Source: a virus (Duplodnaviria > Caudoviricetes). Taken from it: a stretch of 64,000 bases of DNA. The position numbers were made by a program, and so were the translations under genes. The stretch is from IMG/VR virus record IMGVR_UViG_3300025437_000009; one strand, given 5' to 3'. The notes under the pieces were generated by a model. The model saw nothing but the letters and a program-made list of their open reading frames with translations. It was not told the DNA's origin and ran no database searches. Positions 1 to 64,000 of this stretch are shown here, one piece after another; positions within the stretch are counted from its first letter, which is position 1, and the number at the start of each line of letters is the position of its first letter.

Positions 1-2
1 TT

Positions 3-989
3 GCTAACAATGTTGTAATAAATCAATCATTGACAACCAATGGTACTTCAACATTCAATAGTCCTGCTACAGTAAATGCACAGTTAAATTCGCAGTCTAT
101 TGTTCCAAATACTACCGGCGTATATAATTTAGGTTCTGGAACAAAAACATATAATGATATAAATTTAAGTGGAAATATTGCATTTGCTTATGCAAACATT
201 CACTTTACCAGCAACAATAATTTAATTTTACATAATCGTGCATATTTGGGCAACGTTGATATCTATGTAAATTCAACAGTTGGTAATGTTAAGGCATTAG
301 AAGTCAGTGGATCATCGGGGTTAATTACCGTATTAAATGATCCAACAACTCCATATCAAATAGCTACAAAAAATTATGTTGATAACAATATTGCCAATGT
401 TAATACAATAATTACTTCTGTTAATTCATCATTGACATCTGGAATTAATCAATTACGTACTGATACTGGTAATTACATGACGGCTAACGTAGCCAATATC
501 AATGCCAATGCTGTTATTTTCCAAACAAGTACCAATGCCAATATCACAGCTGCTAACTTGGCTATTTCTGCATTAGTATCAAACACAGGAGTTTTGGCAA
601 ACAGTATACAGATCAACAATGCGAACGAACTTGCATTGGCCAATGCTATTGTAACAGCCAATACCGGTGTAGTTAGTTATGTTAATACCTTAAATGCTAG
701 ACAAACTTCTAATTTAAATACGGTAAACACTAACTTGACCAATAGTATTGCTCTTTTGGCAACTAGTACTGCGGCTAATCTAGCAACTGCTGTAGCACCA
801 TTGGCTACTATTGCAAGTCCAACATTTACCGGTACACCAAAAGCGCCCACCCCAACAGCGGGAGATAACAGCACACGGATAGCGACCACAGCATTTGTGG
901 AAACAGCGATAGCTAACCAAGTTACTTATACTGTATCAAGTAATCCACCATCCGGTACCCCAACATATAGTTTCTGGTTCCAGGTATAA
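3..989 (+). CDS. Tail fibre protein, 5'-truncated by the window edge
   Basis: Frame is open from nt 3. Asn/Thr/Ala-rich; C-terminal ASPTFTGTPKAPTPTAGDNSTRIATTAFV matches the phage tail-fibre repeat. Confidence 0.8.
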   Translation, partial: ANNVVINQSLTTNGTSTFNSPATVNAQLNSQSIVPNTTGVYNLGSGTKTYNDINLSGNIAFAYANIHFTSNNNLILHNRAYLGNVDIYVNSTVGNVKALEVSGSSGLITVLNDPTTPYQIATKNYVDNNIANVNTIITSVNSSLTSGINQLRTDTGNYMTANVANINANAVIFQTSTNANITAANLAISALVSNTGVLANSIQINNANELALANAIVTANTGVVSYVNTLNARQTSNLNTVNTNLTNSIALLATSTAANLATAVAPLATIASPTFTGTPKAPTPTAGDNSTRIATTAFVETAIANQVTYTVSSNPPSGTPTYSFWFQV

Positions 990-991
990 TA

Positions 992-2386
992 ATGTCACGT
1001 CAACCCTATGTGAATAATAACAACACATGGAGTCCGGTAAAAGGACTGTGGGTTGATAACGGCGGTACATGGACACAAGCCAAAGGCATGTGGGAAAATC
1101 AAAATGGCGTTTGGGTACGTGTTTGGCCACCTGATCCTGTTACTGCACAGATTCTAGTAGTGGGTGGAGGCGGTGGCGGAGGCGGCCCATCCGGATACGA
1201 AGGTGGCGGCGGAGGAGGAGCTGGCGGAGTAGTCTATAGCTCGAGCACAGTCATCTCAGCAATTAATACTACATATACTGTGGTAGTTGGCGCAGGTGGT
1301 GCACAAGATAACAATGGTGGCAATTCTAGTTTTGGATCTGCTAGCTTAGTAGTTGACACCGTAGATCAAACAATATATGAAGCACCTTATCCGGTATATA
1401 CTGGATTTTTAAATCAGTACGGAGTATGGAATTCTAATCCACCATCAGGTGCTCCTGCTGGAACAATTACATTAAATTATACAACTTATTTGGCAAATGG
1501 TGGGACATACACACTAATAACCAGTGCAGATAATCACACTAACAGTATTAGCTTCAACGGCGGATCATCTGTCCTGAGTGAAGATCAATGGTGGAATACA
1601 GCATCCACTACAGTATCACTTCCACCAGGAACAAACACTATAACCATCACAGCAACAAATGATGAGGGTCCTGCAAGCGTAGCAGCAGCTCTAATTGATT
1701 CTAGTGGCAATGTTGTTTGGAACACCCGCAGTCCCTTAAACGGTCAAACACACATAGCAGGACTATTAGCTTTGGGTGGTGGCCATGGCGGATACGGCCC
1801 TACACAAAATGGCCCGGGAGCAAATGGCGGATCTGGCGGAGGAGGCTCAGGATACGTTCAATCAGCCTCAGGTGGGCAAGGATATCCTGGTCAAGGAAAC
1901 CCGGGCGGTGTGGGTGTCTGGCAAGGTTACGGACAAGCTGGCGGCGGCGGCGGGGGAGGATATCTTACCGCAGGCAACGGTTCTAACGGTAACCAAGGCG
2001 GTGATGGTGGTGATGGTGCAATATTTACAGTTGTTGGTCAATCTTACTCAGTAGGCGGTGGGGGCGGTGGCGGCTACGGAAATCAAAGTTCTGGCGGTAC
2101 AGGTCCTGGCGGTCAAGGTGGATTTGGCGGTGGCGGCTCAGGTAATGGCGGTAATGGAGTAAATGGCACTGGGGGTGGTGGCGGTGGCGACGAACACTCG
2201 GGCATCGTACCTGGCGGACAGGGCGGATCGGGTGGAGTTTATGTTGGTTATGTAAGCCCAACTGGACAACCATTATTTCAAGGCGGGGACAGCATAAACA
2301 TTGTAACAAATGCAGATTTCTCTGCGAATATCGTACACATTTTCCAAACTCCGGGTACATATTCATTGGTTGGACTCAATACATAA
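992..2386 (+). CDS. Glycine-rich tail/virion protein with an inserted beta-sandwich domain
   Basis: Poly-Gly blocks (LVVGGGGGGG, GGGGGGAGG, YSVGGGGGG) flank a ~130 aa non-Gly segment; lies among tail-fibre genes. Confidence 0.7.
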   Translation: MSRQPYVNNNNTWSPVKGLWVDNGGTWTQAKGMWENQNGVWVRVWPPDPVTAQILVVGGGGGGGGPSGYEGGGGGGAGGVVYSSSTVISAINTTYTVVVGAGGAQDNNGGNSSFGSASLVVDTVDQTIYEAPYPVYTGFLNQYGVWNSNPPSGAPAGTITLNYTTYLANGGTYTLITSADNHTNSISFNGGSSVLSEDQWWNTASTTVSLPPGTNTITITATNDEGPASVAAALIDSSGNVVWNTRSPLNGQTHIAGLLALGGGHGGYGPTQNGPGANGGSGGGGSGYVQSASGGQGYPGQGNPGGVGVWQGYGQAGGGGGGGYLTAGNGSNGNQGGDGGDGAIFTVVGQSYSVGGGGGGGYGNQSSGGTGPGGQGGFGGGGSGNGGNGVNGTGGGGGGDEHSGIVPGGQGGSGGVYVGYVSPTGQPLFQGGDSINIVTNADFSANIVHIFQTPGTYSLVGLNT

Positions 2387-2398
2387 CTGAATTAGCGA

Positions 2399-2404
2399 TA
2401 AATA
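2399..2404 (+). promoter_or_regulatory. TAAATA late-type promoter (also at 4092, 5988/5992, 54423 and 56013 on +; 33612, 41946, 46178 and 51628 on -)
   Basis: TAAATA recurs in short intergenic gaps just upstream of start codons; resembles the T4 late consensus TATAAATA. Confidence 0.6.
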
Positions 2405-2423
2405 AGTAAAAGCGATAGATAAA

Positions 2424-4094
2424 ATGTCATATACAATAACAACAAGCGACGGATCCGTACAAATTACCATACCAGATGGTGGTTTTAATTCTACCACTAG
2501 TCTTATTTTACCAGGACCTAATGCCACTGGTTACGGACAATATCTAGATCAAAATTTGCTACAATTATTAGAAAGTTTTGCTAGTAATTCTGCACCGTCA
2601 GGAACAAATCTTCAAGGTCAGCTTTGGTTTAACAAGGGTGATCAAACTCTAAACGTATTCACAACAGAAGGATATTTGCCAGTTAATGGACTTATCGTTT
2701 CTGCTTCCCAGCCAGTTAATGCAGTTTCTGGAAATACTTGGTTCAGCACAACAACTAATCAATACTATTTTTATGATGGTACTACATGGTTATTAATTGG
2801 CCCAATCTATACCAAAGCACAGGGAGTTAGCGGTGCAATTCCTGTTACAGTCAACGATGCAGTAGCAGTTGGGCAAACACACAATATTTTAAAACTACAG
2901 TTCGGCAACGTTACTCTAGCCACACTCAGCAGTGATGGCGCTTTTACTCCATCCCCGGCTATTACTGGTTTCCCAACGGTCTATTCTGGACTGACTATTA
3001 ATAATAGTTTGTTTAATGGCCCTGGACAATTTTACACAAATTCTAATACCGCTGCTTATTTGCCAACTGACCCAACAATCATAGGTATTAATGCAAACGT
3101 GTCAGCACTGGCAGTGGCAACACAGGCTAACTTGTCATTGGTCAATACTTCAATCATAGCTGCCAACGCTAATATAAAAATTTATACTGATGCTCAGATT
3201 AGCACAGTTAACACTAATTTAGTTAATAACGTTGCTGCAATAAACTCTAACGTTTCAACACTAGCGTCAACAACTCAAACCAGTTTAACTAACATTAATT
3301 CAAATGTACAATTATTGACCACAGCATTGGCATCAAATGTATCGGCTATTAATTCCAATGTTGCTAACGTTTCTGTGGCGTGGCAAGCTAACGCAGCCAG
3401 TCAACAGACACAAATTGCTAATTTGACTGCCAACGTTTATAACAACAGCAACGTAGCCGCATACTTACCAACAAACTCAGGTGTAATAGGTGCCGCTACC
3501 CTACCATACAATACCAGCAACACAGCAGTAGCAACTACAGCATTTGTACAAAGTGTACTACCACGTGGTATGATTATTATGTGGGGAGGTATAACATCAT
3601 CAATTCCTTCCGGTTGGCAACTATGTGACGGATCTAACGGAACTCCAGATTTACGTGGTCAATTCATCATTGGTGCAGGTGGATCATACACAGTTGGCAA
3701 TACTGGCGGAGCTACTAGTGCTGGGATTACTATAACTAATCTTAATTTACCCGCACACTCACATACCTATAGCGGTACAGTTACAACTACCGGTACTACA
3801 AATACAGGCACCGCAGCAATAAATGATCCTGGACATCGACATCCAATATATACTCCTGGCGGTCAAGGATCAGTAAACTCAGGTAACGATTTAGTTGGAG
3901 ATAGCGGATATCAAACAACACAACGCTATACTGGAACTGTAACAACAGGTATTACAGACTCGGGCCATGCACATACATTCAGTGGTAGTGGATCATATTC
4001 TGGTACAACTGCTAATACAGGTGTTGGTAATCCTATTACAGTTAGTACTTTACCACCATTCTATGCCCTATGTTACATACAAAAAATGTACTAA
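2424..4094 (+). CDS. Tail fibre protein with tail-collar domain
   Basis: N-terminal GYGQYLDQNLLQLLESFAS..P...GQLWF anchor; C-terminal PRGMIIMWGG..IPSGWQLCDGSNGTPDLRGQFIIGAG collar motif. Confidence 0.85.
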   Translation: MSYTITTSDGSVQITIPDGGFNSTTSLILPGPNATGYGQYLDQNLLQLLESFASNSAPSGTNLQGQLWFNKGDQTLNVFTTEGYLPVNGLIVSASQPVNAVSGNTWFSTTTNQYYFYDGTTWLLIGPIYTKAQGVSGAIPVTVNDAVAVGQTHNILKLQFGNVTLATLSSDGAFTPSPAITGFPTVYSGLTINNSLFNGPGQFYTNSNTAAYLPTDPTIIGINANVSALAVATQANLSLVNTSIIAANANIKIYTDAQISTVNTNLVNNVAAINSNVSTLASTTQTSLTNINSNVQLLTTALASNVSAINSNVANVSVAWQANAASQQTQIANLTANVYNNSNVAAYLPTNSGVIGAATLPYNTSNTAVATTAFVQSVLPRGMIIMWGGITSSIPSGWQLCDGSNGTPDLRGQFIIGAGGSYTVGNTGGATSAGITITNLNLPAHSHTYSGTVTTTGTTNTGTAAINDPGHRHPIYTPGGQGSVNSGNDLVGDSGYQTTQRYTGTVTTGITDSGHAHTFSGSGSYSGTTANTGVGNPITVSTLPPFYALCYIQKMY

Positions 4095-4120
4095 ATATAA
4101 CAGTATTCAAAGGATAAAGC

Positions 4121-5986
4121 GTGTCTTATACAATTAACTTAACTAACGGATCATTATTATCAACTGTTTCTGATGGAACAATTGATATTACCAGTTCCAG
4201 TTTAACCTTAATTGGTAGAGACTATTCCGGCTACGGAGCTTTTTTAAACGAAAACTTTGTTAAAATGTTAGAGAATTTCTCTAATACATCAAGTCCACCC
4301 AGTCCCTTAAAAGGACAACTATGGTGGGATTCTACCAACAACGTCCTGCGTGTTTGGTCTGGTACAAGTTGGAAAATTTCAACCGGTGCAACATCGTCGG
4401 GTACAGCACCAACTGACCTAAGTGCCCTCGGTGGCGACTTATGGTTTGATACTATTAATCAACAGCTAAAAGTATATACTGGTACAGGATTCCTTGTAGT
4501 TGGTCCTCCGAGTACACCTGCTACGGGCAACACAGGAACATTCCCAGTTCTAATGACTGATACCAGTTCTGGTACACACGTAGTAATACAGTTTATCATT
4601 GCTGGTACCATTTACGCAGTATTTTCTAAAGATACATTTTCTACTACACTACCTGGGTTCACTAATATTGTACCAGGTCTTAATTTTAATTTATCTGTTG
4701 CCCAAACACTGGGATTGAATACTCAAAGTGCTAGCGCCTTACCTAGCACACTGGTATTGAGAGACAGCGCATCTGGAATTACTGGCGCGGCAATTAACGG
4801 TACAGTTGTTACAGCATCAACAGTTAATGCTGGATCACTCAACGGTACATTCAATGGAACTTTAAACGGAAACGTTTCAGCAACCACAGTCAGCGCAACA
4901 ACAATGACGTCCCAGGTATTTACAGCACTATCTGGATTTACTGGAACACTACTAACACCTAGTCAGACTAACATAACTGGACTAGGTAATATTACTAATT
5001 TAAATACTAACGGTACCACAACACTATCAGGTACTACTAACATAAATGGATCAGGCTACTACAACGGATCGCCTATTGCAACAATTGGTGGATCTGCATC
5101 GTTCTCGTCTATTAATAATACACCAATTGGCAATATTACACCAAGTACTGGTGCATTTACTACACTGGCAGGTACACTAACTACCGCGGTACAACCAAAT
5201 TTAACAACAGCACTGACTTTAGCTAATATCGGTACTGTTACAGCAGGAACATGGCATGCCAACGTTATTTCACCAACTTATGGTGGTACTGGCGTCAACA
5301 ATGGTTCTAACACACTGACCCTATCTGGTAGCTACACATTAAATCAAAGTGTTGCTAGCGGAGCAGCACCAACCCTAACCGGTACAAATTTTAGCAGTAT
5401 TCCAAACGGTGCATTAACTAACAACTCTATTACAGTTACAGCAGGTACAGGTTTAACTGGTGGCGGAACAGTCGCTCTAGGCGGTAGTGTAACTGTTAGT
5501 TTAGCCGGTTCCGGCGCAGTTACTAGTTTATCAGCTGGTACAGGAGTTTCCCTATCGGGATCAACTGGTGCTGTTACAGTTAGCATTGGACAAGCAGTTG
5601 GCACAGGTAATAGTCCAACTTTTGCTGGCCTAACAGTAAACGGATCAATAAACGCTACGGGCGATATTACATCCAATTATTCGGACGATCGATTAAAAAC
5701 ACGAGTCAGTAAGATTGACAATGCCCTGGATAAGGTGTTATCATTGACAGGATTCATATACGAACCAAACGAGATAGCACAAGGTTTGGGTTATGAAGTA
5801 CGTAGAGATGTTGGTATTAGTGCTCAAGATGCTAAACGTATTTTACCAGAACTTACTGCGCCGGCCCCGATTGATCCACAATACTTAACTGTTAAGTATG
5901 ATCGACTATCTGCACTATTGGTCGAAGCTATTAAAGAATTAAAAGGTCAAATTGACGACATAAAATCAATTTTAGCAACAAAATAA
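4121..5986 (+). CDS. Tail fibre protein with C-terminal intramolecular chaperone (peptidase S74-like)
   Basis: N-terminus paralogous to 2424..4094; C-terminal YSDDRLK...GISAQD..RILPEL..YLTVKYDRLSALLVEAIKEL; GTG start. Confidence 0.85.
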   Translation: MSYTINLTNGSLLSTVSDGTIDITSSSLTLIGRDYSGYGAFLNENFVKMLENFSNTSSPPSPLKGQLWWDSTNNVLRVWSGTSWKISTGATSSGTAPTDLSALGGDLWFDTINQQLKVYTGTGFLVVGPPSTPATGNTGTFPVLMTDTSSGTHVVIQFIIAGTIYAVFSKDTFSTTLPGFTNIVPGLNFNLSVAQTLGLNTQSASALPSTLVLRDSASGITGAAINGTVVTASTVNAGSLNGTFNGTLNGNVSATTVSATTMTSQVFTALSGFTGTLLTPSQTNITGLGNITNLNTNGTTTLSGTTNINGSGYYNGSPIATIGGSASFSSINNTPIGNITPSTGAFTTLAGTLTTAVQPNLTTALTLANIGTVTAGTWHANVISPTYGGTGVNNGSNTLTLSGSYTLNQSVASGAAPTLTGTNFSSIPNGALTNNSITVTAGTGLTGGGTVALGGSVTVSLAGSGAVTSLSAGTGVSLSGSTGAVTVSIGQAVGTGNSPTFAGLTVNGSINATGDITSNYSDDRLKTRVSKIDNALDKVLSLTGFIYEPNEIAQGLGYEVRRDVGISAQDAKRILPELTAPAPIDPQYLTVKYDRLSALLVEAIKELKGQIDDIKSILATK

Positions 5987-6018
5987 GTAAATAAATATAT
6001 TCACAGGAATAGAAAAAT

Positions 6019-6957
6019 ATGGCGTACTCACAAGGTGGCTTAATTGCTGCATCAGATTATAATGGTTTTGTCAACGGTTCAAACCAGTTAAACACCGTTT
6101 GGTCCACTGGCACAGGTAACGCTGGCTACGGACAAACTGCGATATCAGCAGTATCTGGTAGCGGCTTAGTAACAGCCACACAATGGGCTAGTTTAATTAA
6201 CACATTAAATAGTGTTTTAACACACCAAAGTGGTAGCGGATCCGGCATCAGTGGTAGTATTACTAGTGGACAAACTATCAACTACCTAAGTACACTATCC
6301 ACAAACGTCAATACTGCTTACACAAACCGTTCAAATTTTGCTTCACAAGGTTCTACAACTACTGGTTCAGTATTCAGTCCAAACTTTACAGCAGTAAACG
6401 GTGCTACTGCCCAAACATATACAATTACTCGTACAGCAACATTTAGTTCGGGCGATGCTGCACGCTACTTCTTTAATGCTGGCGGCCAACTTAACTTTAT
6501 TTTCACAAGTACCACAGTAGGTGACGGCACAGCACGCTCAACTGATCTACAAACATTGATCAGTACCAATTTGGTAAGCTATCCAGCGTTCCGTTCCGCT
6601 ACAGGCGGCGGACGTAGTGGCACAGGTGGAACAGTCAACACCAACGCAACCAACATCGGGTACTACCAATTAACTACAACCAATCAAACATTGACGCAAA
6701 TCACATCAACTACTTCTGGCTACACCGGAGATTATGTAATTTTGGCGGTGAAATCAAATGGTGTACAGGGCGCACATGCTGACGTTGGTAGCGTTATTAC
6801 ATTCACCGTGACTATCTATAGTGCAGCACGTACTGACCCAACATTGGGTGCTCAGTTTAACGACTCAATTAACATTACCCCAAACCATCGTATTGACGTG
6901 GTATATCCAGAAACAACTAACCTAACTAACACTTGGGGTACAGTAACAATCGCTTAA
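6019..6957 (+). CDS. Putative virion structural protein
   Basis: Ser/Thr/Gly-rich, almost no Cys or charge clusters; preceded by tandem TAAATA and an AGGA RBS. Confidence 0.65.
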   Translation: MAYSQGGLIAASDYNGFVNGSNQLNTVWSTGTGNAGYGQTAISAVSGSGLVTATQWASLINTLNSVLTHQSGSGSGISGSITSGQTINYLSTLSTNVNTAYTNRSNFASQGSTTTGSVFSPNFTAVNGATAQTYTITRTATFSSGDAARYFFNAGGQLNFIFTSTTVGDGTARSTDLQTLISTNLVSYPAFRSATGGGRSGTGGTVNTNATNIGYYQLTTTNQTLTQITSTTSGYTGDYVILAVKSNGVQGAHADVGSVITFTVTIYSAARTDPTLGAQFNDSINITPNHRIDVVYPETTNLTNTWGTVTIA

Positions 6958-6968
6958 TCCATATTAAG

Positions 6969-6997
6969 TTGACATCCGGGGTGTAGTATAGTATAAT
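6969..6997 (+). promoter_or_regulatory. sigma70-type promoter
   Basis: Perfect TTGACA-N17-TATAAT upstream of the 7022 gene and the glycan island. Confidence 0.85.
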
Positions 6998-7014
6998 AAC
7001 TATCTACACCTTTT
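6980..7014 (+). terminator. Hairpin plus U-tract overlapping the promoter
   Basis: GGTGTAG-t-ATAGT/ACTAT-CTACACC stem, loop ATAATA, followed by TTTT, directly after the structural gene block. Confidence 0.55.
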
Positions 7015-7021
7015 ATTCTAT

Positions 7022-7336
7022 ATGAGCGAACTCGAAAAAATTACTGACGAAATCCGTCGGGCAACTGATTATCAGATCAACAAAAAGATTCTTCGCGAGA
7101 AGATCCAAACCGATTTGCACGTTGCATATAACGGTGGCCTGTTCAAAGTAACTCCTGAACTGTTGGCATTTGTAGCTACATATAGATATACTACAATGTA
7201 TATTGAAGACACATATCATAATCCCATTGAAGTTGAACGTGACGAGTTTCGTACACTATGTGAAGAACACTATCAACTAGTAATGAATCGATGGCATCAA
7301 GAACATAATGAACTCAAACGAATCCGTAAAGTCTAG
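7022..7336 (+). CDS. Hypothetical protein
   Basis: 104 aa ORF directly downstream of the consensus promoter; overlaps the next gene. Confidence 0.7.
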   Translation: MSELEKITDEIRRATDYQINKKILREKIQTDLHVAYNGGLFKVTPELLAFVATYRYTTMYIEDTYHNPIEVERDEFRTLCEEHYQLVMNRWHQEHNELKRIRKV

Positions 7337-8120
7337 AGGTGTAGTAGTATTTGCTTTTAATACTACCATAGACTATGTTGCTATTGCAGATCAAACAAGT
7401 CGACTGATTGGCCACACATTAAATTTACCCATTACACTGATCACTGACTTAGATAGCACACCCAAGTTTGCATACGATCATATTGTTCGAATAGAAAAAC
7501 AGGGCGACACATTTAAAACAGAAGATATGTCGTTCCGCTGGAGAAATCTTGGTAGACATTTAGCCTATGATCTCAGTCCCTACGATGAAACAGTTTTACT
7601 GGATACTGATTATCTTGTATTGGATGATAGCCTATTAAAATTGTTTGCTACAGATTTTGATTATCGGTTAATGCACCACAATGCAACACCCGAAGGACCA
7701 AGTTATGAACTAATGGGTGAAACAAGCCTTCCGTTTATTTGGGCCACAGTAGTCCTTTTTAGAAAAACAGAACGTGCTAGGTTATTTTTTGATCTTGTAG
7801 GGCGAGTTCAACGGAACTACGCCTACTATCGTGCTTTGTACAATATTCGTGAAGGAAATTTCCGTAATGACTATGCATTTGCTATAGCTAACAATATCAT
7901 TAGTGGTTATTCCTTAAATGAAGACCAAGGCATTCCTTGGCGCATGTTTACACTAGAAAAGAAAATTGAACGTATAATATTAAAGGATAATTTTATACAC
8001 GTACATCACAACGAAACAGCTACAGTGGTGCCATACCAAAATATACATGTGATGGATAAGTGGTATTTACAAAGTAGTGAATTTGAACAATTAGTGGAGG
8101 CTATAGTTGAGCCAACATAA
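7308..8120 (+). CDS. GT-A-like nucleotide-diphospho-sugar transferase
   Basis: SPYDETVLLDTDYLVL (DxD motif), WATVVLFRK, FRNDYAFAIA. Confidence 0.65.
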   Translation: MNSNESVKSRGVVVFAFNTTIDYVAIADQTSRLIGHTLNLPITLITDLDSTPKFAYDHIVRIEKQGDTFKTEDMSFRWRNLGRHLAYDLSPYDETVLLDTDYLVLDDSLLKLFATDFDYRLMHHNATPEGPSYELMGETSLPFIWATVVLFRKTERARLFFDLVGRVQRNYAYYRALYNIREGNFRNDYAFAIANNIISGYSLNEDQGIPWRMFTLEKKIERIILKDNFIHVHHNETATVVPYQNIHVMDKWYLQSSEFEQLVEAIVEPT

Positions 8121-8958
8121 AGAACAACAAGGATTTGTTACCTTTGCACAAAACACAGACGCAGTGGATTATTTGGAGCTTGCTTACCTGCAGGCACTTA
8201 ACATTAAGGCAACGCAGAAGAATAACCGGTATGCGGTAATTGTTGATGCAACCACTAAGGAGAAAGTAAATGACTCTCATCGTAATACTTTTGATTATAT
8301 TATTGATCTGCCCACCGATTATAATGACACTTCCTCTGATAGAAAGTTTGCTAACGAATGGCAAGTCTTTCGTCTTACGCCTTTTAAAGAGACTATTAAA
8401 TTAGAATCAGATTTATTGTTTACAAGAAGTATTGAACATTGGTGGACTGCATTTAGATTACGGAATGTTTGTTTAAGCACAGGTGCTAAAACATTTGGCG
8501 GAATCAATGGAACTATACGCAAGTATCGGGAATTGTTTGATGCTAATCAGTTACCGGATGTCTACAACGGCCTAATGTATTTCCGCTATAGTCAAGACGC
8601 ACACAATTTTTTTGAAGCCGCACGTTATATACAGCAGTATTGGGAATATGTAAAAACTGGTCTTAAAAAATGCGTTGAAGACAAACCCAGTACAGATGTG
8701 CTATACGCATTAGCTGCACTAATGGTTGGTGAAGAAACCTGCACAATGCCTAGTATGGACTTTATAAACTTTGTACATATGAAGTCTGGATTCAATGGAT
8801 GGTCGGACACACAAAGTTGGTTAGAAACTGTTATGACAGAACGAGACGGTGATGTTATTCGAATCAATAACTTAAACCAATATGGCCCTGTACATTACTA
8901 CGATAAGAATTACTGCACTAAAGAACTAATTGAATATTATGAGTCCAGAAGAACTTAA
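8107..8958 (+). CDS. GT-A-like transferase, paralog of 7308..8120
   Basis: TPFKETIKLESDLLF aligns with the SPYDETVLLDTDYLV motif; YNGLMYFR, TDVLYALA. Confidence 0.6.
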   Translation: MSQHKEQQGFVTFAQNTDAVDYLELAYLQALNIKATQKNNRYAVIVDATTKEKVNDSHRNTFDYIIDLPTDYNDTSSDRKFANEWQVFRLTPFKETIKLESDLLFTRSIEHWWTAFRLRNVCLSTGAKTFGGINGTIRKYRELFDANQLPDVYNGLMYFRYSQDAHNFFEAARYIQQYWEYVKTGLKKCVEDKPSTDVLYALAALMVGEETCTMPSMDFINFVHMKSGFNGWSDTQSWLETVMTERDGDVIRINNLNQYGPVHYYDKNYCTKELIEYYESRRT

Positions 8959-9286
8959 AGCATATTGGGCAGAGGTAAAACCCGAAATATCAACACAACT
9001 TGAATATAGATTGCATTATAATGATGATGGTGATATTACAATGTGTAGTATGCAACAACACCCAGAATCAACTCAGTATATTGTAGTAACAAAAGAAGAA
9101 TATGATAACTATTTTCGGTATTGTGTGGTCAAAGGACAACTAGTTAAAATTGAACATAATTCAAAATATCGTGTCAGACTTAAAAAATCTACAAAGGGAT
9201 TTCCTACAGTAGCAGGACACGCAGGACTTGTAATAGAAGCAGATGAAGTATATAATAACGTAGAATACTATGAGCCAAATAATTGA
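8939..9286 (+). CDS. Hypothetical protein
   Basis: ORF overlaps both neighbours within the operon; probable start MSPEEL. Confidence 0.65.
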   Translation: MSPEELKAYWAEVKPEISTQLEYRLHYNDDGDITMCSMQQHPESTQYIVVTKEEYDNYFRYCVVKGQLVKIEHNSKYRVRLKKSTKGFPTVAGHAGLVIEADEVYNNVEYYEPNN

Positions 9287-10169
9287 CGTAGCAGATTTAG
9301 ACTGCATTTACCTAACCTATGATGAACCAAATAAAGAACAAAATTGGATCCATATACAAAATATGGTTCCCTGGGCCCGTCGTGTGGATGGTGTTAAAGG
9401 GTCAGACGCCGCCCACAAAGCCGCCGCTGATGAAAGTAGCACTGACCGTTTTATTCTTATTGACGGTGACAATATCCCAGATCCTAATTTCTTTAATCTC
9501 CAGCTGGCACTAGACGATACAAATAAAGATTGTGTATTCCGTTGGCGGGCTCGTAACGCTATTAATGGCCTAATGTATGGCAATGGCGGATTAAGTTGCT
9601 GGACTCGAGACTTCGTCTACAGTATGCGTACACACGAAGCTAGTGACGGCACCACAGAAAACGATGTAGAGTTTTGTTTTTACCCTAACTACTGGGCTAT
9701 GAGTGACTGCTATTCAACTACCTATCCTAATGCTACTCCTTTCCAGGCTTGGCGTGCTGGCTTCCGTGAAGGTGTTAAGATGTGTTTAGATCGCGGAGCA
9801 AAGCCCACGCTACAAGAGTTTGAATCACGTGTGCATGGCCGCAACTACGATCACTTGTGTATTTGGCAATCAGTTGGTGCCGATGCTGACAACGGTTTTT
9901 ATAGTATCTTGGGTGCTAGAACAGGTACTTATATGACCATGCTGACCGAGTGGGACTATCGAGTAGTACAGGACTTTTCTGTACTAGAACAAATTTGGCA
10001 AAACAACGGAGCAGAGGATCAAGACACTGATCGGTGCAGTGAGTTAGGGGATATACTGCGTCATCAGTTAGGACTACCTATTGTTGATATGGATCCGGAT
10101 GCAAGTAAGTTTTTTAAACATCATTACAAAAGTCAGTTTCGTAATCAAGGACCAATGATCCGTGAGTAA
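9270..10169 (+). CDS. GT-A-like glycosyltransferase
   Basis: RVDGVKGSDAAHKAAA...RFILIDGDN (DxD), YGNGG, AWRAGFREGVKM. Confidence 0.65.
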   Translation: MSQIIDVADLDCIYLTYDEPNKEQNWIHIQNMVPWARRVDGVKGSDAAHKAAADESSTDRFILIDGDNIPDPNFFNLQLALDDTNKDCVFRWRARNAINGLMYGNGGLSCWTRDFVYSMRTHEASDGTTENDVEFCFYPNYWAMSDCYSTTYPNATPFQAWRAGFREGVKMCLDRGAKPTLQEFESRVHGRNYDHLCIWQSVGADADNGFYSILGARTGTYMTMLTEWDYRVVQDFSVLEQIWQNNGAEDQDTDRCSELGDILRHQLGLPIVDMDPDASKFFKHHYKSQFRNQGPMIRE

Positions 10170-11547
10170 ATCAGATTTTATGGCATCAGCTGAGTGGATG
10201 AAGGAGAATCTAGGTCCTGCACTCTGTTTGGCTAAATGGAAACAAGTGAGCCTACACTTGCCCACAGGACTTAATAACTCCTGTTACCATCCACCCCTAC
10301 ATCCAATTGATGCTGACGCATTAAAAGATAATCCTGGCGCATTACATAATACTGAGCATAAGAAACAGCAACGTGTTATCATGCTTAAGAATGAAAAACC
10401 TAGTGAATGTAGTTACTGCTGGAATATAGAAGCACACGATCAATTAAGTGATCGACACTATCGATCAGGAGAACCGTGGGCTGCTGAAGACTATGAAGTA
10501 ATTAAAAATTCCACAGGAGAAGAAGATGACGTTATTCCAAGTTATGTTGAAGTTAATTTTAATCACGCCTGCAATCTCGCTTGTAGCTATTGCAGTCCAC
10601 AATTTAGTAGTTCCTGGGCACAAGAGGTTGAACGTTGGGGAGCCTATCCGACATCAAGTCCTCATAATGATCCCAGCCATTTTGTGGGTCGTAATCGTCC
10701 TATCCCTGCAAGAGAGGACAACCCCTATGTCGATGCCTTCTGGCAGTGGTGGCCAGAATTGTACCCAAAGCTCAAACACTTCCGGATGACTGGTGGTGAA
10801 CCACTAATGGATCGAAATACCTATCGGGTATTTGATTATGTCCTGGCTCTACCCAACCCCGAACTACACCTAAATGTAACCAGTAACTTTTCAGTAGATG
10901 ACTCCCTGTTTGAAAAATATTTGGGCTATGTTAAACAATTATGTAACACAAACATAGAACACTTTATGCAGTATGTTAGTTTAGACTCCGGCAAATATCA
11001 ACACGCTGAGTACATTAGACACGGACTAAACTTTCACCGTATGCAAAATAATGTACATAGATTCTTACACGAGATTCCATATCGCAATAGTCTTACATTT
11101 ATTATTACAATGAATAATCTAAGCGTGTTGGGCATACAGCAACAGTTAGAATGGATTCTTAACCTCCGCAAGTCTTATAGCACAACTTATCAACGTGTTT
11201 GGTTTGATACACCACTATTACGCCAACCTTCTTGGCAAAGTTTACAAATACTCCCAGAAGTCTATGTAGGAGTACTAGAACGTGTAGCAGACTGGATGGA
11301 ACTACATTTAGAAACACCAGACAAGCCATTTCAAGGCTTTAAAGATTACGAAGTACAACGTATGCGTCGTGACATAGATTGGATGAAAGAAGGTAGCAAA
11401 CTTGATCCAGAATATGTTAAACTACAAAGAGCAGATTTTTATCGTTTCTTTAACGAACACGATAAACGACGGAATACTGATTTTTTAACAACCTTCCCCG
11501 AAATGAAGGAATTTTGGAGCCAATGCCGATACTATGCCCAAAATTAA
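10162..11547 (+). CDS. Radical SAM protein with N-terminal auxiliary Cys cluster (Twitch/SPASM-like)
   Basis: CNLACSYC (CxxxCxxC), TGGEPL; N-terminal CLAKW..SCYH..CSYCW. Confidence 0.9.
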   Translation: MSKSDFMASAEWMKENLGPALCLAKWKQVSLHLPTGLNNSCYHPPLHPIDADALKDNPGALHNTEHKKQQRVIMLKNEKPSECSYCWNIEAHDQLSDRHYRSGEPWAAEDYEVIKNSTGEEDDVIPSYVEVNFNHACNLACSYCSPQFSSSWAQEVERWGAYPTSSPHNDPSHFVGRNRPIPAREDNPYVDAFWQWWPELYPKLKHFRMTGGEPLMDRNTYRVFDYVLALPNPELHLNVTSNFSVDDSLFEKYLGYVKQLCNTNIEHFMQYVSLDSGKYQHAEYIRHGLNFHRMQNNVHRFLHEIPYRNSLTFIITMNNLSVLGIQQQLEWILNLRKSYSTTYQRVWFDTPLLRQPSWQSLQILPEVYVGVLERVADWMELHLETPDKPFQGFKDYEVQRMRRDIDWMKEGSKLDPEYVKLQRADFYRFFNEHDKRRNTDFLTTFPEMKEFWSQCRYYAQN

Positions 11548-11817
11548 TTTAAAAGAAAAAATAGTATTTGGGAAAAAATAGTTAAAAATATAAACACATT
11601 AGCTGATCGATATGGCGGGTATTCCTGTATACAAATAAACACCGTACTACAACGTGACAATATCAATCATTTATTAGAACTAGGGCAATGGATAGAAAGC
11701 ACAGGAATCACACGCTGGACATTGTCCGAACTTGGCCCAACCCTTGGATTTAATCCAATTGGCCAATATCATTATCAAAATTGTGAAAAAAGTAATAGTT
11801 CCGGAAGAACTATTTAA
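11548..11817 (+). pseudogene. Remnant of a radical SAM gene (C-terminal barrel fragment, no start codon)
   Basis: Open frame right after the 11547 stop reads FKRKNSIWEKIVKNINTLADRYGGYSCIQINTVLQRDNINHLLELGQW, resembling the W..V.KN...I.INTV....N segment of the flanking enzymes; no CxxxCxxC. Confidence 0.6.
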
Positions 11818-11868
11818 ATTATCGATAGTATCAACAAATATAAAAAGTGTAAACTTACTTAAAAAAAT

Positions 11869-13218
11869 ATGCCAAGACTCAACAACGAAACAGATTTAGA
11901 ATATAAACGTAGAGTAATCGATATTAAATCAGACTCATTTTGTGGTGCCAAATGGTACAATGCTACCATATGGTTGGGATCAGGACAGACTACAAGTTGC
12001 CATCACCCACTGCCACATAAAGTTGCAGTAGAAGATATACTAAATAATCCTAAAGCACTACATAATACACTAACAAAGAAAAAAGAACGTGCTCAAATGC
12101 AACAGGGCGAACGCCCAGGCGGTTGTGAGTATTGTTGGAAAATAGAGGACATTGGCCGTGACAACATCAGTGATAGAGTATATAAAACAGTTATCTATTC
12201 AGACGAAGACCTGGATCAAGCATATAACCTTCCAGCAGATGCAGACGTGGATTTACAAACTTTGGAAATTGCATTCGATCGTACCTGTAATTTTGCTTGC
12301 TCTTACTGTAACCCTGCTTTCAGTTCAACTTGGGTTAATGATTTGGATCGCAACGGCCCTTACACAGGGTTGGTTAGTGATGGCCGAAATCATTTTACTC
12401 ACGGTCATGATAGCAGTCAACTTTATCGCTTTAATGAAAGCAATCCTTACGTGGATGCCTTCTTTAAATGGTGGGAATCAGACCTCCATAGAACACTAAA
12501 AGAACTGCGACTAACGGGTGGCGAGCCGCTTATGTCAGGCGACACGTGGAAGTTATTAAACTGGTTTAAAAACAATGACACTGATATGAAGTTTGCTATG
12601 AACAGCAATCTTGGTGCCAAGGATGAGCTAATTGATCGATTAATTGATGCAACGCATTCGATCAAACACTTTCATTTGTATACTAGTAATGAATCAATCA
12701 GTCAACAAAGCGAATATATTCGTGATGGACTAGTTTGGGATAACTGGGCCAACAATGTAGAAAAAATATTGACTAACGGTAGACTTGAAGGATTTCACAT
12801 GATGTGTACCGTTAACGCATTATGCTTAGACAGTTTGGTTAGTTTTTTAGAATGTGTAATGAATTGGAAACGTGAGTATGGAAAAGACTTTCCTACGTTT
12901 ACACTAAATATTTTACGCTTCCCAAGTTTTCAATCACCCCTAGTATTACCGGATTCAATTAGGACTTACTATAGAGAACAATTACAGGAATGGTTTGATC
13001 AAAATGCCTACGATGATTGTATGCATCAAATGGAACGTAATCAGTTACGTAGATTAATTGATTACCTTGATGTAGTTAAAACACCCCACGTAGGTGCAGC
13101 AGAGCAATCAGTCCTACAACAAGATTTTAAAAAGTTTTACACTCAGTATGACCAACGTCGCGGTAAAAACTTTGCCCAAACGTTCCCAAATTTAGAAGAA
13201 TGGTACAATAGTATATGA
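11869..13218 (+). CDS. Radical SAM protein with N-terminal auxiliary Cys cluster
   Basis: CNFACSYC, TGGEPL; FCGAKW..SCHH..CEYCW; close paralog of 10162..11547. Confidence 0.9.
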   Translation: MPRLNNETDLEYKRRVIDIKSDSFCGAKWYNATIWLGSGQTTSCHHPLPHKVAVEDILNNPKALHNTLTKKKERAQMQQGERPGGCEYCWKIEDIGRDNISDRVYKTVIYSDEDLDQAYNLPADADVDLQTLEIAFDRTCNFACSYCNPAFSSTWVNDLDRNGPYTGLVSDGRNHFTHGHDSSQLYRFNESNPYVDAFFKWWESDLHRTLKELRLTGGEPLMSGDTWKLLNWFKNNDTDMKFAMNSNLGAKDELIDRLIDATHSIKHFHLYTSNESISQQSEYIRDGLVWDNWANNVEKILTNGRLEGFHMMCTVNALCLDSLVSFLECVMNWKREYGKDFPTFTLNILRFPSFQSPLVLPDSIRTYYREQLQEWFDQNAYDDCMHQMERNQLRRLIDYLDVVKTPHVGAAEQSVLQQDFKKFYTQYDQRRGKNFAQTFPNLEEWYNSI

Positions 13219-14552
13219 CAGAACGTCAAAAAGAGTTTTATAAAAAGGGCTATGACTATATGTCAAAGAAGCCTATCTATATCAGTGAAGATAAACTAAC
13301 AGAAGAACAGACACGCAGATTAACTAGCGATAAACACTTTTGTATACTACCTTGGGTGCATACACATGCTTTCCCGGATGGTCGTACTTATCCCTGTTGT
13401 CTAGCAGATTACTGGCATCCCGTCGGAGACCTGCGCAAAAATACCATGGAAGAAATTTGGAACCAAGATGGTTACAAGACTATGCGACGTAACATGCTAG
13501 AGGATAAACCTTGCAAGGAATGTACCAAATGCTATGAACAAGAAGCCAGCGGCTTTTTCAGTATGCGTAACGAAGCAAATAGAAACTTAGGACACTACAT
13601 AAATGACGTTGATCAAACCCTCGACGATGGCACGCATCCTGAATTCAAAATTAGGTATTGGGATATCCGTTTTAGCAATCTCTGCAATTTCAGCTGTCGT
13701 ACCTGCGGTCCTATTTTCAGTAGCAACTGGTACAACGATCATGTCAAGCTATATAATCGCAAGCCAGATGTTCTTGGTCGCGACATGCTACGAGTGGAAT
13801 ACGCAGCAGGAGACGAAGAATCGATAATGAAACAGATGGAGCCTCATATTCCATATATGGAGCAGGTATATTTTGCTGGTGGTGAGCCACTTATTATGAA
13901 GGAACATTATTTCTTATTAGATAAATTGTTGGAACGCGATAAAACTAATACTCGACTAATCTACAATACAAACTTTAGTGAATTACATTTTAAAGACAAA
14001 CATGTATTTGACTATTGGAAAAAATTTGAAACAGTAAATGTAGGAGCAAGTCTAGATGCATCATATGCACGAGGAGAACTAATACGTAAAGGTACTGATT
14101 GGAATCAAACAGTTGAAAATCGTCGGCGTATGAAAGAAGAAGTTCCGCATGTGGATTTTTATATTAGCTCTACTATTAGTGTTATGAATGTGTTGCATGT
14201 ACTAGATTTTCATAAAGAGTGGGTTGAATTAGGGTTAATAGATCCAAAAGATTTTAATGTTAATATTTTACAAGGACCTAAATGGTATCGAATTGACATA
14301 CTACCTGAATGGTTTAAACAAGAAGTAGTCATACCAGCTTATAGAAAACATATTGAGTGGTTAGATCCCCTAGACAAACTACGTCGTGCTACTGTTGGAT
14401 TTGAAAGTGTTATTAACTTTATGTCTAATCCAGGAAATAAAAATGACTGGGACAAGTTCATTAAAGAAACTTATGTCTTGGATACCTTACGTAAAGAAAA
14501 ATTTTGGGACACGTTTCCAGAATTAATACCAGCAAAAAATGCTACAGTATAA
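13215..14552 (+). CDS. Radical SAM protein with N-terminal auxiliary Cys cluster
   Basis: CNFSCRTC, AGGEPL; FCILPW..YPCC..CTKC. Confidence 0.9.
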   Translation: MTERQKEFYKKGYDYMSKKPIYISEDKLTEEQTRRLTSDKHFCILPWVHTHAFPDGRTYPCCLADYWHPVGDLRKNTMEEIWNQDGYKTMRRNMLEDKPCKECTKCYEQEASGFFSMRNEANRNLGHYINDVDQTLDDGTHPEFKIRYWDIRFSNLCNFSCRTCGPIFSSNWYNDHVKLYNRKPDVLGRDMLRVEYAAGDEESIMKQMEPHIPYMEQVYFAGGEPLIMKEHYFLLDKLLERDKTNTRLIYNTNFSELHFKDKHVFDYWKKFETVNVGASLDASYARGELIRKGTDWNQTVENRRRMKEEVPHVDFYISSTISVMNVLHVLDFHKEWVELGLIDPKDFNVNILQGPKWYRIDILPEWFKQEVVIPAYRKHIEWLDPLDKLRRATVGFESVINFMSNPGNKNDWDKFIKETYVLDTLRKEKFWDTFPELIPAKNATV

Positions 14553-15525
14553 AAATCTACGTAGTGTACATTTAGAAATTAGCAGCCGTTGTAATGCTGC
14601 TTGTCCAGATTGCCTGCGTAACTTTCGTGGTGTTGATGTGATGGATACATATCCTGTATGTGATATGACTCTAGATCAGTTCCAGCAGATTTTTACTCAA
14701 GACTTCCTACAGCAATTACAGCATTTCACAATTAATGGTAACTACGGTGACTTTGTTACAGCACGTGACGGTCTAGAGATTGTTGAGTATATGCTCAAAG
14801 TTAATCCCAGGATTCAGGTAGAAATCAGCACAAATGCTAGTGCAAGACCAAAGTTATGGGAACCCCTTGGTCGATTGGGTGTAACTGTTTACTTCCGTTT
14901 AGATGGACTAGCAGATACGCATCACTTATACAGACAAAATACAGACTTTAATTTTATTTTAGATAACGCCAAGAAATTTATTGCCGCTGGTGGCCGTGCA
15001 GTATGGGCAATGATTAAGTTTGATCATAACGAACATCAAATTGATGAATGTAAGCAAATGTCCCAGGATTTGGGATTTGATCGTTTTGATCTAGTAGATG
15101 CTGGTCGCAATACAATGCCAGTGTTTAACAGCGAACGTCAACTGACTCACACAATTGGCAATTGGCAGGGTAGTACAGACTTTGACAAATTGTTTACATC
15201 TTATTCTTACTATAAAATAGAACCTGATATTGCTATACGCAATGAGACTGAAAATCGTACAGTAGACTGCTATGCTAAACGTCAGCAAGAAATTTATGTA
15301 GCCAGCAATGGGGAAGTGTACCCTTGCTGTTGGTTAGGTTACTATCCTTTGCATAGTAACGCAAGACCCAGTAACATACAATTAAAACCCCTAATCAAAA
15401 ACAACAATGCACTAGAATACGGATTAGAAACTGCCATTGGATGGTTCAATGCTATAGAAGAAACTTGGGATCGTACAGTACCCGAGGGAAAAATTTATGA
15501 GTGTAATAAAACCTGTGGAAAATAA
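14539..15525 (+). CDS. Radical SAM protein with C-terminal SPASM/Twitch-like domain
   Basis: CNAACPDC near the N-terminus; C-terminal DCYA..GEVYPCCW..ECNKTC. Confidence 0.9.
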   Translation: MLQYKNLRSVHLEISSRCNAACPDCLRNFRGVDVMDTYPVCDMTLDQFQQIFTQDFLQQLQHFTINGNYGDFVTARDGLEIVEYMLKVNPRIQVEISTNASARPKLWEPLGRLGVTVYFRLDGLADTHHLYRQNTDFNFILDNAKKFIAAGGRAVWAMIKFDHNEHQIDECKQMSQDLGFDRFDLVDAGRNTMPVFNSERQLTHTIGNWQGSTDFDKLFTSYSYYKIEPDIAIRNETENRTVDCYAKRQQEIYVASNGEVYPCCWLGYYPLHSNARPSNIQLKPLIKNNNALEYGLETAIGWFNAIEETWDRTVPEGKIYECNKTCGK

Positions 15526-16732
15526 CTTACCTAAAACAATTTGTATGCTACCGTGGGTTAGTATTGAAACTAGCCCACTAGGTACTACACGTCCTTGCTG
15601 TTTGGCTAACGATGAGATTGTAGATGATACAGGTCGCAAGTATGATTTAAACGAAACTAATCTTGAAGTTATATATCATAGTGAGTATATGCAGGATCTG
15701 CGTCGTCAGTTTCGTCGGGGAGAAAAACCAGAAACTTGTAATCGTTGCTGGACTGAAGAAGCCGCAGGACGTGATAGCAAACGCATACATACACAAATTC
15801 GTTTAAAAGAATTATATCAACAGGTGGACTGGGCCAATGACAATCCTGATCAACTATGGTTTGTTGACTTAAAACTGGGTAATATTTGTAATCTTAAATG
15901 TCGTATCTGTGGATCATGGTCCAGCAGTAAGTGGGCCGAAGAAGAAATGAACTATGTTAAGGCTCATACTAATCCCAAAGAACACATTGCCTACACTTGG
16001 TTAAAGCAAGGTGCTTGGCCACGTAAGACAACAACCTTTTGGGATAACCTACGTGAGTTATTACCTAATATCCGTTACTTTGAATTTACCGGTGGCGAAC
16101 CTTGGATGATACAAGAACATTTTGATCTATTACAATACGCTGTGGATCAAGGTTACAGTAAAAACATTGACATACACTACAATACCAATGCTACACAAGA
16201 TCCTTTACCACACGCAGAATTATGGCATCAATTTGGACGTGTGGATATTGCATTTAGCATTGACAACGTAGGCGATCGTTTCGAGTACGAACGCTATGGC
16301 GCTGACTGGCAACGTGCAAATGAAATAGTTGATGAAGTTCATACCCTACGTGACGGATATGGGTCCAACATTACTACACAGTTATGCTTTACTATCAACA
16401 TACAGAATGTGTACTACCTAGATGAATTGTTGGCCTGGGCAGATACCAAACCCTGGACCAGCATATACTTTAATATGTTACACGACCCTAGTTATATGAA
16501 TATACAACATATGACTCCTCAAGCACAGGAACTTGTGTTAAACAAATTAAAGAAAATTTTTTGGGCTAACAAGTTCTATCAAAAAGAAATTGATCGAGTT
16601 ATACAGTTTATTGAAAACGGCTCGGGTAGCGACGGCGAACGATTCTTGTTTGAAATGAAACGCACTGATGCGTATCGTAAACAAAACTTCGCGGACACAC
16701 ATCCAGAAATAGCTAGGACTATGGGATATTAG
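15497..16732 (+). CDS. Radical SAM protein with N-terminal auxiliary Cys cluster
   Basis: CNLKCRIC, TGGEPW; ICMLPW..RPCC..CNRCW. Confidence 0.9.
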   Translation: MSVIKPVENNLPKTICMLPWVSIETSPLGTTRPCCLANDEIVDDTGRKYDLNETNLEVIYHSEYMQDLRRQFRRGEKPETCNRCWTEEAAGRDSKRIHTQIRLKELYQQVDWANDNPDQLWFVDLKLGNICNLKCRICGSWSSSKWAEEEMNYVKAHTNPKEHIAYTWLKQGAWPRKTTTFWDNLRELLPNIRYFEFTGGEPWMIQEHFDLLQYAVDQGYSKNIDIHYNTNATQDPLPHAELWHQFGRVDIAFSIDNVGDRFEYERYGADWQRANEIVDEVHTLRDGYGSNITTQLCFTINIQNVYYLDELLAWADTKPWTSIYFNMLHDPSYMNIQHMTPQAQELVLNKLKKIFWANKFYQKEIDRVIQFIENGSGSDGERFLFEMKRTDAYRKQNFADTHPEIARTMGY

Positions 16733-17965
16733 ATGATTAAGAAATTAATTACTCGATCTAGATATGAATCGTTTGCAGGTTCGTCTTGGCCTAGCTACGA
16801 AGAATTTCAAACCGGTAATTATAATTCCAATTCAAATATACAAAAAGAAATTGACGAGTTTATCAAGTTGATGCATGATGAATTAAAATTTTTAGATAAT
16901 ACAGAAATAAATTTAAAAACTTCAGAAACAAGTAGTTGGCAAACTAAAGAACGTCCCTTAACATGGAACATAGTAAATCATGATTTATTGTATAAAAGAA
17001 AAATAAAAAACTTACCGTCTAGTAAAAGCGGAATACAAACAGTTTGTTCTAAACCGTTTAGCAATATTTCAATTGATTTTGATGGTCGTATTTTTTTATG
17101 CGATTGCCCAGGCTGGTTGCCTTTTCCTGTGGGACACGTGACAGAGTTTAACTCAGCAGCTGAAGTATTTGATCATCCCACAGCAATAGAGATACAAAAT
17201 TCTATCTTAGACAAAATTTATAATTTTTGTGATGTCGACACCTGCAGACTGCCAAAAGACGGTTCAACAACGATCGTCCGTAGTCCCGTTAGGTTATACG
17301 TTGGTATAGATAAAAGTTGTAATTTAACTTGCCCTAGTTGCAGAGAACGTCCGTTGTTTTTCAAAGAAGGTGAAGAAGTGGAAAAACGTAAAAAATGGGC
17401 TGACCATATATGTAATTGGATTACAGCTGATCAAACAAAGTCTTGGACTATTATAATTGGTGCCGACGGAGATCCTTTTGTTAGTTATGTATACGAATAT
17501 CTATTAGAAAAGTTGCAATTATTAAACAATATAACTTTTGAATTTATGACAAACGGGTTATTTTTAAAAAGACAGTTAAGTAAGTTAGCTCCAGAGTTTT
17601 TATCTAAAATTAAATCAATCAATGTAAGTATTGATGCAGCCACAGAAGAAACATATAAAATAATTCGACGTGGCGGAAATTGGAAACACCTAATAGAAAA
17701 TTTAGAATATCTACAGGAAATATCAATCAGCAATAATATACAAACTGTTGGAAATTTAATTATACAAGAGGGCAATTTTACAGAAGCCGTTGGGTTTGTT
17801 GACTTATGCAAACACTATAACATGAAACCAAATCTTACATTGATTGAAGATTGGGGAACTTGGCACGATTTTGCAAAACATGCGGTGCATCATTCAGACC
17901 ACCCTCGATATAGCGAATTTGTTAAAGTATTTTCTGATTCAAAATTACAATTTTTTAAACCATGA
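16733..17965 (+). CDS. Radical SAM protein (AT-rich, divergent member)
   Basis: CNLTCPSC, GDPF, SIDAATEETY.IIRRGG.W; VCSKPF..FLCDC..FC...C; extra N-terminal WPSYEEF segment. Confidence 0.88.
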   Translation: MIKKLITRSRYESFAGSSWPSYEEFQTGNYNSNSNIQKEIDEFIKLMHDELKFLDNTEINLKTSETSSWQTKERPLTWNIVNHDLLYKRKIKNLPSSKSGIQTVCSKPFSNISIDFDGRIFLCDCPGWLPFPVGHVTEFNSAAEVFDHPTAIEIQNSILDKIYNFCDVDTCRLPKDGSTTIVRSPVRLYVGIDKSCNLTCPSCRERPLFFKEGEEVEKRKKWADHICNWITADQTKSWTIIIGADGDPFVSYVYEYLLEKLQLLNNITFEFMTNGLFLKRQLSKLAPEFLSKIKSINVSIDAATEETYKIIRRGGNWKHLIENLEYLQEISISNNIQTVGNLIIQEGNFTEAVGFVDLCKHYNMKPNLTLIEDWGTWHDFAKHAVHHSDHPRYSEFVKVFSDSKLQFFKP

Positions 17966-19254
17966 ACAAACCAGAAACACTATGCATGGCTCCGTGGACT
18001 CATACTTATTTGAGTCCACAAACAGAAAGACGTATGTGTTGTGCGTCGCGTGAACCAGCGCAAAACTTTGAGCAGTACATAGACACATCCAGCGGAACTG
18101 GTCGTTACATTCCTGTAACATTAGATGAACATTGGAATAGTGAACATATGAAAAGTGTGCGACAACGCATGATGGCTGGCGAAACATTGCCCGAGTGCGA
18201 AGTATGCAATGATAAGTTGCTCAATACTGACATTTACCGTAGTTATTTTAACCAGCTGTTTGGGCATAAGTATTTACAAGCCATGGAGCAGACTGATGCC
18301 TCAGGCTACACGACAATGAAGCCAGTATCGTGGGATTACAGATTTAGCAACCTTTGTAATTTTAAGTGCCGCATGTGCGGTGACATGTTGAGTAGTGCTT
18401 GGGAGAGCGAGCAGAAACAACACGGGATGATCGACTTGACGAATCCAAAAAATAACTGGATGCGTCCTGAAGTCAAGGTAGAAATAGAAAAGTTTCAAGA
18501 CACCCAGGTAGAGCAAGAGTTTGCTACTGCTGTTGAGGAGCACCGAGTGGAAGAGGTGTATTGGGTGGGAGGTGAGCCGTTAATGTACGAACAGCACTGG
18601 CGTTACATGAAACGGATTATTGAACTTGGAGATGGAAAAAATGTTTACGCTAGATACAACACTAATCTTAGTCGCATCAATTATCGCGGTATCAATCTGT
18701 ATAGGGATATTTTATCTGGGCTACGTGACTGGCAAATCTGCGCAAGCATCGATGGCACGGGCCGAATTGGAGAGTATATTAGAACAGGTCTTAATTTTGA
18801 TGAGTGGCTTAAGAACATCACTGAAGGACTTGCGTACAGCAGTCACCGCCGCCAAATCCGTTTGGACTTCACTCTTACTACACCAGGACTCTTTGAAGTT
18901 CAAAAGATACAAGAACTCGCGCAAAAACTTGGAGTAGACGTTTTAGCAAAGGTGGTGTTCTCTTTTTCACCGGACATTGTTATGTCACCGCTAGCACTAC
19001 CTAGGGAAGTATTACATCCTTGGATAGACGAAATCTTGCACACCATTGATAAAGGTGCCCTACACGACATATTAGTCCAACTGAAAACTAGACCCACTTT
19101 TGCTGAACAATGGCCCGACACGTATCAAACAGGACTCCAAAAGGGCAAACGCCGCATATTAGAACTTGAAAAAATTCGAAAAGACCAGTATACTTTTAGA
19201 GATATTATGGCTCTAAGACCACAAGTACTGGAATGGTATGACTCAATCAATTAA
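17962..19254 (+). CDS. Radical SAM protein with N-terminal auxiliary Cys cluster
   Basis: CNFKCRMC, VGGEPL; LCMAPW..RMCC..CEVC. Confidence 0.9.
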   Translation: MNKPETLCMAPWTHTYLSPQTERRMCCASREPAQNFEQYIDTSSGTGRYIPVTLDEHWNSEHMKSVRQRMMAGETLPECEVCNDKLLNTDIYRSYFNQLFGHKYLQAMEQTDASGYTTMKPVSWDYRFSNLCNFKCRMCGDMLSSAWESEQKQHGMIDLTNPKNNWMRPEVKVEIEKFQDTQVEQEFATAVEEHRVEEVYWVGGEPLMYEQHWRYMKRIIELGDGKNVYARYNTNLSRINYRGINLYRDILSGLRDWQICASIDGTGRIGEYIRTGLNFDEWLKNITEGLAYSSHRRQIRLDFTLTTPGLFEVQKIQELAQKLGVDVLAKVVFSFSPDIVMSPLALPREVLHPWIDEILHTIDKGALHDILVQLKTRPTFAEQWPDTYQTGLQKGKRRILELEKIRKDQYTFRDIMALRPQVLEWYDSIN

Positions 19255-20323
19255 AGTAGTACTGCGAAATCCTTTAAATTATAATGACCAAATTGATTAT
19301 ACAATTGAATCTTTTGATCACGAGTTATCGCATGATTGGATACAAGCACTCAAGGGACTACTACAGTCAAAAAACCTATTAGAAAAAAATTACTGTTTTA
19401 TGGGTTTTCCTAAAACAGCTCGCACATTAGAATACCTATGTGGAGAAGTAAATCTAGCAGCGGCAACTATAAACAATTTTTTCAGTGACTATCGAATTGA
19501 GGAAGTATATACTCCCGATAATGTAGTTGGATTTGACTACGCTGACCATGGTGTAAATCATGAGATGTTAAATACTCTACATAATCATTTTGAAAGACTG
19601 CAAGGAACTGTTTGGAATTTAAGTGATTATTATCGTCGGGCCGATTACGATACAAAGTACGCAATACGTCAATTGAATAATCTATGTCACGAAATAGAAA
19701 ATTTAATTCTCAGCAAACGTAAAGAACGAGAATTACCTTATTGGGTTCGTCCGAGCCAAATTACTACATTCATTAACAGTCCTCGATTAGATTTAAAAGA
19801 CTCGCATAGGCAAGGATTTGTTACCAATGGTTATAACCGTGTGCTAGGTGGAGTTTATATGCACTGGACACAGATAGGCAAAACTCTATATGAAGTATTC
19901 CGAGATGAACATGCTCCTAAACTAACTGACACAGTATGCGAAGCTATTACAGAATTACGCTACTACTCAGGAGAATTTGATGTAGAGTGGGGCAATGATG
20001 TAGTACTCAATGGTGGACATCCGTGGCATGATCGAGAACAAGAAGATTTTTGTTATTGGTTAATGGCCAATGGGCGCGATCCACTAGATCCCAAACTAAG
20101 TTTGGGATATTTGCCACTGGGACAGATAAAGTTATTGGAAAGTTTTGGCACCACTGATTACAAGGAAATTTGGAATACCTTGTCCGACCATTTGGACATT
20201 TATCAAATTGAAGTAGATGGAGTTGTAAGTACGTTTGACTACTGCTGGACTGACAGCAACTACAAGCAAATGCAAATTGACATGATGAAACCTGGATATG
20301 ATTACAGTTCTCGCCGGGGGTGA
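19238..20323 (+). CDS. Hypothetical protein
   Basis: 361 aa ORF overlapping both neighbours; no motif recognised. Confidence 0.75.
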   Translation: MTQSIKVVLRNPLNYNDQIDYTIESFDHELSHDWIQALKGLLQSKNLLEKNYCFMGFPKTARTLEYLCGEVNLAAATINNFFSDYRIEEVYTPDNVVGFDYADHGVNHEMLNTLHNHFERLQGTVWNLSDYYRRADYDTKYAIRQLNNLCHEIENLILSKRKERELPYWVRPSQITTFINSPRLDLKDSHRQGFVTNGYNRVLGGVYMHWTQIGKTLYEVFRDEHAPKLTDTVCEAITELRYYSGEFDVEWGNDVVLNGGHPWHDREQEDFCYWLMANGRDPLDPKLSLGYLPLGQIKLLESFGTTDYKEIWNTLSDHLDIYQIEVDGVVSTFDYCWTDSNYKQMQIDMMKPGYDYSSRRG

Positions 20324-20846
20324 TAGTTTCGTTTGGGGCAGTGAGTTAGCTGATAGCCCGCATGGTGGAGCTGATGGCTTTAGTAAGCAGACATTTACTG
20401 CCCTACTAGGGGATCGTTATATCTGTGCCGCATACCCAGGGTTGGGCAATAGGGAAATAGCTTATCGTGTAAGAGATGCCCTAATATACACTCGCCCAGA
20501 TATTGTTGTAGTTTGCTGGACTTGGCCTGGTAGAGATAATATGTTGGATAGTGATCACTACATAAAAGGACTGCAAGCACACCTGGTTTATCATAATATT
20601 CCTTATATGTTTACCTGTGCTGACAACTGTGTTGTAACAGGTAAATTGGATTACGATAATTGGTACATGTTCCCACCAGGACAAGAGCTATGGGAAACCA
20701 CACAGCCAAGAGGTTTTTATCAGTGGGCAGTAGAGAATAAATACCCTGTAGGACCTGAACATCATCCACTAGAATTAGCACATCAAGATGCTGCTAAATT
20801 AATGAAAGAAAAATTCAATGCAATGGTTAAAAAATCTATACAATAG
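20298..20846 (+). CDS. SGNH/GDSL-fold hydrolase or O-acyltransferase-like protein
   Basis: GGDSF..G, YPGLGN, C-terminal HHPLELAH. Confidence 0.6.
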   Translation: MITVLAGGDSFVWGSELADSPHGGADGFSKQTFTALLGDRYICAAYPGLGNREIAYRVRDALIYTRPDIVVVCWTWPGRDNMLDSDHYIKGLQAHLVYHNIPYMFTCADNCVVTGKLDYDNWYMFPPGQELWETTQPRGFYQWAVENKYPVGPEHHPLELAHQDAAKLMKEKFNAMVKKSIQ

Positions 20847-20919
20847 AATAGTCTTAGAAATACGTTATCGCAAAAAACTAAAAGAGTTGCGTAAGCGAGA
20901 TCCATTTATTTACAAATGA
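20818..20919 (+). CDS. 33 aa basic peptide MQWLKNLYNRIVLEIRYRKKLKELRKRDPFIYK
   Basis: Below the ORF-track cutoff; fills the gap between two SGNH genes and overlaps the next gene in an ATGA junction. Confidence 0.65.
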   Translation: MQWLKNLYNRIVLEIRYRKKLKELRKRDPFIYK

Positions 20920-21455
20920 TATTAGTCAACGGCGATAGTTTTACCTATGGTGAAGAAAGTTCTATTGCTTGGCCCAATTTGATTGCTAATACCGTAAACA
21001 TAGCGGAATCTGGCTATAGCAATGATGCTATCGTTAGGACGACTGTGAATTCAATTGAATCTTGTTTGTTATCCGTTGAGTATGTTATTGTTGCATGGAC
21101 TACCCCAAACAGAATAGAAGTTAACGGCCAGCATCTAACTCCGCATAGTCATAGAAAGTACGGATCAATCTGTGATTATGTATTTTTAGACTGGAATGAA
21201 CAGTGGGCTACTGCAAAATTCCGTACACAGGTTGCACTATTAGATGCTTATATAAAAAGCAAAAGCATACCTTACGTTTTTATTAGAACTTTTGATGTTC
21301 CTGAAACTACAGTAGGAAATTGGATGCCGGGTAGTATAGTAGAATGGATGGGCGATTGTCCCAAAGGCCCGGGCGGACATCCGCTAGAACTTGGACAAGT
21401 AAGAATAGCAGAACATGTCGAAAAATATATTAGGAATCTCGGCTGGCTTCCATGA
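20916..21455 (+). CDS. SGNH/GDSL-fold protein
   Basis: NGDSFTYG, GYSNDAIVR, GGHPLELGQ. Confidence 0.6.
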   Translation: MILVNGDSFTYGEESSIAWPNLIANTVNIAESGYSNDAIVRTTVNSIESCLLSVEYVIVAWTTPNRIEVNGQHLTPHSHRKYGSICDYVFLDWNEQWATAKFRTQVALLDAYIKSKSIPYVFIRTFDVPETTVGNWMPGSIVEWMGDCPKGPGGHPLELGQVRIAEHVEKYIRNLGWLP

Positions 21456-22896
21456 TGCCGCCGCAACAGTAATTAACCAAGGTGAGATCTTATATGCTGG
21501 ACACGCAGAGCGTTACAGTAAGATTAAGAATGACCCTAATTTGCATGAAGCAATGTTTTGGGAGTTTAGTCGTGGGCGACACATTGATCATATTGCTTAC
21601 TACGAAACTCCTTGGAAGAAACAGTTGCGTCAACTGTACTCAGGACAAGGCATTGAGTGGAACAAACTAACTACCCGTCAAGTTTTAAAGCAACAATTAC
21701 GGGGATTCTTTGATAATGTTCCAGTATCGACACACAGTCATCATCTAAGCCACACAGCAGCAGGATTCCAAACAAGTCCATTTAAGCGTGCCACAGTGGT
21801 AGTAATTGATGCTATAGGTGAATGGGACACTATCTCAATTTGGGGAGCAGAGTACATAAACGGCCGGGCTCAATATAAGAGCTTATGGCGTCAACGTTAT
21901 CCTCACTCAATCGGATTATTTTATACAGCAATGACTCAACGGGTGGGATTGAAACCCATGGAAGATGAGTATATTCTAATGGGAATGGCCGCATATGGTC
22001 GTCCTACTGCTACTACGTTTATAAAGAATGCAGTCATTGAAAATGAATGGGATCTAACATTTAAACAAAATCTACATGCGGGACTAGATGATACCTTTTT
22101 AGTTGGAGTCCCAAACGAAGAAATTGCCAGTTCTAGCCAGACCTTTTGTGAAAATTTGATATATAATGTTATACGTCGTGCTAAAGAATTTGGCTGGAGC
22201 ACGAATTTGGTATACCAGGGCGGTGTAGCCCTTAATTGTTTAGCTAATAGAAATCTTGGTGAATATTTTGAAAACGTTTGGATCATGCCTAATCCTGGTG
22301 ATGCTGGTAGCTCTCTTGGCGCAGCCGCTCTCGCCTACGGAGGCCCGATTGATTTTAAAAATGCGTTCCTCGGTACAGACATTAGCGGCAACTATCCCGT
22401 CAATGCCCTCCTTGATAGTTTACTCACAGATAAAATCGTTGGAGTTGCTTCCGGACGTGCAGAATTTGGACCCAGAGCCCTTGGAAACAGAAGTCTCCTC
22501 GCCGACCCTCGCGGACCCAACATAAAGGATCGAGTAAATGCAATCAAACGACGTCAAGAATTCAGACCATTTGCGCCAGTCATTTTGGAGGAGCATGTAC
22601 GTGATTATTTTGACATGCCTCCTGGTTTCGTTGATACTAGGTATATGCAAGTCATCGGTCATTGTAGGCGTCCTGACTTATTTCCTGCTATCGTTCATCA
22701 TGACGGGACTAGTCGTATACAGACAGTACCAGCTGATGGTTCGGGAATCCGAGAACTATTAGAAAAATGGTATGTAGTAACAGATTGCCCTATGTTACTG
22801 AATACTAGTCTTAATATCAAGGGCGAGCCAATGGTCAATGATCGTGCGGATGCAGATCGATTCGAAAAACTCTATAATGTAAAGGTACACTCATGA
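21415..22896 (+). CDS. Carbamoyltransferase, NodU/CmcH/TobZ family
   Basis: Kae1-like HDAAA, HHLSH, IDAIGE, GGVALNC; C-terminal GRAEFGPRALGNRS, RPFAP, DGTSRIQTV, LLNTSLN. Confidence 0.93.
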   Translation: MSKNILGISAGFHDAAATVINQGEILYAGHAERYSKIKNDPNLHEAMFWEFSRGRHIDHIAYYETPWKKQLRQLYSGQGIEWNKLTTRQVLKQQLRGFFDNVPVSTHSHHLSHTAAGFQTSPFKRATVVVIDAIGEWDTISIWGAEYINGRAQYKSLWRQRYPHSIGLFYTAMTQRVGLKPMEDEYILMGMAAYGRPTATTFIKNAVIENEWDLTFKQNLHAGLDDTFLVGVPNEEIASSSQTFCENLIYNVIRRAKEFGWSTNLVYQGGVALNCLANRNLGEYFENVWIMPNPGDAGSSLGAAALAYGGPIDFKNAFLGTDISGNYPVNALLDSLLTDKIVGVASGRAEFGPRALGNRSLLADPRGPNIKDRVNAIKRRQEFRPFAPVILEEHVRDYFDMPPGFVDTRYMQVIGHCRRPDLFPAIVHHDGTSRIQTVPADGSGIRELLEKWYVVTDCPMLLNTSLNIKGEPMVNDRADADRFEKLYNVKVHS

Positions 22897-23243
22897 CAGA
22901 GGTTGAACTAATTCAAGAAAAACAAAAACATATTTGGGCAAATGAAATGGCTTCATTATACTCACAAATTATTGTGAACGGAATTTATAACTCAGAAGAC
23001 TTTGGGTACCAGGAAAGAGAAGAGATAGCTGCCTACGTAAGTTTTAAAAATAAATGCGTGTATTGTTTTAAAGGCCACAAAACTGATAAAACGCTTAGTA
23101 TTGAATTAAGAAAGCTGATAGACGATTTATATAGTGGTAAAAAACAGGTTGATATAAATGATAACGATAAACTAATCGAACAAATTATTTATATTATTGG
23201 ATTTTTAAATTTTGTTAATTTTGTATTAAAGGCATATCGATAA
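22893..23243 (+). CDS. Hypothetical protein (AT-rich)
   Basis: Overlapping start/stop junctions on both sides. Confidence 0.55.
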   Translation: MTEVELIQEKQKHIWANEMASLYSQIIVNGIYNSEDFGYQEREEIAAYVSFKNKCVYCFKGHKTDKTLSIELRKLIDDLYSGKKQVDINDNDKLIEQIIYIIGFLNFVNFVLKAYR

Positions 23244-24082
23244 TGACACAACGTATTTTAATTATGGGCCTTCCAGGCTCGGGCAAAACAACATTGGCCG
23301 GCGCTCTTAAAAAATATCTTGAAGAGCACGGTGAGATTAGCTATGCTCGTGCTACTCGTGAAATGATTGGCAATTTTAATTGTGAAGTAAATTGGTTCAA
23401 TGCAGACGATATTCGACGCAAGTACAACGACTGGGACTTCTCAAACGATGGACGTATTCGTCAGAGCCTGCGTATGTTTCAATTCAGTATGGAATCGGGC
23501 GGAGACTATGTGATCTGTGACTTTGTGGCACCCTTGGTTGAGATGCGCAACAACTTCAAGGCCGACTGGACCATCTGGATGGATACCATACGTGAAGGAC
23601 GATATGCAGATACTAATGCGGCCTTTGTGGAACCCGAAGTATATGACTTCCGTATCACCGAGCAGAATGCAGAAAAATGGGCCGAATTTATTGGCGAACA
23701 TATTATTGAAAATCGACGTCGTCCTACGTTTGATTGGAAGAAAGAAACTGTACAGATGTTGGGACGTTGGCAACCATGGCATGATGGACACCGCGCACTA
23801 TTTGAACGTCTAATACAACGTACAGGGCAAGTAGTTATTCAAGTACGTGATGTACAGGGTTGGCAAGGATCTAATCCATTTGAAATTGACAAAGTTAAAT
23901 CTTTTATACGCAGAGATTTAGATCCCATCTATCAAGGACAGTATGAAATACAAGTAGTACCTAATATTGTACACATTGGTTGGGGTCGTGGAGTAGGTTA
24001 TACTTCAGGTGAAGAAACATTTGACGATGCAATTACTGATATTAGTGCTACAAAGATACGCAAAGAATTAGGTCTCAAGTAG
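23243..24082 (+). CDS. Adenylylsulfate-kinase-like P-loop domain fused to an HxGH nucleotidyltransferase domain
   Basis: MGLPGSGKTT, NADDIR, DFS.DGR.RQ, CDFVAP; C-terminal GRWQPWHDGH. Confidence 0.8.
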   Translation: MTQRILIMGLPGSGKTTLAGALKKYLEEHGEISYARATREMIGNFNCEVNWFNADDIRRKYNDWDFSNDGRIRQSLRMFQFSMESGGDYVICDFVAPLVEMRNNFKADWTIWMDTIREGRYADTNAAFVEPEVYDFRITEQNAEKWAEFIGEHIIENRRRPTFDWKKETVQMLGRWQPWHDGHRALFERLIQRTGQVVIQVRDVQGWQGSNPFEIDKVKSFIRRDLDPIYQGQYEIQVVPNIVHIGWGRGVGYTSGEETFDDAITDISATKIRKELGLK

Positions 24083-24279
24083 TGGATACTGCTAAACGTA
24101 GTTTGGTAAAAACAATCAGTTGGCGGGTAGTTGGTAGTACAGCTACGTTTGGCATTAGTTATTTGATATCTGAAAATTTTGCTGTTGCTGGGACTATAGC
24201 TATCGTGCAGTTGATTGCAAACACCGTACTATACTTTGTACATGAGAGGCTGTGGAATCGTGTTAATTGGGGTCGATAG
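24082..24279 (+). CDS. DUF2061-like small membrane protein
   Basis: RSLVKTISWRVVGS...YFVHERLWNRVNWG. Confidence 0.8.
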   Translation: MDTAKRSLVKTISWRVVGSTATFGISYLISENFAVAGTIAIVQLIANTVLYFVHERLWNRVNWGR

Positions 24280-25435
24280 CAATTCGTTGACCTAAACGAT
24301 TAACGGTATACGGCGCCGGGGTAGTAAAACTATCAGCCATGGACTTTAATTCTGCTTTAAGATGATCCCATTCTTTCTTGATAAAATTAGGATCTGTAAA
24401 CAAGTTATAGTTATGATCTAGTGTAGGTTGCATGTCTATCAGCATTAATTTTTGTTGTTCTGGTGACATATTAGATAGATCGCGTAGTATGTCTACTACC
24501 CGGGACATTCTTAGAATAGGATCTTCTATGGCGTCGTAGCTTTCGTCCCAATAATCACCAAATGTACGGAATCCGTAACTGCGTAGATACTCTAAGTTAT
24601 GAACACAACCCAGCAGTAGGAAGGGCATACGCAGGACAATTGGTTTAAATATTTTTTCTGTTAGGTGAGTTTTATCTTGCCAATAACAAGTTTCAGTAAC
24701 AACAAATACAAAACTTTCCATCAATTGATCCATAGGACTTAATAACATACTTTGATTGGGTATATCTTGATCAGCAAAATCTATTCGAAGTTCTGGAAGT
24801 TGGTTAATGTTAGTGATAGCTTCTCTTACAAGTAAAGGATCAACTCCTTGATTAACAATACTTAATTCTAAATTAGAATCAAATGATCCGCCATCGGGAC
24901 AAATTTTGCTAAAGCTAACGTAGCCCTGATCTAATAGATTATGTTTATACAATTCATTAACGAAAAGACTTCTATATACACGTTCGTTACTGGTTAACCT
25001 ATTAAAAGTAATATATGTTTTTGCTAGTGTTCTATCCCGTGGACTGATTAATCCTGGTAAGTATTCGTGTCCTCGATACCAATCTGCTGCTGCAAATATG
25101 TGAAAAAAGTAATCGAGGTGAGCAAATCTAAATTGATCACAAATGCGTTCTTTTTCAGTTGACAACTGTTCAGTACTAACTAAAACCCACGGTCCGTAGG
25201 TATTTGAAGTAATGTATTCAAATAATGATTTGTTGTAACCAAAGTTAAGAGGTTCTTGATCATAAAAAATAAACATTGGTCCTCGAGCTTCTGGTGGATC
25301 CGTGTCATTTCTTAATGTTTCTAAGTTTTCTGGTTGAGTTGACCCAAAAGGGTATAGGTATACTACCCTTGGATCTGCTATAATAGTCTTTAAGTATTGG
25401 TATATATTTTCGTAATGATTGGATAGGTTATACAT
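24263..25435 (-). CDS. Putative glycosyltransferase (TEKxxKP family), inverted within the + operon
   Basis: VVTETC..HLTEKIFKPI...PFLLLG..L.YLRSYGF.TF..WDESYD; paralog of 29863..30930. Confidence 0.6.
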   Translation of the reverse strand: MYNLSNHYENIYQYLKTIIADPRVVYLYPFGSTQPENLETLRNDTDPPEARGPMFIFYDQEPLNFGYNKSLFEYITSNTYGPWVLVSTEQLSTEKERICDQFRFAHLDYFFHIFAAADWYRGHEYLPGLISPRDRTLAKTYITFNRLTSNERVYRSLFVNELYKHNLLDQGYVSFSKICPDGGSFDSNLELSIVNQGVDPLLVREAITNINQLPELRIDFADQDIPNQSMLLSPMDQLMESFVFVVTETCYWQDKTHLTEKIFKPIVLRMPFLLLGCVHNLEYLRSYGFRTFGDYWDESYDAIEDPILRMSRVVDILRDLSNMSPEQQKLMLIDMQPTLDHNYNLFTDPNFIKKEWDHLKAELKSMADSFTTPAPYTVNRLGQRIAIDPN

Positions 25436-27854
25436 GTTTGATGTTTTTTATCAGGGACCAAAACCGGGATTATTTGCTTTCGAGCAACCTGCAGAGTCTC
25501 TTGACGAAGCTGCAAGCAAGAGTAGAACTAGTCACTACTGGTATATTTATGGGGGCAATGACTACACGGGATTTGATTTTGACTATACACCTGTCCCTTG
25601 GGAAACTAGTCACATACATGTCTGGCCTAGTCAATGGCAACAAGATGGCGGGGTATATCTAGCCAATCGACGTACTGTGGCTAACCGTGAATGGCATTTC
25701 CGTACAGAACAACGTGTTGTGAGAATACCAGATGACACTAATTGGACTATTCCTGCATATTTGACCGGTATCGACACCAGTTGGCATCCAGATCCTCACG
25801 AACCTAGCTACGTATATCATTTTCCTAGCCAGTGGCAAAGTGCTAGTGGAGCATACTATACTGTTCCTGGCGCTACTGAAGTTAAGTTGTCAGATCAACA
25901 GATATCTACTGCTATTCCCAATCGTCGGTACTGGCACATACCCGATGAAATCAATCAAGAAGGTGTAGATTTTAGCTGGCATCCCAACGTATTAGATCCT
26001 GCGTACATATACCACTTTGGCACAGACTGGCAGGCCAGTGTTGGCCTAACTTATACAGTCACAGGTGCTACGGAAATTAAGTTTGCTGGGCCCATACCTG
26101 GCGGAGAAAATGCCTTGGAAGTGCAGGACATATTCTTTATAGACAAGGGCAATGATACTGCTACTACACGCTACGAACTGCTACGTGGCAAGTATGGTGA
26201 TCGTGTGACCAAATTACGATATGCCAATAGCCTAATAGACACCATTGCTCGTTGTGCTAATAGAACCACTACAAATAAATTTTGGGTTATCAGCAGTGAG
26301 TACGATTATACTACATTTGATTTTGCGTGGCATGCAGAACCTTGGCAAAGTTTCATGACACACGTATTCCCTAGCCAGCATCAAAAGTGGTCTGACACAT
26401 TCTTAATTAACAAGTGGGAATTTCAACGTCACACAGAGTGGGCCAGCACCTTAGAAGAGTTTCCTAATTTGAACTTTGTAACAGATCAAACAGTAAGCAA
26501 GCCCGATAACTTGCATAACATTTATTATGTCGATCACGGTAATCCTACCAGTCGACATCAGTATGAACTTCTACGTTTATCACACCCTGACATAGTATTC
26601 ACACGTTTTGTAGACAATTACTTAGATACATTTAAACGTATTATGTCGACTGCTACTACAGAATATGTTTGGATCATTAATAGTGTATGTGATTACACCC
26701 AGTTTGACTTTACGTGGCAACCAGAACCTTGGCAACGGGAAATGATCCACGTATTCCCTAGTGACAATCAAGAACGTGGCGATACCTTTTACATACACGT
26801 AGAATCATTTAAAAAACAAATGATTGAATTAGAGTTGTTGGATTGGTTTAATGTAATTAACTATTGTGAAGATCAACGTGTGTACCGTTTTGATATGCCC
26901 GTACATCAATACTACACAGATGACCTGGTATCCGAAATTAAGAACTACAAGTTTGACACTCCATATGTATTGTTTACTAACCAAAAAGATCTACAGATGT
27001 TGGCAACACCCTGCTTATGGACAAAGAAAGATCGAGTTGTAGAACGTTTATCGCCTGCGGGTGCTACCGCGATAGTACCTCGTGATATCAAGGCTGATTT
27101 GAAGACACAAATCTATGATTATCCTTATATTCATGCTGGAAAACCGTGGGTAAACGACTACTTAGGAGGTGAGTTTAGCCTTGACATAGTCTATATCAGT
27201 AACGGAGAACCCGATGAAGAACGTTGGTATGAACATACTTGTGACGTAACCAATTCACGAGTAAAATGGGTTAGGGGAGTAAATGGTCGTACTGCCGCTT
27301 ATCAAGAAGCTGCACGTCAGAGTCGCACACCGTGGTTCTTTGCTGTGTTTGCTAAGTTACAGGTCAATCCAGAATTTCCATGGCATACTTGGATGCCAGA
27401 TTATTTTCAAGAACCTAAACACTATATCTTTAATAGCCATAATCCTGTAAATGGATTAGAGTATGGACATCAGGGTGTTATTGCTTATAACAAGAGATTA
27501 GTATTAGAAAATACAGCACCGGGCATCGACTTTACACTTTCGCAAGCACATGAAGCAGTTCCTTTATTATCAGGTATAGCACATTTCAATCAAAGTGAGT
27601 GGATGACTTGGCGTACTGCTTTCCGTGAAGTAGTTAAATTAAAGCACTTTATGGCTACACAACCAACACTAGAAACCAGTCATAGACTAGCAACATGGAC
27701 AACGGTTGCTGAAGGCGACTTTGCTGAATGGAGTATTCGTGGAGCAGAAGATGCTATTCAGTACTACAATGAAGTGGGTGGGGATTACAATCAGCTCATG
27801 TTGAGCTTTGAGTGGGCCTGGTTACAGGAACGTTTTAACGCAGGTAATTTATAA
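25434..27854 (+). CDS. Large multi-repeat glycosyltransferase-like protein
   Basis: Five DF.W.P.PW....H.FPS..Q-type repeats; C-terminal domain homologous to 9270..10169 (VRGVNGRTAAYQEAA, WRTAFREVVKL). Start may be 25419 or 25434. Confidence 0.7.
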   Translation: MFDVFYQGPKPGLFAFEQPAESLDEAASKSRTSHYWYIYGGNDYTGFDFDYTPVPWETSHIHVWPSQWQQDGGVYLANRRTVANREWHFRTEQRVVRIPDDTNWTIPAYLTGIDTSWHPDPHEPSYVYHFPSQWQSASGAYYTVPGATEVKLSDQQISTAIPNRRYWHIPDEINQEGVDFSWHPNVLDPAYIYHFGTDWQASVGLTYTVTGATEIKFAGPIPGGENALEVQDIFFIDKGNDTATTRYELLRGKYGDRVTKLRYANSLIDTIARCANRTTTNKFWVISSEYDYTTFDFAWHAEPWQSFMTHVFPSQHQKWSDTFLINKWEFQRHTEWASTLEEFPNLNFVTDQTVSKPDNLHNIYYVDHGNPTSRHQYELLRLSHPDIVFTRFVDNYLDTFKRIMSTATTEYVWIINSVCDYTQFDFTWQPEPWQREMIHVFPSDNQERGDTFYIHVESFKKQMIELELLDWFNVINYCEDQRVYRFDMPVHQYYTDDLVSEIKNYKFDTPYVLFTNQKDLQMLATPCLWTKKDRVVERLSPAGATAIVPRDIKADLKTQIYDYPYIHAGKPWVNDYLGGEFSLDIVYISNGEPDEERWYEHTCDVTNSRVKWVRGVNGRTAAYQEAARQSRTPWFFAVFAKLQVNPEFPWHTWMPDYFQEPKHYIFNSHNPVNGLEYGHQGVIAYNKRLVLENTAPGIDFTLSQAHEAVPLLSGIAHFNQSEWMTWRTAFREVVKLKHFMATQPTLETSHRLATWTTVAEGDFAEWSIRGAEDAIQYYNEVGGDYNQLMLSFEWAWLQERFNAGNL

Positions 27855-28941
27855 CAGATTCTGCAACGATTTCTACTTCAGTGTCAGTCAGTTCGGGGTA
27901 GATGGGCAAGCTCAAACACTCTCTACTAAATGCAGTAGATTCTCTAAATAGATCACGAGCATAATCAATATAGTTGTAGCCAACACTTAATTCAAACAGG
28001 GGTTTATCGTAATTGCAACGAGTTTCAATTCCGTGATTGCGCATAAAATCTTTGAGTGTGTGTCTATTAGCAGTTCTAATAACAAACTTTGACCAAGCTG
28101 AATCAACACCAAGTCCGGGTCCTACAATATCAACATATCCATCCAGCTGTTCGATATAGTATTCAGCAATTTCCTGTCTACGTGCTTGCCAGGAATCAAA
28201 GTATTCAAGTTTGACCAGCATGGCAGCACAATCAGCTTCCGACATCTTGCTGTTAGTTCCGTGAGCCTGGTGTCCCATCTTTTTGCCATTGTCACGCAGG
28301 TCCAGTAGATCTTCATATATGCTGTAACTATCTGTCAAGACCATACCACCTGAACCATAGTTGTTTAGATTCTTAGTGGGATCAAAACTCAACACACTGA
28401 TGTGACCTAGACTACCTGAAGGTATTCCTTTGTAGCTAGCACCAAATGATTGTGCAGCATCTTCAATTACTAAAATATCATCGTTGAAAAATTCTGTTTG
28501 TAGTCTAAAACGATCCCAATCTATGACATGTCCAAATAGGTTAGCGTACATGATACAATCTACACCAGCACCGGTCAGCGCGGTATCCATTGACTCCAAA
28601 TCTAATAGAGCACAATGATCAGTATCGCAGAACACAGGGGTATGCCCAGCGTACAGCACACTATTAATAGTGGCAGCAAAACTTAGGGTGGGAATTAATA
28701 CTCGACTTTCGGCTGGGATACAGGCCTGTTGTGCAAAAATTAAACCTTGCGTACAACTGCCCACTGCCACAGCCCATTGGCGTCCACAACGTTGAGCCAC
28801 AGCCTCTTCAAAGGCACGAGTACACGGGCCGTCTAGAACTTGTCCAGTCTGATATACTTCATCCATGGCATCCATGATTTCTTCACGTAGAGTCTTGTAT
28901 TGACGATCAACGCCAAAGAACGGAATCTTTAAGCCACTCAT
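27835..28941 (-). CDS. DegT/DnrJ/EryC1/StrS PLP-dependent NDP-sugar aminotransferase
   Basis: IEDAAQSFG, SFDPTKNL..YGSGG (PLP Lys), CLSLPIYP; probable start MSGLKIPF. Confidence 0.92.
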   Translation of the reverse strand: MSGLKIPFFGVDRQYKTLREEIMDAMDEVYQTGQVLDGPCTRAFEEAVAQRCGRQWAVAVGSCTQGLIFAQQACIPAESRVLIPTLSFAATINSVLYAGHTPVFCDTDHCALLDLESMDTALTGAGVDCIMYANLFGHVIDWDRFRLQTEFFNDDILVIEDAAQSFGASYKGIPSGSLGHISVLSFDPTKNLNNYGSGGMVLTDSYSIYEDLLDLRDNGKKMGHQAHGTNSKMSEADCAAMLVKLEYFDSWQARRQEIAEYYIEQLDGYVDIVGPGLGVDSAWSKFVIRTANRHTLKDFMRNHGIETRCNYDKPLFELSVGYNYIDYARDLFRESTAFSRECLSLPIYPELTDTEVEIVAESVINYLR

Positions 28942-29866
28942 AGTACAGTTGGAAACCTTCTTCAATATCAATTTTTCCGCGATAGCCAAAGTCCATACCA
29001 GCACGAATTGTGCTTAGTGTACCTCGACTAGGAAAACGTGGATTGGCCTCAGCTATTCGAATACGACCATTACCAGCAATTTTAACGGCCAGTTCTGCGG
29101 CTTCCAATAGTGTTCGACCGCTACTGCGTGTGATATTATAAGTACGCCTACTACTGTTAAAACTATTAGTAGCACGTACTATACCTTTTACACAATCATC
29201 TACGTAGGTAAAGTCTAATACTTCATCGGGACCGCATACTACTAATTCTTGATTGCGCATAGCCGCTACCAGGAAACGACTGACCACACGATCTAATACA
29301 TCACGTGGCCCATATACTGCTGAAGGGCGTAGAACAACATGATCTATTCCTGCACGATCACAATGATCACGAGTCAGTTGTTCACCTGCTAACTTAAGAA
29401 TACCGTAAATGCCTTTTGGGGTACACTTCATATCCTCGTAGCCGTAAAGGTCAAAGTCACCATAGACCATACTAGAGCTAACATAAACAAATCTACGTAC
29501 TTTCCAGTATTCACTGGCACGCAATAAATTAATAAGCCCACCAGTTAAGACTTCAGAACCTTCTATGGGATTTAGATCAACAGCCTTGGCGCGAGGATAA
29601 GCAGCACAATGTATAACAATGTCAGGACGGCATTCAGCAAATACTTCTGTCAGTGCTGGATAATCTCTAATGTCAATTTGGTGTATTCGTTTGTTGTTTA
29701 ATCTAGCCAGACGTTCGTTGTGTAGCTGTGTAACCTCTTTTGCAGGTATAGTTCCGCTATAGTCGGTGAGACTATCTATCACACAAACATCATGTCCTTG
29801 ACGTTCAAATTTGGCCACAATGCCGTGACCAATAAATCCAAGTCCACCAGTAACTAATATTTTCAT
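28907..29866 (-). CDS. NAD-dependent NDP-sugar epimerase/dehydratase
   Basis: TGGLGFIG, SSSMVYG, YGILK (YxxxK), DFTYVDD. Confidence 0.92.
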   Translation of the reverse strand: MKILVTGGLGFIGHGIVAKFERQGHDVCVIDSLTDYSGTIPAKEVTQLHNERLARLNNKRIHQIDIRDYPALTEVFAECRPDIVIHCAAYPRAKAVDLNPIEGSEVLTGGLINLLRASEYWKVRRFVYVSSSMVYGDFDLYGYEDMKCTPKGIYGILKLAGEQLTRDHCDRAGIDHVVLRPSAVYGPRDVLDRVVSRFLVAAMRNQELVVCGPDEVLDFTYVDDCVKGIVRATNSFNSSRRTYNITRSSGRTLLEAAELAVKIAGNGRIRIAEANPRFPSRGTLSTIRAGMDFGYRGKIDIEEGFQLYYEWLKDSVLWR

Positions 29867-30930
29867 CTGTTTGCTATAATCTCTTCAATTTGAATTTTTA
29901 CTTGTGCTATTTCTTTATTATACAGTAAAGGTAGGGACTTTGTAAAGTGATTATGGTTGTGTTCTAGCACAGGAAGCATTTCCTGATAAACAGAATTTAT
30001 CTTTTCTGGGGACCAAGTACTCATGTCTAATATAACACGAAGCATGGCTTCAAATCGTTGACGTCCGACTAGTTTATCGTAACTTTGATCTATCCACTGT
30101 TCAAAAGTTTGAAATCCCATGTCTCTCAACGCATCAAAACTATAAGGATTGCTGTGTAATAAAAAAGGTTGATAAAACAAAATTGGTTTAAACGTTTTCT
30201 CAGTAAAAAATGGAAACTTGTCAAGACTATGTGTTTCTGTAACAATAGAACAAAAACAATCTTCGTAGTATTTGCTGTTACCTATGCCCCAATCGTTATA
30301 ATCAAAATTGTCTACTAATCCAGTGGTCAGTGGAAGTAATTTTTTAGATTCTTTGAAGTCTATTTTATCTGCATACCAAACATTGCCATATTCGCCGGCT
30401 GAAAAATCCTGATCTATTTCGTCCAGTGACTGATACGGTGTACGTTCATAATCTCCAATGTAACTAAAATAGGCCTTATTTCTTAGATTAAAGTTTTCAA
30501 AAAAATAAAATAGACCCTGTCGAAACCATGTTGCACGATTGTTTAAAGATAAAAAATGTAAGAATTTGTTACTATTTTTTATAGCATCAAAATTGACATT
30601 TTTGTATACCATATTATGAGTATAATAGGAGTTAGCGTATTTTAGATTTATAAAACTTGCAGAATTTTTAAATTTATCTTTTAATACAGATGAAATTTCA
30701 TGCGATAATAAAAAAATATAATAATTGCTATAGTCACGAGACAGCATATTTTCAATTTGGTCGTCTCTCAGCAGTTCCCCAATTTGGGAATATAAAATAA
30801 TTTTATTTTTTAATTGAGAAAAATCTCTGTTTGATTCGTTTATTTCCCCGTGATATGTAGTTGATACTACTACGTTATCATTTGCTAAATTTACCAATTC
30901 TTGATAGGAGTTGGTTTTAAGGAAATTCAT
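29863..30930 (-). CDS. Putative glycosyltransferase (TEKxxKP family), AT-rich
   Basis: FLSLNNR, IVTETH..FFTEKTFKPI, GF.TF..WIDQSYD, HN.NHF. Confidence 0.6.
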   Translation of the reverse strand: MNFLKTNSYQELVNLANDNVVVSTTYHGEINESNRDFSQLKNKIILYSQIGELLRDDQIENMLSRDYSNYYIFLLSHEISSVLKDKFKNSASFINLKYANSYYTHNMVYKNVNFDAIKNSNKFLHFLSLNNRATWFRQGLFYFFENFNLRNKAYFSYIGDYERTPYQSLDEIDQDFSAGEYGNVWYADKIDFKESKKLLPLTTGLVDNFDYNDWGIGNSKYYEDCFCSIVTETHSLDKFPFFTEKTFKPILFYQPFLLHSNPYSFDALRDMGFQTFEQWIDQSYDKLVGRQRFEAMLRVILDMSTWSPEKINSVYQEMLPVLEHNHNHFTKSLPLLYNKEIAQVKIQIEEIIANR

Positions 30931-31838
30931 ACTGCCATTTCTGCTTGGATTGGTGGATGGCTAGTATATCCCTCTAACTTAATATCAGCCATGGTAAACT
31001 TGGTAATATCAGTAATGTCTGGATTTAATAGAAGCTGTGGAGCAGGTAATGGTTCACGGTTTAATTGTTCTTTTACCTGCTCTACATGATTAAGGTATAT
31101 GTGTGCGTCACCGAGGACATGAACGAACTCTCCTACATCTAATTCACACACCTGCGCAACGAGGTGTGTTAGCAAACTATAGCTTGCGATGTTAAATGGT
31201 ACACCTAAAAACATGTCACAACTACGTTGATACATCTGACAACTTAACTTACCGTCTTTACTTACATAAAACTGTGCAAATGCATGGCATGGCGGCAAAG
31301 CCATTTGATCTAGTTCTCCCGGATTCCATGCAGTTAATATATGTCTGCGTCCAAAGGGATCTCGACGAATGCCGTCAATCAAGGTTCTAAGTTGATCAGT
31401 TTCGACTTCCTGCATACCGCCCTGGATAGTAAAGTAACTGCCAGCATCGTTTTTAATACTACCGGCCTTGACATGCTGACTACTTCGCCAGTGGCGCCAC
31501 TGTACTCCATATACACGTCCTAGATCGCCTTCGTACTGTGCATGTGGTTTCCAGTAGGGTGCTTGAGCATTGGGAGTCCAAATAGTTGTAACCCCATCTC
31601 TAGTACCATGGGTAATTTCAGCTAGTCGGCGTTCATCTCCTGAGCCTTCGATCATCCATAGTAGCTCGCCCATACAGGCCTTCCATGCTAATCGTTTAGT
31701 AGTTACTGCGGGGAATGATTCGGTTAGGTTGTAGCGTTGTTGCATACCGAATAGGCTAATAGTGCCTACTCCGGTACGATCATCACGTTGTTCGCCTTGT
31801 TCAAGGACTTGTTTTAATGCGTTTAAATATTGATTCAT
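30927..31838 (-). CDS. thyA: Thymidylate synthase
   Basis: DRTGVGT, GRVYGVQWR, MALPPCH, YQRSCDMFLGVPFNIASY, GDAHIY. Confidence 0.97.
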   Translation of the reverse strand: MNQYLNALKQVLEQGEQRDDRTGVGTISLFGMQQRYNLTESFPAVTTKRLAWKACMGELLWMIEGSGDERRLAEITHGTRDGVTTIWTPNAQAPYWKPHAQYEGDLGRVYGVQWRHWRSSQHVKAGSIKNDAGSYFTIQGGMQEVETDQLRTLIDGIRRDPFGRRHILTAWNPGELDQMALPPCHAFAQFYVSKDGKLSCQMYQRSCDMFLGVPFNIASYSLLTHLVAQVCELDVGEFVHVLGDAHIYLNHVEQVKEQLNREPLPAPQLLLNPDITDITKFTMADIKLEGYTSHPPIQAEMAV

Positions 31839-32307
31839 AGACCGTAAATGTTGATTGAAAATCTCGGCTAACAGATGCTCTAATAGGACTGAAGCCGGTA
31901 AGGAATTCTTTTACATGTATCCTAGTATCTACTTTATACGATCCCTTGATGTGTGTCAAGTATATCCTGTCCAATACTGGTTTAGCTTCTTCTAATATAG
32001 CAGGACCACCAATAACAAATATGGTTTTATCTGAATGCTGGGATTCAATTTCTAATAGTTTATCTACAATGTTGCCACTAAATGGCATGGCGTATCTAAC
32101 AGGTCGATGTGTGGCTACATATACTGTACGGTTGGGTAAGGGTTTGGGCATTTTACTATCTTCCCAAGTACGTCGTCCGCAGACAACTACATGTCCTGTA
32201 GTTAAGTCTTTAAACTGCTGTAAGTCTTCAGAGTTATGAGGCCACGGCAATGAGCCGTTAAACCCCATACCGCCGTTGAAGTCAACGGCAAATATGGCAT
32301 TAATCAT
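31801..32307 (-). CDS. folA: Dihydrofolate reductase
   Basis: GMGFNGSLPW..SEDLQQFK.LT..VVCGRRTWE..PLPNR, VIGGP; adjacent to thyA. Confidence 0.93.
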   Translation of the reverse strand: MINAIFAVDFNGGMGFNGSLPWPHNSEDLQQFKDLTTGHVVVCGRRTWEDSKMPKPLPNRTVYVATHRPVRYAMPFSGNIVDKLLEIESQHSDKTIFVIGGPAILEEAKPVLDRIYLTHIKGSYKVDTRIHVKEFLTGFSPIRASVSRDFQSTFTVYESIFKRIKTSP

Positions 32308-32651
32308 AAGTTTTTTAAAAGTTGATCTGTGAAAGGTTGTACTACTTTTGCTACGCTATCTACACTAATATGAAAATCTACATCTTCAATAACATCATCG
32401 AGAGCATGTAATTTTTCATTGATCAGTTGTTCTACATAATCTGGATCAGCACCTTCATCAATCATTTCTTTAATGTTGACATCGACACTGGTTCCATCTT
32501 TGAGATTAACTGTAATGTATAGTAACACACCAATGGGAACCTGCTCTTTGTTTACTTCTTTGAGCAACTTCTCCCATTGGTCTTTACGATTTAAATTAAG
32601 CCGCTTGCTTTTTGGCTGTCGTGGCTTTTTTGGCTCTTGTTGTTTTGACAT
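32304..32651 (-). CDS. Hypothetical protein
   Basis: ORF within the tightly packed - strand operon. Confidence 0.7.
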   Translation of the reverse strand: MSKQQEPKKPRQPKSKRLNLNRKDQWEKLLKEVNKEQVPIGVLLYITVNLKDGTSVDVNIKEMIDEGADPDYVEQLINEKLHALDDVIEDVDFHISVDSVAKVVQPFTDQLLKNL

Positions 32652-33315
32652 TTTTTGCAGGTGTTAGTGATTGTGCTTCTTCTGTCAATCGTTTAGCTTC
32701 AGCTAACAATTGAGCGGCTTGTTTTTGCATTTGATCAGCTTGGTCTAAACGTTGCTGTGCTAAATCTGCATCACTTAATACACCTTCACTTGGAATGTTG
32801 CCCTTTAAGTATGCCGCAGCACTTGCAGTAGCATCAACATCAATGTTAGTGCGACTTACGCTAGTGTTGTTTGGAGGCATACCAACTTCACGGCCTTCAC
32901 GTACACGCTTTTTAGGAGCCATACCTGCTTGCTTGTCAATTTCGGCTAGACGGTCAACAGCTTCTTGACCTTTGTCCATTTCGTCGAGAATATTATTTAA
33001 TTCATCTAAACGAACTGACGATTTCATAGTTGGAGTGATTAAAACTTGGCTTGTTGGAACCTTCTTAATCATACCTTCTTTGTGTAATACTTCAAGAGCA
33101 TTACGGCCATCGGACATAGTAGTACGGAACAGCACGTCGGAGAACTCCTTGGCGTTTTGTCCAATCGGGCTTTCTAGAGCCTTCATCACTTCGTCGTGAA
33201 TCAAGCGTGGTAGTGTGTCACTGTATAACAATAGTGCCATATGATCTTCATTAGGCACTTTGCGCCACAATAACACAATCTTTTTACCATTGTGTTTACC
33301 AACGTGTTTAATCAT
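32596..33315 (-). CDS. Hypothetical protein with coiled-coil and Lys/Ala-rich C-terminus
   Basis: 239 aa ORF with an AAGGA RBS. Confidence 0.75.
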   Translation of the reverse strand: MIKHVGKHNGKKIVLLWRKVPNEDHMALLLYSDTLPRLIHDEVMKALESPIGQNAKEFSDVLFRTTMSDGRNALEVLHKEGMIKKVPTSQVLITPTMKSSVRLDELNNILDEMDKGQEAVDRLAEIDKQAGMAPKKRVREGREVGMPPNNTSVSRTNIDVDATASAAAYLKGNIPSEGVLSDADLAQQRLDQADQMQKQAAQLLAEAKRLTEEAQSLTPAKNVKTTRAKKATTAKKQAA

Positions 33316-33327
33316 TTTGATTTTTCC

Positions 33328-33585
33328 TTATTGTGCAGCTGGGGCATCTGTTGTGCCTGCTGTTTGATCAGCTGTGGAAGCTGGTTGTAGTGCTCCACTA
33401 GCTTGGAGGAAGGTCACTAGACGATTGTATAATCCGCCCACTGCTTCCATCTCTTCTGCTTTAATGGCACCGCGTTGACTGGCAAGTTGTACAACCTGCG
33501 CTGCGAGCATTAAGTCTTGTAATTGTAACTGTACAGCGGGAGCCGCTTCAGTTGCTGGTGTATCTACTGTTGTTTGTTCTGACAT
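33328..33585 (-). CDS. Hypothetical protein
   Basis: GGAG RBS; preceded by TAAATA inside a hairpin loop. Confidence 0.75.
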   Translation of the reverse strand: MSEQTTVDTPATEAAPAVQLQLQDLMLAAQVVQLASQRGAIKAEEMEAVGGLYNRLVTFLQASGALQPASTADQTAGTTDAPAAQ

Positions 33586-33586
33586 A

Positions 33587-33633
33587 GTATCTCCGTAATA
33601 AACTATGCATATATTTACACTCTACGGAGATAC
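33587..33633 (-). promoter_or_regulatory. RBS-sequestering hairpin with a TAAATA promoter in its loop
   Basis: Perfect 11-bp inverted repeat GTATCTCCGTA/TACGGAGATAC; the 25-nt loop holds TAAATA (33612-33617); the 3' arm holds the GGAG RBS of the 33585 gene. Confidence 0.75.
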
Positions 33634-33644
33634 CGAAAATTTTT

Positions 33645-33938
33645 TTACCAACCAAAATCTTGCTTGTTGATTTGATCCAAAATTAGGGCAAACATACTGG
33701 CTTCACCTGGTAATTCAAAAGCGGCTCTTTTATTTAATTGTACAGTATTATCGGCAGGATTTTTGTAGTACCAATCACCAAACCAAAAACGACCACTGAG
33801 ATTAGTCCAAATCCAATCACTGACAACTTTTTGATTACATTTTAAATCAAAGTCTACTGGAGTAAAATGTGGTGGGCAATGTTCAAGCTCTCGGAGCCCA
33901 AACACCGCCAGGGGATTCGCTTCACCATGCTTCAGCAT
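33645..33938 (-). CDS. Hypothetical protein
   Basis: Trp/Phe-rich ORF in the operon. Confidence 0.7.
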   Translation of the reverse strand: MLKHGEANPLAVFGLRELEHCPPHFTPVDFDLKCNQKVVSDWIWTNLSGRFWFGDWYYKNPADNTVQLNKRAAFELPGEASMFALILDQINKQDFGW

Positions 33939-34255
33939 TAGATAGCCTGTTGCTTGCTTTTAATTTGATCAATTACTTCTTGGCTGAGTTCACCTTCGAT
34001 AATCTTAAACTTAGCATCACCCTGTTCAATTTCTGGCAAGGTCAAACGATCTTTAAGTAATTCTTCAGCGTCGCGAGTAAAAGCATTAGTTACATCATAC
34101 TGTCGAGTGAACTGTGCAATTTCTGCAGCACGACTGATATCATCTAAACAGTTTTCGACTTTGAGTAATCTAATCTGTAATTGTAAGGCCAGTTCACGTA
34201 CTGCCTTGGGCTTCATTTTTGTTGGGTCTTGAAATTCCATTATTCTTCCGTCCAT
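33938..34255 (-). CDS. Hypothetical protein
   Basis: ORF with an overlapping junction; true start may be downstream. Confidence 0.65.
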   Translation of the reverse strand: MDGRIMEFQDPTKMKPKAVRELALQLQIRLLKVENCLDDISRAAEIAQFTRQYDVTNAFTRDAEELLKDRLTLPEIEQGDAKFKIIEGELSQEVIDQIKSKQQAI

Positions 34256-34470
34256 TCTGTGTAAACAAGTTTATAAGTGCCAAGTAAGCCAAACAACCAA
34301 GTACCAGTCTTAACCATTTTAAGTTGACGATGTCTTACTGTAGGCTTCCACGTATCTAAATTATAACGTACTTTTAGAAATTCGTCATCCGGTAATCGAG
34401 GCAACGGTTTCATCGCTTTAAGGTTTCCCACATTAACGTAGGATCGTTTTTGGGTACAGTGGCTACACAT
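34240..34470 (-). CDS. Hypothetical protein
   Basis: True start probably MKPLPRL (34413). Confidence 0.5.
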   Translation of the reverse strand: MCSHCTQKRSYVNVGNLKAMKPLPRLPDDEFLKVRYNLDTWKPTVRHRQLKMVKTGTWLFGLLGTYKLVYTEWTEE

Positions 34471-34649
34471 TCAATATAACCTTTCGCCAATGCCTGTTGA
34501 ATAGCTGTGGCTAAATTTCTTGGACAATCAGGGGTAATCAAAATGCCTGCTCGATTGGCTATAGTGAAGTCACCTTGTAGTTGAAAACTTGGATCACCTG
34601 ACTTTAGCGTGACCCAAGGTGTTTCGCTAACAGTAAATGTTATGGACAT
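34410..34649 (-). CDS. Hypothetical protein
   Basis: ORF in the operon. Confidence 0.65.
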   Translation of the reverse strand: MSITFTVSETPWVTLKSGDPSFQLQGDFTIANRAGILITPDCPRNLATAIQQALAKGYIECVATVPKNDPTLMWETLKR

Positions 34650-34801
34650 AATTTTACAATCTCTTCAGTACTACGACCAGACTTGGCCAGTTCTAATCTA
34701 CATTCTTTAGAACTTTTCATTGCTAGTCCGCCGGCCACAATCATAGAAACAATAACAAAGCCTATGCCCAAGAATAACCATTTTTCAAACTGTGTAATCA
34801 T
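34640..34801 (-). CDS. Small membrane protein (53 aa)
   Basis: MITQFEKWLFLGIGFVIVSMIVAGGLAM..., GAGG RBS; translated by hand. Confidence 0.6.
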   Translation of the reverse strand: MITQFEKWLFLGIGFVIVSMIVAGGLAMKSSKECRLELAKSGRSTEEIVKLCP

Positions 34802-34901
34802 TTTTAATCCTCACCTATTAGTTTAAGAATATGAATAACTACTACACACAATACAAAAGCAATAGCTATTATACAAAGTGCTTCGGCTATCCATTTTTCT
34901 A

Positions 34902-36161
34902 TCATTTATCGGCATCCTCGTAGTGTGCATAGATACCAAACTCTGGCTCTGCTGATTTGTTGCCTTTGATAATCCAAACAGTATCACAGTACTGTTCAAC
35001 TTCATCTGGGCTCCAACCAAAGAAACAAAAGTCAGTAAACATAATCAACTTCTTGGGTTCAATGCCATTGTCAATCAAGTAATTCCAAACACAATGTGGG
35101 TCTGTACCACCACCGCCACCTGGTTCAAAACTAGCAATATCTTCTAAGTTGTCTGAAGTAAATGTAGCTATATTGTGTACTTCAGTATCCCAGCCCATTA
35201 CAGTAATCTTATACTCATCGTAGGATTCCATAATACCTTGGATTTCACTTAAGAAAATCTTAAGATCGTTGTCAGTAATTGAGCCAGAAGTATCAATACC
35301 AATAACTACATCAATCTGCTCGCCGGGTTTCATACCAGGCATAACAGCATCCATATGCCACGATCTACGGCTAGGACGTGCCCAAGTAAAGTCTGATTTA
35401 ACAGTAGACTCGATCTGTTGTTGCAATAACTCACGCCAGTTCATGACAGGTTCAGTCAAATCTTTGATTAGACGTTTGACGCCGCCTGGTAAATTACCAG
35501 CACCACTGGCCTGTGCAGCCGCTAGTACAGCTTCACGAACTTCGTCACGTATTTCTTTCTTTTCTTGCTCAGAAAGTTTAGGGCGCCCATTACCACCCTT
35601 TTTGTCTCCGTCACCATCAGCATCATCACCTTCACCATCATCGCCATCTAAGTGTTCGTCCAATAGACGCTTCATTAGATCATCGATATTGATCTTGTCT
35701 GCGTTTTCGTACAAGTCATCATAGACTTCTTCTGCACTCATACCTTTGTATTTAGAATCGTATAGTGCAACGGGAATCTTATCACCAACACGTTGTTCTA
35801 CCAAGTCCCAATTTACACAATAGTCATCGGCAATGTTCCACAGTTTAGGATCACGATTGCCACGACGTCCCATATGATCATATACAGCATGTAGGACTTC
35901 ATGTCCAACTAAGAATTCTAACTGCTTCAATGGCATGTTATTAACAAATTCACTATTGTAGTAAAAACGACGACCATCTGTTGCGGCAGTAGGACACCAG
36001 TCATCTGCATTAATCAAATTCATACGGGTAGCTAAGTTACCAAAGAATGGAGCACGAAGCAATAAACCGATACGTGCAGTAACTAATTTTTCTTTAGCTG
36101 ACGCATCGATTTTGGGATCTGTTTCTGTTACTTTTTTAGATTTTTCTGCCAATGTAGTCAT
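34902..36161 (-). CDS. Zincin-like metallopeptidase plus vWA domain protein (DUF2201-like)
   Basis: TAATDG, HEVLH (HExxH), acidic linker, IDTSGSI (MIDAS), GGGGTD, FTD; start MTTLAEK after a GGAG RBS. Confidence 0.88.
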   Translation of the reverse strand: MTTLAEKSKKVTETDPKIDASAKEKLVTARIGLLLRAPFFGNLATRMNLINADDWCPTAATDGRRFYYNSEFVNNMPLKQLEFLVGHEVLHAVYDHMGRRGNRDPKLWNIADDYCVNWDLVEQRVGDKIPVALYDSKYKGMSAEEVYDDLYENADKINIDDLMKRLLDEHLDGDDGEGDDADGDGDKKGGNGRPKLSEQEKKEIRDEVREAVLAAAQASGAGNLPGGVKRLIKDLTEPVMNWRELLQQQIESTVKSDFTWARPSRRSWHMDAVMPGMKPGEQIDVVIGIDTSGSITDNDLKIFLSEIQGIMESYDEYKITVMGWDTEVHNIATFTSDNLEDIASFEPGGGGGTDPHCVWNYLIDNGIEPKKLIMFTDFCFFGWSPDEVEQYCDTVWIIKGNKSAEPEFGIYAHYEDADK

Positions 36162-36185
36162 ATAGAGCTCCTTTATCATACTTAT

Positions 36186-36230
36186 ATTATAGCATTTCGG
36201 CAATTATGTGTCTGTGGCTTTTTTGCAACA
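36186..36230 (-). promoter_or_regulatory. 45-bp conserved promoter module, copy 1
   Basis: TGTTGCAAAAAAGCCACAGACACATAATTGCCGAAATGCTATAAT upstream of the vWA gene. Confidence 0.7.
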
Positions 36231-36233
36231 CTC

Positions 36234-36677
36234 TTAGAAATTCAGCGTTAATAAGCCGTTGCAAACGTCTAGCATAACAGCATAGCGGCGTCGTTTGTAG
36301 TAATCACCGTTGCCTAAACTATAATCGTTGGTAACCCTGTGATCACGGACAGCACCGGTTTTATTGCTACGAACCCGATACACGTCCCACCCCTGTGCTT
36401 GAAAGGTATAACTACCACCAGCTGTCTTAATACGCCAGCGACTGTTTAGATAGTACTCACCTCGATCACGCCCAACGTTCAAGAATGTAAACGAGCTTTC
36501 AACCAAACTCTTATTACGCTTATATTCAGCACTAGCTTTGATACGGTCTAACTTACCACCGATACTGACAAGGTCCTTACCATCCAACCCCATGAGTTGG
36601 GCATACGCAACCAATTGGCGGACTTGTTCCTGTTTTTCTGCAGGAAATCTTTTAAATAGTAATTCTTCTTCTTCCAT
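36234..36677 (-). CDS. Hypothetical protein
   Basis: Probable start MEEEELL. Confidence 0.65.
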   Translation of the reverse strand: MEEEELLFKRFPAEKQEQVRQLVAYAQLMGLDGKDLVSIGGKLDRIKASAEYKRNKSLVESSFTFLNVGRDRGEYYLNSRWRIKTAGGSYTFQAQGWDVYRVRSNKTGAVRDHRVTNDYSLGNGDYYKRRRYAVMLDVCNGLLTLNF

Positions 36678-36678
36678 A

Positions 36679-36993
36679 TTACCCCCACTGTAACATAAAC
36701 GCACTTAGCGTTTCGTCATCTTTAAAATATAAACGCATTTCGTTGTACTCGGTATGCCAAGCCCAACGAGTTGTTGATTCCATACGACACTGACCTTCAT
36801 TGCCAGCTGGCTTTGCACGTATCACAATCCACTTGGTTTCGCAACCTGGCCCAAATGCGTCGTGACACCAATTACGCCATTCTTTAAACCGTTCTATCCT
36901 GGGCTCCTTGCCCCAAATATCAAACGTAACTTCTACATGATATTTCATAACAGTATAACAGGTATGACGCCGATCTAATTTAGTTACTTTCAT
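36679..36993 (-). CDS. Hypothetical protein
   Basis: Trp-rich ORF; the YFKD...F.L.W ending is of the same type as 33645..33938. Confidence 0.65.
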   Translation of the reverse strand: MKVTKLDRRHTCYTVMKYHVEVTFDIWGKEPRIERFKEWRNWCHDAFGPGCETKWIVIRAKPAGNEGQCRMESTTRWAWHTEYNEMRLYFKDDETLSAFMLQWG

Positions 36994-37750
36994 GATTTTT
37001 TATCATTCCTCGATTAAACATTTCGGGTAACAATATTTCATCTGTCCATTTTTCGCTACATGTTGGGCCTGGATGAAATAAATCATCGTGAAGCAAATTA
37101 TTTTTAAATGCATATTCAAACATAAAATCCATGGGCCTGTTTGGTATCCAAGGAATAGCACGAAGTTGTGCCAGTGTATTCTTGTCTACATATCCTTCAA
37201 ATTCGTGAGTAGTATCTCTCTTGGGAATATATGGCGGAAACAGCAGATTGGAATAAAAAGAAAAAACATAAGGTATATTTTTATCTTCTAGATATTTTTT
37301 AACTTCAAAAATTTTATCTGCAGATTCTTGCGCAACAATACTCTTATCAAATTTGGCAAATTTATTAACATTACTAATGCGTTGGTATTCAACTCCTCCG
37401 ATCAATGGTTGTATATTGCTGTTAATTATTTTTTGTTCTTTTCGATCTATACCGCTCCACATTACAATAACTATGCATTTTTCACGTTCGGCATTGTTAA
37501 ATGCATCAATTTGATACATAATGCTGTCGCCAATGAATTCGTTGCCGGCACCTGGGTAACTCCAATCCACGCAGTATTCGAATCCACATCGATCCAACAC
37601 AAATCCTGGCCAACTTGCACAAAAATCAGTCTGTAAAGTGTTGGCAGTAAAACTGCATCCACTGGTCAATAGTATGCCACGATCCACTGAATAATGTTGG
37701 GGGATACTGGGTGTCCATTTTAGAATTTTTGGTACCGGTAAAAACTTCAT
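36980..37750 (-). CDS. SGNH-fold protein (AT-rich)
   Basis: SGCSFTA, PGAGNEFI, MWSGIDR, DLFHP. Confidence 0.6.
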   Translation of the reverse strand: MKFLPVPKILKWTPSIPQHYSVDRGILLTSGCSFTANTLQTDFCASWPGFVLDRCGFEYCVDWSYPGAGNEFIGDSIMYQIDAFNNAEREKCIVIVMWSGIDRKEQKIINSNIQPLIGGVEYQRISNVNKFAKFDKSIVAQESADKIFEVKKYLEDKNIPYVFSFYSNLLFPPYIPKRDTTHEFEGYVDKNTLAQLRAIPWIPNRPMDFMFEYAFKNNLLHDDLFHPGPTCSEKWTDEILLPEMFNRGMIKNHESN

Positions 37751-37751
37751 G

Positions 37752-38021
37752 TTATTTGTATTTTCCTTCAATGTCTGAAGTACTTGATGCTTTATATTTG
37801 GATTCGGTTACTACTATTTTTTGAGCTTCGTCTTGGCACATGTCTTTACCATCTAACGAACGAGATATTTTGCAGTCCTTTCCGTTTATAGTACTTACAA
37901 CATGATCAGACATAGTCTTGCCTGTTGATTCGTTTACTCCTACACTAGCTACACCTGCTATAAACATAGGAACAGCACAACCTGGTAATAGCATTATAAC
38001 AAGTATTAGTATGTATTTCAT
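37752..38021 (-). CDS. Putative lipoprotein
   Basis: MKYILILVIMLLPGC signal with lipobox-like LPGC. Confidence 0.6.
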   Translation of the reverse strand: MKYILILVIMLLPGCAVPMFIAGVASVGVNESTGKTMSDHVVSTINGKDCKISRSLDGKDMCQDEAQKIVVTESKYKASSTSDIEGKYK

Positions 38022-38080
38022 GCTATAAAAAGGAGGACTTACGGGAAAGGAACCTGCCTCCATGACGCTAGCGAAACTGT

Positions 38081-39181
38081 TTACTTACCACCAGCAGCAA
38101 TAATATACTTGCCGTAACGCTTGTGGAACTCATCAAAGTTCTTCAGCTTACCTGGTACCAAGGGTAAGTTATAAGTAGTCAATGCAACACGAGCACCCAT
38201 AACAACCAACTCAGTGGTAAAATTATCCATCATAAAGCGGAAGAAGTTATCTGCCATACCATGCCATTCACCAATCTTGTCTTTACCAAGTTTAGCGTAT
38301 GCATCTTGTAATTCATAGCACATACTAACAGTCAAAGAATACATAGCTGATACTTCTTTGATCTTGAGTTCTTTGACCTTACCAGCCAATACTTCTGATG
38401 GGTTAGGCATTTGTCCAGCTACCTTGCGGTGTGCCATAAACTTAATACCAAGACCATCACCAATAGTACCTGAGATCAAGTCTGCCAATTCTGCATCTGT
38501 AGCATCTTCGTCATACAAGAATTCTGATACAAATGACCAAGAGCGTGGAGTAGCAAAACTACGGCTAGAGCTCTTGGGATTAAAGTCCATCAAGTCATTC
38601 TTAGCAAAGCCAATATAACCTACCACGTCCTTGTGGATACGATGCTTAACAGCCCACTCGTTCCAAGAGTCATAGTCAGAACGTACTTCTAAGTGTACGA
38701 AACGATTTGCTAAGGGCATTGGCATACGGAAACTTACACCTTTGTCTGACTCACGGTTACCAGCCGCAACAATCACAACATTCTTTGGCAAGTGATATTT
38801 GCCTAGTCTGCGATTGAGAACCAACTGATATGCAGCCGCTTGCACAGCAGGAGCTGCCACGTTCATTTCGTCTAAGAACAGGGTAATAACTGGGAATTCT
38901 TTAGCCATTTCTTCAGTTGGCAAATCCACTGGTTCGGCCCAGTCCATCTTACCAATGTCTTTGTTATAAAATGGAATACCACGTAAGTCTGTCGGCTCCA
39001 TTTGACCTAGACGTAAGTCAATCATAAGACCACCAAGTTCTTGGGTCAAATCTGCAACCAACTCACTCTTACCAACACCTGGAGGACCCCAGAGGAATAC
39101 AGGACGTTGAACTTTGAATGCACGTAGCAAACGACTACGAGCTTCTGATACTGTTACTGTACGATTTTCGCTAACTGCCAT
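38081..39181 (-). CDS. MoxR-like AAA+ ATPase
   Basis: GPPGVGKS (Walker A), LFLDEMN (Walker B), AAGNR, PLANRF, ATPRSW. Confidence 0.9.
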   Translation of the reverse strand: MAVSENRTVTVSEARSRLLRAFKVQRPVFLWGPPGVGKSELVADLTQELGGLMIDLRLGQMEPTDLRGIPFYNKDIGKMDWAEPVDLPTEEMAKEFPVITLFLDEMNVAAPAVQAAAYQLVLNRRLGKYHLPKNVVIVAAGNRESDKGVSFRMPMPLANRFVHLEVRSDYDSWNEWAVKHRIHKDVVGYIGFAKNDLMDFNPKSSSRSFATPRSWSFVSEFLYDEDATDAELADLISGTIGDGLGIKFMAHRKVAGQMPNPSEVLAGKVKELKIKEVSAMYSLTVSMCYELQDAYAKLGKDKIGEWHGMADNFFRFMMDNFTTELVVMGARVALTTYNLPLVPGKLKNFDEFHKRYGKYIIAAGGK

Positions 39182-39216
39182 TTTAGTTTCCTTTCAAAAT
39201 TAACTACTAAAAATAT

Positions 39217-39261
39217 ATTATACAATAATGACATTTATGTGTCTGTTGTTTATCTGCAACA
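39217..39261 (-). promoter_or_regulatory. 45-bp conserved promoter module, copy 2
   Basis: TGTTGCAGATAAACAACAGACACATAAATGTCATTATTGTATAAT; same length and spacing as copy 1. Confidence 0.7.
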
Positions 39262-39597
39262 TCAGGTGATTTTAATGCTATTTTCTGCCATACGATCACT
39301 ATAAATCTTACGACCACGTTCACGGATCAAGTCAGCCATGGCCTGAGGATTATGCTCAAACATCTCACATACATCTTCTTTGCTAATGCTAGATTCCATA
39401 GTTACAGTATAAACTTCATAATGACGCTGACCGTTTGCACGAGCTCGCATCATAACCGCATTAACAATGTGATTGAGTCTGGGGGTTTGCTGGTCCTGTA
39501 GTGTAGCCCAGGTTGCTTCTTTTTCAAGGTCGGTGACATTGATTATAGAATCTAATCCTAGCATATCCCAACTTAACAAGAAGACGTTGCCTTCCAT
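39262..39597 (-). CDS. Hypothetical protein
   Basis: 111 aa ORF with a TAATG junction. Confidence 0.65.
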   Translation of the reverse strand: MEGNVFLLSWDMLGLDSIINVTDLEKEATWATLQDQQTPRLNHIVNAVMMRARANGQRHYEVYTVTMESSISKEDVCEMFEHNPQAMADLIRERGRKIYSDRMAENSIKIT

Positions 39598-39794
39598 TAT
39601 ACTTCTGCGATTTCCCAGTTATTGATACGACGCTCAACTTCTTCGTTGAGTACATCTTTAATAAGTGCTTCTGTGGTGTTGACAGAAGTACACTCATTGA
39701 ATGTTTCGGCCAAACCCATCAACTCCTGAACGCCCATATTGCGAACAAGTTGTTGATACTGTTCTTTGGTTAAGGTTTTATTAAATGTTGACAT
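39597..39794 (-). CDS. Hypothetical protein
   Basis: AGGAG RBS. Confidence 0.65.
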   Translation of the reverse strand: MSTFNKTLTKEQYQQLVRNMGVQELMGLAETFNECTSVNTTEALIKDVLNEEVERRINNWEIAEV

Positions 39795-39803
39795 ACCTAC
39801 TCC

Positions 39804-40073
39804 TTATCTTGACAAGTTGATAATACGACCTTGGTATTCCATAAAACTAACTTTCCAAGGAACAAAAACAATTTCACCAACACGGCAACCATTGCGACGC
39901 TCAGTAAACTCTTTACCATCAAACACATCGCGAACTACACGAACCTTGTATGCTTGATAACCATTACTAGTATCACAACGATCTAGAACACGACCTTCAA
40001 CAAAACAATCACTACGGCCGAACATTGGTTTGAAATCATATGCACGGATATAATCGTTTACTTGAACTTCCAT
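39804..40073 (-). CDS. Hypothetical protein (SH3-like beta-rich)
   Basis: Start MEVQVND after an AAGGAG RBS. Confidence 0.65.
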   Translation of the reverse strand: MEVQVNDYIRAYDFKPMFGRSDCFVEGRVLDRCDTSNGYQAYKVRVVRDVFDGKEFTERRNGCRVGEIVFVPWKVSFMEYQGRIINLSR

Positions 40074-40103
40074 TGTCTGCTCCTTATTAATTACTATACC
40101 CAT

Positions 40104-40132
40104 AGTATAGCATTTCGGCAATTTGGCTACAA
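40104..40132 (-). promoter_or_regulatory. sigma70-type promoter sharing AATTGCCGAAATGCTATA with the 36186 promoter
   Basis: TTGTAG-N17-TATACT with an extended -10 (TGC); a TGTTGCGAAAAAACAAC motif lies upstream at 40181-40197. Confidence 0.65.
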
Positions 40133-40150
40133 CCAAAATTTGAGCCGTAA

Positions 40151-40176
40151 AAAAACCCCAAAAAAATGGGGTTTTT
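40151..40176. terminator. Intrinsic (possibly bidirectional) terminator
   Basis: AAAAACCCCA-AAAAAA-TGGGGTTTTT hairpin, downstream of the GT4 gene. Confidence 0.75.
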
Positions 40177-40199
40177 GACCGTTGTTTTTTCGCAACAGA

Positions 40200-41192
40200 T
40201 TAGATTTCAGCTAAATTTTCCCGGAATATCCGCCAACATTCTTCCCAAGTCCAATGCTGGCTAGATAGTTTAACTTGTGCCCGATCTAGGGTTAAACATT
40301 CGCGTACAGCCTCTTCTAAATCCCAATCCATGTATCCGTTTACACTCTGTTCGATAATGTCTACGGGTCCTTGCACTGGGAAAGCCGCTACCGGAGTACC
40401 TTGTGCCATTGCTTCAATAATAACCAGGCCAAAAGTATCTGCTTGGCTAGGAAATACAAACACGTCTGCTTGATGATAGTAGTCTACTAATTCTTGCCCC
40501 GATTTATAACCAACAAATGTAGCCCACGGTAACAGTCGACGAGCTTCCTTCATATATGGACCATCACCTACTATAACTAACGTATATTCAGTTGGATCCA
40601 GTTCTGCCAAAATCGCCAGACCTTTTTCACTGCTGACACGTCCTACATTGAGTAGTAATGGTTTCGTACGTTCACAACGTTCTTGGCTAGGTTCAAGGTT
40701 TCTGTTGACTCCGCGTGTCCAAACAACCATGCGTTCAAAGCCATGTGACTCTAAATCCTTTTGTATAGTCTTTGTAGTAACTAGCACACGATGACTGTTC
40801 TTATGAAACCAACGTAGATACCAATAGGTCAGGCTCTTGGGTACCCGATACATTGTCTTTAAGAACTCGGGGAAATCAGTATGATAACTAGTATTATAAG
40901 GAATATGATTGCGCTCACACCACCACCTTGCAAATAGGCCTACAGGGCCTTCTGTAGCGATATGTATAAAATCCGGCTGTATCGCTTTAATTTTCTTACT
41001 GATACCTTGCGGCCAACAGAGACGAACTTCAGGATAGCCAGGGCAAGCAAAATTAGGGAACTGCCCGGGATCAAGATAAACAATGTTATACCCATCACTG
41101 CGAGCACAATCTTCCAAGTTTTTGAAAGTTGTGACCACGCCATTAACTTGATCACGTAAGTTATCCGTTATTACTAGTATTGTTTTTATCAC
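40200..41192 (-). CDS. GT4-family glycosyltransferase, Agt-like (putative diacylglycerol glycosyltransferase)
   Basis: QVNGVVTT, GYPEVRL, PDFIHIATEGPVG, YHTDFP, VGRVSSEKG, DTFGLVIIEAMAQGTPV. Confidence 0.88.
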   Translation of the reverse strand: MIKTILVITDNLRDQVNGVVTTFKNLEDCARSDGYNIVYLDPGQFPNFACPGYPEVRLCWPQGISKKIKAIQPDFIHIATEGPVGLFARWWCERNHIPYNTSYHTDFPEFLKTMYRVPKSLTYWYLRWFHKNSHRVLVTTKTIQKDLESHGFERMVVWTRGVNRNLEPSQERCERTKPLLLNVGRVSSEKGLAILAELDPTEYTLVIVGDGPYMKEARRLLPWATFVGYKSGQELVDYYHQADVFVFPSQADTFGLVIIEAMAQGTPVAAFPVQGPVDIIEQSVNGYMDWDLEEAVRECLTLDRAQVKLSSQHWTWEECWRIFRENLAEI

Positions 41193-41940
41193 TAGATTGC
41201 GTCCATGTTACTATTTCCCAACGGCCGTCCCAATGCTCTACTAACGCTGTCATTGATTCTACCCAGTCGCCATCGTTCATATAAACAACACCATCTATTG
41301 TTTTTATTTCGGCGTGATGTATGTGACCACAGATAACTCCATCAAAGCCACGCTTACGACAGTAACCAGCAAGATTAAGCTCAAACTGAAAAATGAAATC
41401 CACGGACGATTTAACTTTATGCTTAAGGTACTTAGATAGACTCCAATACCCAAAACCAAGACGGTGACGAATCCAATTAAAACGACTGTTAAGGCCAAGA
41501 ATAAAATCATACAATTTATCCCCAAGGAAATTTAACCAAGGTGCTAGTTTACTTATACCATCAAACAGGTCACCGTGTGTAACCAAGTAACGTAGGCCAT
41601 CTAGACCTACGTGCTCGCATTGATTTACTATTTCAACTTGACCAAAGCCCATACCATATGGTATTAGTGGACGGAGAAATTCGTCGTGGTTGCCAGCTAT
41701 ATAAACTACTCGAGTTCCACGTTTAGCGTGACCTAGTATTCGTCTGATAGCATTGGTATGGCTTTGTTTCCATCGCCACTTGTTTTGTTGAATTTTCCAA
41801 GCGTCAATAATGTCGCCTACTAAGTAGAGGGTGTTGCAAGTGTTGTGTTTGAGAAAGTTGTTGAGTTCTTCGGCTTTACAATCGCGAGTGCCGAAGTGTA
41901 TGTCTGAAATAAAAATTGAGCGATAAGTCTTGGCTTTCAT
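41161..41940 (-). CDS. Metallophosphoesterase, PlcP/LpxH-like (putative phospholipase C)
   Basis: FISDIHFG, LVGDIIDAW, GNHDEFLR, THGDLFD, GVICGHIH, NDGDWVES.TALVE; operonic with the GT4 gene. Confidence 0.85.
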   Translation of the reverse strand: MKAKTYRSIFISDIHFGTRDCKAEELNNFLKHNTCNTLYLVGDIIDAWKIQQNKWRWKQSHTNAIRRILGHAKRGTRVVYIAGNHDEFLRPLIPYGMGFGQVEIVNQCEHVGLDGLRYLVTHGDLFDGISKLAPWLNFLGDKLYDFILGLNSRFNWIRHRLGFGYWSLSKYLKHKVKSSVDFIFQFELNLAGYCRKRGFDGVICGHIHHAEIKTIDGVVYMNDGDWVESMTALVEHWDGRWEIVTWTQSSDKNNTSNNG

Positions 41941-41985
41941 AACCATATTTATCGAAACACTCTATTGTATGATGTTACAGAATTA

Positions 41986-42639
41986 TTACTCAACAATACC
42001 TTTTTGATATTTTTGAATTCGCACTAGATCCAGTGGTGGGTTACAGCTAGGTATACGTTGATATTTTTTATAGTATTCTAACAGTAGATCTAGTTCAGCA
42101 GTCTTACAATAACTAGGATGCATGGGCAAATATGCTTGATACACATGATCAATTTGATGCTTACCAAAGTTTTCTTTGAATGCTGTCCCACACCCATATG
42201 GACTCAATCGGGGATTTCTTACAGTACCTTTAAAGTCTGTACGACGACCCAACATACCATTGCGACTGGTAGCTCGAGATTGTCCTATATAAAACACTCC
42301 TTGGTCTAAAAAGTCAGCAGAGTCTGATGGTGCACCATCTAAAAATAATCCATAGACATAACAACCGGGGTGTGCTTTATCAAATCCCCAAGACTTATCC
42401 CATTTCTCGTCAATTTGATGCCATTGAGTAAAGGATGTTAGTGCAGGTCGAGTAAGAGTCTGTGTTTGAGTGGTGAACGCTCCTTTACCGCTGATCTCGG
42501 AACACTTGTATAAACTATAGGCTAACTGATCAACATTTGAACAATGTTTAAATACTTCGTAGAGTTGATCTTCAGTCAGCCCGTGATTACCAGATCCGGA
42601 TCTAATATTTTGTGCTAGTGCTTTGGCTAAGTCGTTCAT
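41986..42639 (-). CDS. GIY-YIG-like endonuclease
   Basis: CYVYGL...FYIGQS...GRR...AE..LL.....IP.CN pattern. Confidence 0.55.
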   Translation of the reverse strand: MNDLAKALAQNIRSGSGNHGLTEDQLYEVFKHCSNVDQLAYSLYKCSEISGKGAFTTQTQTLTRPALTSFTQWHQIDEKWDKSWGFDKAHPGCYVYGLFLDGAPSDSADFLDQGVFYIGQSRATSRNGMLGRRTDFKGTVRNPRLSPYGCGTAFKENFGKHQIDHVYQAYLPMHPSYCKTAELDLLLEYYKKYQRIPSCNPPLDLVRIQKYQKGIVE

Positions 42640-43688
42640 TTTTTACCAATATACTCGTGGCTGTAGCAAACACGATACGCATCACGAACAGTAGTGGTGC
42701 CACCATAGCCTGCCATCTTACGTGCAGTACCATCTTTGTTTAAGTAACTGCCTACTCTAGATTTCTTATTCATTGACGTAGGGCGCCATAACGGTGACTT
42801 TTCACGATGTTCACCAAATGATGGGTGTGCTGTTTTACTAAAGTAGCGTAGTCCGCGGCTTACATATATTTCAGCAATAGCATCACTAAATGCTGTGCCT
42901 ATACCCATACCTTGGAACTCGGGTAGTATTACTGTACGATGGCCACGCCAATAACTATGAATATCTCTATTAGTAGAATGTATGGCGGCATGGAAGCCGA
43001 TAGGCTTGTCACCTAACAGTAAGACATAGTAGTGAGCACTTTTGCTAATTGCAGTATCTAGATAGTGATACTTACTGAAATATCTCCAATAGTCGACACT
43101 TGTGCTTTTGATGGTGAGTGTAAGTTCTGGTCTTGTCCCCAGTCGAAGAAGTGACCTCCGATTTTCTAAGACACAGAGATCCGTGTCATATACGTAGTCT
43201 GGATCTAACCATTCTACTATGTCCCTGTGGCAACTTGCAATGTATAGTGGATCTGTTGTGCCACGGCGATCATAAAACTTACGAATACTTAATGCAAGAC
43301 TTTTAGCAGTATCTCGGTCAACAACCGACGTAAACTCATCTACTGTGGTTAGCCCTTGATCTAAACTAATAGCCATTTCAAAGCGATGGTACTCGCCATT
43401 GCTTAATGTATTGGGTGATCGGAACCAAGTAGGAATACTACGAAGTCCGCAAGCAAGCAGCAATTCTTCTCCACGCTCTGCGGTAGTAAAGTTATCAATT
43501 GTTATACGAGTATTATCTACAGTTGGTTGACGAAGTTCACCTAGGCTACGCAAGATAGTACTCTTACCACTACCACTGGTACCTACTATAAGCACAATAC
43601 CATCTGTGGGTAATTCGGGAATGGTAACAGCAGGCTCTTTATAGTCTTTGATATCGTATTTCTTTTTGATTTCTTCTAAGTAGCTCAT
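42636..43688 (-). CDS. ABC-type ATPase fused to a GNAT acetyltransferase
   Basis: GTSGSGKS, LSNGE signature, VDEFTS, ASCH; C-terminal RTVILPEFQGMGIG (acetyl-CoA-binding motif A). Confidence 0.85.
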   Translation of the reverse strand: MSYLEEIKKKYDIKDYKEPAVTIPELPTDGIVLIVGTSGSGKSTILRSLGELRQPTVDNTRITIDNFTTAERGEELLLACGLRSIPTWFRSPNTLSNGEYHRFEMAISLDQGLTTVDEFTSVVDRDTAKSLALSIRKFYDRRGTTDPLYIASCHRDIVEWLDPDYVYDTDLCVLENRRSLLRLGTRPELTLTIKSTSVDYWRYFSKYHYLDTAISKSAHYYVLLLGDKPIGFHAAIHSTNRDIHSYWRGHRTVILPEFQGMGIGTAFSDAIAEIYVSRGLRYFSKTAHPSFGEHREKSPLWRPTSMNKKSRVGSYLNKDGTARKMAGYGGTTTVRDAYRVCYSHEYIGKK

Positions 43689-44158
43689 TTTGTAAATACT
43701 CCAGAAAACTGTTCCAGCAACAAGGGCAATATCGCAGGAGCAGTATCATCAGTCAAATTACTCATCACACGATTTAAGATAGCAGGCAACACTTGAAAGT
43801 TACTGGGAACATCAGCGCCGCCCTTTGATCTAGGAACAATATGATCTAGTTGTGGTTGATGCCATTCGTCATCTACATGCTCCAGGGGAATACGATTTTC
43901 ACCCTTGCCCCAATCGTATAATCTATACACACCCTGACCATCAGTCCAACCATCGGGTGCTTTGGCATACATTTCTTCAGCTTCGGCATCAGTCCACCGA
44001 TACTTGTTTTTATAGTAACCAAAAATAGCCACACGCTTTAGATCGCGAGTCTCGCAAAACTCTCTAAAGATATCCATGGTGTAGTATGTGTTATCTTCAA
44101 AGCTAGTGCAAGGCTCACGTTTGGCTATGCTTTCGTTGATAGTTTGGTAGTTCTTCAT
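43685..44158 (-). CDS. HNH endonuclease-family protein
   Basis: QLDHIVPRSKGGADVPSNFQVLPAILN; start MKNYQT. Confidence 0.75.
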   Translation of the reverse strand: MKNYQTINESIAKREPCTSFEDNTYYTMDIFREFCETRDLKRVAIFGYYKNKYRWTDAEAEEMYAKAPDGWTDGQGVYRLYDWGKGENRIPLEHVDDEWHQPQLDHIVPRSKGGADVPSNFQVLPAILNRVMSNLTDDTAPAILPLLLEQFSGVFTK

Positions 44159-44159
44159 A

Positions 44160-45359
44160 TTAGACCAAAGGCAATGTGAACTTGTTATTACCACTTGGCC
44201 ATGCAGGTTCTGCCCATGCAATCTCTGGGGCATACTTCTTACATACTTGCCAAATACCATGAGCAATAATCATTTCCTCTGGAACACGACTGTTGCTGTA
44301 GCTAGCTGAAGTTTGATCTTTATACTCATCCTTGATGTTTTTATGCAATTGACCACCTGTGTTGGCTTTAGTCCAACGCTTTTTAAGTGCGTTCATAATA
44401 GCAAAGTCCACGGTCATGTCATCTTCTTTGAGATTTTGATATTTGAGGAATTCCATCAATCCCCATGAATTTGCAGTATGGAATTTGCTAGTACCAAACA
44501 ACTGTGCATTGATTGTGGTAGCACGAGTAAAGTAATCCTGGCCGTAGGTAATACGATACTTGATCATGTTACCAATACTAGTAAGTACTAGCGCACGACT
44601 ACCATCATCGACTTTTTCGGCTACTGTAATACCTAAATTGCCAAACAATTCGCTGAGTTCATAGCTGATTGCATCTTCTGGCTCACTAGGCATACCAGCA
44701 TCACGTGCGGCCTGTTCACGTTGTACACGAATGCGGTAACGGTCAAACTCACTGGCTACAAGGCTATGAATGTTCAGAGCCGCATACTGTGACACGTCCC
44801 AAAACTCATCGTCACTGGTAATGTAGTTGATAGGTACATCTTCAATGCCTAGAATGATACAGCCCAATGTTCGATGCTGTGCATCATTAACAAACAAGTA
44901 ACCTTTTGAGTTCATACGACCCACACCAGGCAAGACTAAACCTGGATTAAAGCGGAAGATAATATCTTCAAAAATATGACGCAGGAATACGTCACGTTGT
45001 TTTTCGGCATTCTTAACTAACTTGTCTAGTGGTTGCAAGTTATCTGCTGTGTAGTTTAGTGCTTGAGTATTAAGTTTAGTAGCCGCATCGTTAAGGCTAT
45101 CATACACTGGCAGGTCAATGCCTAGCAGTGGATTGTCTGTGCCCATTAGCACAATTTTATTTAAACAGTAGACAACAATGTCTACCAGTGTGGGCTGTTT
45201 GCCTAGTGAACGAGTATTAACATACTCTGGAATACGTTTGAGGCGGCTCTTTTGCTCGGCAAGTGAAAGGGAGTTCCAAGGTACTCGATTGGCCTTTGGG
45301 CCCAATACCTTGAATAAGTCAGCACCGAATTGTGCTGTAATTTTTGGATGATATGACAT
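44160..45359 (-). CDS. ParB/Srx-fold (DGQHR-like) protein
   Basis: QR.V...HI......F.P..V......LFVNDAQHRTLG...VP pattern. Confidence 0.6.
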   Translation of the reverse strand: MSYHPKITAQFGADLFKVLGPKANRVPWNSLSLAEQKSRLKRIPEYVNTRSLGKQPTLVDIVVYCLNKIVLMGTDNPLLGIDLPVYDSLNDAATKLNTQALNYTADNLQPLDKLVKNAEKQRDVFLRHIFEDIIFRFNPGLVLPGVGRMNSKGYLFVNDAQHRTLGCIILGIEDVPINYITSDDEFWDVSQYAALNIHSLVASEFDRYRIRVQREQAARDAGMPSEPEDAISYELSELFGNLGITVAEKVDDGSRALVLTSIGNMIKYRITYGQDYFTRATTINAQLFGTSKFHTANSWGLMEFLKYQNLKEDDMTVDFAIMNALKKRWTKANTGGQLHKNIKDEYKDQTSASYSNSRVPEEMIIAHGIWQVCKKYAPEIAWAEPAWPSGNNKFTLPLV

Positions 45360-45447
45360 TACATTTCCTTTAAGTGTGTTTTATAACAAAGTAAACGATA
45401 ACACGTTTACCTAGTTGAATCTACTTGATAACACAAGTATTAAAGTA

Positions 45448-45476
45448 ATTATAGCGTCAAAGGATTATTGTGTCAA
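45448..45476 (-). promoter_or_regulatory. sigma70-type promoter
   Basis: Perfect TTGACA-N17-TATAAT upstream of the ParB-like operon. Confidence 0.85.
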
Positions 45477-45504
45477 CCAGGCCCTAAGTTAGTGCCCACT
45501 AACC

Positions 45505-45885
45505 CTACTGCGTTAGTTCTATTGAGTCTAAATAGGCCCGCAAGTTACCCGAATGTAGAGTAAGCATCATGGCTTCTTCCTCCTCAAAGACAATTATCTT
45601 TTGCCGTTTGAGTAGATAGTAGGGACCTTTGAGATAGCGTTCAAGTTGTAGTAGGCCATGGTTAGTTAGCTCTTCGGGTAATTGAAATTCATAACTCTGT
45701 AGCTTGAGAACGGCCTTGACCATTTGAAGGCCTGCAAGACTTAGTCTTAGACTGGTATCATCTGTAGGATTTTTGAACCAACGTTTTTGCATGTCGGTTG
45801 TTTGACCAACAGGAATATCAGCCTGCGTTACAAATATTTTTGTTAGCTGACGTTGGGTGTAACGCTTAGGGGAAGATTTGCTCAC
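45505..45885 (-). CDS. Hypothetical protein
   Basis: 126 aa ORF in the operon. Confidence 0.7.
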   Translation of the reverse strand: MSKSSPKRYTQRQLTKIFVTQADIPVGQTTDMQKRWFKNPTDDTSLRLSLAGLQMVKAVLKLQSYEFQLPEELTNHGLLQLERYLKGPYYLLKRQKIIVFEEEEAMMLTLHSGNLRAYLDSIELTQ

Positions 45886-46153
45886 CTTGCTTTAACAAGA
45901 CCACTGAGAACTTGTCTGTCTTGTATAGTGTGTTTAATTTTTTGCAAAGGTTAATTGCATGTCCAGAATTACTAAAACTTATTTTAGAATATTTTGGGCC
46001 TGGATAGCTAGTGAGGATATTGAATGACCTCATGTTGATAGGTTGGTTGTCATAAAAGACCGCCCAGATGCCTTCAGCAGCTAGGACCTGCTGACTTTTG
46101 TAAGTTGATTTATTAACGTGGTCTAATAAAACCGTTGGCTTTGGTCTTGACAT
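45866..46153 (-). CDS. Hypothetical protein
   Basis: Preceded by TAAATA and an AGGA RBS. Confidence 0.7.
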   Translation of the reverse strand: MSRPKPTVLLDHVNKSTYKSQQVLAAEGIWAVFYDNQPINMRSFNILTSYPGPKYSKISFSNSGHAINLCKKLNTLYKTDKFSVVLLKQGEQIFP

Positions 46154-46201
46154 TTCACTAATCCTTGATATACTGTTTATTTATCTCATAATATACGTAT
46201 A

Positions 46202-46417
46202 TTATTTAAAACTGCCGCCATCCATGTTAATAACAACTACATCGTCTACAGTAGAATTTTTACTTAATTGGCTGATTGTGGCCATCAAATCGTAAATTTC
46301 GGCATGCAAACTGCGTGCTTCTTCAGCATTTAAGGTCAATAATTTACCGTTGCTTTGATTCATTGCACGTACCTTACTGTTGAAATTTTTGATCTGTAAG
46401 GGCAAATTATTGTCCAT
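46202..46417 (-). CDS. Hypothetical protein
   Basis: Overlapping junction. Confidence 0.65.
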   Translation of the reverse strand: MDNNLPLQIKNFNSKVRAMNQSNGKLLTLNAEEARSLHAEIYDLMATISQLSKNSTVDDVVVINMDGGSFK

Positions 46418-46883
46418 TGGCTTCTTTCATAGCTTCTATCATACGTTCTTGACTCTTGAACGGACCTTCATACTCATAACGATTCAGTGTAATAAGTTTT
46501 GGGCAATATGCACGAACCCAAGTTGAACTGAATTTGATAATATAGTAGCCAGCACAGAAAAAACTCTTTGACTTAGCACCCTTGGTATAGATTGGCAAGT
46601 AGCGTTGAACGTCGAGGATTTCGTTGTGTGGTTGTGCGTTGGTCGGGAATCCATAGACATCATAAACATCTTGTTTGACCCGCTTTGGTCGTTCTGCTTT
46701 GACAAACTCAATATTATATTTCTTACTTAATAATTTAATTGATGCAAACTGTTCACGTTGATCATCATGTAAGTAAACTACACCACCTTCGTCGACCATC
46801 ATGATGTTGCCAACCTTGGTACCTTCGGATTCTACAATCCACATTTTATTTTTTACTACGGGTTTTGCAATTAGTTCGGTCAT
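46407..46883 (-). CDS. Hypothetical protein
   Basis: 158 aa ORF with a GGAG RBS. Confidence 0.7.
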   Translation of the reverse strand: MTELIAKPVVKNKMWIVESEGTKVGNIMMVDEGGVVYLHDDQREQFASIKLLSKKYNIEFVKAERPKRVKQDVYDVYGFPTNAQPHNEILDVQRYLPIYTKGAKSKSFFCAGYYIIKFSSTWVRAYCPKLITLNRYEYEGPFKSQERMIEAMKEANGQ

Positions 46884-47083
46884 TGTGACTCCTTCAATTT
46901 TTTCCTACACTCTTCTTTCATAGCTGGAGTAAAGTCTGGACTTATCTCGGCTATACGACAATCATATCTTGGTGCCGCCTCTGGTAACATTGAGTTAATT
47001 CCATATAACAAAGCAAATAAGGAACCGCCCAGAAAGGCAAGTGCGGGCCACATCAATAGGTGTTCTTTTAATCTAGTAGCCAT
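46880..47083 (-). CDS. Small membrane protein
   Basis: One hydrophobic helix followed by YDCRIAEISPDF..ECR. Confidence 0.65.
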   Translation of the reverse strand: MATRLKEHLLMWPALAFLGGSLFALLYGINSMLPEAAPRYDCRIAEISPDFTPAMKEECRKKLKESQ

Positions 47084-47254
47084 TTAATTATTTTTATAGA
47101 AAATATAATTTAGCCATGCAAGGCCAATGTCCCAGGCCATACCGGACCAGTTACCTCGACTAAAATCATCTAATGCACACATAGCTAACCAGCCAATCAC
47201 AAACCAAGTGATTTGCGTATAGTTACTGCGATACCATCTAACAATACTATTCAT
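47084..47254 (-). CDS. Small Trp-rich membrane protein (56 aa)
   Basis: MNSIVRWYRSNYTQITWFVIGWLAM..., GGAG RBS; translated by hand. Confidence 0.6.
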   Translation of the reverse strand: MNSIVRWYRSNYTQITWFVIGWLAMCALDDFSRGNWSGMAWDIGLAWLNYIFYKNN

Positions 47255-47263
47255 AACTTCTCC

Positions 47264-47446
47264 TTATTTTGCCGCAGGACGCCGGCGTTCATAGTCGGTG
47301 CGTTGTAGTTCTGTCCAGACACGATTCTTACGTTCATGATACAAATCTATAAGACCTGCTATGAACATAGTAATAAAAAATCCAAAAAATAACAACAATG
47401 CTAAAGCAAGTCCCGCAACTGGCACCCAAAAAACATCATTTATCAT
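47264..47446 (-). CDS. Small membrane protein
   Basis: Single long hydrophobic segment. Confidence 0.6.
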   Translation of the reverse strand: MINDVFWVPVAGLALALLLFFGFFITMFIAGLIDLYHERKNRVWTELQRTDYERRRPAAK

Positions 47447-48431
47447 CAGGATAACTAGCTTCTAAAAATCTAACATAACTGTCGGACTGCTCCGACATCT
47501 TGATCAAATCGTACTTGCCACAGAACTTTAAGAACTGTGCGCCTACCATTGGGCGATTAAGCGGTACTGCACCCTCGGCAATAGTTTCTGCTATCTTAAC
47601 TTTAATATCATCTGGTTGTGCAGTTAAATCAACCAGTGTTACGTTGCGATTATAGTCATCTAAAACTCTGTGCTCATCTCCGTTATGATCGGTCCAGCGT
47701 TGTAGCATTAGGTTATTCCAAGCAAAGCCTTTCGCTGTTTTGTCGTTAAATGCCTCAAGGAGTCCCACTTTATTTTTACTTCCCACTTTACGCACCCCTG
47801 GGAATGCCGAGAAAACGTTATCTGTGGGGTCGCCCCGCATACATTTTTCGAAAAGAATCCACTTAGGATCCGGAATGACTTTTGGTTCCTTAGTCTTTTT
47901 ATCGATGACTGCTTTACCTTTTTTGTCGAAAATACCTTGTATAGTATGGAGCTCATCTGAAATTCCGTTATATTGATTTACGTTTTCTGCCAGTAGTTGA
48001 TAAAAGTCTGTATCGCTTGATACAATAGTATGATGATCTTGGGGATGGCTTTGAATCCAACCTGCGATTAGATCATCAGCTTCTAAGTTAGGATGTTGCA
48101 ATACTGTACAGTTTGTTCGATTAGCAAGAAACTCTTTAAGATTATCAAAGGTTTCCCAAAACAGTCGATCTTCTTCAGCTTCTGCTTCGGTTAGAGCAGC
48201 ACGGGCAACTGCACGATTCTTTTTATAGGGTTCGTAAAAGTCTTTGCGCCAGCTACGTCCTTCTAAACAGAAAATAACGTGATCAGCTTTTTGATCTCTA
48301 AAACTCTTACTAACACTATTTAGTGTCACATGAATAGCAAATCCTAGCTTATCCCAGGTATCTGCCTGACGGTGGGCGGCGTGGCGAGCACGGAAGAATG
48401 TATTAGCGGTGTCAACAAGTAGATATCTCAT
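47436..48431 (-). CDS. rnh: RNase H / 5'-3' flap exonuclease (T4 rnh-like)
   Basis: LLVDTAN, EADDLIA, IVSSDTDFYQL, KCMRGDPTDNV; start MRYLLVD. Confidence 0.9.
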   Translation of the reverse strand: MRYLLVDTANTFFRARHAAHRQADTWDKLGFAIHVTLNSVSKSFRDQKADHVIFCLEGRSWRKDFYEPYKKNRAVARAALTEAEAEEDRLFWETFDNLKEFLANRTNCTVLQHPNLEADDLIAGWIQSHPQDHHTIVSSDTDFYQLLAENVNQYNGISDELHTIQGIFDKKGKAVIDKKTKEPKVIPDPKWILFEKCMRGDPTDNVFSAFPGVRKVGSKNKVGLLEAFNDKTAKGFAWNNLMLQRWTDHNGDEHRVLDDYNRNVTLVDLTAQPDDIKVKIAETIAEGAVPLNRPMVGAQFLKFCGKYDLIKMSEQSDSYVRFLEASYPDDK

Positions 48432-48437
48432 AACATT

Positions 48438-48466
48438 ATAGTAGCATATAATGATTATTGTGTCAA
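48438..48466 (-). promoter_or_regulatory. sigma70-type promoter
   Basis: TTGACA-N17-TACTAT; shares TTGACACAATAATC with the 45476 promoter. Confidence 0.7.
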
Positions 48467-49201
48467 GTTCTTTTGTATAAGAGTTTGATAAAGGAATTCG
48501 GCCCAAGCACAATGGGCGTCTGCACCAAAATGATAGCTGTTTGGATTAACTGTTTTGAATCCTTTTGCTAGTAACCATTCATAGTAGGTGCCACTTCGAT
48601 TGTAAGGATCGATATAACTGCCCTCCCAATCGTACTCTTGTGCTCCTAGATAGCCTAAGTTTTTAATGTGACTAAAGTCGCGGTAGGTATTAAAGAATAG
48701 ATGTGGTATTTTTCTACTGTTTAAATCTTCGTGTAGTTTCCAAATACGGTCGTGTACTTCAACTATCTTATTGTTTATTACTGAATGGTCACTTTGTTCA
48801 ATAACCCATTTTTTATAACGTTCTTTGAGTGAATTGGGCACAGTATCAGTTCCACTGGCAGTAACTTGATAGTAAGTACCTTCATAGGACCATTCTTCTC
48901 TTTCCCAGGTTGACCAACCAATTACTATATAGTCGGGTCTGTTCACGGGCATATTCTGTACACCCTGCAGATGATTCCATGTGGTCCTAAAAATACGATC
49001 GTTACTAGCAGCCGACTCTGCGTCACATTCTAAAATGGCACCCATAAGGTTAGCTAGTTCGCAACCGTAACTAGCACGTAGATTATCGGGGTGTGGTTGT
49101 CGTCCTAATGCCCAGTACAAGGGATCATCTTGGGCAAATGCATATTTGTTGACTGCCTCTGCTCCGGCAGAATGGCTATCGCCGTTTACATATAAGATCA
49201 A
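48455..49201 (-). CDS. SGNH-fold protein
   Basis: YVNGDSHSAG, ASNDRIFR, IGWSTWEREE, YHFGADAH. Confidence 0.6.
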   Translation of the reverse strand: MILYVNGDSHSAGAEAVNKYAFAQDDPLYWALGRQPHPDNLRASYGCELANLMGAILECDAESAASNDRIFRTTWNHLQGVQNMPVNRPDYIVIGWSTWEREEWSYEGTYYQVTASGTDTVPNSLKERYKKWVIEQSDHSVINNKIVEVHDRIWKLHEDLNSRKIPHLFFNTYRDFSHIKNLGYLGAQEYDWEGSYIDPYNRSGTYYEWLLAKGFKTVNPNSYHFGADAHCAWAEFLYQTLIQKNLTQ

Positions 49202-49686
49202 GAAACTTCAGTCTTTCCGTTGCCTAGATCTGTACGGTTGATAACTCTGGGACGTTCATTATAGGGCTGATTAGCTTCCCATTGCTCAAAGTTTTCTTGA
49301 GCAATATTTCGACAGATTTCTTGAAACCAACGATCGACAATATCGGAATCTGGTTCGTTGGGTTTGGTCTGATACCCGGCACGTACTAGATTAGCAACAA
49401 ACTTGTCGTTCCAATCTAATTCAAATGCACCATTGCCGATATTTTCTGGATCCAGTTCCACACTAAGAATAGCCACATAAGGCTCGCCCTTGGCAGTAGC
49501 AATGTCCTTAGGACTTTTACTACGAACTTTTAAAGTTTCTTTGGGCTTGGGTGCGGCCACGGTAGGTTTTGCTTTAGTTGACGTAACCTTTTTTGCAGGC
49601 GCTTTTTTTGCTGTGGTCGCAGAGCTTGCGGGGTTCTTTTTAGCAACCGTTTTCTTAGGTGTTGGGGTTTTCTTTTTTGTTGCCAT
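49198..49686 (-). CDS. Hypothetical protein with Lys-rich N-terminal tail
   Basis: Histone-like K/A/T/P tail followed by GEPYV..G.FELDWN..F. Confidence 0.75.
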   Translation of the reverse strand: MATKKKTPTPKKTVAKKNPASSATTAKKAPAKKVTSTKAKPTVAAPKPKETLKVRSKSPKDIATAKGEPYVAILSVELDPENIGNGAFELDWNDKFVANLVRAGYQTKPNEPDSDIVDRWFQEICRNIAQENFEQWEANQPYNERPRVINRTDLGNGKTEVS

Positions 49687-49687
49687 A

Positions 49688-49951
49688 CTAATTTCCTTTT
49701 AATTTCCATATAATATGTTCTGTAGTTTCGTGATATCTGAACTCAACCACAGGTTCGCCTGGGCCTGTCCACATTGCTGTGCCTTCGTAGACAAACTGTA
49801 AAAATAACCAACGACCGGTTAAGGAACTACGTTTTGGTAACCATAAAAACTTTAATCGCCAATGGGCACGATTATAGAAAGCATCGTAAGTTTCATCCAT
49901 GCCTGTATATAAGCCTTGTGGAAACATTACTTGCCCCAGCCATTGCCCCAT
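49688..49951 (-). CDS. Hypothetical protein
   Basis: Trp-rich ORF; start uncertain. Confidence 0.55.
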   Translation of the reverse strand: MGQWLGQVMFPQGLYTGMDETYDAFYNRAHWRLKFLWLPKRSSLTGRWLFLQFVYEGTAMWTGPGEPVVEFRYHETTEHIIWKLKGN

Positions 49952-50787
49952 AGGTCCACATGCAATCTGGGACTATAATTAAATCCACGTTCGCAACAGA
50001 TATTGGCAATGTTTAGTTTATTTGATTCGTATGGATCAACAACACCACCCTGCGGCATTAAGTATACGGTACCTTTAAATCCACCTGCACGGAAAGCATC
50101 CACAGCACGTGTAGCTTCATTAACATGATCTTCAGTTTCAACAACAAACTTAAGATATACATGTCCATATGTTTGATAGATATTAACAATTAGTGGCTTA
50201 ATAGCATCATCCCACGATTCGCCTGATGCTGATAGTTTAGCACTGACTGAGAATGTAACTTCACGACCTGAACCAGCATCGGCCCAGTCAATCAAGTAAT
50301 CGCGGAAGTCTTCATGTAATTCTTGAGTACCATTTGTTTCAAACGTAATGTTCTTTAAGTCTGCCATACGTGGATGACTTAACAAATCAGCATAAGCACG
50401 TTGCCAGCCTAAAAGTGGCTCACCGCCAGTAATAACTAAATGTACATCATTGCCATTGTTCTGTACCCAACTACCGTTGGGAGTTAGGGCTAACATCTTG
50501 TCTACAAGTTCATCTGTAGTGTATGTTGGAGACAAATGTTTGAACGCAGGATGCCATGACGCATATGAATCACAGCCTGTTTCTACTAAAGGAAGATCTA
50601 AAAAATCTTTATACAGTTCTACCTTTTTAGCAACTTCATCTGCACCTGTAGACTTTTCACCAGGCTTACACCCAAACCCTGAACAGGTAAAGTTACATCC
50701 ATAAGTTCTTAAGAATACACTAGGTACTCCCACAAAGCGACCTTCGCCTTGTAGACTGTAAAATATTTCACTGACTTTAATCTTCAT
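49927..50787 (-). CDS. queE: 7-carboxy-7-deazaguanine synthase (radical SAM)
   Basis: SEIFYSLQGEG, VFLRTYGCNFTC, CDS, VITGGEPLL, ITFETNGT, SPRLHVDLWGN. Confidence 0.88.
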   Translation of the reverse strand: MKIKVSEIFYSLQGEGRFVGVPSVFLRTYGCNFTCSGFGCKPGEKSTGADEVAKKVELYKDFLDLPLVETGCDSYASWHPAFKHLSPTYTTDELVDKMLALTPNGSWVQNNGNDVHLVITGGEPLLGWQRAYADLLSHPRMADLKNITFETNGTQELHEDFRDYLIDWADAGSGREVTFSVSAKLSASGESWDDAIKPLIVNIYQTYGHVYLKFVVETEDHVNEATRAVDAFRAGGFKGTVYLMPQGGVVDPYESNKLNIANICCERGFNYSPRLHVDLWGNGWGK

Positions 50788-51033
50788 ATATTTTTGACCA
50801 TTCAACTAATTTTTGACTCTTACGCAACTGCGCCGCACGCAATTCTGCATCTGTATATACCTGATGTGCTTTGAGCAATTCTATTAATAGTGTAACATCT
50901 CCTAGCTCTTGAGTCAAGTGTTCTCTTTGGGTACCACCGTCTTTGTACCGATTTTCCATACCAAAGCGGCGGCATTTACTAATAGCCTGTATAACCTCAG
51001 CACACTCCTCTTGGAGTATGTCTAAGATTTCAT
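50777..51033 (-). CDS. MazG-like NTP pyrophosphohydrolase
   Basis: LQEECAEVIQAISK..RFG...L.QELGDV; a TAATG overlap with queD suggests start 51033. Confidence 0.75.
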
Positions 51034-51539
51034 TAACCTTCGAAGAGGTCTTCATTCCACTCACGATGTCCTTCACGGAACGCCATATTGCTTTGTGTTT
51101 CACGTACTTCTACACGATAACACCAAAGTCGATCAGCTTCTGCTTGACCCCACATGTCGGGAATATAAACTCCGTTTACAAACTTGTATAGTTGATCGGC
51201 TAGACCTTCACAACCTAGTTTAGGTAGGACGGTTAGTTTAGCTAGATTCTTTTCTTGCAATAATTTGTATGTTTCAAGCTCAGGATCATCCTCGGCTACT
51301 AATAATGTATGATCAAATTGACTTTCAAGAATGCCTTTGAGTTCTTTAAGACCGCCGTAGTCGGCAGCCCAATTACGCACATCTAGGTCATCTGTACCAA
51401 AGTAAAATTTCATACTAAACGAATAGCCGTGAATTAAGTTACAGTGACTATCAGCTCGCCATTGGCGATATGCACAGGGAAATGCATCGTGATACTCTTT
51501 AGTACTTGTGTACTTGTACTGCCTAGATTGGTTTGCCAT
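51033..51539 (-). CDS. queD: 6-carboxytetrahydropterin synthase (QueD/PTPS T-fold)
   Basis: SHCNLIHGY, DYGGLK, FDHTLLV, GCEGLA, VEVRET. Confidence 0.88.
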   Translation of the reverse strand: MANQSRQYKYTSTKEYHDAFPCAYRQWRADSHCNLIHGYSFSMKFYFGTDDLDVRNWAADYGGLKELKGILESQFDHTLLVAEDDPELETYKLLQEKNLAKLTVLPKLGCEGLADQLYKFVNGVYIPDMWGQAEADRLWCYRVEVRETQSNMAFREGHREWNEDLFEG

Positions 51540-51546
51540 TATAAAT

Positions 51547-51612
51547 CTCCTATGTTAATTATAGCATAGGCGGCAGAATTTGTAAAGCGGGATGACGCCG
51601 AAAGGCCGCTGA
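51547..51612 (-). ncRNA. Candidate cis-regulatory RNA (pseudoknot plus RBS-sequestering hairpin) in the queD leader; alternatively a sigma70 promoter
   Basis: AGCGG/CCGCU stem; loop CGGCG can pair with downstream UGCCG; CCUAUG/CAUAGG hairpin covers AGGAG. The same DNA also reads TTTACA-N17-TATAAT. Confidence 0.45.
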
Positions 51613-51626
51613 TTTTGGGAATATAA

Positions 51627-51806
51627 CTATTTATCTTGCGCAACTGGTGGTGAAACATTTGTGTCCACTTTAGTTGTATCAATTCCCATCTTTTTAGATA
51701 AGTATGGATCGATGTAAGGTTTATTAACAGTTTCATCTGCAACATTCCACCCCACGGCACTGACAAATCCTACTAATAACCAAGTTCCAATAAGTTCGAG
51801 TATCAA
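51627..51806 (-). CDS. Small membrane protein (59 aa, TTG start)
   Basis: MILELIGTWLLVGFVSAVGWNVAD...; fills the gap exactly; translated by hand. Confidence 0.55.
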   Translation of the reverse strand: MILELIGTWLLVGFVSAVGWNVADETVNKPYIDPYLSKKMGIDTTKVDTNVSPPVAQDK

Positions 51807-52364
51807 TTAACGCCACCACTCTTCCCAGGGGAACACAGCCCACTGTGGTTCTTCATTTTTGTTAATACTTAGACCCATGTAATCCACATCTTTGAATTCA
51901 CTAGCTTCATTATTGATTAGTACAGCAAAGCGTACATTATTACCAAATACATTTGCCCAACGTGAATTATCTGGCAGACAACTTGATTGCCAATCTTTTC
52001 GAATCCAGTTAAGGGTAGCACCCGTGTCGTTGATGTCATCTACTATGAGAATATTTTTAGCATGTAGGCTAAAATCAAACGCACCATCTCCGCCTAAGGC
52101 TTTATAACTTCCATCAATCCAGCCAAATGCATCTTCGGCCATCCACAAGTTAGATTCTGGCCCAGCAAGGTCGTCGCGGAAACTTACTTTAAGTGTTTCC
52201 ATTGGTACATCTAAGTATTGACTCAGCATGTTAGCAGGAACTAGACCGCCACGTGTAAGACCTACAACGTAATCGGGCTTCCAACCATCGGCATTCATTG
52301 CACGAATAATTTCGTGTATCCAACCTTTAACAGTTGATTCTTTATAAAATACTTTTCTAGACAT
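51807..52364 (-). CDS. Type I phosphoribosyltransferase (purine PRTase-like)
   Basis: VVGLTRGGLVPA, ILIVDDINDTGATL, W.VFPWE. Confidence 0.88.
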   Translation of the reverse strand: MSRKVFYKESTVKGWIHEIIRAMNADGWKPDYVVGLTRGGLVPANMLSQYLDVPMETLKVSFRDDLAGPESNLWMAEDAFGWIDGSYKALGGDGAFDFSLHAKNILIVDDINDTGATLNWIRKDWQSSCLPDNSRWANVFGNNVRFAVLINNEASEFKDVDYMGLSINKNEEPQWAVFPWEEWWR

Positions 52365-52680
52365 ATTGTTCTGCTTCTTTTAAATTATGTGATTGTACGT
52401 GATCTATAAACTTTAATAAAAACATGCTTGCTGTACTTGCATCGGCACCATCAAAACGGATTAGTGTTAGATTAGTCCCATCTTTAGTTACATAACTAGG
52501 CTTTGCTTTACCGTATTGTACTTGTTTTATAGTATGTTCGCGACCTCGCCAGTCATATTCTTTAAGCATTGTGGCTTTTCCGCCAATCATGTTAAACCAC
52601 TCGCCCATTTCATCGGAGAGTTCTTTTACATAAAACCGAATTTCATAAGCTACCCGACATCCTGGTGGTAATTGAATCAT
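52357..52680 (-). CDS. Hypothetical protein
   Basis: ORF in the operon. Confidence 0.65.
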   Translation of the reverse strand: MIQLPPGCRVAYEIRFYVKELSDEMGEWFNMIGGKATMLKEYDWRGREHTIKQVQYGKAKPSYVTKDGTNLTLIRFDGADASTASMFLLKFIDHVQSHNLKEAEQYV

Positions 52681-53030
52681 TGTTCTTCTGTTAAAGTTAA
52701 TACCATTTTAAGTTGTTCTTGTGCTAGTTCATACTTGGCCAGTGCATCTGCTACAGTAGCATTTTTAGCCGCAAGTTCTTTGATCTTTGATTCTTCAGAC
52801 ATTTTCTTTTGGCACCAATCTAGGGCACTAATAGCTGCACCGCTTAGGCTAACTTCAGCACTGGTACCAAACTGAATCCAAGTGCTTCCATTAAACACTT
52901 CCATATTATTACCATTCATACGAATCATGCCAGTGGCTGGATTATTATGGTCAGGGTAAATGTACGGACTGTTATTAAATCCTGAGACATTTAAATATCC
53001 TGAAGTATTGGAATAGATGCTGTTAATCAT
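52677..53030 (-). CDS. Hypothetical protein
   Basis: G.IR.NG..MEVF.GS.W domain followed by a coiled coil. Confidence 0.65.
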   Translation of the reverse strand: MINSIYSNTSGYLNVSGFNNSPYIYPDHNNPATGMIRMNGNNMEVFNGSTWIQFGTSAEVSLSGAAISALDWCQKKMSEESKIKELAAKNATVADALAKYELAQEQLKMVLTLTEEQ

Positions 53031-53254
53031 TTTTCAATATCCCGCAAACGAATACTTAAATCGCGAACATCGGTAATAAGTTGATTTTCGATCTTACTTA
53101 CAAGTTTTTTTAGTCGAGCGAGTCTGACGTGAGCATACACGATCGCAACAACTACGGCAGTAAAGGTCAATCCCCACCCAGCAATAATACCAACAATCCA
53201 AGACCAAAGGCCATTTACTTCACCAACTAAAGTTTGTATAGTTTGTGCTATCAT
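53027..53254 (-). CDS. Small membrane protein
   Basis: One hydrophobic segment plus a coiled coil. Confidence 0.6.
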   Translation of the reverse strand: MIAQTIQTLVGEVNGLWSWIVGIIAGWGLTFTAVVVAIVYAHVRLARLKKLVSKIENQLITDVRDLSIRLRDIEK

Positions 53255-53580
53255 GATCGTAATTTGCTCATAGTAATAATTTTGCCTAGTTCTCTATCAA
53301 AGTCGCTACCATCTGGGATAATGTATAACTCGCCGTTGTTATAATCATTTGTTTGCATCTGTATAATAGTGCCACCATTGGCTGGGGTAATTTTAATAGT
53401 CATTGTTTGACTAGACTGCGGTGCTTGTGCAACCCCATATCCAGCTGGATTAATATTAATAGTTCCTGGTGTGCCACCTAAGGTGTATGACATTGGTTTT
53501 TTATCTTTCTCTATTATAATTCTACCTGCCGCTAACCAGTTTAGTATACTGATGCGGAAATTCTTGAACCATAGCGTCAT
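53251..53580 (-). CDS. Hypothetical protein, paralog of 53577..53849
   Basis: PANGGTIIQ..YIIPDG.DFDRELGKIITMSKLRS. Confidence 0.65.
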   Translation of the reverse strand: MTLWFKNFRISILNWLAAGRIIIEKDKKPMSYTLGGTPGTININPAGYGVAQAPQSSQTMTIKITPANGGTIIQMQTNDYNNGELYIIPDGSDFDRELGKIITMSKLRS

Positions 53581-53849
53581 GAACGCAATAATTCCATGCT
53601 AACAATCTGACCAATACGTTCGCTAATATCTTCGCCGTCGGGGATAACGTGTGTGATATGATTGTTGCGATCAGTCTTGCGATCGTAGCAACGAATCTGT
53701 ACTACAGTTCCACCCTGTGCTGGCATAACATTAAATGACAAGCCTTCTACATCAACAGATCTAGAACCTACTACTACATCTTGCACAGGTTGACAGCTAT
53801 TCCAATCGTCACGAACCCATTTAACTACAATTTTCTTTAGCCATTTCAT
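53577..53849 (-). CDS. Hypothetical protein
   Basis: PAQGGTVVQ..HVIPDG.DISERIGQIVSMELLRS. Confidence 0.65.
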   Translation of the reverse strand: MKWLKKIVVKWVRDDWNSCQPVQDVVVGSRSVDVEGLSFNVMPAQGGTVVQIRCYDRKTDRNNHITHVIPDGEDISERIGQIVSMELLRS

Positions 53850-53947
53850 CTTGGAGCAAAGTCCTGTTGTAATTTGATATTGTCCATAAACTCTTTTTTG
53901 GTTCCTGGATCTGTGTTGAATGCACCTTTTAATACTGTGGTTTTCAT
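53846..53947 (-). pseudogene. Detached duplicate of the FolE C-terminus (33 aa ORF with its own RBS)
   Basis: MKTTVLKGAFNTDPGTKKEFMDNIKLQQDFAPR versus FolE end QTTVLRGAFLKDPATKKEFFDNIALQSRNGK; GGGAG-5nt-ATG. Confidence 0.8.
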
Positions 53948-53948
53948 A

Positions 53949-54071
53949 TCAACTCCCAAAAATGTATTTCACACAGGCCGCGATGATAGCAAATCTCATC
54001 AAGCCCAAAGTCCAGGTATTAGTCCAGAACTTTACTCGTTCCGCAAATTCATACTGTTCAAGAATGTTCAT
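53949..54071 (-). CDS. Small hypothetical protein (40 aa)
   Basis: MNILEQYEFAERVKFWTNTW...; translated by hand. Confidence 0.5.
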   Translation of the reverse strand: MNILEQYEFAERVKFWTNTWTLGLMRFAIIAACVKYIFGS

Positions 54072-54086
54072 TTTTCTTTGCCTCTC

Positions 54087-54266
54087 TTATTTAATATCCC
54101 AAATACCTTTTATGTGTTTAATAACTGTTTGACAGGATTTGACTAATTCTTTATTTGTTGGTGTGCATTGTTGTTCAAATTCAATAATGCCTTCCATTCG
54201 TTGAATAGCAAATTCATCCATAAAGTGTGTAAGGCTTGTATGTTTGTCGTAATGAATTGTTTTCAT
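54087..54266 (-). CDS. Small hypothetical protein (59 aa)
   Basis: MKTIHYDKHTSLTHFMDEF..., ATGA overlap with the upstream ORF. Confidence 0.5.
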   Translation of the reverse strand: MKTIHYDKHTSLTHFMDEFAIQRMEGIIEFEQQCTPTNKELVKSCQTVIKHIKGIWDIK

Positions 54267-54361
54267 TTCTCTTGTGCCTTTCTTATAATTGGTCTAAGCA
54301 TAAACACCCATACAGCGTGACTAACCCACCCAACAATGATACCCCAAACGAATGCGTTCAT
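54263..54361 (-). CDS. Small membrane peptide (32 aa)
   Basis: MNAFVWGIIVGWVSHAVWVFMLRPIIRKAQEK, GGAG RBS. Confidence 0.5.
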   Translation of the reverse strand: MNAFVWGIIVGWVSHAVWVFMLRPIIRKAQEK

Positions 54362-54457
54362 TCTTCAACTCCGAAATGTTTAATACCACTGTTTTTACAG
54401 CAACCAATTTTAACTTTAATCATAAATAAATTATACAGCAATCCTATAGGAAAGTCA

Positions 54458-55126
54458 ATGTTTTTAGATAACAAATATACTAAAGTTTATTACCAAATTA
54501 TTAATCGAGCATTAACACGACCATACAAAAAAGTAAAGAATGATGGATATCAAAAACATCATATTGTTCCAAAATGTATTGGAGGCACTGATTCTACTGA
54601 TAATCTTGTAATACTCAGTTATAAAGAACATAGAGTATGCCATTGTTTACTGATCAAAATGCAACTTACAAAATCAGCAGAAATCAAAATGCGACACGCC
54701 TACGGATTTTTTAATAAGAGTAGCAGATATAATGGGCCACGATATAAACGAGGGAAAGACAATATATTTTCTACTAAGGAAATCGTCGATCAAGTTCGTA
54801 AGCGTATGAAAGAAAACAATCCAATGAAGGATCCACTCTCTCAACAAAAAAGAGTCGATACCTGGAGAGCAAATAGAGCCGCACGAGATTACATTCCGCC
54901 GCGAGTCCTTAAGGACAAATTCATTACGCCAAGCGGCATTTTCAAAACCAAAAAAGAAATACAAAAAGTTGTAGGTATTCCAGAATGGACACTAAACACT
55001 ATCTACAACGATTTAGATGCTTACCCTGTTACAAACGGCAGGGCAAGCAAAAAAATCAATCACTTAAATATCGATCCAACAAAAACTTGGAGAGACAATG
55101 GGTTTGGATTACTTGCCGTTTCTTGA
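54458..55126 (+). mobile_element. Free-standing HNH homing endonuclease gene, antisense to folE
   Basis: KY...Y..II.RA...YQKHHIVPKCIGGTDSTDNLVILSYKEHRVCHCLL; TAAATA and an AGGA RBS upstream of ATG 54458. Confidence 0.85.
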
Positions 55127-55912
55127 TTGTAACGCAATATTGTCAAAGAATTCTTTTTTGGTAGCAGGATCTTTAAGGAATGCTCCGCGAAGAACAGTAG
55201 TTTGAGTCAAAGAGCTGTGTGCCATTATGCCCCTATTGGTGCAACAACCATGTTCACATTCTATATATACACCAATGTTATCGGAATCAGTGGCCTTGCT
55301 TATTTCACGTGCTATATCGTTACATAGCTCTTCTTGTAAAGTACCACGGCGAGCACACCATTGAGCAATGCGAGTATACTTGCTAAGACCAATAAGTTTG
55401 TTTGCGGCAATGATCCCAATATAAGCCACTCCACTAACTGGCTGATGATGATGGCTACACATACTACGAAGTTCAGAGCGTACAACCAACATACCCTCGT
55501 ATCTATCTTCACTGTCGTTTGGAAACGCTGTGGCGTCTGGTCTTGGTGCATATCTACCTTCCATAATTTCATTAAAATACATCTTGGCCAAGCGACGTGC
55601 TGTGCCTTGGCTATTTGGATCAGTTTCTCGATCGATTAATAGGGTATCTAGCACTTGCTCAAACGCTTCTGTAGCTTCATTAATAAGAATTTCTTTATCG
55701 CTTTCGCTTACATAATCACTGATATTGTCTCCAGCCCAGAAACGTTTCTTGTCACGCTTCATATTGAAACGGATAGCATCAGCAAGATTTGCTTCTTCAT
55801 ATCCTTTGTCGCTCATATTCATTGCGGCATCTTCATATCCAGGATGATATGGTGCTTCTTGTACTAGTAAATCTGCTATTTTTTGTTCTTCTGGTGATGC
55901 GTAGTTAGGCAT
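55109..55912 (-). CDS. folE: GTP cyclohydrolase I
   Basis: TARRLAKMY, SMCSHH, GLSKYTR, RGTLQEEL, EHGCCTNRG; start MPNYAS after a GGAG RBS. Confidence 0.95.
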   Translation of the reverse strand: MPNYASPEEQKIADLLVQEAPYHPGYEDAAMNMSDKGYEEANLADAIRFNMKRDKKRFWAGDNISDYVSESDKEILINEATEAFEQVLDTLLIDRETDPNSQGTARRLAKMYFNEIMEGRYAPRPDATAFPNDSEDRYEGMLVVRSELRSMCSHHHQPVSGVAYIGIIAANKLIGLSKYTRIAQWCARRGTLQEELCNDIAREISKATDSDNIGVYIECEHGCCTNRGIMAHSSLTQTTVLRGAFLKDPATKKEFFDNIALQSRNGK

Positions 55913-55952
55913 TCGTTTCTCCGAGTTAGTGTCGTGGATGACTTTATTGTAT

Positions 55953-55981
55953 ATTATAAGGTATTTAGATCTGTGTGTCAA
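55953..55981 (-). promoter_or_regulatory. sigma70-type promoter of folE
   Basis: Perfect TTGACA-N17-TATAAT. Confidence 0.85.
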
Positions 55982-56022
55982 ATATAATTAAATTTATTTG
56001 TCCATTAACGGTTAAATACAGA

Positions 56023-57102
56023 ATGAAACGAGCTGTACTCTGCGTACCCAATCCACAAGACTATATTGATCAATGCAACAATTATAGCATCATGATCATT
56101 AATCCTCAAGCACCTGTTGCTCGAAATCAATACCTATTGGCCAAAAGCGACTACAGTCTATTGATCACAGAACATGGTGTGGAAGAACGTGACGGGCAAG
56201 ACTACCCAAATGAACGTTTACTTTGGTATACTAGCGGAACTACAGGTGACAGTAAATTTTGCAGTTTTAGTCAGGAACAATTAGACATACTGGCACGTAA
56301 AATCTGCAACACTTATCAAATTACAGCCAATGATCGATATGTGAGTATTATGAGTCTATGGCACGCACACGGACAGGGCTTTTACTGGGCTACCCGACTA
56401 GCTGGTTGTGAAACTCATTTTTTATCAGTTGCAAATATTCGGCACATGCCAGAATTTGATCCCACATTTGTTACTGCTATACCCGATGTACTAAAGACTA
56501 TTGGACAGTTTGATTTTAAAAGCCTACGTTTCCTACGTGGTGCTAGTTCAGCTCTTCCTAATCAATTGTATCTTGATCTAAAACACAAATTTGGGGTTCC
56601 TGTAATAGAAGCATTTGGCATGACCGAAGCACTGAGTCACTGTTTTACTAACCCTTTAGATGGAGAACAGCGCATAGGTACTGTGGGACTACCAGATGGC
56701 ATAGAAGCTGATATAGTCGAAGGACGTTTATATATTAGTGGCGCTACTGTTTTTACTGATGGTTGGTACGATACCGGAGATCTAGCTGATAGAGATGAAC
56801 AAGGCTACTATCGTATACTAGGACGGCATCGTGATCAAATCAATGTTCGCGGGATTAAAGTAAATCCTATTAGTATTGAAAATCAATTAGTACACTCAAT
56901 TCCAACTATAGGTGACTGTGCAGTATTTGGCAGTGACAGTTTAAAGTGTATCTATACAGGAGATACTGATCCCGAGGTAGTTAGAAAATTTTTGATCAGT
57001 TTAGGACAACAATGCAAACCCATGCTACTACAACACGTGGCTCAAATACCAGTTAGTCCTTCGGGGAAGATTTCAAGGACTTGGCTCAATGGCCAATATT
57101 AA
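56023..57102 (+). CDS. Short ANL-family adenylating enzyme (acyl-CoA ligase-like)
   Basis: YTSGTTGDSK, EAFGMTE, YDTGDL, GR..D.I.VRG.KV.P..IE, C-terminal PSGKI. Confidence 0.88.
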   Translation: MKRAVLCVPNPQDYIDQCNNYSIMIINPQAPVARNQYLLAKSDYSLLITEHGVEERDGQDYPNERLLWYTSGTTGDSKFCSFSQEQLDILARKICNTYQITANDRYVSIMSLWHAHGQGFYWATRLAGCETHFLSVANIRHMPEFDPTFVTAIPDVLKTIGQFDFKSLRFLRGASSALPNQLYLDLKHKFGVPVIEAFGMTEALSHCFTNPLDGEQRIGTVGLPDGIEADIVEGRLYISGATVFTDGWYDTGDLADRDEQGYYRILGRHRDQINVRGIKVNPISIENQLVHSIPTIGDCAVFGSDSLKCIYTGDTDPEVVRKFLISLGQQCKPMLLQHVAQIPVSPSGKISRTWLNGQY

Positions 57103-57667
57103 GTAGTCTTAGATCGGGATACGGGTAGGCTTTTGGCGATTCTGCTACCTGTGGTAGTCGTTCTAAACCTAGTTGACAAGTTTCTAAAGTAGGACAATAG
57201 TGGTAACCTTGACTGAATGTCTTTTGATCTTGCCAAGGAGTGATACGTAAATCTCTACCATCACTACGCATACGACTCAATGCTTCATACGCAGTCGAAT
57301 CATCTAATAGTATAGCACCAGCTTTGCCTAGCTCTAGAGGTTTACCGTGACCAAAGCTCAGACATTGCATAGCACCCGGCCGATACATACCACGTTCTAG
57401 TCTACGGGCACTATCCCAGATGTTGGTTTTATAAAATTCATATTCACCCGTCCATTCGTCATCTGTTAGGCGATAATGAATGTTTAATTGATTCAACAGT
57501 TGGGGAATACTAAGATATGTCTGTGCGGGGAATTGGCAGTATCTGACTCGACGGTATCTAAAACACAGTTCAAGAGCATGAGTGCAACCATCAGTTGCCA
57601 CTGCATAGGGAGCACCGGTATATTCAGCTAGTGCAGATTCAAAGTCGAATAGTGTTTGGAAACTCAT
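57086..57667 (-). CDS. Compact DegT/DnrJ-like PLP aminotransferase
   Basis: FESALAEYTGAPYAVATDGCTHAL, IWDSA, SFGHGKPLELG..G; only 193 aa. Confidence 0.75.
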   Translation of the reverse strand: MSFQTLFDFESALAEYTGAPYAVATDGCTHALELCFRYRRVRYCQFPAQTYLSIPQLLNQLNIHYRLTDDEWTGEYEFYKTNIWDSARRLERGMYRPGAMQCLSFGHGKPLELGKAGAILLDDSTAYEALSRMRSDGRDLRITPWQDQKTFSQGYHYCPTLETCQLGLERLPQVAESPKAYPYPDLRLLNIGH

Positions 57668-58023
57668 TCTGATAGGTGATCTTTTTTGATTTCACGTACT
57701 GAGCACCCTAGTTTTTCTGCTATTAGATTTTTAAGTGCCACACGACGATTATTATGATCACGGATACTAATAGCACGACGTCCAATTTCTTCTAGACTTA
57801 ATTCAGCTTCTCGACCAGTTTTAAGTTCTGCTTCTAAATCCCAAATCTCATGGTGTATTTGTTTGAGTTGCTCGTATTCATCTACGATAAGACTAATGTC
57901 AATACGTAAGGCTTGATTCATGTACCATAACAATTCTTCTTCATTGGCTTTAGTACGTTTAAATTTTACTTCTGCAATAGCTAGTCTATCAACTAGTTCG
58001 ATAATAGGAAATACGGGGGTCAT
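57664..58023 (-). CDS. Hypothetical protein (DUF6165-like)
   Basis: ELVDRLAI..VK...IWDLE...A..IRD.N.RR..LK. Confidence 0.6.
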   Translation of the reverse strand: MTPVFPIIELVDRLAIAEVKFKRTKANEEELLWYMNQALRIDISLIVDEYEQLKQIHHEIWDLEAELKTGREAELSLEEIGRRAISIRDHNNRRVALKNLIAEKLGCSVREIKKDHLSE

Positions 58024-58026
58024 TGG

Positions 58027-58236
58027 TTATTGATCGTTTTCTGGCTGTCCGCCTGTACAAGATCCGCCTTCAAACCAAAGCCCTTGGGCTTCTTTTTGAT
58101 ATTGTGCTAGATCATATTCGTCTTTTTTACGCTTATACTCATCTTCAGTGAGAGCATGCCACCCACAGCACTTACCTATTGGGCTACGGCCGCAACCACA
58201 GCCACCAAAATTATCGTTACTTGTTCTTACTTGCAT
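58027..58236 (-). CDS. CDGSH-like Fe-S/Zn-binding small protein
   Basis: CGCGRSPIGKCCGWH resembles CxCx2Sx3PxCDGSH. Confidence 0.55.
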   Translation of the reverse strand: MQVRTSNDNFGGCGCGRSPIGKCCGWHALTEDEYKRKKDEYDLAQYQKEAQGLWFEGGSCTGGQPENDQ

Positions 58237-58456
58237 TTTTTAATTTCCAAATGGTTTCTTTAGCTTCTTGCAAATCTGTAAAAAGACTATCGTTTAGATT
58301 TTTAGCAACAGCTAGTTCTTCTCGAAGTTTTTGTTCACTATCTGTAATTTTTGGAGTTTCATTTTTGTCACTAACTCTACCAGCAACAAACCCGCAAAAA
58401 AGTGCAACAACAAATAATAATACGCTCATTGAGGTTTCTCCTTTAATCCTCGCCAT
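58217..58456 (-). CDS. Small membrane-anchored coiled-coil protein
   Basis: Hydrophobic N-terminus; true start probably MSVLLF. Confidence 0.6.
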   Translation of the reverse strand: MARIKGETSMSVLLFVVALFCGFVAGRVSDKNETPKITDSEQKLREELAVAKNLNDSLFTDLQEAKETIWKLKNASKNK

Positions 58457-58629
58457 TTTTCAATTTTTATTACTGTTTCCCAGCCCTTTTTCTTGGACCA
58501 AGTTTCTCTGTGCGGCCAAGGCCAATGTGCAGTCATTACATCATACTCGCCTTCGTTGACTGGATCGACGTCGCCAGGAAACCAATCGGTTAATAAGGAT
58601 TCAAGATCTTCGGTGGTAAAGGTTGTCAC
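58426..58629 (-). CDS. Hypothetical protein
   Basis: TDWFP...PV.EG.Y...W.....W....WRGL motif. Confidence 0.65.
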   Translation of the reverse strand: MTTFTTEDLESLLTDWFPGDVDPVNEGEYDVMTAHWPWPHRETWSKKKGWETVIKIEKWRGLKEKPQ

Positions 58630-58630
58630 A

Positions 58631-59836
58631 TTAATCCTCTAACTGAATAAATTCTTGTCTAAGTTCTTCCAGTGCGGCATTCATACCAGCAATAAACTCT
58701 TGTTTTTCGGTCTGGGTAATACAATATTTCTCACGATTGGCCTGACCTTCTTTGGTGTCTGGATCGTAATCAATAAATGAGAACTCGGTGCCATCACAAT
58801 CAGGGCAATGATCGTTATAATCGTCATCGGTCCTGCGTTCCTCACTCATACCTGTCCACCCACACTTTTTGTTGTCGCAGATGAGATCTGGCGGCTCAGG
58901 TGGTTGGTTGGCCCAGTTGCTAGTGTCCCAGTTGTATCCAGACCAGCGATCCACACTGGTGATAGGGTTGAACTTGCCAAATTCCCATTCACCAAAGTTG
59001 TTGCCATCCCAGTATAGGCTACCATGGGTAGTACCAAAATGACTCCATACAGCATTGTAATATCCTGGATATACCGGCTTGTGTTTGGCAAACTTAAAGG
59101 TGACAGACCTTTCCCAACTGGCCGGACTGGTGCCGTATTCTGGATGTCCCCAATCCTTCTCTCCGGGTTCATAGCGTTCAAAGTTGCCTTCGTCGTCAAT
59201 CATCCGTACCATATTAAACTCACTGCTCTTGCCGTCGGTTGAGCCGCCCCAATTGTCGATGTCTTCGCCATCATAGCTGATACCATGTACAATCTCTTCG
59301 TCGTCAAAGTCGGAAATATGTAAGGTTAATTTTTCAATATCAAATGGTGCTGTAAGTTCTAGTTCAGCTTCAAAGAATGTACCTTTTTCGTTTGAACTTC
59401 CTACAAACACAACTTCGCCTTTTTTGCGACTTCCAATCCAAACTTCATCATCGGTGTCGAGCTGTGCGCTATCATCACAGCCATCAAACTCTTCCAGACT
59501 TTTCTCAAGTACTGTATCACCGTTCTCATCTTCAATCTGTAAGGTGCCAGCATCACGACTAACACCGTGAACATGACCCATGCTGTCGCATTCGTACCAC
59601 GATCCTGGGTAGAACGGCAACTGGTCAGGATCAAGACCCATGTTTTCAGCGGCATCACTATCCCAAGCCAAATCGCTGAGATCTACTTGATGTTCCATGC
59701 AGTAATCCCATACCTTGGGATCCACTGTGCCCATGACCTTTTCGCCACCGTAGCCCCACATAGAGATTTTATAAGTACGTGGTGTAAATTTAAGAACTTC
59801 AATTAGTTGTTCTGCTGTGATATCTTTAGTTGCCAT
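58631..59836 (-). CDS. Acidic hypothetical protein with C-terminal Zn ribbon
   Basis: Very Asp/Glu-rich; CDNKKCGW...CPDC. Confidence 0.75.
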   Translation of the reverse strand: MATKDITAEQLIEVLKFTPRTYKISMWGYGGEKVMGTVDPKVWDYCMEHQVDLSDLAWDSDAAENMGLDPDQLPFYPGSWYECDSMGHVHGVSRDAGTLQIEDENGDTVLEKSLEEFDGCDDSAQLDTDDEVWIGSRKKGEVVFVGSSNEKGTFFEAELELTAPFDIEKLTLHISDFDDEEIVHGISYDGEDIDNWGGSTDGKSSEFNMVRMIDDEGNFERYEPGEKDWGHPEYGTSPASWERSVTFKFAKHKPVYPGYYNAVWSHFGTTHGSLYWDGNNFGEWEFGKFNPITSVDRWSGYNWDTSNWANQPPEPPDLICDNKKCGWTGMSEERRTDDDYNDHCPDCDGTEFSFIDYDPDTKEGQANREKYCITQTEKQEFIAGMNAALEELRQEFIQLED

Positions 59837-59841
59837 TTTTT

Positions 59842-60090
59842 TTACCTATTTAGAGTTGACCAAGTGAGCCATTCCTTAAAAGCATTATACACTTCTTTGA
59901 CTTCTTTGTCATCCTGTTCGAGTTTCACGCCACGTACATAAAAGCCATCTTCGGCTACACGTAGCATTTCGGTTTCTCCTGAACATAGAGTAATATCGTT
60001 TTTTGGAGAAGTGAATACAACAGGCTTGGTATTAACGGCATTAGCCTTAACCATATTTTGATACCAAACCGGGTCAGTATTTACGCTCAT
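59842..60090 (-). CDS. Hypothetical protein
   Basis: EMLRV..DGFYVRGVKL motif. Confidence 0.65.
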   Translation of the reverse strand: MSVNTDPVWYQNMVKANAVNTKPVVFTSPKNDITLCSGETEMLRVAEDGFYVRGVKLEQDDKEVKEVYNAFKEWLTWSTLNR

Positions 60091-60093
60091 ATG

Positions 60094-61191
60094 TTATTTT
60101 CCGAGATTAATTAATAACTTGTCGGCACTAAAGAACTCTTGAGTCAACATGTCTGTTTGTTTTTGTAAAATTGGTAGTAGCACATCGTATTCTTCCATAT
60201 ACTGTTTAATTTTATTGCAAAGGAAGGGTTTGTACACTTCATAAGAACTATAGCTGTCAGTCCATTCTGAAGGATATTTAAATGCATCAAGAGCCATTTC
60301 TTGATAGCTCAAACGATCAGGAACCAATGGAATAGCATCGACTAAACAGCCTTCATACCAACTAATACCTAGGGTTTCTTGAAGATTAGCTGAAAATACT
60401 ATTTTTGCTTGACCCAATAAGGTATGATATTGATCTTTGGTTAGCGTTTGGTCTTGACAAACAACAAATTCATATTGCGGTAAGTCACGTGCTAGGTCTC
60501 TAAAAATTTCTACTTGTTTTTCTGGAGCAATACGGTGTGGGAAAAGGATGAGATCTCGTTTGGCAATTCCCTTGTATGGAGCAAGCGTGTCCTGCATATA
60601 CTCCATAGGCCAGCCTGAACGCACAATCTTTTTGTTCATGAATAGTGATGCTTTATCTTCACTAGCCCAAGGATTTTCGCTTTTAACCCCATTCTCTAAC
60701 AGGTTATCAACAAACATATTGATGTGAAAGTCAGTAGCAAAATAGTTGTGATCAAACGAGTGAAAGAAACTCTTTTCAGCATGTCTAACCCAAGGTGCAT
60801 CGCCAATCAATCTACCTAAGAAATCTTGAGGATCATATGAGCCAGCATGCCATAGTCCGTGTGTAGTCACTAGAATGTTCAGCAACTCACTCATGTATTT
60901 TAAGTTGATGATACCAGGATGCCAAGCATCAGTAAAGATAAAATGATCGCCAGACTGAACTGCTCCGGCACAAAATAGACGACCCAACTGTTCCACTTGG
61001 TTAGCTTTGTATATATTAGTACCACCAAAGTTAAGGAAAGCACCAGGGGTAGTGGCACTGGGAATGTCTGTAGGTCCTGCAATAACTTGAACATCATGTC
61101 CTGCCTTTCGTAGAAGATCGGGTACATGGCTCTTCCACTGGCCAGTGTACCTAGTTTCAACACTTTCTAAATCAATTAAAAATACTGTCAT
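60094..61191 (-). CDS. GT-B-fold glycosyltransferase, possibly acting on DNA
   Basis: D.FIFTDAWHPG, HAGSYDP.DFLG, LFPHRIAPEKQ, FSANLQETLGISWYEG. Confidence 0.7.
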   Translation of the reverse strand: MTVFLIDLESVETRYTGQWKSHVPDLLRKAGHDVQVIAGPTDIPSATTPGAFLNFGGTNIYKANQVEQLGRLFCAGAVQSGDHFIFTDAWHPGIINLKYMSELLNILVTTHGLWHAGSYDPQDFLGRLIGDAPWVRHAEKSFFHSFDHNYFATDFHINMFVDNLLENGVKSENPWASEDKASLFMNKKIVRSGWPMEYMQDTLAPYKGIAKRDLILFPHRIAPEKQVEIFRDLARDLPQYEFVVCQDQTLTKDQYHTLLGQAKIVFSANLQETLGISWYEGCLVDAIPLVPDRLSYQEMALDAFKYPSEWTDSYSSYEVYKPFLCNKIKQYMEEYDVLLPILQKQTDMLTQEFFSADKLLINLGK

Positions 61192-61640
61192 TTTCCAATA
61201 GTAATAGTTGCTGGATTTAGTGTACTATCGTTTTCAACATCTGTCAAATTAAATGTAGTACTAGAGCTAGTGTATGGTCCAGATGGGATAGTGCCCCACG
61301 GACTACCTGGATTAGCATATGGGCTATAGGGACTGCCCGGACCTGGCATGTATGGATTTACTGTGGGAGGTATGTAAGAATTTCTCTGTCTAACTTCATT
61401 CTCCACATTTGCCAGTCTGGAACGAATGCTCTTTAAATCTTCCTGCATTTGACGTAGTGGACCGTGACTGGTTTCTACTGCCATACGTCCATCGTCTTGT
61501 GGGCGTGTTAGCTCAATAATAGTTAGCAATCCACGTAAGGCACTTTGTACACGTTCGTCCTTGCTGGTCATTGCTTCATCTAAATACGCAAACATGCGTT
61601 CTATTTCATAATCTGCTTGGGTTTTCTCTCGCATACTCAT
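61188..61640 (-). CDS. Hypothetical protein
   Basis: Coiled coil plus Pro-rich tail. Confidence 0.65.
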   Translation of the reverse strand: MSMREKTQADYEIERMFAYLDEAMTSKDERVQSALRGLLTIIELTRPQDDGRMAVETSHGPLRQMQEDLKSIRSRLANVENEVRQRNSYIPPTVNPYMPGPGSPYSPYANPGSPWGTIPSGPYTSSSTTFNLTDVENDSTLNPATITIGK

Positions 61641-61643
61641 GTG

Positions 61644-61781
61644 TTACTCTTTGTAAATTTGGAATAAACTTTGAAATGGAATACTGTAAACAGAAAATCT
61701 AATAGCACTGGTTAGTGTGCTAAAAGATTTTCTAATTTTGCGACCACTTGAAATGTAGTAGCTGACTGTATAATTAGTCAC
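61644..61781 (-). CDS. Possible small protein (45 aa, GTG start)
   Basis: Fills the gap and overlaps the upstream stop. Confidence 0.4.
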   Translation of the reverse strand: MTNYTVSYYISSGRKIRKSFSTLTSAIRFSVYSIPFQSLFQIYKE

Positions 61782-62037
61782 GTGGTTTCCAACTAGTATC
61801 GCGAGGTTTAAAATCCTTGCGATCACGTTTAGGAGTACGCCATTGATCCCAAGGTTCACGACCACGAACCATTTTCATGTATTCGCTATAAGGGCCACGA
61901 TCCTTATAAAGATCACGTTCGTCATATGAATAACCATAATCTCGACAGAATTGATGATATACTTCTAAATCATCAAAGATCTGCTTGACTTCGGGTTTCA
62001 TACGAAGATACTTGGTGAGCCATTCTGGTTTGGCCAT
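61774..62037 (-). CDS. Hypothetical protein
   Basis: AGGAG RBS. Confidence 0.7.
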   Translation of the reverse strand: MAKPEWLTKYLRMKPEVKQIFDDLEVYHQFCRDYGYSYDERDLYKDRGPYSEYMKMVRGREPWDQWRTPKRDRKDFKPRDTSWKPRD

Positions 62038-62049
62038 TTTACTACTCCT

Positions 62050-62493
62050 TTAAATTACGATTGATTGAGCAGGACGGGTGAGGTTATAATCAATTGAGCA
62101 TCCGTTTTCACCGTCCTCGGATACTTCAATTGTTACAGCACGATCAGGATAACGTGCAGCAATTTGTACATACAAGTCATCTGCCATCATCTCGCAGGAT
62201 TTCCAGTCGAGCGCCAGCACACCGTCTTGATACAGATTAACGAGCCAGCGTTTGAACTGGATGAATTCAATATCTCGGTCGTTGTGGAACACATCGATAG
62301 AAACACGGAAATGAAACATATGACGATGAGGGCTAGCCAAAAACGATACATCATATTCTCCTGCGGTATTCAAGTTGGGGTCTGTGGCTGCCGCTGGATA
62401 GCAGTGGATGCCTTCTTTTTCAAACGTGACCCAAATCTGTCGTTGGGCCGCGGCCATTATTCTATCTACTACTGCACGTTGTTCTTGATTCAT
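62050..62493 (-). CDS. QueD-like T-fold protein (DpdL-like)
   Basis: FLASPHRHMFHF (LxxxHRHxF), DRDIEFI, SCEMMA, VSEDGENG. Confidence 0.65.
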   Translation of the reverse strand: MNQEQRAVVDRIMAAAQRQIWVTFEKEGIHCYPAAATDPNLNTAGEYDVSFLASPHRHMFHFRVSIDVFHNDRDIEFIQFKRWLVNLYQDGVLALDWKSCEMMADDLYVQIAARYPDRAVTIEVSEDGENGCSIDYNLTRPAQSIVI

Positions 62494-62494
62494 G

Positions 62495-63073
62495 TTATTC
62501 AAAGTCAAAGAGTTTAAGAGAATCTCTCATAGAAGAGATGATGAGTATTTGCTTCATTGCTGTATTAGTGATACGATATCTGTAGGAGTTAGGATGATTA
62601 AACCCATCAAATACCGCCCACCTGTTACTACTAGTAATAGTTTTTGTACGCACACCTGCAACAAGTTGCCGGCGTAAATCTTCATAAGCATCTTTTAGTT
62701 TGCTTTGAATTTCTGGTAAGGCCATATCTACAATTTTTACATCGGCAACTTCTCTAAATACCGGATCCCATGTTACTTGATTTTGATTTTGTACCTTAGG
62801 ATAAAAACCGGTTTCTTCCCAAACAGGGGTAGCAATAATATCGGAAATGGTCATCGACCCAACGGTATGATTGGCATTACTGCCTTTCTTACGAGTCTTG
62901 TTATCAATGTTATATTCGGGCATGTCGACACGACCTTTGGAATCGATTGTGTGACCCTTACGCATCATTTCTGCGTCTACCCATTGTCCTACATCACAGT
63001 CATTACGTACTTCCGGTAATGGTGCAAGTTTTTCAATGTTATCTTTAATAACACTTACTCGGGCTTGTTTCAT
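62495..63073 (-). CDS. Hypothetical protein, possible PD-(D/E)xK nuclease
   Basis: G.WVD...VDMPEYNIDNKTRK; weak motif only. Confidence 0.55.
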   Translation of the reverse strand: MKQARVSVIKDNIEKLAPLPEVRNDCDVGQWVDAEMMRKGHTIDSKGRVDMPEYNIDNKTRKKGSNANHTVGSMTISDIIATPVWEETGFYPKVQNQNQVTWDPVFREVADVKIVDMALPEIQSKLKDAYEDLRRQLVAGVRTKTITSSNRWAVFDGFNHPNSYRYRITNTAMKQILIISSMRDSLKLFDFE

Positions 63074-63582
63074 TTGATTACTTCGTCTTTAGTGTACTTC
63101 GACCAATCCGTAAATACCTTACGGTCCCTTAATTCATGTAAACTGTGACACCAAATACCTGGGTTAGTAGCCGCATAGTCTTTGTCATCGAGCTTAATTG
63201 TAGCATTATATCCCAGCAGTTGTATATAGGGCAATTTCACCGAAATCATTGGGATAAAGTTATTGAATTCTGTCAATCGACCACTGGTTATCTGTTCTAC
63301 GTTAGCAACATCAAAGTCTAAGGTACATAACCAACCTGCTTCTAAGCAGTCAGTGATCATCATTTCCCAATCCTGCATTTCATCTGAGTCCATATCCGAC
63401 TGAGGAAAACTTTGATTAGCACCAAAATAAATGTGTGTGCAATTATTGTTTTTAGCTTCTTGCTGAATAATTTGACTGTCTTGAATACCAACCACAAACA
63501 GAGTTTGATGCCCAAATGCTGGTGAGTGTTCAACTTCTGTGCCAGTAAAAAATTCTATTTCATCGTGCCCAGGTCTATCCAT
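63070..63582 (-). CDS. Hypothetical protein in the deazaguanine neighbourhood
   Basis: FTGTEVEH.P..G..TLFVVG, CTHIYFGANQSF, D..ATNPG.WCH. Confidence 0.7.
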   Translation of the reverse strand: MDRPGHDEIEFFTGTEVEHSPAFGHQTLFVVGIQDSQIIQQEAKNNNCTHIYFGANQSFPQSDMDSDEMQDWEMMITDCLEAGWLCTLDFDVANVEQITSGRLTEFNNFIPMISVKLPYIQLLGYNATIKLDDKDYAATNPGIWCHSLHELRDRKVFTDWSKYTKDEVIK

Positions 63583-63772
63583 TTGCTTTTTGCTCTCTAA
63601 ATTCTAATTCAGATTTAAGTTTAACAATATTATCTTTAATATGCAACCTTTGTTGTTTCAATTTATGTAGATGCTCGTCATTAAATTTGCCTGTAGATTC
63701 CATGCCATCAATCTTTTTATCGATCTCTGCGTGTTCTTTTTCTAAATGTGCAATACGTCCTAAGAGTGTCAT
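63575..63772 (-). CDS. DUF465/YdcH-like small coiled-coil protein
   Basis: L.KEH.EIDKKI...L..LK..RL.IKD.I. Confidence 0.7.
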   Translation of the reverse strand: MTLLGRIAHLEKEHAEIDKKIDGMESTGKFNDEHLHKLKQQRLHIKDNIVKLKSELEFREQKANG

Positions 63773-63999
63773 TCTTCCCCCAAATGATCAAGTTTAGTTT
63801 CATCAAATCCAGAATCATCAATATGATGTTCTTCTTCCTCGTCTACTTCGCCTTCTACTACAAATAACTGGTCAAACATAGCGGAACCATTAATGGCTTT
63901 TGTACCTTTATTTCCACGGGTACCAATGATTTCAGTCCAGTACTTACTGTAGCCATCAACAATCTCCATACTTTTTTCTTTAGTGGGTGCTGCAAAGAT
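63769..63999 (-). CDS. 3' end of a gene starting beyond the window; possibly DpdA/TGT-like
   Basis: Frame is open to the window edge (IFAAPTKEKSMEIVDGYSKYW.EIIGTRG..G...F..LF, acidic tail). Identity inferred from neighbourhood and recollection only. Confidence 0.4.
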   Translation of the reverse strand: MFAAPTKEKSMEIVDGYSKYWTEIIGTRGNKGTKAINGSAMFDQLFVVEGEVDEEEEHHIDDSGFDETKLDHLGEE

Positions 64000-64000
64000 A

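Follow-up and report, generated by a model that had tools for sequence, protein, structure and literature searches.

A radical SAM-rich gene island in a large T4-like phage that may build and decorate an unusual sugar or glycan

A tightly packed island between tail fibre genes and thyA

The 64,000-nucleotide stretch of DNA analyzed here (the window) derives from a large freshwater T4-like phage. Between its tail fibre genes and thyA/frd lies an island of about 24 kb that holds seven radical SAM (rSAM) genes, five of them of the N-terminal-twitch type (NF033640), together with six glycosyltransferase (GT)-like genes, a two-domain O-carbamoyltransferase, a DegT aminotransferase with an SDR, a kinase/nucleotidyltransferase fusion and two GDS-motif proteins. 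The features at its borders are as follows.

4121..5986, plus strand: tail fibre protein with a C-terminal Peptidase_S74 chaperone domain (Pfam PF13884, E 8e-9)
6019..6957, plus strand: 312-aa Ser/Thr/Gly-rich, Cys-free structural-type protein, by sequence
6969..6997, plus strand: predicted sigma70-type promoter, TTGACA-N17-TATAAT (12/12 consensus matches)
7022..7336, plus strand: p104, conserved small helical protein (23-66% identity in 14 relatives)
30927..31838, minus strand: thymidylate synthase (TIGR03284, 342 bits; NF002497 above cut-off)

The Peptidase_S74 domain found in 4121-5986 agrees with a preliminary description that placed the island directly after tail fibre genes. This gene also adjoins the island in relatives; it is the upstream border and lies outside the pathway. 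The 312-aa protein, the final late-type gene ahead of the island and kept upstream of it in more than 12 relatives, is a possible glycan acceptor. At the far end thyA, which adjoins a DHFR gene, is the downstream border and is likewise outside the pathway.

The putative promoter ends 25 nt upstream of the first island gene. No other 12/12 sigma70 site occurs within 20 kb. In 9 of 15 relatives the p104 orthologue likewise has such a site upstream of it, matching at 10/12 positions or more. Judged by its consensus match, the site would be a host-type promoter for the tightly packed plus-strand operon at 7022-24279, which is followed by a gene block reaching thyA. All gene junctions in the island overlap or abut, save for a single 321-nt gap. 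Only soluble enzymes are encoded: membrane-bound glycan machinery (initiating phosphoglycosyltransferase, flippase, polymerase, exporter/transporter) is missing, no sugar nucleotidyltransferase was recognized, and there is no sulfotransferase.

Is this a coherent unit? More than 15 contigs of uncultured phages keep the gene order from tail fibre to thyA, at 40-86% amino acid identity, and the order of about 20 genes persists at identities as low as ~40%. The block from 24279 to thyA has an order common to four relatives, and the genes starting at 14539, 16733, 22893 and 29863 come and go. A gene set lacking synteny in relatives had been named as grounds for abandoning the proposal of a common system; the island is a coherent set with conserved gene order, so that objection fails.

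One glycosyltransferase family has a predicted GT-A fold

7308..8120, plus strand: GT8-like GT-A candidate a, DTD at residues 99-101
8107..8958, plus strand: GT8-like GT-A candidate b, paralog of 7308-8120
9270..10169, plus strand: predicted GT2-like GT-A glycosyltransferase, invariant DGD (AF2 pLDDT 84, Foldseek)
24263..25435, minus strand: GT10-like candidate a, FxTEKxxKP motif (family alignment A4)
25419..27854, plus strand: 811-aa protein with a C-terminal GT2-like paralog of 9270-10169 (BLASTP E 2e-14)
29863..30930, minus strand: GT10-like candidate b, sharing 34% identity with 24263-25435 in the C-terminal 129 residues

Foldseek matched the model of 9270..10169 to RmlT, WrtF, beta4GalT and PBCV-1 A64R (probability 0.95-1.0), to AFDB GT2 clusters, and to the S-glycosyltransferases SunS and ThuS. 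D65 and D67 are invariant in this gene, the most conserved of the island apart from the rSAMs, and its product is predicted to adopt a GT-A fold. The related 811-aa protein (48-66% identity in relatives) has FAK in place of DGD, and its GT2-like C-terminus is probably non-catalytic.

A profile of the 7308/8107 family (A1) found glycogenin in the PDB (E 0.006-0.02), the match spanning the DxD region, and the Atlas language-model neighbours of 8107..8958 were Glyco_transf_8 and Nucleotid_trans clusters at 0.95-0.98; these matches weakly suggest that the pair is GT8-like. The FxTEKxxKP motif hints that the 24263/29863 paralogs could be GT10-like; the former, conserved in relatives, has Atlas GT10 neighbours at 0.78 only, and the latter is variable among relatives. 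Searches of Pfam, NCBIfam and PHROGs gave no above-threshold support for the GT8-like, GT10-like or SGNH assignments. The earlier listing of at least six GT-like genes of three kinds holds up unevenly, with a predicted fold in one family, weak similarity in the second and a motif in the third. Absence of GT folds had also been raised as an objection to a glycan pathway, but such a fold is predicted for one or more of the GT families.

Seven radical SAM genes include five distinct N-twitch orthogroups

10162..11547, plus strand: rS1, N-twitch radical SAM (NF033640 E 5e-89)
11548..11868, plus strand: 321-nt gap with an 89-codon stop-to-stop frame
11869..13218, plus strand: rS2, N-twitch radical SAM (NF033640 E 2e-89)
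13215..14552, plus strand: rS3, N-twitch radical SAM (NF033640 E 6e-119)
14539..15525, plus strand: 328-aa radical SAM, C-terminal Cys cluster (Pfam Radical_SAM E 6e-6, below cut-off)
15497..16732, plus strand: rS4, N-twitch radical SAM (NF033640 E 3e-101)
16733..17965, plus strand: 410-aa radical SAM, N-terminal Cys cluster (Pfam Radical_SAM 50 bits; motifs)
17962..19254, plus strand: rS5, N-twitch radical SAM (NF033640 E 2e-89)

The earlier count of seven radical SAM enzymes was borne out: CxxxCxxC is present in all seven, and the genes starting at 10162, 11869, 13215, 15497 and 17962 score above the NF033640 cut-off. These five fall into five stable orthogroups, each with a single member in any contig; support is 0.92-1.0 for four of the orthogroups. 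The orthogroups of rS1, which has four N-terminal Cys besides CxxxCxxC, and rS5 are phage-only (support 0.92 and 1.0). rS2, whose orthogroup has support of 0.99, is 52% identical to a protein of Ralstonia phage RsoM2USA, and the rS3 and rS4 clades include 13 and 6 Bacteroidia proteins (support 0.49 and 0.99, respectively). The remaining two are other SPASM/twitch-type rSAMs, and both are variable: few relatives carry a counterpart of 14539..15525 (CxxxCxxC at residue 18), and only three have matches to 16733..17965, at 26-27% identity. The 321-nt gap had no match in Rfam; a search of a small database gave its frame weak similarity (E 0.001) to residues 264-353 of rS4, and it probably holds a decayed radical SAM gene fragment.

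In profile searches, the nearest solved relatives of these rSAMs were viperin, MoaA, BlsE and BtrN (E 1e-5 to 0.1), whose substrates are nucleotides or sugar-like small molecules and which were closer than SkfB, the sole peptide maturase matched. They share with the phage enzymes the CxxxCxxC core and one auxiliary four-Cys cluster. However, the similarity is weak, and the auxiliary domain is N-terminal in the phage rSAMs and C-terminal in the solved enzymes. Our literature search found no NF033640 member with a characterized product, acceptor or activity.

Predicted sugar, carbamoyl and other tailoring functions

19238..20323, plus strand: p361, conserved protein (37-77% identity in 12 relatives)
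20298..20846, plus strand: SGNH-like protein a, GDS at residue 8
20818..20919, plus strand: conserved 33-aa micro-ORF, C-terminus RKRDPFIYK
20916..21455, plus strand: SGNH-like protein b, GDS at residue 6 (DUF6071 E 7e-6, just under cut-off)
21415..22896, plus strand: NodU/CmcH-type O-carbamoyltransferase (PF02543 and PF16861 above cut-off, E 2e-37 and 5e-46)
22893..23243, plus strand: 116-aa protein, hydrophobic C-terminus by hydropathy
23243..24082, plus strand: APS-kinase-like P-loop kinase fused to an HxGH nucleotidyltransferase (PF01583, 29.5 bits)
24082..24279, plus strand: 65-aa DUF2061 predicted membrane protein (PF09834 E 9e-22)
27835..29004, minus strand: DegT-family sugar aminotransferase, PseC/DesI-like (PF01041 E 7.5e-72)
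28907..29866, minus strand: NAD-dependent SDR, sugar epimerase/4,6-dehydratase type (PF01370 E 1.7e-43)
8930..9286, plus strand: p118, conserved small protein (31-56% identity in 9 relatives)

These matches uphold the carbamoyltransferase and the pairing of an NDP-sugar epimerase-type SDR with a DegT enzyme. The carbamoyltransferase has a partial NodU match (E 6e-39) and is 57-75% identical in most relatives that have one (32-33% in two). The NCBIfam matches of DegT fall under equivalog cut-offs, and its position is kept in four relatives; the top NCBIfam match of the SDR is dTDP-glucose 4,6-dehydratase (E 3e-29, below cut-off). In the proposed APS-kinase/nucleotidyltransferase fusion, split into two genes in some relatives, the APS_kinase P-loop domain is above the Pfam cut-off and the HxGH domain is weakly cytidylyltransferase/NMNAT-like (CTP_transf_like E 0.01; archaeal NMNAT E 3e-5). 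The proposed SGNH proteins do carry the GDS motif; protein a had no family match and protein b the sub-threshold DUF6071 match only.

Across 20 related phage contigs the micro-ORF shows 52-94% identity, and its RsoM2USA counterpart 41%; Pfam gave no match. Bacterial ORFs of ~50-62 aa end in APYIYSLF/APFIYSIF, and one of them abuts a carbamoyltransferase gene; they have a transmembrane segment that the phage micropeptide lacks. The 33-aa product resembles an SxtK-type partner for the carbamoyltransferase. Among the other proteins, p104 had no Pfam or PHROG match and no conserved Cys/Ser/Thr core. In p361 numerous His, Glu and Arg residues are invariant, and the predicted fold is a cyclophilin-like barrel into which a helical bundle is inserted (AF2 pLDDT 80; middling fold matches). 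The 116-aa protein is not conserved, having no relatives in the compared loci.

Counterparts in phages, bacteria and known clusters

The N-twitch rSAM set and the GT2-like family are almost absent from cultured phages: RsoM2USA, which retains the rSAM-SGNH-micropeptide-carbamoyltransferase core, was the only match besides distant rSAM matches in two Vibrio phages. Carbamoyltransferase homologues occur in 136 phage records, mostly cyanophages, but are only 28-36% identical to that of the island. T4-like cyanophages and pelagiphages, likewise aquatic, carry LPS or cell-surface clusters and "Nol-like carbamoyltransferase" genes.

In Bacteroidia, the one class in which bacterial context was sampled, and there by association only, NF033640 genes form tandem arrays of up to about 8. 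Their neighbours encode GDSL, PhyH, UbiA-like, carbamoyltransferase, GT4, GT2, GT32-like, SDR, UDP-glucose dehydrogenase, AsnB, methyltransferase and ABC-2 transporter proteins. The island shares with these loci the rSAM family, GDSL/SGNH neighbours, an SDR, a carbamoyltransferase with a small ORF (APxIY in bacteria) and, in one locus, a DegT-like gene. Only the bacterial loci have PhyH dioxygenases, UbiA-like, GT4, UDP-glucose dehydrogenase and ABC-2 transporter genes, whereas by BLASTP they lack the phage GT8-like, GT2-like, GT10-like and p361 families. Because the bacterial rSAM, GDSL and carbamoyltransferase homologues sit in polysaccharide-type loci, the glycan-related role proposed earlier gains support.

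The saxitoxin cluster contains a similar tailoring set, comprising the carbamoyltransferase SxtI, small ORFs SxtJ/K, GDSL lipase SxtL and APS kinase SxtO (PMC2885083). The island also has a carbamoyltransferase with an adjoining tiny ORF, a GDSL protein and an APS-kinase-like protein. The scaffold-forming sxt genes are all missing from the island; hence the likeness is confined to tailoring modules.

Virus-encoded virion glycosylation is known from chlorovirus PBCV-1 (A64R and partners), mimivirus fibril clusters and mycobacteriophage capsids and tail tubes (Freeman et al. 2023, as cited in PMC12619734). Like the island, these systems have soluble virus-encoded GT-A enzymes and an amino-sugar supply (SDR plus DegT-type aminotransferase) and dispense with lipid-carrier machinery; unlike the island, they are not known to employ radical SAM, carbamoyltransferase or kinase/nucleotidyltransferase enzymes. 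The claim that no characterized pathway has this combination accords with our literature search, which found no paper on it.

Proposed pathway and alternatives

We lean, somewhat, toward a cytoplasmic pathway whose product is an unusual, chemically decorated sugar or glycan. The genes would probably be expressed early. The SDR and DegT enzymes could turn a host NDP-hexose into an NDP-amino-deoxy sugar, and the five non-redundant N-twitch rSAMs would each take hydrogen from a sugar or NDP-sugar carbon, with epimerization, oxidation, deoxygenation or C-C bond formation as possible outcomes. GT-A and possibly also GT-B-like enzymes would join the sugars on an acceptor. The carbamoyltransferase and its 33-aa partner peptide may then O-carbamoylate a hydroxyl, the two SGNH proteins may attach or strip ester groups, and the kinase/nucleotidyltransferase may activate another small substituent. 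As to the acceptor, we tentatively suggest a host envelope polysaccharide intermediate at the cytoplasmic face; a virion protein, such as the adjoining Ser/Thr-rich fibre proteins, is a slightly weaker candidate, and a free small molecule is a doubtful one.

Might the product instead be a diffusible small molecule (aminoglycoside-like, nucleoside-like or a pseudo-oligosaccharide) that targets the host or competitors, rather than a decoration on a polymer or glycoprotein? Twitch rSAMs (BtrN), DegT enzymes, TobZ/NodU-type carbamoyltransferases (TobZ) and kinases are aminoglycoside tailoring families, and we count this in its favour, along with the soluble enzymes, the absence of carrier-lipid and export genes, the small-molecule enzymes nearest the rSAM profile and the recurrence of the saxitoxin tailoring set. 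However, we recognized no scaffold-forming enzyme in the island (cyclitol synthase, PKS/NRPS or amidinotransferase), the number of GT-like genes, six, fits a chain better than a single unit, and the ABC-2, GT4, GT2 and UDP-glucose dehydrogenase genes beside the bacterial counterparts are typical of polysaccharides. We regard such a product as unlikely. It is less likely still that the rSAMs act in a RiPP-like manner on some protein or peptide, for instance a tail fibre, p104, p118 or the micropeptide, with the GTs then glycosylating it as in glycocins. The majority of characterized SPASM/twitch rSAM enzymes are peptide maturases, the island rSAMs have weak NCBIfam matches to such enzymes, SunS and ThuS appear among the GT-A matches, fibre genes abut the island, and the very conserved 33-aa ORF has a C-terminal Tyr. 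Yet p104 and p118 look like folded proteins without a conserved Cys/Ser/Thr core, the micropeptide tracks the carbamoyltransferase, a related bacterial small ORF abuts a gene for one, neither an RRE domain nor a peptidase was detected in the island, and the rSAM profile lies nearer the small-molecule enzymes than SkfB.

Phage GTs and carbamoyltransferases reportedly act on 5-hydroxymethyl bases, and the early-type promoter and the neighbouring nucleotide-metabolism genes thyA and frd would suit an island that hypermodifies phage DNA, placing glycans and carbamoyl groups on hydroxymethyl-pyrimidines as in T4 glucosylation or TET-linked systems. But the ThyA here is a true thymidylate synthase with a DHFR partner, and a 97%-complete island-bearing relative has one ThyA-family gene only and gave no match in a TET/JBP search, run without a positive control; DNA glycosylation at these bases is therefore improbable. 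With the bacterial homologues lying in polysaccharide-type loci, we give this reading little credence. Least of all do we expect a mere accretion of unrelated auxiliary genes, collected in a hypervariable region and lacking a common product. Tail-fibre-adjacent regions are often variable, as four of the island genes are, but the long-range gene order, overlapping start and stop codons, one-per-genome rSAM orthogroups and co-occurrence of the same families in bacteria all oppose it.

We conclude that the island is a real, widespread and uncharacterized system that is best grouped with virus-encoded glycan machinery.

Gene order of the island and its relatives

The window is DNA of a large T4-like phage (GC content, ~0.40) of a type that recurs in freshwater lake metagenomes, and a search of sequencing runs with it returned matches only among freshwater DNA runs. 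Between its tail-fibre genes and thyA/frd lies the island (7022-30930), which a preliminary description had singled out by its gene families. The island was confirmed here, with support that varies among the families, above all the glycosyltransferase-like ones.

Layout of the island and its flanks (window coordinates), with the gene order kept among relatives
992-6957: tail-fibre-type genes, including a Gly-rich protein, a weak collar-domain protein, a Peptidase_S74 fibre and the 312-aa Ser/Thr/Gly-rich protein p312
7022-24279, plus strand: run of twenty genes, overlapping or abutting
24263-25435, minus strand: GT10-like gene a
25419-27854, plus strand: gene for an 811-aa protein
27835-30930, minus strand: genes that continue into thyA (a genuine thymidylate synthase gene) and the DHFR gene
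Kept order, 5' half: fibre (S74), p312, p104, GT8a, GT8b, p118, GT2-like, (GT10-like)
Kept order, 3' half: rS1, rS2, rS3, rS4, rS5, p361, SGNH, SGNH, carbamoyltransferase, kinase/nucleotidyltransferase, GT10-like (minus strand)
(p104, p118 and p361, proteins named by residue count; GT, glycosyltransferase; rS1-rS5, N-terminal-twitch radical SAM genes)

A scan of IMG/VR with one radical SAM (rSAM) protein as query gave 26 loci. The preliminary description had proposed a synteny survey in relatives; the common gene order was found again in >15 separate contigs, with 40-86% identity at the amino-acid level. The island is one unit. In four relatives the wider flanks are also conserved, with the 811-aa protein, DegT, SDR, ThyA, DHFR and two further genes in the same positions. 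The members that vary are the 328-aa and 410-aa rSAMs, a 116-aa protein and the second GT10-like gene. When the island was compared by megablast with 50,697 phage records there were zero matches, and a PHROGs search of ten unknown island proteins was empty.

The tight packing of the plus-strand run has a single exception, a 321-nt gap (11548-11868). It contains an 89-codon frame, open from stop to stop, that weakly resembles the middle part of rS4 and is probably the remnant of an eighth radical SAM gene. Because of this resemblance, we rejected the gap as an RNA or precursor-peptide locus. An Rfam scan of window 6-32 kb found zero RNA families.

Five fixed radical SAM paralogs

The seven radical SAM enzymes counted in the preliminary description all carry CxxxCxxC (7/7). 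Five of them, rS1-rS5 (starts 10162, 11869, 13215, 15497 and 17962), score 299-398 bits (E 1e-89 to 6e-119) against NF033640 ("twitch domain-containing radical SAM protein"), for which the curated cut-off is 170 bits over the full model. The 328-aa and 410-aa proteins fall below it, at 22 and 44 bits. Invariant across the five paralogs are C43, C61, C103 and C106, together with C157, C161 and C164, and GGEP is present. Since the first four cysteines lie ahead of the SAM-cluster motif, the auxiliary-cluster domain is N-terminal.

Pairwise identity among rS1-rS5 is just 21-29%. Five orthogroups emerged from a tree of 138 N-twitch proteins, four of them with support of 0.92-1.0, and each orthogroup has one member per contig. 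Hence, rS1-rS5 are old and non-redundant. With one rSAM alone as query, >7,500 metagenomic relatives are reached at E ≤1e-10. The nearest solved relatives of the rSAM profile are viperin, MoaA, BlsE and BtrN, which all act on nucleotides or sugar-like molecules; SkfB is the sole peptide maturase among the solved matches. We found no paper in the literature describing any NF033640 member. Two IMG/VR relatives of 221 kb (G404) and 338 kb (G405) have 13 and 8 N-twitch family matches, respectively, spread genome-wide, 12 and 8 of which are above the family cut-off.

Glycosyltransferase-like genes

Three paralogous families of glycosyltransferase-like genes are present in the island. The GT2-like protein (9270-10169) was aligned with 15 orthologues and its structure then predicted (pLDDT, 84). 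In Foldseek, the model matched GT-A glycosyltransferases with a probability of 0.95-1.0, but with TM-scores of just 0.3-0.4; the matches were RmlT, WrtF, a beta-1,4-galactosyltransferase, chlorovirus A64R and cellulose synthase. The model is also similar to GT2 clusters of the AlphaFold database (AFDB). A DGD motif is invariant in the family alignment. The predicted structure thereby combines a Rossmann-like GT-A fold with a DxD motif, as would be expected of a GT-A enzyme. The protein gave zero sequence-family matches in Pfam and PHROGs, and a profile search of its family against the PDB gave no match. The C terminus of the 811-aa protein is a GT2-like paralog with FAK in place of DGD.

For the GT8-like pair (7308-8120 and 8107-8958), a profile search against the PDB returned glycogenin (E 0.006-0.02) over 100 residues of the DxD region, a position occupied by DTD in one paralog and by ESD in the other. 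Language-model search neighbours are of the GT8/Nucleotid_trans type. Pfam gave chance matches only on the 31-member family, and single-sequence PDB searches with the two proteins gave no match. The GT10-like pair (24263-25435 and 29863-30930) shares an FxTEKxxKP motif and has a language-model GT10 feature score of only 0.78. Here too, Pfam on the 18-member family gave chance matches only and the family profile found no match in the PDB; a profile search found 1833 homologues, with a Pfam domain in 0 of the 120 listed. The GT10 label is unproven for both genes. Of the at least six genes of three kinds originally claimed, the GT2-like kind gains a predicted GT-A fold, and the GT8 and GT10 kinds stand without a Pfam match.

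Tailoring enzymes

As first described, the island encodes an O-carbamoyltransferase (21415-22896), whose Kae1-like N domain (PF02543, 130 bits) and YrdC-like C domain (PF16861, 157 bits) are both above Pfam cut-offs. It misses the NodU equivalog cut-off (134 of 1000 bits) and is therefore a member of the NodU/CmcH family, not NodU itself. DegT (27835-29004) scores 243 bits over 357 of 360 Pfam positions, above cut-off, and reaches zero equivalog cut-offs in NCBIfam. The neighbouring SDR scores 149 bits in Pfam. For this SDR, first described as an NDP-sugar epimerase, the best NCBIfam match, below cut-off, is dTDP-glucose 4,6-dehydratase. These family scores suggest that the pair supplies an amino-deoxy sugar by a dehydratase/aminotransferase route. 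As listed, the DegT and SDR frames overlap by 98 nt (28907-29004, minus strand); DegT probably starts at a downstream codon, because its Pfam match begins at residue 39.

The reported APS-kinase/nucleotidyltransferase fusion (23243-24082) was upheld in its APS-kinase-type P-loop, where the Pfam domain is above cut-off and covers the P-loop half only, and in an HxGH domain that is weakly cytidylyltransferase/NMNAT-like. It did not reach the level of a CysC equivalog (25 of 139 bits, TIGR00455). Pfam recognized no sulfotransferase or ATP sulfurylase among the island genes. Two SGNH-like proteins (20298-20846 and 20916-21455) have GDS motifs at residues 8 and 6; one scores 26.3 bits against DUF6071 (cut-off, 27), and the other has no family match. 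Translationally coupled to the kinase fusion gene upstream is a 65-aa DUF2061 protein (24082-24279, plus strand), the island's only clear predicted membrane protein.

The p361 protein (19238-20323, plus strand) is 37-77% conserved, with invariant H115, E119, H151, E152 and E154. In the predicted structure these residues lie in helices, including those of an inserted bundle, and could form a metal site. The predicted fold is loosely cyclophilin-like, with only middling cyclophilin-like and helical-bundle matches. Neither Foldseek with the model nor a family profile search found a match in the PDB. The "protein kinase" label on one AFDB neighbour is unsupported.

A micropeptide with an apparent link to the carbamoyltransferase

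We found an unannotated 33-aa ORF, MQWLKNLYNRIVLEIRYRKKLKELRKRDPFIYK (20818-20919, plus strand), that shares 52-94% identity with its counterparts in 20 related phage contigs; in some relatives it is better conserved than the neighbouring enzymes. At the equivalent position, the Ralstonia jumbo phage RsoM2USA has an ORF ending in DPFIYK (41% identity, a weak match). Two Bacteroidia loci have ORFs of ~50-62 aa with a similar basic N terminus, a transmembrane segment and an APYIYSLF or APFIYSIF end; in one of them (L066) the small ORF directly adjoins the carbamoyltransferase gene. The 33-aa ORF appears to be linked to the carbamoyltransferase. This arrangement agrees with the saxitoxin cluster, where the carbamoyltransferase gene sxtI is flanked by the short uncharacterised ORFs sxtJ and sxtK, and which also holds a GDSL protein and an APS kinase (PMC2885083). 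The likeness is confined to tailoring genes: the saxitoxin scaffold genes are all absent from the island.

Relatives in cultured phages and Bacteroidia

Among cultured phages, close homologues occur only in RsoM2USA (identities: rS2, 52%; carbamoyltransferase, 46%; GT2-like protein, 40%); two Vibrio phages have distant rSAMs. Of the 401 Bacteroidia genomes sampled, 27 have NF033640 genes, often as tandem runs of 4-8. Their neighbours include GDSL proteins, PhyH dioxygenases and UbiA-like proteins; carbamoyltransferases 32-37% identical to the phage enzyme; GT4, GT2 and GT32-like transferases; and SDR, UDP-glucose dehydrogenase, asparagine synthase, methyltransferase and ABC-2 transporter genes. 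Judged by gene content, these loci are of polysaccharide type. In the tree, the bacterial genes fall in the rS3 and rS4 clades.

Four chromosomal arrays (L062, L063, L064 and L059, in genomes G065, G016, G240 and G131) have 5-8 N-twitch rSAM genes interleaved with GDSL genes and, in places, a B12-binding rSAM, asparagine synthase, methyltransferase and GT32-like transferases. They are an uncharacterised bacterial system of their own. Another Bacteroidia genome (G337) encodes an 842-aa protein with a Peptidase_S74 (endosialidase chaperone) domain and a T9SS sorting tail (L065:13076-15604), ~1.3 kb downstream of an N-twitch rSAM pair with one ORF between. This neighbourhood echoes the adjacency of S74 fibre and rSAM genes in the phage.

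Promoter and timing

A perfect TTGACA-N17-TATAAT lies 25 nt upstream of the first island gene, the sole 12/12 site in 20 kb, and in 9 of 15 relatives the orthologous first gene also follows such a site, with 10/12 matches or more. A promoter of consensus host type points to early expression, by the host polymerase in its unmodified form. The minus-strand arm of the island is co-directional with thyA and frd, both expressed early in T4. In the 64 kb there is a single copy of the T4 late-promoter motif TATAAATA, where ~7 would be expected by chance. We dropped it as a marker of gene timing for this reason; late promoters of this lineage must deviate from the T4 consensus.

Product and acceptor

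The best-supported reading is a pathway that builds a glycan and decorates it by unusual radical chemistry. We consider it, on balance, probable; its product, its acceptor and every reaction are what we infer. Pfam identified no initiating phosphoglycosyltransferase, flippase, polymerase or ABC transporter/exporter in any island ORF, and the only membrane features are the DUF2061 protein and one hydrophobic tail. Any glycan must therefore be assembled in the cytoplasm. From there it could be attached to a host lipid-linked intermediate or to protein, or stay a soluble molecule, and the pathway may use host machinery. Among possible acceptors we place an envelope polysaccharide intermediate of the host first, though at less than even odds, and a virion protein slightly lower. 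That the product is a free small molecule seems unlikely.

Could the radical enzymes modify a protein or peptide instead? We think this quite improbable: neither an RRE nor a peptidase family was detected in the island (Pfam, NCBIfam), p104 (7022-7336) and p118 (8930-9286) look folded and, without a Cys/Ser/Thr core, are unlike RiPP precursors, and the 33-aa ORF seems tied to the carbamoyltransferase. Glycosylation of hydroxymethyl-pyrimidines in phage DNA is very unlikely. The window ThyA passes thymidylate synthase equivalog cut-offs, and in a relative of 338 kb (97% complete) it is the only member of the ThyA family; a TET search of that relative, run with no positive control, gave no Tet_JBP hit.

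Returning to the glycan pathway, we tentatively propose that NF033640 represents undescribed radical sugar chemistry, with the five fixed paralogs acting serially on one glycan or NDP-sugar. The toolkit would be common to aquatic T4-like and jumbo phages and Bacteroidia, and would yield a hypermodified, carbamoylated glycan of a new class with which phages would give the host surface, or their own fibres, a new coat early in infection.

Significance

Virus-encoded glycan machinery is known, but no example centred on radical SAM enzymes is known to us. The island is a new form of such machinery, and the chemistry of the underlying enzyme families may be new as well. The preliminary description had pointed to no characterised pathway with this combination, and we found no paper describing the module in the literature. 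What travels together here is a set of five rSAM orthogroups, a GT-A family, a cyclophilin-like protein and a carbamoyltransferase linked to a micropeptide. Since the rSAM family occurs both in phages and in Bacteroidia arrays of up to ~eight genes, one solved reaction would annotate thousands of genes. RsoM2USA, with its reduced version of the island, is a cultured entry point. Solving one rSAM reaction could reveal new sugar chemistry and also a new phage route to altered receptor landscapes or shielded virions.

What the first reader, a model, noticed from the sequence alone, without database searches (positions are those of the whole stretch)
10162..19254. Seven tandem radical SAM enzymes, six with the auxiliary Fe-S domain N-terminal
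Seen: all seven carry CxxxCxxC and are translationally coupled. In six, the auxiliary Cys set (C..PW/KW...CC or SC.H...CxxC) precedes the SAM cluster; only 14539..15525 has it at the C-terminus. Known: SPASM/Twitch domains are normally C-terminal (anSME, AlbA, PqqE, BtrN, MoaA). BtrN-type Twitch enzymes oxidise sugar hydroxyls, and anSMEs and RiPP maturases modify peptides. Inference: a permuted, paralog-expanded family doing serial oxidation or epimerisation of sugars, or modifying virion proteins. The Fe-S cost implies strong selection.
Basis: partly seen in the sequence, partly recalled or inferred. Interest (0 to 1): 0.8.

Follow-up and report, generated by a model that had tools for sequence, protein, structure and literature searches.

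The report
Phage array of N-terminal-Twitch radical SAM enzymes
A giant freshwater phage carries seven side-by-side iron-sulfur radical enzymes, most from a catalogued but never-studied family with its second iron-sulfur module at the front. They sit in a sugar-building operon behind the tail-fibre genes, so they probably reshape a sugar coat, but the reaction is unknown.

Summary
There are seven + strand genes at 10162-19254, each with one CxxxCxxC. Six have a conserved four- or five-Cys module before the core, and one (14539-15525) has it after. One detail is wrong: only five of the six junctions overlap or abut, and R1/R2 are 321 nt apart.

The architecture is already catalogued. R1, R2, R3, R5 and R7 score 299-398 bits (cut-off 170) on NCBIfam NF033640, 'N_Twi_rSAM'. 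R6 and R4 fall outside it. I found no paper on this family.

The five are old paralogues (21-33% identical) that form a fixed, ordered set in many uncultured large phages. Arrays of 5-6 are usual, and up to 11 occur. R4 and R6 are accessory.

The array is the core of an 18-gene packed operon. It also encodes glycogenin-like glycosyltransferases, a NodU-type carbamoyltransferase and a kinase. A DegT aminotransferase and a sugar dehydratase/epimerase lie nearby. Bacterial relatives also sit among glycan genes.

The best reading is stepwise radical tailoring of a sugar or glycan. This rests on context only; the chemistry is untested.

This scan has met the same kind of array before on other DNA (e1-5338036, e1-2033308). 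It is a catalogued family, an undescribed system and an unknown function.

The parts
4121..5986 (+). Tail-fibre protein with a C-terminal S74 intramolecular chaperone domain. It marks the structural module just upstream.
   Evidence: Pfam Peptidase_S74, E 8e-9. Syntenic in 26 related loci.
6019..6957 (+). 312-aa protein rich in Ser/Thr/Gly/Asn with no family match, probably fibre-associated. It is a candidate glycan acceptor (inference only).
   Evidence: Translation. No Pfam or NCBIfam hit. Conserved position in 35 loci.
6969..6997 (+). Perfect sigma-70-type promoter match (TTGACA-17-TATAAT), 25 nt before the first gene of the packed block.
   Evidence: This is a consensus match only; the total number of promoter-like sites in the region is not above the shuffled expectation.
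7022..7336 (+). First gene of the operon, 104 aa, unknown function.
   Evidence: Conserved in 34 loci.
7308..8120 (+). GT8 (glycogenin-like) glycosyltransferase paralogue.
   Evidence: A joint profile with 8107-8958 matches glycogenin-1 and glycogenin-2 structures, best E 1.2e-5. No Pfam hit for the single sequence.
8107..8958 (+). GT8 (glycogenin-like) glycosyltransferase paralogue.
   Evidence: Present in 57 of 80 viral loci.
8930..9286 (+). 118-aa protein, unknown function, variably present.
9270..10169 (+). Most conserved non-rSAM partner, with an invariant D65-x-D67-N68 motif. Possibly a GT-A glycosyltransferase (weak).
   Evidence: R1 follows within two genes in 60 of 62 loci. Invariant residues. 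Sub-threshold Glyco_tranf_2_3 hits in 5 of 16 members, best E 0.038. Its nearest Atlas clusters are viral or mostly viral.
10162..11547 (+). R1, N-terminal-Twitch radical SAM, subtype B (C-x-A-K-W / S-C-Y-H-P). GTG start.
   Evidence: NF033640 at 299.1 bits, cut-off 170. Cys conservation.
11548..11868 (+). 321-nt gap holding an 89-codon open frame with no start codon. Probably the remnant of a lost gene.
   Evidence: Weak match (E 1e-4) to the gene that lies between R1 and R2 in locus L016. Many relatives carry a gene at this position.
11869..13218 (+). R2, N-terminal-Twitch radical SAM, subtype B.
   Evidence: NF033640 at 300.7 bits..
13215..14552 (+). R3, N-terminal-Twitch radical SAM, subtype A (P-W / P-C-C).
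   Evidence: NF033640 at 397.6 bits. Pfam SPASM on residues 43-106 (46.3 bits), followed by Radical_SAM on residues 152-316. AlphaFold2 model with pLDDT 93.1 and pTM 0.91.
14539..15525 (+). R4, a short canonical radical SAM with a C-terminal Twitch-like five-Cys module. Accessory gene.
   Evidence: CxxxCxxC at residue 18. C244, C263, C264, C322 and C326 are kept in 9 of 9 relatives. NF033640 only 21.9 bits. Found in 6 of 80 viral loci.
15497..16732 (+). R5, N-terminal-Twitch radical SAM, subtype A. It has one extra invariant Cys, C297.
   Evidence: NF033640 at 339.5 bits. C297 kept in 48 of 48 orthologues.
16733..17965 (+). R6, a divergent radical SAM with a 100-aa leader and its own N-terminal four-Cys module. 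Accessory gene.
   Evidence: NF033640 at 43.8 bits, below the cut-off. Pfam SPASM E 0.01 on residues 105-167. Cys kept in 7 of 7 relatives. The N-domain HMM hits three R6-clade relatives (E 2e-10 to 4e-5) but not R6 itself.
17962..19254 (+). R7, N-terminal-Twitch radical SAM, subtype A. It has one extra invariant Cys, C260.
   Evidence: NF033640 at 300.2 bits. C260 kept in 50 of 50 orthologues.
19238..20323 (+). Conserved gene that follows R7, unknown function. Possibly a cyclophilin-like barrel with a helical insert.
   Evidence: Present in 35 loci. AlphaFold2 model with pLDDT 84. Cyclophilin matches at only Z 7-8.5, which is within the background range.
20298..20846 (+). Small protein with an N-terminal GDS motif, SGNH-hydrolase-like by motif only.
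   Evidence: Sequence. No family hit.
20916..21455 (+). Second small GDS-motif protein, SGNH-like by motif only.
   Evidence: Sequence. No family hit.
21415..22896 (+). NodU/CmcH-type O-carbamoyltransferase.
   Evidence: Pfam Carbam_trans_N (E 2e-37) and Carbam_trans_C (E 5e-46). NodU model at 134 bits, below its equivalog cut-off. Present in 39 of 80 loci.
22893..23243 (+). 116-aa protein, unknown function.
23243..24082 (+). P-loop kinase, APS-kinase-like. Last gene of the packed + strand block.
   Evidence: Pfam APS_kinase (E 9e-7) and AAA_18.
24263..25435 (-). Member of a family with a conserved TET...TEK-x-FKP-I motif. Its relatives are inserted between the rSAM genes in other phages. Possibly a glycosyltransferase (unverified).
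   Evidence: Paralogue of 29863-30930, E 8e-18. Interleaved positions in relatives. No PDB or family hit.
27835..29004 (-). DegT/DnrJ/EryC1-type sugar aminotransferase.
   Evidence: Pfam E 7.5e-72. The same gene lies near the array in L104/L105 and L106.
28907..29866 (-). NAD-dependent sugar epimerase/dehydratase (SDR).
   Evidence: Pfam Epimerase (E 1.7e-43) and GDP_Man_Dehyd (E 1e-29).
29863..30930 (-). Second TEK-motif family member.

Best explanation
The seven genes encode real radical SAM enzymes.

What they are:
- R1, R2, R3, R5 and R7 belong to NCBIfam NF033640. In this family a one-cluster Twitch-type module (beta-hairpin flanked by Cys, then a helix starting with CxxC) lies before the radical SAM barrel instead of after it.
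- R6 is a divergent relative of the same layout.
- R4 is a short enzyme of the usual layout.
- The five family members are ancient paralogues. They travel as a fixed, ordered set in many uncultured large phages. R4 and R6 are optional additions.

Where they sit: the set is the core of an 18-gene operon (7022-24082), placed directly after the tail-fibre genes. The operon and its neighbours otherwise encode sugar-handling enzymes.

Most likely mechanism (inferred, not shown):
- Each paralogue cleaves SAM at the CxxxCxxC cluster.
- It abstracts a hydrogen from a different carbon of a nucleotide-sugar or of the growing glycan.
- It uses the four-Cys Twitch cluster as the electron relay.
- The array therefore performs several distinct radical steps (oxidation, epimerisation, deoxygenation or C-branching) on one heavily tailored glycan.
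- That glycan is further carbamoylated, possibly phosphorylated and trimmed, then ends up on a phage fibre protein or on the host envelope.

Shown here: the identity of the enzymes, their architecture, the fixed set and the gene context. Inferred: the substrate class, the reaction types and the destination of the product.
For: Family membership: NF033640 scores are 299-398 bits against a cut-off of 170, over the full model.

Permuted architecture:
- Pfam SPASM lies N-terminal of Radical_SAM in R3 and R5 above the gathering score, and in R7 just below it.
- Four Cys are invariant in the five paralogues and kept in their orthologues.
- The Cys spacing is C-x17/18-C-x41-C-x2-C. From my own knowledge, this equals BtrN's C169/C188/C232/C235.
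- In the AlphaFold2 model of R3 (pLDDT 93.1), the hairpin E49-52/E57-59 lies between C43 and C61/62. Helix 101-111 starts at C103-x2-C106.

Fixed set:
- 37 of 80 viral loci hold all five orthologues at 40% identity or more, and 33 of these keep the same order. Many of the other loci are truncated.
- Arrays of 5-6 are the mode, and up to 11 occur.
- Each of the paralogues whose placement was printed (R1, R2, R3, R5) sits in its own starred clade.

Sugar context in the window:
- two GT8-like genes;
- a carbamoyltransferase;
- an APS-kinase-like gene, a DegT aminotransferase and an SDR epimerase/dehydratase.

Independent contexts elsewhere:
- A Bacteroidota chromosome has four family members beside a GT2-methyltransferase fusion, a GT-C and a GDSL protein.
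- A MAG has a triple-fused member beside GT4, GT2, DegT, PMT_2 and a TPP-enzyme pair.
- A distant phage type has eight rSAM genes plus a carbamoyltransferase, DegT and an epimerase.

Nearest solved relatives:
- By sequence profile these are the nucleotide- or nucleoside-sugar-acting viperin, MoaA and BlsE.
- By fold, BlsE and DesII are among the tied top hits at Z 12.5-12.7.

Fused doubles follow the gene order (R1+R2, R3+R5, R5+R7). This suggests that neighbouring paralogues act together.
Against: - No family member has a known reaction, so the substrate class rests on neighbourhood alone.
- The fold matches do not discriminate. The peptide-modifying CteB, SkfB, SuiB and anSME tie with the sugar enzymes at Z 12-12.7.
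- Some bacterial contexts lack glycan genes. One has five PhyH dioxygenases, a WelO5-type halogenase and a methyltransferase. A fused R1+R2-type protein sits beside ClpXP and PadR genes.
- Several 'sugar' calls in the window are weak. The 9270 protein is GT-A-like only at E 0.04. The SGNH and TEK-motif calls rest on motifs.
- The conserved flanking gene 19238 gave no informative fold.
Confidence: 0.55

Rival explanations
1. The enzymes modify a protein directly, most plausibly a virion fibre protein such as the Ser/Thr-rich product of 6019-6957. The chemistry would be radical epimerisation, cross-linking or side-chain oxidation, as RiPP and anSME-type SPASM/Twitch enzymes do. The glycosyltransferases would act separately.
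For: - The operon lies directly behind tail-fibre genes in dozens of phages.
- The gene before the promoter encodes an unusual Ser/Thr/Gly/Asn-rich protein.
- Peptide-modifying enzymes (CteB, SkfB, SuiB, anSME) are among the tied best fold matches.
- R5, R7 and R2 carry an extra conserved Cys outside the clusters. From my own knowledge, radical SAM epimerases use such a Cys as a hydrogen donor.
Against: - No RiPP recognition element, leader-type peptide or repeat-bearing substrate gene was found in the operon.
- There are only four or five conserved auxiliary Cys, not the seven of two-cluster SPASM maturases.
- A fixed set of five deeply diverged enzymes is unusual for one protein substrate.
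- Bacterial relatives sit among GT, DegT and GT-C genes without phage fibres.
Confidence: 0.15
2. The operon makes a free small molecule (aminoglycoside-, nucleoside- or glycolipid-like) rather than a polymer-bound glycan. The radical SAM enzymes would act as the Twitch enzymes of aminoglycoside pathways do.
For: - The gene mix (Twitch-type rSAMs, an O-carbamoyltransferase, a sugar aminotransferase, a dehydratase/epimerase, glycosyltransferases and a kinase) resembles aminoglycoside and nucleoside antibiotic clusters. This is my own knowledge of BtrN, NeoN, HygY, SpeY and TobZ.
- BlsE and DesII are among the best fold matches.
- One bacterial context has dioxygenases, a halogenase-type enzyme and a methyltransferase, which is typical of natural-product tailoring.
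Against: - No transporter or resistance gene was recognised in the operon.
- The constant position behind tail-fibre genes in phages fits a structural or surface role better.
- GT-C/PMT_2-type transferases in the bacterial contexts act on lipid-linked donors at the membrane.
Confidence: 0.12
3. The module decorates nucleotides or phage DNA, as a sugar-bearing hypermodified base. The radical SAM enzymes would tailor the appended group.
For: - A thymidylate synthase and a DHFR lie just beyond the island at 30927-32307.
I did not check this.
- The nearest sequence relatives among solved structures act on nucleotides: viperin and MoaA.
Against: - The thymidylate synthase scores as an ordinary ThyA equivalog at 345 bits, above its cut-off of 327.
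- It is on the other strand, in a separate block.
- No DNA glycosyltransferase, hydroxymethylase or DNA-binding domain was recognised in the operon.
- Bacterial relatives sit in envelope-glycan contexts.
Confidence: 0.05

Closest known systems
NCBIfam NF033640, N_Twi_rSAM ('twitch domain-containing radical SAM protein')
   Same: R1, R2, R3, R5 and R7 match the full 398-position model at 299-398 bits against a cut-off of 170. They have the same architecture: a Twitch-type Cys module, then a CxxxCxxC core, then a helical C-terminal part.
   Different: - The family is a sequence model only. I found no paper or tested member.
- R6 (43.8 bits) and R4 (21.9 bits) are outside it.
- The database entry says nothing about the fixed five-paralogue set in phage operons.
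BtrN and other one-cluster Twitch radical SAM enzymes acting on sugars (BtrN; from my own knowledge also NeoN, HygY, SpeY)
   Same: - One auxiliary cluster module has four Cys in the same spacing.
- The family profile's N-terminal part aligns to BtrN residues 168-258 (E 0.065).
- The genes sit in a sugar-pathway context.
   Different: - The module is N-terminal instead of C-terminal.
- The sequence similarity is marginal.
- BtrN is not among the top fold matches, which were generic.
- No activity is known here.
anSME and RiPP SPASM maturases (anSMEcpe, CteB, SkfB, SuiB)
   Same: The radical SAM barrel superposes at Z 12-12.6 over about 220 residues. Pfam SPASM recognises the Cys module.
   Different: - There are only 4-5 conserved auxiliary Cys, so one cluster rather than two.
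- There is no recognition domain and no precursor peptide gene.
- The domain order is reversed.
BlsE, DesII, viperin and MoaA (radical SAM enzymes acting on nucleoside-sugars, TDP-sugars or NTPs)
   Same: These are the best sequence-profile hits among solved structures: viperin E 1.3e-5, MoaA E 3e-4, BlsE E 2e-3. BlsE and DesII are also tied top fold hits.
   Different: Identity is only 11-18%. Viperin has no auxiliary cluster, and MoaA's auxiliary cluster is C-terminal with three Cys (my own knowledge).

Membership tests
NCBIfam NF033640 (N_Twi_rSAM) | Whole-protein score at or above the curated cut-off of 170 bits | tested here: met
   R1 299.1, R2 300.7, R3 397.6, R5 339.5 and R7 300.2 bits. 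Not met by R4 (21.9) or R6 (43.8), which I do not file under this family.
NCBIfam NF033640 (N_Twi_rSAM) | Twitch/SPASM-type Cys module placed before the CxxxCxxC core | tested here: met
   Pfam SPASM covers R3 residues 43-106 and R5 residues 16-85, before Radical_SAM. The four Cys are invariant.
SPASM/Twitch radical SAM enzymes (as defined from solved structures) | Radical SAM core with CxxxCxxC and a GGE-type SAM-binding motif | tested here: met
   All seven have CxxxCxxC. GGEP is present in R1, R2, R3, R5 and R7; R6 has DGDP and R4 has NGNYGD. The R3 barrel matches solved radical SAM enzymes at Z 12-12.7.
SPASM/Twitch radical SAM enzymes (as defined from solved structures) | Auxiliary-cluster domain follows the barrel (C-terminal) | tested here: not met
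   In six of the seven the module precedes the core. Only R4 has it after the core.
SPASM/Twitch radical SAM enzymes (as defined from solved structures) | Beta-hairpin flanked by two Cys ligands, followed by a helix with further Cys | tested here: met
   In the R3 model, C43 precedes strands 49-52 and 57-59, C61/C62 follow them, and helix 101-111 begins at C103-x2-C106. pLDDT is 95-98 in this part. This is a prediction, not a solved structure.
SPASM/Twitch radical SAM enzymes (as defined from solved structures) | The module binds an auxiliary [4Fe-4S] cluster next to the active site | not testable with these tools
   This needs reconstitution and spectroscopy.
Two-cluster SPASM maturases (anSME, RiPP maturases) | Seven- or eight-Cys motif for two auxiliary clusters | tested here: not met
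   Only four (R1, R2, R6) or five (R3, R5, R7, R4) conserved auxiliary Cys.
Two-cluster SPASM maturases (anSME, RiPP maturases) | A recognition domain and/or an adjacent precursor peptide or target protein gene | tested here: inconclusive
   No such domain appeared in the Pfam or NCBIfam scans. No repeat-bearing or leader-like ORF was found in the window. Absence of a hit does not exclude a novel substrate.
BtrN-type sugar dehydrogenases / Twitch sugar epimerases | Detectable homology to BtrN beyond the generic core | tested here: inconclusive
   The only match is a marginal one of the N-terminal module to the BtrN Twitch domain (E 0.065).
BtrN-type sugar dehydrogenases / Twitch sugar epimerases | Oxidation or epimerisation of a sugar carbon | not testable with these tools
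   Needs enzymology.

The most novel reading that the evidence does not exclude
The fixed five-enzyme N-Twitch set is a phage-borne radical 'assembly line'. It would make a glycan with several radical-installed features, or directly rewrite residues, on a Ser/Thr-rich fibre protein. That would be a kind of virion surface chemistry not described for any virus, and each paralogue would catalyse a reaction type new to radical SAM enzymology.
Probability: 0.2. Interest if true: 0.8.

Novelty: new variant of a known kind. Interest (0 to 1): 0.55.

Why it matters
- The family is large. It has 5,525 clusters at 50% identity with E of 1e-30 or better, in a library of 1.8 billion representatives. It is common in uncultured large phages and has no known reaction.
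- Arrays of five to eleven such enzymes imply a multi-step radical pathway with no studied counterpart.
- Solving one reaction would annotate thousands of genes. It would also show what these phages build behind their tail fibres, which bears on host recognition and phage-host surface chemistry.
- The reversed domain order is a natural test of how far the position of the auxiliary cluster module in the chain matters.
- Cultured Vibrio phages K566 and K567 carry family members, so experiments are possible.

Tried and rejected
- **Near-identity DNA search of cultured phage genomes:** no match.
- **Literature searches:** 'NF033640', 'N-terminal SPASM' and 'N-terminal twitch' found nothing. 'Twitch domain-containing radical SAM' found only papers on C-terminal enzymes.
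- **8VPO:** this profile hit proved to be a cyclopropyl-synthase RiPP enzyme, not an N-terminal Twitch protein.
- **Whole-genome search of the window's own assembly:** not possible, because no genome is held.
- **Related-loci search with the five-paralogue alignment in genome contigs:** failed for lack of a conserved stretch.
- **Foldseek and VIA-align of the R3 model:** only generic radical SAM barrels, with no close solved relative.
- **Geometry of the permutation:** could not be measured, because no coordinates are available to scripts.
- **The 9270 protein:** no PDB match by sequence or profile, no similarity to the GT8-like profile, and only sub-threshold GT2 hits.
- **The 19238 protein:**
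  - no Atlas feature hit;
  - Foldseek found nothing;
  - cyclophilin-like matches came only at background Z.
- **The TEK-motif family:** no PDB or family match.
- **Complex prediction of R3 with R5:** no verdict.
- **Sequencing runs:**
  - no RNA holder listed;
  - runs holding half or more of the sampled words are freshwater metagenomes, five of six possibly the source sample;
- **Search of the window for CHxS, RGRR or Asn-Cys repeat proteins**, prompted by earlier scan notes: none found.

Full report
**1. What is in the sequence**

Seven + strand ORFs fill 10162-19254:

| Gene | Coordinates | Length |
|---|---|---|
| R1 | 10162-11547 | 461 aa, GTG start |
| R2 | 11869-13218 | 449 aa |
| R3 | 13215-14552 | 445 aa |
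| R4 | 14539-15525 | 328 aa |
| R5 | 15497-16732 | 411 aa |
| R6 | 16733-17965 | 410 aa |
| R7 | 17962-19254 | 430 aa |

- Each has exactly one CxxxCxxC. No other ORF of 100 aa or more in the window has one.
- Junctions are +321, -4, -14, -29, 0 and -4 nt. 'All translationally coupled' therefore fails at R1/R2.
- The 321-nt gap contains an 89-codon frame without a start codon.
  - It weakly resembles (E 1e-4) the gene that sits between R1 and R2 in a related phage.
  - Many relatives have a gene at this position, so the gap is probably a deletion scar.

**2. The auxiliary Cys module**

- In R1, R2, R3, R5 and R7, four Cys before the core are invariant. In R3 numbering they are C43, C61/62, C103 and C106.
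- They are kept in nearly all of the 47-68 orthologues of each paralogue.
R3/R5/R7 have P-W...P-C-C. R1/R2 have A-K-W...S-C-(Y/H)-H-P.
- R6 has its own set (C105, C123, C166, C171), conserved in 7 of 7 relatives. R4 has five Cys after the core, conserved in 9 of 9.
- Pfam places SPASM before Radical_SAM in R3 (46.3 bits) and R5 (27.9 bits), and just under the cut-off in R7.
- An HMM of the N-terminal module finds three R6-clade relatives (E 2e-10 to 4e-5). It does not find the window's own R6 significantly. It touches the 'YPCC' hairpin of R4's C-terminal module only weakly.
- The AlphaFold2 model of R3, built on 95 diverse homologues, is confident (pLDDT 93.1, pTM 0.91). It puts a beta-hairpin between the first two Cys and a helix at the CxxC, which is the Twitch pattern.
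- The Cys spacing equals that of BtrN, from my own knowledge of that structure. The family profile aligns its N-terminal part to the BtrN Twitch domain at a marginal E of 0.065.
- I could not measure where the module docks on the barrel, because coordinates are not exposed to scripts.

**3. The architecture is already catalogued**

- NCBIfam NF033640, 'N_Twi_rSAM', matches R1, R2, R3, R5 and R7 end to end at 299-398 bits against a cut-off of 170.
- R6 (43.8 bits) and R4 (21.9 bits) are outside the family.
- AlphaFold DB cluster representatives with the same fold carry names such as 'Twitch domain-containing radical SAM protein' and nothing more specific.
- Full-text searches found no paper on an N-terminal Twitch or SPASM enzyme.
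- The family is large. A profile of the five paralogues finds 5,525 clusters at 50% identity with E of 1e-30 or better.
- R3 alone has more than 7,500 relatives in the 90%-identity collection. The best 120 are 66-99% identical to it.

**4. A fixed, ancient set**

- The window is part of a large phage. It has tail-fibre genes with collar and S74 chaperone domains, an HNH endonuclease, an ATPase and an exonuclease.
- A contig with the same gene order is 274 kb long.
- The runs that hold at least half of the stretch's sampled words are freshwater metagenomes. Five of these six may be the source sample itself.
- Among 80 IMG/VR loci that encode a relative, the usual order is:
  - tail fibre, 6019, 7022, two GT8-like genes, (8930), 9270;
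  - then R1, R2, R3, (R4), R5, (R6), R7;
  - then 19238, (two small GDS-motif genes), carbamoyltransferase, and onward.
- 37 loci hold all five core orthologues at 40% identity or more, and 33 of these keep the same order. Many of the others are truncated.
- The 9270 gene is followed by R1 within two genes in 60 of 62 cases.
- Paralogues are 21-33% identical to each other, while orthologues are 45-88% identical.
- In a 425-sequence tree, each of the paralogues whose placement was printed (R1, R2, R3, R5) falls in its own well-supported clade.
- Arrays of 5-6 are the mode, and 7, 8 and 11 also occur. Other phage types have 8 or 9.
- R4 and R6 are each present in 6 of the 80 loci. The seven-gene array is therefore an ordinary member of a widespread module, not a local expansion.
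- The representative library also holds fused proteins that follow the gene order: R1+R2, R3+R5, R5+R7 and a triple.
  - One R3+R5 fusion rests on a single short contig and could be an artefact.
  - The R1+R2 fusion lies on a bacterial contig beside ClpXP.

**5. Context**

- The 18 genes from 7022 to 24082 overlap or abut, except for gaps of 321 and 69 nt.
- They follow a perfect TTGACA-17-TATAAT match at 6969-6997.
- Recognisable partners are:
  - two glycogenin-like GT8 proteins, by profile against PDB, E 1.2e-5;
  - a NodU/CmcH-type carbamoyltransferase;
  - an APS-kinase-like P-loop protein;
  - on the opposite strand, a DegT-type sugar aminotransferase and an SDR epimerase/dehydratase.
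- Weaker calls:
  - the 9270 protein has an invariant DxDN motif and sub-threshold GT2 hits;
  - two small proteins begin with a GDS motif;
  - two paralogues with a TET...TEK-x-FKPI motif have relatives interleaved between the rSAM genes in other phages, and I could not confirm a fold for them.
- The conserved gene after R7 (19238) folds confidently but matches only cyclophilin-like barrels at background Z.

**6. Contexts outside phages**

- NF033640 was over the cut-off in 3 of 301 sampled Bacteroidota genomes and in none of 14 control genomes.
- One chromosome has four members beside a methyltransferase-GT2 fusion, a GT-C and a GDSL protein.
- Another has two members beside five PhyH dioxygenases, a WelO5-type enzyme and a methyltransferase.
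- A MAG has a triple fusion beside GT4, GT2, DegT, PMT_2 and a TPP-enzyme pair.
- Glycan genes therefore recur in independent settings, but not in all of them.

**7. Mechanism**

The best-supported reading is that the paralogues perform different radical steps on a sugar or glycan, with the Twitch cluster as the electron relay.

Support:
- the gene context described above;
- the nearest solved relatives by sequence act on nucleotides or nucleoside-sugars: viperin, MoaA and BlsE;
- BlsE and DesII are among the top fold hits.

Against:
- peptide-modifying enzymes tie with the sugar enzymes in the fold search;
- no reaction is known for any family member.

One detail may guide experiments. R5, R7 and R2 keep an extra non-cluster Cys (48/48, 50/50 and 54/57), whereas R3 has none. 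Radical SAM epimerases use such a Cys as a hydrogen donor (my own knowledge). The paralogues may therefore differ in reaction type. This is conjecture.

Rivals are direct protein modification, a free small molecule and nucleotide or DNA decoration. The thymidylate synthase next to the island scores as an ordinary ThyA.

**8. Comparison with earlier scan notes**

- Earlier notes of this scan describe the same kind of array on other DNA:
  - e1-5338036 is a marine phage with five copies;
  - e1-2033308 is a CPR genome with seven copies;
  - several first-reader notes cover related contigs.
- My tests agree with them on family, fixed set and sugar context.
- A note on a different cassette, with a Cys-His-x-Ser protein (e1-1993717), led me to look for such a substrate here. 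None is present.

**9. Verdict**

- The 'permuted' architecture is genuine but already has a database family.
- The array is a typical member of a widespread, unstudied phage module.
- The function is unknown, with sugar tailoring most likely (about 0.55).
- Cultured Vibrio phages K566 and K567 carry family members at 202 and 193 bits. They offer an experimental route.

Noticed in passing
window 16760-16816 (R6 residues 10-28); also L034:12422-13675, L040:11229-12626, P0113, P0031: A roughly 20-residue motif (R-Y-E-S-F-A-G-S-S-W-P-S-Y-E-E-F-Q-T-G; general form Y..xAGxxWPxYxxF) heads R6. It also heads an R6-like enzyme and an extra R2-like enzyme in other phages, and one R3 orthologue. In another R3 orthologue it sits as a C-terminal insert. 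It looks like a sporadic tag on accessory radical SAM enzymes. Its function is unknown.
   Followed up: partly
window 11548-11868: The only sizeable gap in the array holds an 89-codon open frame with no start codon. It weakly resembles the gene found between R1 and R2 in related phages, so it is probably a remnant of a lost insert.
   Followed up: partly
P0126-P0145 (representative library); L106:10001-13612; L112:1153-4005: Fused two- and three-domain family members exist, and the fusions follow the phage gene order (R1+R2, R3+R5, R5+R7). One R1+R2 fusion lies in a bacterial contig beside ClpXP, with no glycan genes nearby. One fusion rests on a single short contig and may be an assembly artefact.
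   Followed up: partly
window 6019-6957: A 312-aa Ser/Thr/Gly/Asn-rich protein with no family match lies between the S74-chaperone tail fibre and the operon promoter. Its position is conserved in related phages. It is a possible acceptor for whatever the operon makes.
   Followed up: no
window 24263-25435 (-) and 29863-30930 (-): Two paralogues (E 8e-18) share a C-terminal TET...TEK-x-FKPI...PFLL motif. Their relatives are inserted at varying places between the radical SAM genes in other phages. No family or structure match was found.
   Followed up: partly
L101 (G082:C2:1208000-1227999): A Bacteroidota chromosome has two N-Twitch radical SAM genes next to five PhyH-type dioxygenases, a WelO5-type halogenase-like protein and a methyltransferase. 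This is an oxidative tailoring cluster with no recognisable glycosyltransferase.
   Followed up: no
L113 (Vibrio phage K566, OZ196521.1 161548-165950): A cultured 255-kb Vibrio phage carries three adjacent radical SAM genes. Two are above the NF033640 cut-off (202 and 193 bits) and one is just below (154 bits). The record annotates them only as 'radical SAM domain-containing protein'.
   Followed up: partly

What the first reader, a model, noticed from the sequence alone, without database searches (positions are those of the whole stretch)
40200..41946. Phage-encoded PlcP-Agt-like module for phosphate-sparing membrane remodelling
Seen: a metallophosphoesterase overlapping and co-transcribed with a GT4 enzyme, followed by a terminator. 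Known: in Sinorhizobium, Agrobacterium and SAR11/roseobacters, PlcP (often annotated LpxH-like) cleaves phospholipids to DAG under P starvation, and the adjacent GT4 Agt makes glycolipids from DAG. The motifs here (DIHFG..C.A, GDIIDAW, GNHDE, CGHIH, N.GDWVES; QVNGVV, HIATEGP.G, YHT.FP) fit those families as I recall them. Inference: the phage mines host membrane phosphate for genome replication and backfills with glycolipid, which may also alter receptors. I do not recall this pair being characterised in a phage.
Basis: partly seen in the sequence, partly recalled or inferred. Interest (0 to 1): 0.8.

Follow-up and report, generated by a model that had tools for sequence, protein, structure and literature searches.

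The report
Phage-borne PlcP-Agt lipid remodelling operon
A giant freshwater phage carries close relatives of the two bacterial enzymes that swap phosphorus-containing membrane lipids for sugar lipids, so it probably strips phosphate from its host's membrane during infection; virus gene surveys currently file this gene under lipopolysaccharide synthesis.

Summary
Two overlapping minus-strand genes lie at 41946-41161 and 41192-40200, followed by a strong hairpin with a U-tract.

The first protein belongs to the PlcP phospholipase-C family and is not LpxH. It is 55% identical to P. aeruginosa PlcP (PA3219) and 45% to S. meliloti PlcP (SMc00171). It matches E. coli LpxH at only 24% over the N-terminal half. 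It falls far below the LpxH model cut-offs, has GNHD where LpxH has GNRD, and sits inside the PlcP clade.

The second protein is an Agt-type GT4. It is 39% identical over its full length to Agt1 (an MGDG synthase). It has counterparts, in the same motif contexts, of the residues whose mutation to Ala inactivates the SAR11 enzyme.

The cassette is widespread. At least 598 IMG/VR contigs carry a roughly 80% identical plcP. In 74 of 76 informative loci, plcP is followed by a glycosyltransferase (GT4 or a GT2/GT21-like gene).

A conserved 7-4-7 direct repeat with Pho-box architecture lies upstream of plcP.

Phosphate scavenging is inferred, not shown. Host, expression timing and enzyme activity are all untested.

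No paper describing this pair in a phage was found. This scan had already flagged the same pair on other phage DNA.

The parts
41974..41990 (-). Direct repeat GAGTAAT-AATT-CTGTAAC. It has 7-4-7 spacing and an 11-bp period, which is the Pho-box architecture. It lies 28-44 nt upstream of the plcP ATG and is a candidate operator for a PhoB/OmpR-type regulator.
   Evidence: It is one of only 2 matches (at most 1 mismatch) to TGTAAYN5TGTAAY in the 64-kb window. The same repeat occurs in 42 of 68 non-redundant upstream regions of related phage plcP genes, against 0.003 per 100 nt elsewhere in those loci. The canonical E. coli consensus scores only background here. Binding was not tested.
41946..41953 (-). 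GATAAATA element abutting or overlapping the first ATG. It resembles a T4-type late promoter or -10 element. There is no Shine-Dalgarno sequence, so the mRNA may be near-leaderless.
   Evidence: It is conserved as (C)GATAAATA or GGTAAATA 5-12 nt before the start codon in most related loci and in Pelagibacter phage Mosig. Its function is inferred.
41161..41946 (-). plcP: a PlcP-family metallophosphoesterase (phospholipase C type) of 261 aa, or 259 aa if it starts at 41940.
40200..41192 (-). agt: an Agt-type GT4 diacylglycerol glycosyltransferase of 330 aa with a GTG start. It overlaps plcP by 32 nt.
40149..40198 (-). Two hairpins after the agt stop codon. The second (40151-40176) is flanked by an A-run and a U-run and is an intrinsic terminator.
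   Evidence: dG -18.7, z -4.1. The sequence is shown.

Best explanation
Genes 41946-41161 and 41192-40200 form a phage-borne, translationally coupled plcP-agt operon. It was captured once from bacteria and is now spread through a large group of freshwater jumbo phages.

Proposed mechanism (inferred from the characterised bacterial pathway, not shown here):
1. PlcP, a Mn-dependent metallophosphoesterase with a helical lipid-binding lid, cleaves host inner-membrane phospholipids (PE/PG/PC) into diacylglycerol plus phosphorylated head groups.
2. Host phosphatases and metabolism turn the head groups into phosphate for nucleotide synthesis. The phage genome is at least about 240 kb by the scan's own unchecked notes.
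3. Agt transfers glucose or glucuronate from UDP-sugars to the diacylglycerol. This makes MGDG/GADG, prevents DAG build-up and keeps the bilayer intact until lysis.
4. A conserved Pho-box-like direct repeat upstream suggests that expression responds to the host's phosphate-starvation regulator.

Shown here: family membership, catalytic-residue integrity, operon structure, conservation and pairing.
Inferred: the substrates in the infected cell, the benefit to the phage, and the regulation.
For: PlcP identity:
- 55% identity over 238 aa to PA3219 and 45% over 245 aa to SMc00171, against 24% over 123 aa to E. coli LpxH. These reference loci were recognised by their neighbours: Agt1 and cyaB for PA3219, sinR/sinI for SMc00171.
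- LpxH equivalog models score 42 and 31 bits against cut-offs of 134 and 190.
- In the tree, LpxH is split from a 57-row PlcP clade by a 100%-supported long branch, and the phage sequences lie inside the PlcP clade.
- All metal-binding motifs are intact, and the protein has GNHDE where LpxH has GNRD.
- The alphaproteobacterial genomes searched have no true LpxH. A Vibrionaceae genome has both LpxH (344 bits) and the PlcP-like paralogue (35 bits).
- The AF2 model (pLDDT 83.6) has an LpxH-like fold with a helical lid.

Agt identity:
- 39% full-length identity to Agt1, an MGDG synthase.
- G18, G82, G85, H104, T159/R160, R185/K190, D252-G255, E260 and W314/316 correspond to the residues whose mutation to Ala inactivates SAR11 GTcp. 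This includes Asp rather than Glu in the catalytic dyad.
- In five genomes the best hit is the plcP-adjacent GT4 (236-267 bits), with the next GT4 at 101 bits or less.

Functional coupling:
- 20 of 37 non-IMG/VR loci have plcP followed by GT4: the 34 genome-collection loci, a few probably misbinned virus, plus 3 phage-database records.
- Of 80 IMG/VR loci, 50 have plcP followed by GT4, 24 have plcP followed by a GT2/GT21-like gene, and only 2 have neither.
- This mirrors the bacterial gene arrangements described in PMC4796936.

Phosphate link:
- The upstream repeat is specific to plcP.
- Pelagibacter phage Mosig has plcP divergent from pstS, and its host HTCC1062 lacks plcP.
- The DNA occurs in freshwater metagenomes.
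- The GC content of the cassette equals that of the phage.
Against: - There is no expression, lipid or enzyme data. The host is unknown.
- The canonical Pho-box consensus scores only background in this window (9 of 14). The conserved repeat could instead bind a phage regulator.
- The adjacent TAAATA element looks like a late-phage promoter. Late expression would leave little time to route lipid phosphate into DNA.
- No pstS or other phosphate gene was found in the window or in the 80 related loci, using Mosig PstS as query.
- S. meliloti PlcP acts only on zwitterionic lipids, so the substrate range here is open.
- The related loci are not independent samples.
Confidence: 0.65

Rival explanations
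1. The enzymes are the same (PlcP makes DAG, Agt makes glycolipid), but the selected benefit is a changed membrane rather than phosphorus. Possible benefits include superinfection exclusion, altered receptor or porin function, protection of the infected cell from membrane-targeting defences, antimicrobial peptides or grazers, or control of lysis timing.
For: - In bacteria the glycolipids change antibiotic sensitivity and membrane protein content (PMC8528852 and PMC9804370).
- They also change susceptibility to grazing (PMC9457565).
- The TAAATA late-type element lies next to the start codon.
- The GT partner is swapped freely among relatives (GT4 Asp type, GT4 Glu type, GT2, with or without an ATP-grasp gene). 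This suggests that the identity of the head group matters.
Against: - plcP itself is the most conserved part, at about 80% identity against about 50% for the GT4.
- The upstream repeat has Pho-box architecture.
- Mosig pairs plcP with pstS and has no glycosyltransferase nearby.
Confidence: 0.2
2. The pair acts on something other than bulk phospholipid. For example, the phosphoesterase could cleave another phosphodiester or pyrophosphate lipid or nucleotide, and the GT4 could feed the phage's large glycan-tailoring system or decorate a virion or cell-envelope glycan.
For: - The same window carries a glycan and amino-sugar system of about 24 kb with many transferases.
- GT4 is a very broad family, and no curated HMM exists for Agt; all NCBIfam hits are below their cut-offs.
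Against: - Both proteins are orthologous to characterised lipid enzymes, and the DAG-contacting residues H104, R160 and W are kept.
- The cassette lies about 9 kb away from the glycan cluster, on the opposite strand, with its own control region and terminator.
- The plcP-GT synteny is the same as in bacteria.
Confidence: 0.1
3. It is a true LpxH with an LPS-core glycosyltransferase, an LPS-biosynthesis auxiliary gene as automatic annotation states.
For: - JGI and GenBank name the homologues UDP-2,3-diacylglucosamine hydrolase.
- The nearest solved fold is LpxH.
- Virome papers list 'lpxH' under LPS biosynthesis.
Against: - Scores lie far below the LpxH equivalog cut-offs.
- Only 24% identity over the N-terminal half.
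- The tree separates it from LpxH with 100% support.
- It has GNHD, not GNRD.
- The homologues occur as the only LpxH-like gene in Alphaproteobacteria, and as an extra paralogue where a real LpxH exists.
Confidence: 0.03

Closest known systems
Bacterial PlcP-Agt lipid renovation pathway (S. meliloti SMc00171; Phaeobacter MED193_17359; SAR11 HTCC7211 PB7211_983/960; P. aeruginosa PA3219/PA3218; B. cenocepacia BCAL2364/2365)
   Same: Both proteins are orthologous, at 45-55% and 39% identity. The gene order and coupling are the same (plcP then agt). All catalytic and substrate-binding residues are kept. A direct repeat with Pho-box spacing lies upstream.
   Different: The operon is carried by a lytic-type jumbo phage rather than a cell. 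Phage PlcP and phage Agt each form their own clade. The upstream repeat is TGTAAY, not TGTCAT, and it abuts a phage-type TAAATA element. In related phages agt is replaced by a GT2/GT21-like gene, or is joined by an ATP-grasp gene.
LpxH (UDP-2,3-diacylglucosamine diphosphatase, lipid A pathway)
   Same: The same metallophosphoesterase fold with a helical lid inserted between the HGD and GHxH motifs. LpxH is the nearest solved structure (TM 0.51-0.56 normalised by the model; 16-21% identity).
   Different: It is a separate paralogous clade. It scores below the equivalog cut-offs, has GNHD rather than GNRD, and its C-terminal half is not alignable by BLAST. It also has a different genomic partner.
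Phage phosphate-stress auxiliary genes (cyanophage pstS/phoA controlled by host PhoBR; my own knowledge of Zeng and Chisholm 2012)
   Same: A host-derived phosphate-starvation gene on a large myovirus, with a candidate PhoB-type site upstream.
   Different: It targets an internal phosphorus pool (membrane lipid) rather than external phosphate uptake, and it carries a second enzyme to repair the membrane.
Pelagibacter phage Mosig gene Mosig_00120 and Synechococcus phage S-SRM01 QPX48289 (both annotated LpxH)
   Same: These are PlcP-clade homologues in cultured phages, at 49% and 36% identity. In Mosig the gene lies next to pstS and has TTAACA repeats and AATAAATA upstream.
   Different: Neither has an adjacent glycosyltransferase. 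No cultured phage in the collection has an Agt-type GT4.

Membership tests
PlcP (metallophosphoesterase phospholipase C) | Calcineurin-like metallophosphoesterase with intact metal-binding motifs (DxH, GD, GNH[DE], H, GHxH) | tested here: met
   D15/H17, D45, N86/H87, H124, H208/H210 are invariant across 27 homologues.
PlcP (metallophosphoesterase phospholipase C) | Closer to experimentally characterised PlcPs than to LpxH, and inside their clade | tested here: met
   55% identity to PA3219 and 45% to SMc00171, against 24% partial to E. coli LpxH. The tree splits it from LpxH with 100% support. For comparison, PA3219 is only 46-47% identical to the other characterised PlcPs.
PlcP (metallophosphoesterase phospholipase C) | Operon with a diacylglycerol glycosyltransferase or another non-phosphorus lipid gene | tested here: met
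   It overlaps an Agt-type GT4 by 32 nt. The same synteny is seen in 20 of 37 non-IMG/VR loci (genome-collection loci plus 3 phage records) and in 74 of 76 informative viral loci. The bacterial arrangement types are described in PMC4796936.
PlcP (metallophosphoesterase phospholipase C) | Pho regulon control (Pho box upstream) | tested here: inconclusive
   The canonical consensus scores 9 of 14, which is background. A conserved 7-4-7 TGTAAY repeat specific to the plcP upstream region is present. Its binding protein is unknown.
PlcP (metallophosphoesterase phospholipase C) | Mn-dependent release of DAG from PE/PC/PG | not testable with these tools
   This needs an enzyme assay. The paper with the PlcP mutagenesis data (Wei 2018) is not held.
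Agt / GTcp group of GT4 (DAG glycosyltransferase) | GT-B enzyme with GT4 N- and C-terminal domains | tested here: met
   Pfam Glyco_transf_4 (residues 47-164) and Glycos_transf_1 (residues 169-287).
Agt / GTcp group of GT4 (DAG glycosyltransferase) | His-Asp catalytic dyad (Asp in place of the usual GT4 Glu) and the UDP-sugar motifs GRVAxEKN and FPSxTDTFG | tested here: met
   H104 (in YHT), D252 (in FPSQADTFG) and GRVSSEKG.
Agt / GTcp group of GT4 (DAG glycosyltransferase) | DAG-contacting residues His104, Thr162/Arg163 and Trp320 of GTcp | tested here: met
   H104, T159/R160 and W314/W316 lie in the same motif contexts, and the Trp column is invariant in the alignment with Agt1. The GTcp sequence itself was not available, so the mapping rests on motifs.
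Agt / GTcp group of GT4 (DAG glycosyltransferase) | Orthology to the plcP-linked agt rather than to other GT4 paralogues | tested here: met
   39% full-length identity to Agt1. In five genomes the best hit is the plcP-adjacent gene at 236-267 bits, with the next GT4 at 101 bits or less.
Agt / GTcp group of GT4 (DAG glycosyltransferase) | Synthesis of MGDG/GADG from DAG and UDP-sugar | not testable with these tools
   This needs heterologous expression and lipidomics.
LpxH | Reaches the curated equivalog cut-off (TIGR01854 / NF003743) | tested here: not met
   31.2 bits against a cut-off of 190.35, and 41.8 bits against 134. Only the N-terminal half aligns.
LpxH | GNRD motif and an LpxH-type C-terminal half | tested here: not met
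   The protein has GNHDE. LpxH from E. coli and Parasalinivibrio has GNRD. The C-terminal blocks differ.

The most novel reading that the evidence does not exclude
A modular lipid-remodelling cassette is a widespread, so far unrecognised class of auxiliary gene in freshwater jumbo phages. Its core is plcP, joined to an interchangeable head-group enzyme: an Asp-type or Glu-type GT4, a GT2/GT21-like gene, and sometimes a RimK-like ATP-grasp gene. It would be switched on through a Pho-box-like operator by the host's phosphate-starvation regulator. Infected cells in phosphorus-poor lakes would then convert their phospholipids into phage-specified glycolipids and pass the phosphorus to phage DNA. 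The 'lpxH' auxiliary genes counted in virome surveys would be this gene.
Probability: 0.45. Interest if true: 0.78.

Novelty: new member of a known kind. Interest (0 to 1): 0.65.

Why it matters
Phosphorus limits both lake bacteria and the phages that must build very large DNA genomes inside them. Known phage phosphate genes (pstS, phoA, phoH) act on uptake.

A phage-encoded route from membrane phospholipid to phosphate, with a built-in membrane repair step, would be a different strategy. It would alter the lipid composition, and possibly the surface properties, of infected cells.

The enzymes are easy to test in E. coli, which lacks both. The gene is abundant: at least 598 viral contigs carry it. 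It is also systematically mis-annotated as LPS biosynthesis in auxiliary-gene surveys, so re-reading it changes how existing virome data are interpreted.

Tried and rejected
- Megablast of the region against cultured phages found no match.
- No whole genome is held for the window.
- No NCBIfam model reaches its cut-off for either protein.
Characterised references could therefore not be picked there. I took them instead from PLSDB records that are really chromosomal and from E. coli K-12.
- The E. coli Pho-box consensus scan scored only background for this window.
- The consensus terminator scan did not list the terminator.
- There are no tRNAs in the window.
- Sequencing runs: no RNA holder was listed in either search.
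- Mosig PstS used as a tblastn query found no pstS in the window or in the 80 related loci.
- Wei et al. 2018 (PlcP mutagenesis) is not held, so PlcP residues were judged by conservation only.
- Literature searches found no description of a phage PlcP-Agt pair.
- I checked the idea that KGADG in Burkholderia is an amino-acid conjugate that could explain the ATP-grasp gene, and dropped it: it is keto-GADG.
- Complex prediction was not used, because nothing suggests that PlcP and Agt bind each other.
Full report
**What is there.** The window is part of a large phage.
- It carries tail-fibre and baseplate genes, CobS/CobT-like genes, thyA and a large glycan-tailoring cluster.
- No cellular genome is held for it.
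- Its CobS-like ATPase is closest to those of jumbo phages such as PA5oct, Phosso and Atu_ph07.
- Unchecked notes of this scan place at least about 240 kb on the same genome.
- Near-identical DNA occurs in several freshwater metagenomes.

On the minus strand, a 261-aa ORF (41946-41161) overlaps a 330-aa ORF (41192-40200, GTG start) by 32 nt. Pfam assigns Metallophos to the first ORF and both halves of a GT4 enzyme to the second. After the second stop codon there is a hairpin flanked by an A-run and a U-run (40151-40176), with dG -18.7 kcal/mol and z -4.1.

**Is the phosphoesterase PlcP or LpxH?** Automatic annotation calls every homologue LpxH. The curated LpxH models disagree: they score only 42 and 31 bits against cut-offs of 134 and 190, and they align only the N-terminal half.

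I obtained characterised reference sequences from records that happen to sit in the plasmid collection.
- A 96-kb P. aeruginosa record holds the gene next to a GT1/GT4 gene and the cyaB cyclase. This is PA3219 (PlcP) and PA3218 (Agt1) (PMC8528852).
- A 3.7-Mb S. meliloti record is mislabelled pSymB. Its homologue lies beside sinR/sinI and is SMc00171. The locus numbering is from my own knowledge.
- E. coli LpxH came from K-12.

The phage protein is 55% identical to PA3219 over 238 residues and 45% identical to SMc00171 over 245 residues. It matches E. coli LpxH at only 24% over 123 residues, E = 3e-5. For scale, PA3219 itself is only 46-47% identical to the other characterised PlcPs.

In a maximum-likelihood tree, the two LpxH sequences are separated from all 57 PlcP-like rows by a 100%-supported branch of length about 10. 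The phage sequences form a clade (SH-aLRT 93) inside the PlcP side, which also contains PA3219 and SMc00171.

The alignment shows all metal-binding motifs intact. It also shows PlcP-specific blocks shared by the phage protein: GNHDE where LpxH has GNRD, YWSLS..LK, DGVICGHIHHAEI and NDGDWVES.

Three alphaproteobacterial genomes carrying a homologue have no true LpxH. A Vibrionaceae genome has both a real LpxH (344 bits) and the PlcP-like paralogue (35 bits).

An AlphaFold model (pLDDT 83.6) finds LpxH as the nearest solved fold (TM 0.51-0.56 normalised by the model, 16-21% identity). It has a helical insertion at residues 130-200 that corresponds to the lipid-binding lid. The protein therefore works on a lipid like LpxH does, but it belongs to the PlcP family.

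**Is the glycosyltransferase Agt?**
- It is 39% identical over its full length to P. aeruginosa Agt1. Agt1 makes monoglucosyl-DAG when expressed in E. coli.
- Wei et al. 2021 (PMC8231724) defined the SAR11 enzyme GTcp by a His104-Asp256 dyad, the motifs GRVAxEKN and FPSxTDTFG, a Gly-rich motif, and DAG-contacting residues H104, T162/R163 and W320. All of these are essential by mutagenesis.
- The phage protein has QVNGVV (G18), EGPVG (G82, G85), YHT (H104), TRG (T159, R160), GRVSSEKG, FPSQADTFG (D252) and E260. It also has a conserved Trp in HWTWEE.
- In five alphaproteobacterial genomes its best hit is always the GT4 next to plcP (236-267 bits, full length). The next GT4 scores 101 bits or less.

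**Comparative genomics.** More than 598 IMG/VR contigs, up to 367 kb long, encode a PlcP about 80% identical to this one. The nearest cellular proteins are 50-59% identical and mostly alphaproteobacterial. Of 301 sampled genomes of that class, 108 carry one.

Of 80 viral loci fetched:
- 50 have plcP followed by the GT4;
- 24 have plcP followed by a small GT2 that also matches the GT21 family;
- 4 are too short to judge;
- 2 have neither.

Twenty of 37 non-IMG/VR loci also have plcP followed by GT4. These are the 34 genome-collection loci, a few of them probably misbinned virus, plus 3 phage-database records. The same two arrangements are described for bacteria in PMC4796936: agt downstream of plcP, or another glycosyltransferase of the type shown to make di- and triglycosyl-DAG.

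A phospholipase gene is thus kept together with a glycosyltransferase of two unrelated folds. This is the strongest indirect evidence that the phage needs both DAG production and DAG glycosylation.

All viral GT4s form one clade, apart from the cellular Agts (100% support), and viral PlcPs also form one clade. This fits a single capture of an operon. The flanking genes differ between most loci, and the cassette's GC content equals that of the phage.

**Control region.** A scan with the E. coli Pho-box consensus gives only background for this window. Aligning the upstream regions of relatives reveals two conserved blocks in otherwise diverged sequence:
- a direct repeat YTGTAAY-N4-YTGTAAY with 7-4-7 spacing and an 11-bp period, which is the Pho-box layout (TGTAAT is one base from TGTCAT);
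- a (C)GATAAATA element 5-12 nt before the start codon, with no Shine-Dalgarno sequence.

The window's copy is GAGTAAT-AATT-CTGTAAC at 41974-41990. It is one of only two matches with at most one mismatch in 64 kb. Forty-two of 68 non-redundant upstream regions carry the repeat, against 0.003 per 100 nt elsewhere in the same loci. Some relatives have more canonical TTGTCAT half-sites.

In Pelagibacter phage Mosig the homologue lies divergent from pstS. The shared intergenic region has TTTAACA-AAAA-CTTAACA repeats and AATAAATA. Its isolation host HTCC1062 lacks plcP.

The repeat is a good candidate for a PhoB/OmpR-type site, but a phage regulator cannot be excluded. The TAAATA element resembles a late promoter, so the timing of expression is open.

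**Mechanism and its status.**
- Shown: family membership of both proteins, intact active sites, operon structure, and strong conservation and pairing.
- Inferred from the bacterial pathway: PlcP cleaves PE/PG/PC to DAG and phospho-head groups. Phosphate from these feeds nucleotide synthesis. Agt converts DAG to MGDG/GADG and preserves the membrane.
- As a rough plausibility check from general knowledge, a 240-kb genome holds about 5 x 10^5 phosphorus atoms, and a bacterial cell holds on the order of 10^6 to 10^7 phospholipid molecules. Lipid could therefore supply several to tens of genomes.

Rivals are a membrane-property benefit (exclusion, protection, lysis timing), a different acceptor or substrate, and true LpxH function. 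The sequence tests contradict the last of these.

**Novelty.** Eight literature searches found no description of a phage PlcP-Agt pair. Virome papers list viral 'lpxH' under LPS biosynthesis. A 2025 virocell study states that little is known about lipid remodelling in infected cells. No cultured phage in the collection carries an Agt-type GT4. This scan had already flagged the same pair on other phage windows, including one follow-up that reached a similar reading. The enzymes and pathway are known; the carrier, its abundance and its modular variants are new.

Noticed in passing
L056:4913-5620, L057:4752-5465, L063:4916-5638, L099:4867-5580 and 20 further viral loci: In 24 of 80 related phage loci the GT4 is replaced by a GT2 of about 237 aa that also passes the Pfam GT21 threshold. 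GT21 is the family of processive DAG glycosyltransferases (from memory: Pgt of Mesorhizobium and Agrobacterium).
   Followed up: partly
L038:4755-5549, L053:2069-2959, L116:4720-5634: A RimK-like ATP-grasp ligase gene sits between plcP and the GT4, or directly after plcP in L116. It might modify the glycolipid head group, for example by amidating glucuronate, but nothing supports that yet.
   Followed up: partly
viral GT4 clade, e.g. L044, L054, L061, L004: A large viral subclade (26 rows) has FPSxWETFG, with Glu instead of the Asp of the His-Asp dyad. In SAR11 GTcp the D256E change cuts activity by more than 90%, so these enzymes may use another sugar donor or acceptor. The window's enzyme keeps Asp.
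   Followed up: partly
window 41986-42639 (-): The 217-aa ORF just upstream of plcP has no Pfam hit. It is absent from the closest relatives L038 and L041, where the ABC-ATPase/GNAT gene directly precedes plcP. Its stop codon lies inside the first half-site of the repeat.
   Followed up: partly
L039:3791-3949 and many other viral loci: A conserved small ORF of about 52 aa (ending ...KPF..KWTVVQI) lies directly upstream of plcP in most relatives but not in this window. In L039-L046 its own leader carries an inverted copy of the TGTAAY repeat and a TTGTCAC half-site.
   Followed up: no
L004 (JBIIVF010000148.1) and L005: A 5.6-kb contig binned into a Lake Mendota Bacteroidia MAG carries plcP-agt, and its GT4 nests deep inside the viral clade. 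It is probably a misbinned phage contig. The 2.7-kb Competibacteraceae contig may be the same.
   Followed up: partly
L123 (CP090106.1) and L124 (NZ_CP137508.1): The PLSDB record labelled S. meliloti pSymB is 3.72 Mb and carries sinI/sinR, so it is the chromosome. The 96-kb P. aeruginosa 'plasmid' carries the chromosomal cyaB-agt1-plcP region.
   Followed up: no
window 10162-24082 (+) and 27835-29866 (-): There is a run of radical SAM/SPASM genes, a Nol-type carbamoyltransferase, an APS-kinase-like gene, a DegT aminotransferase and an epimerase. Together they form a large sugar-tailoring system. Other notes of this scan already cover it.
   Followed up: partly
L001 4842-4991 (Pelagibacter phage Mosig): The intergenic region between the divergent pstS and the plcP homologue holds five TTAACA-type repeats, two of them in 7-4-7 spacing, and AATAAATA before the ATG. 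This cultured phage infects a host that lacks plcP. It would be a ready experimental system.
   Followed up: partly
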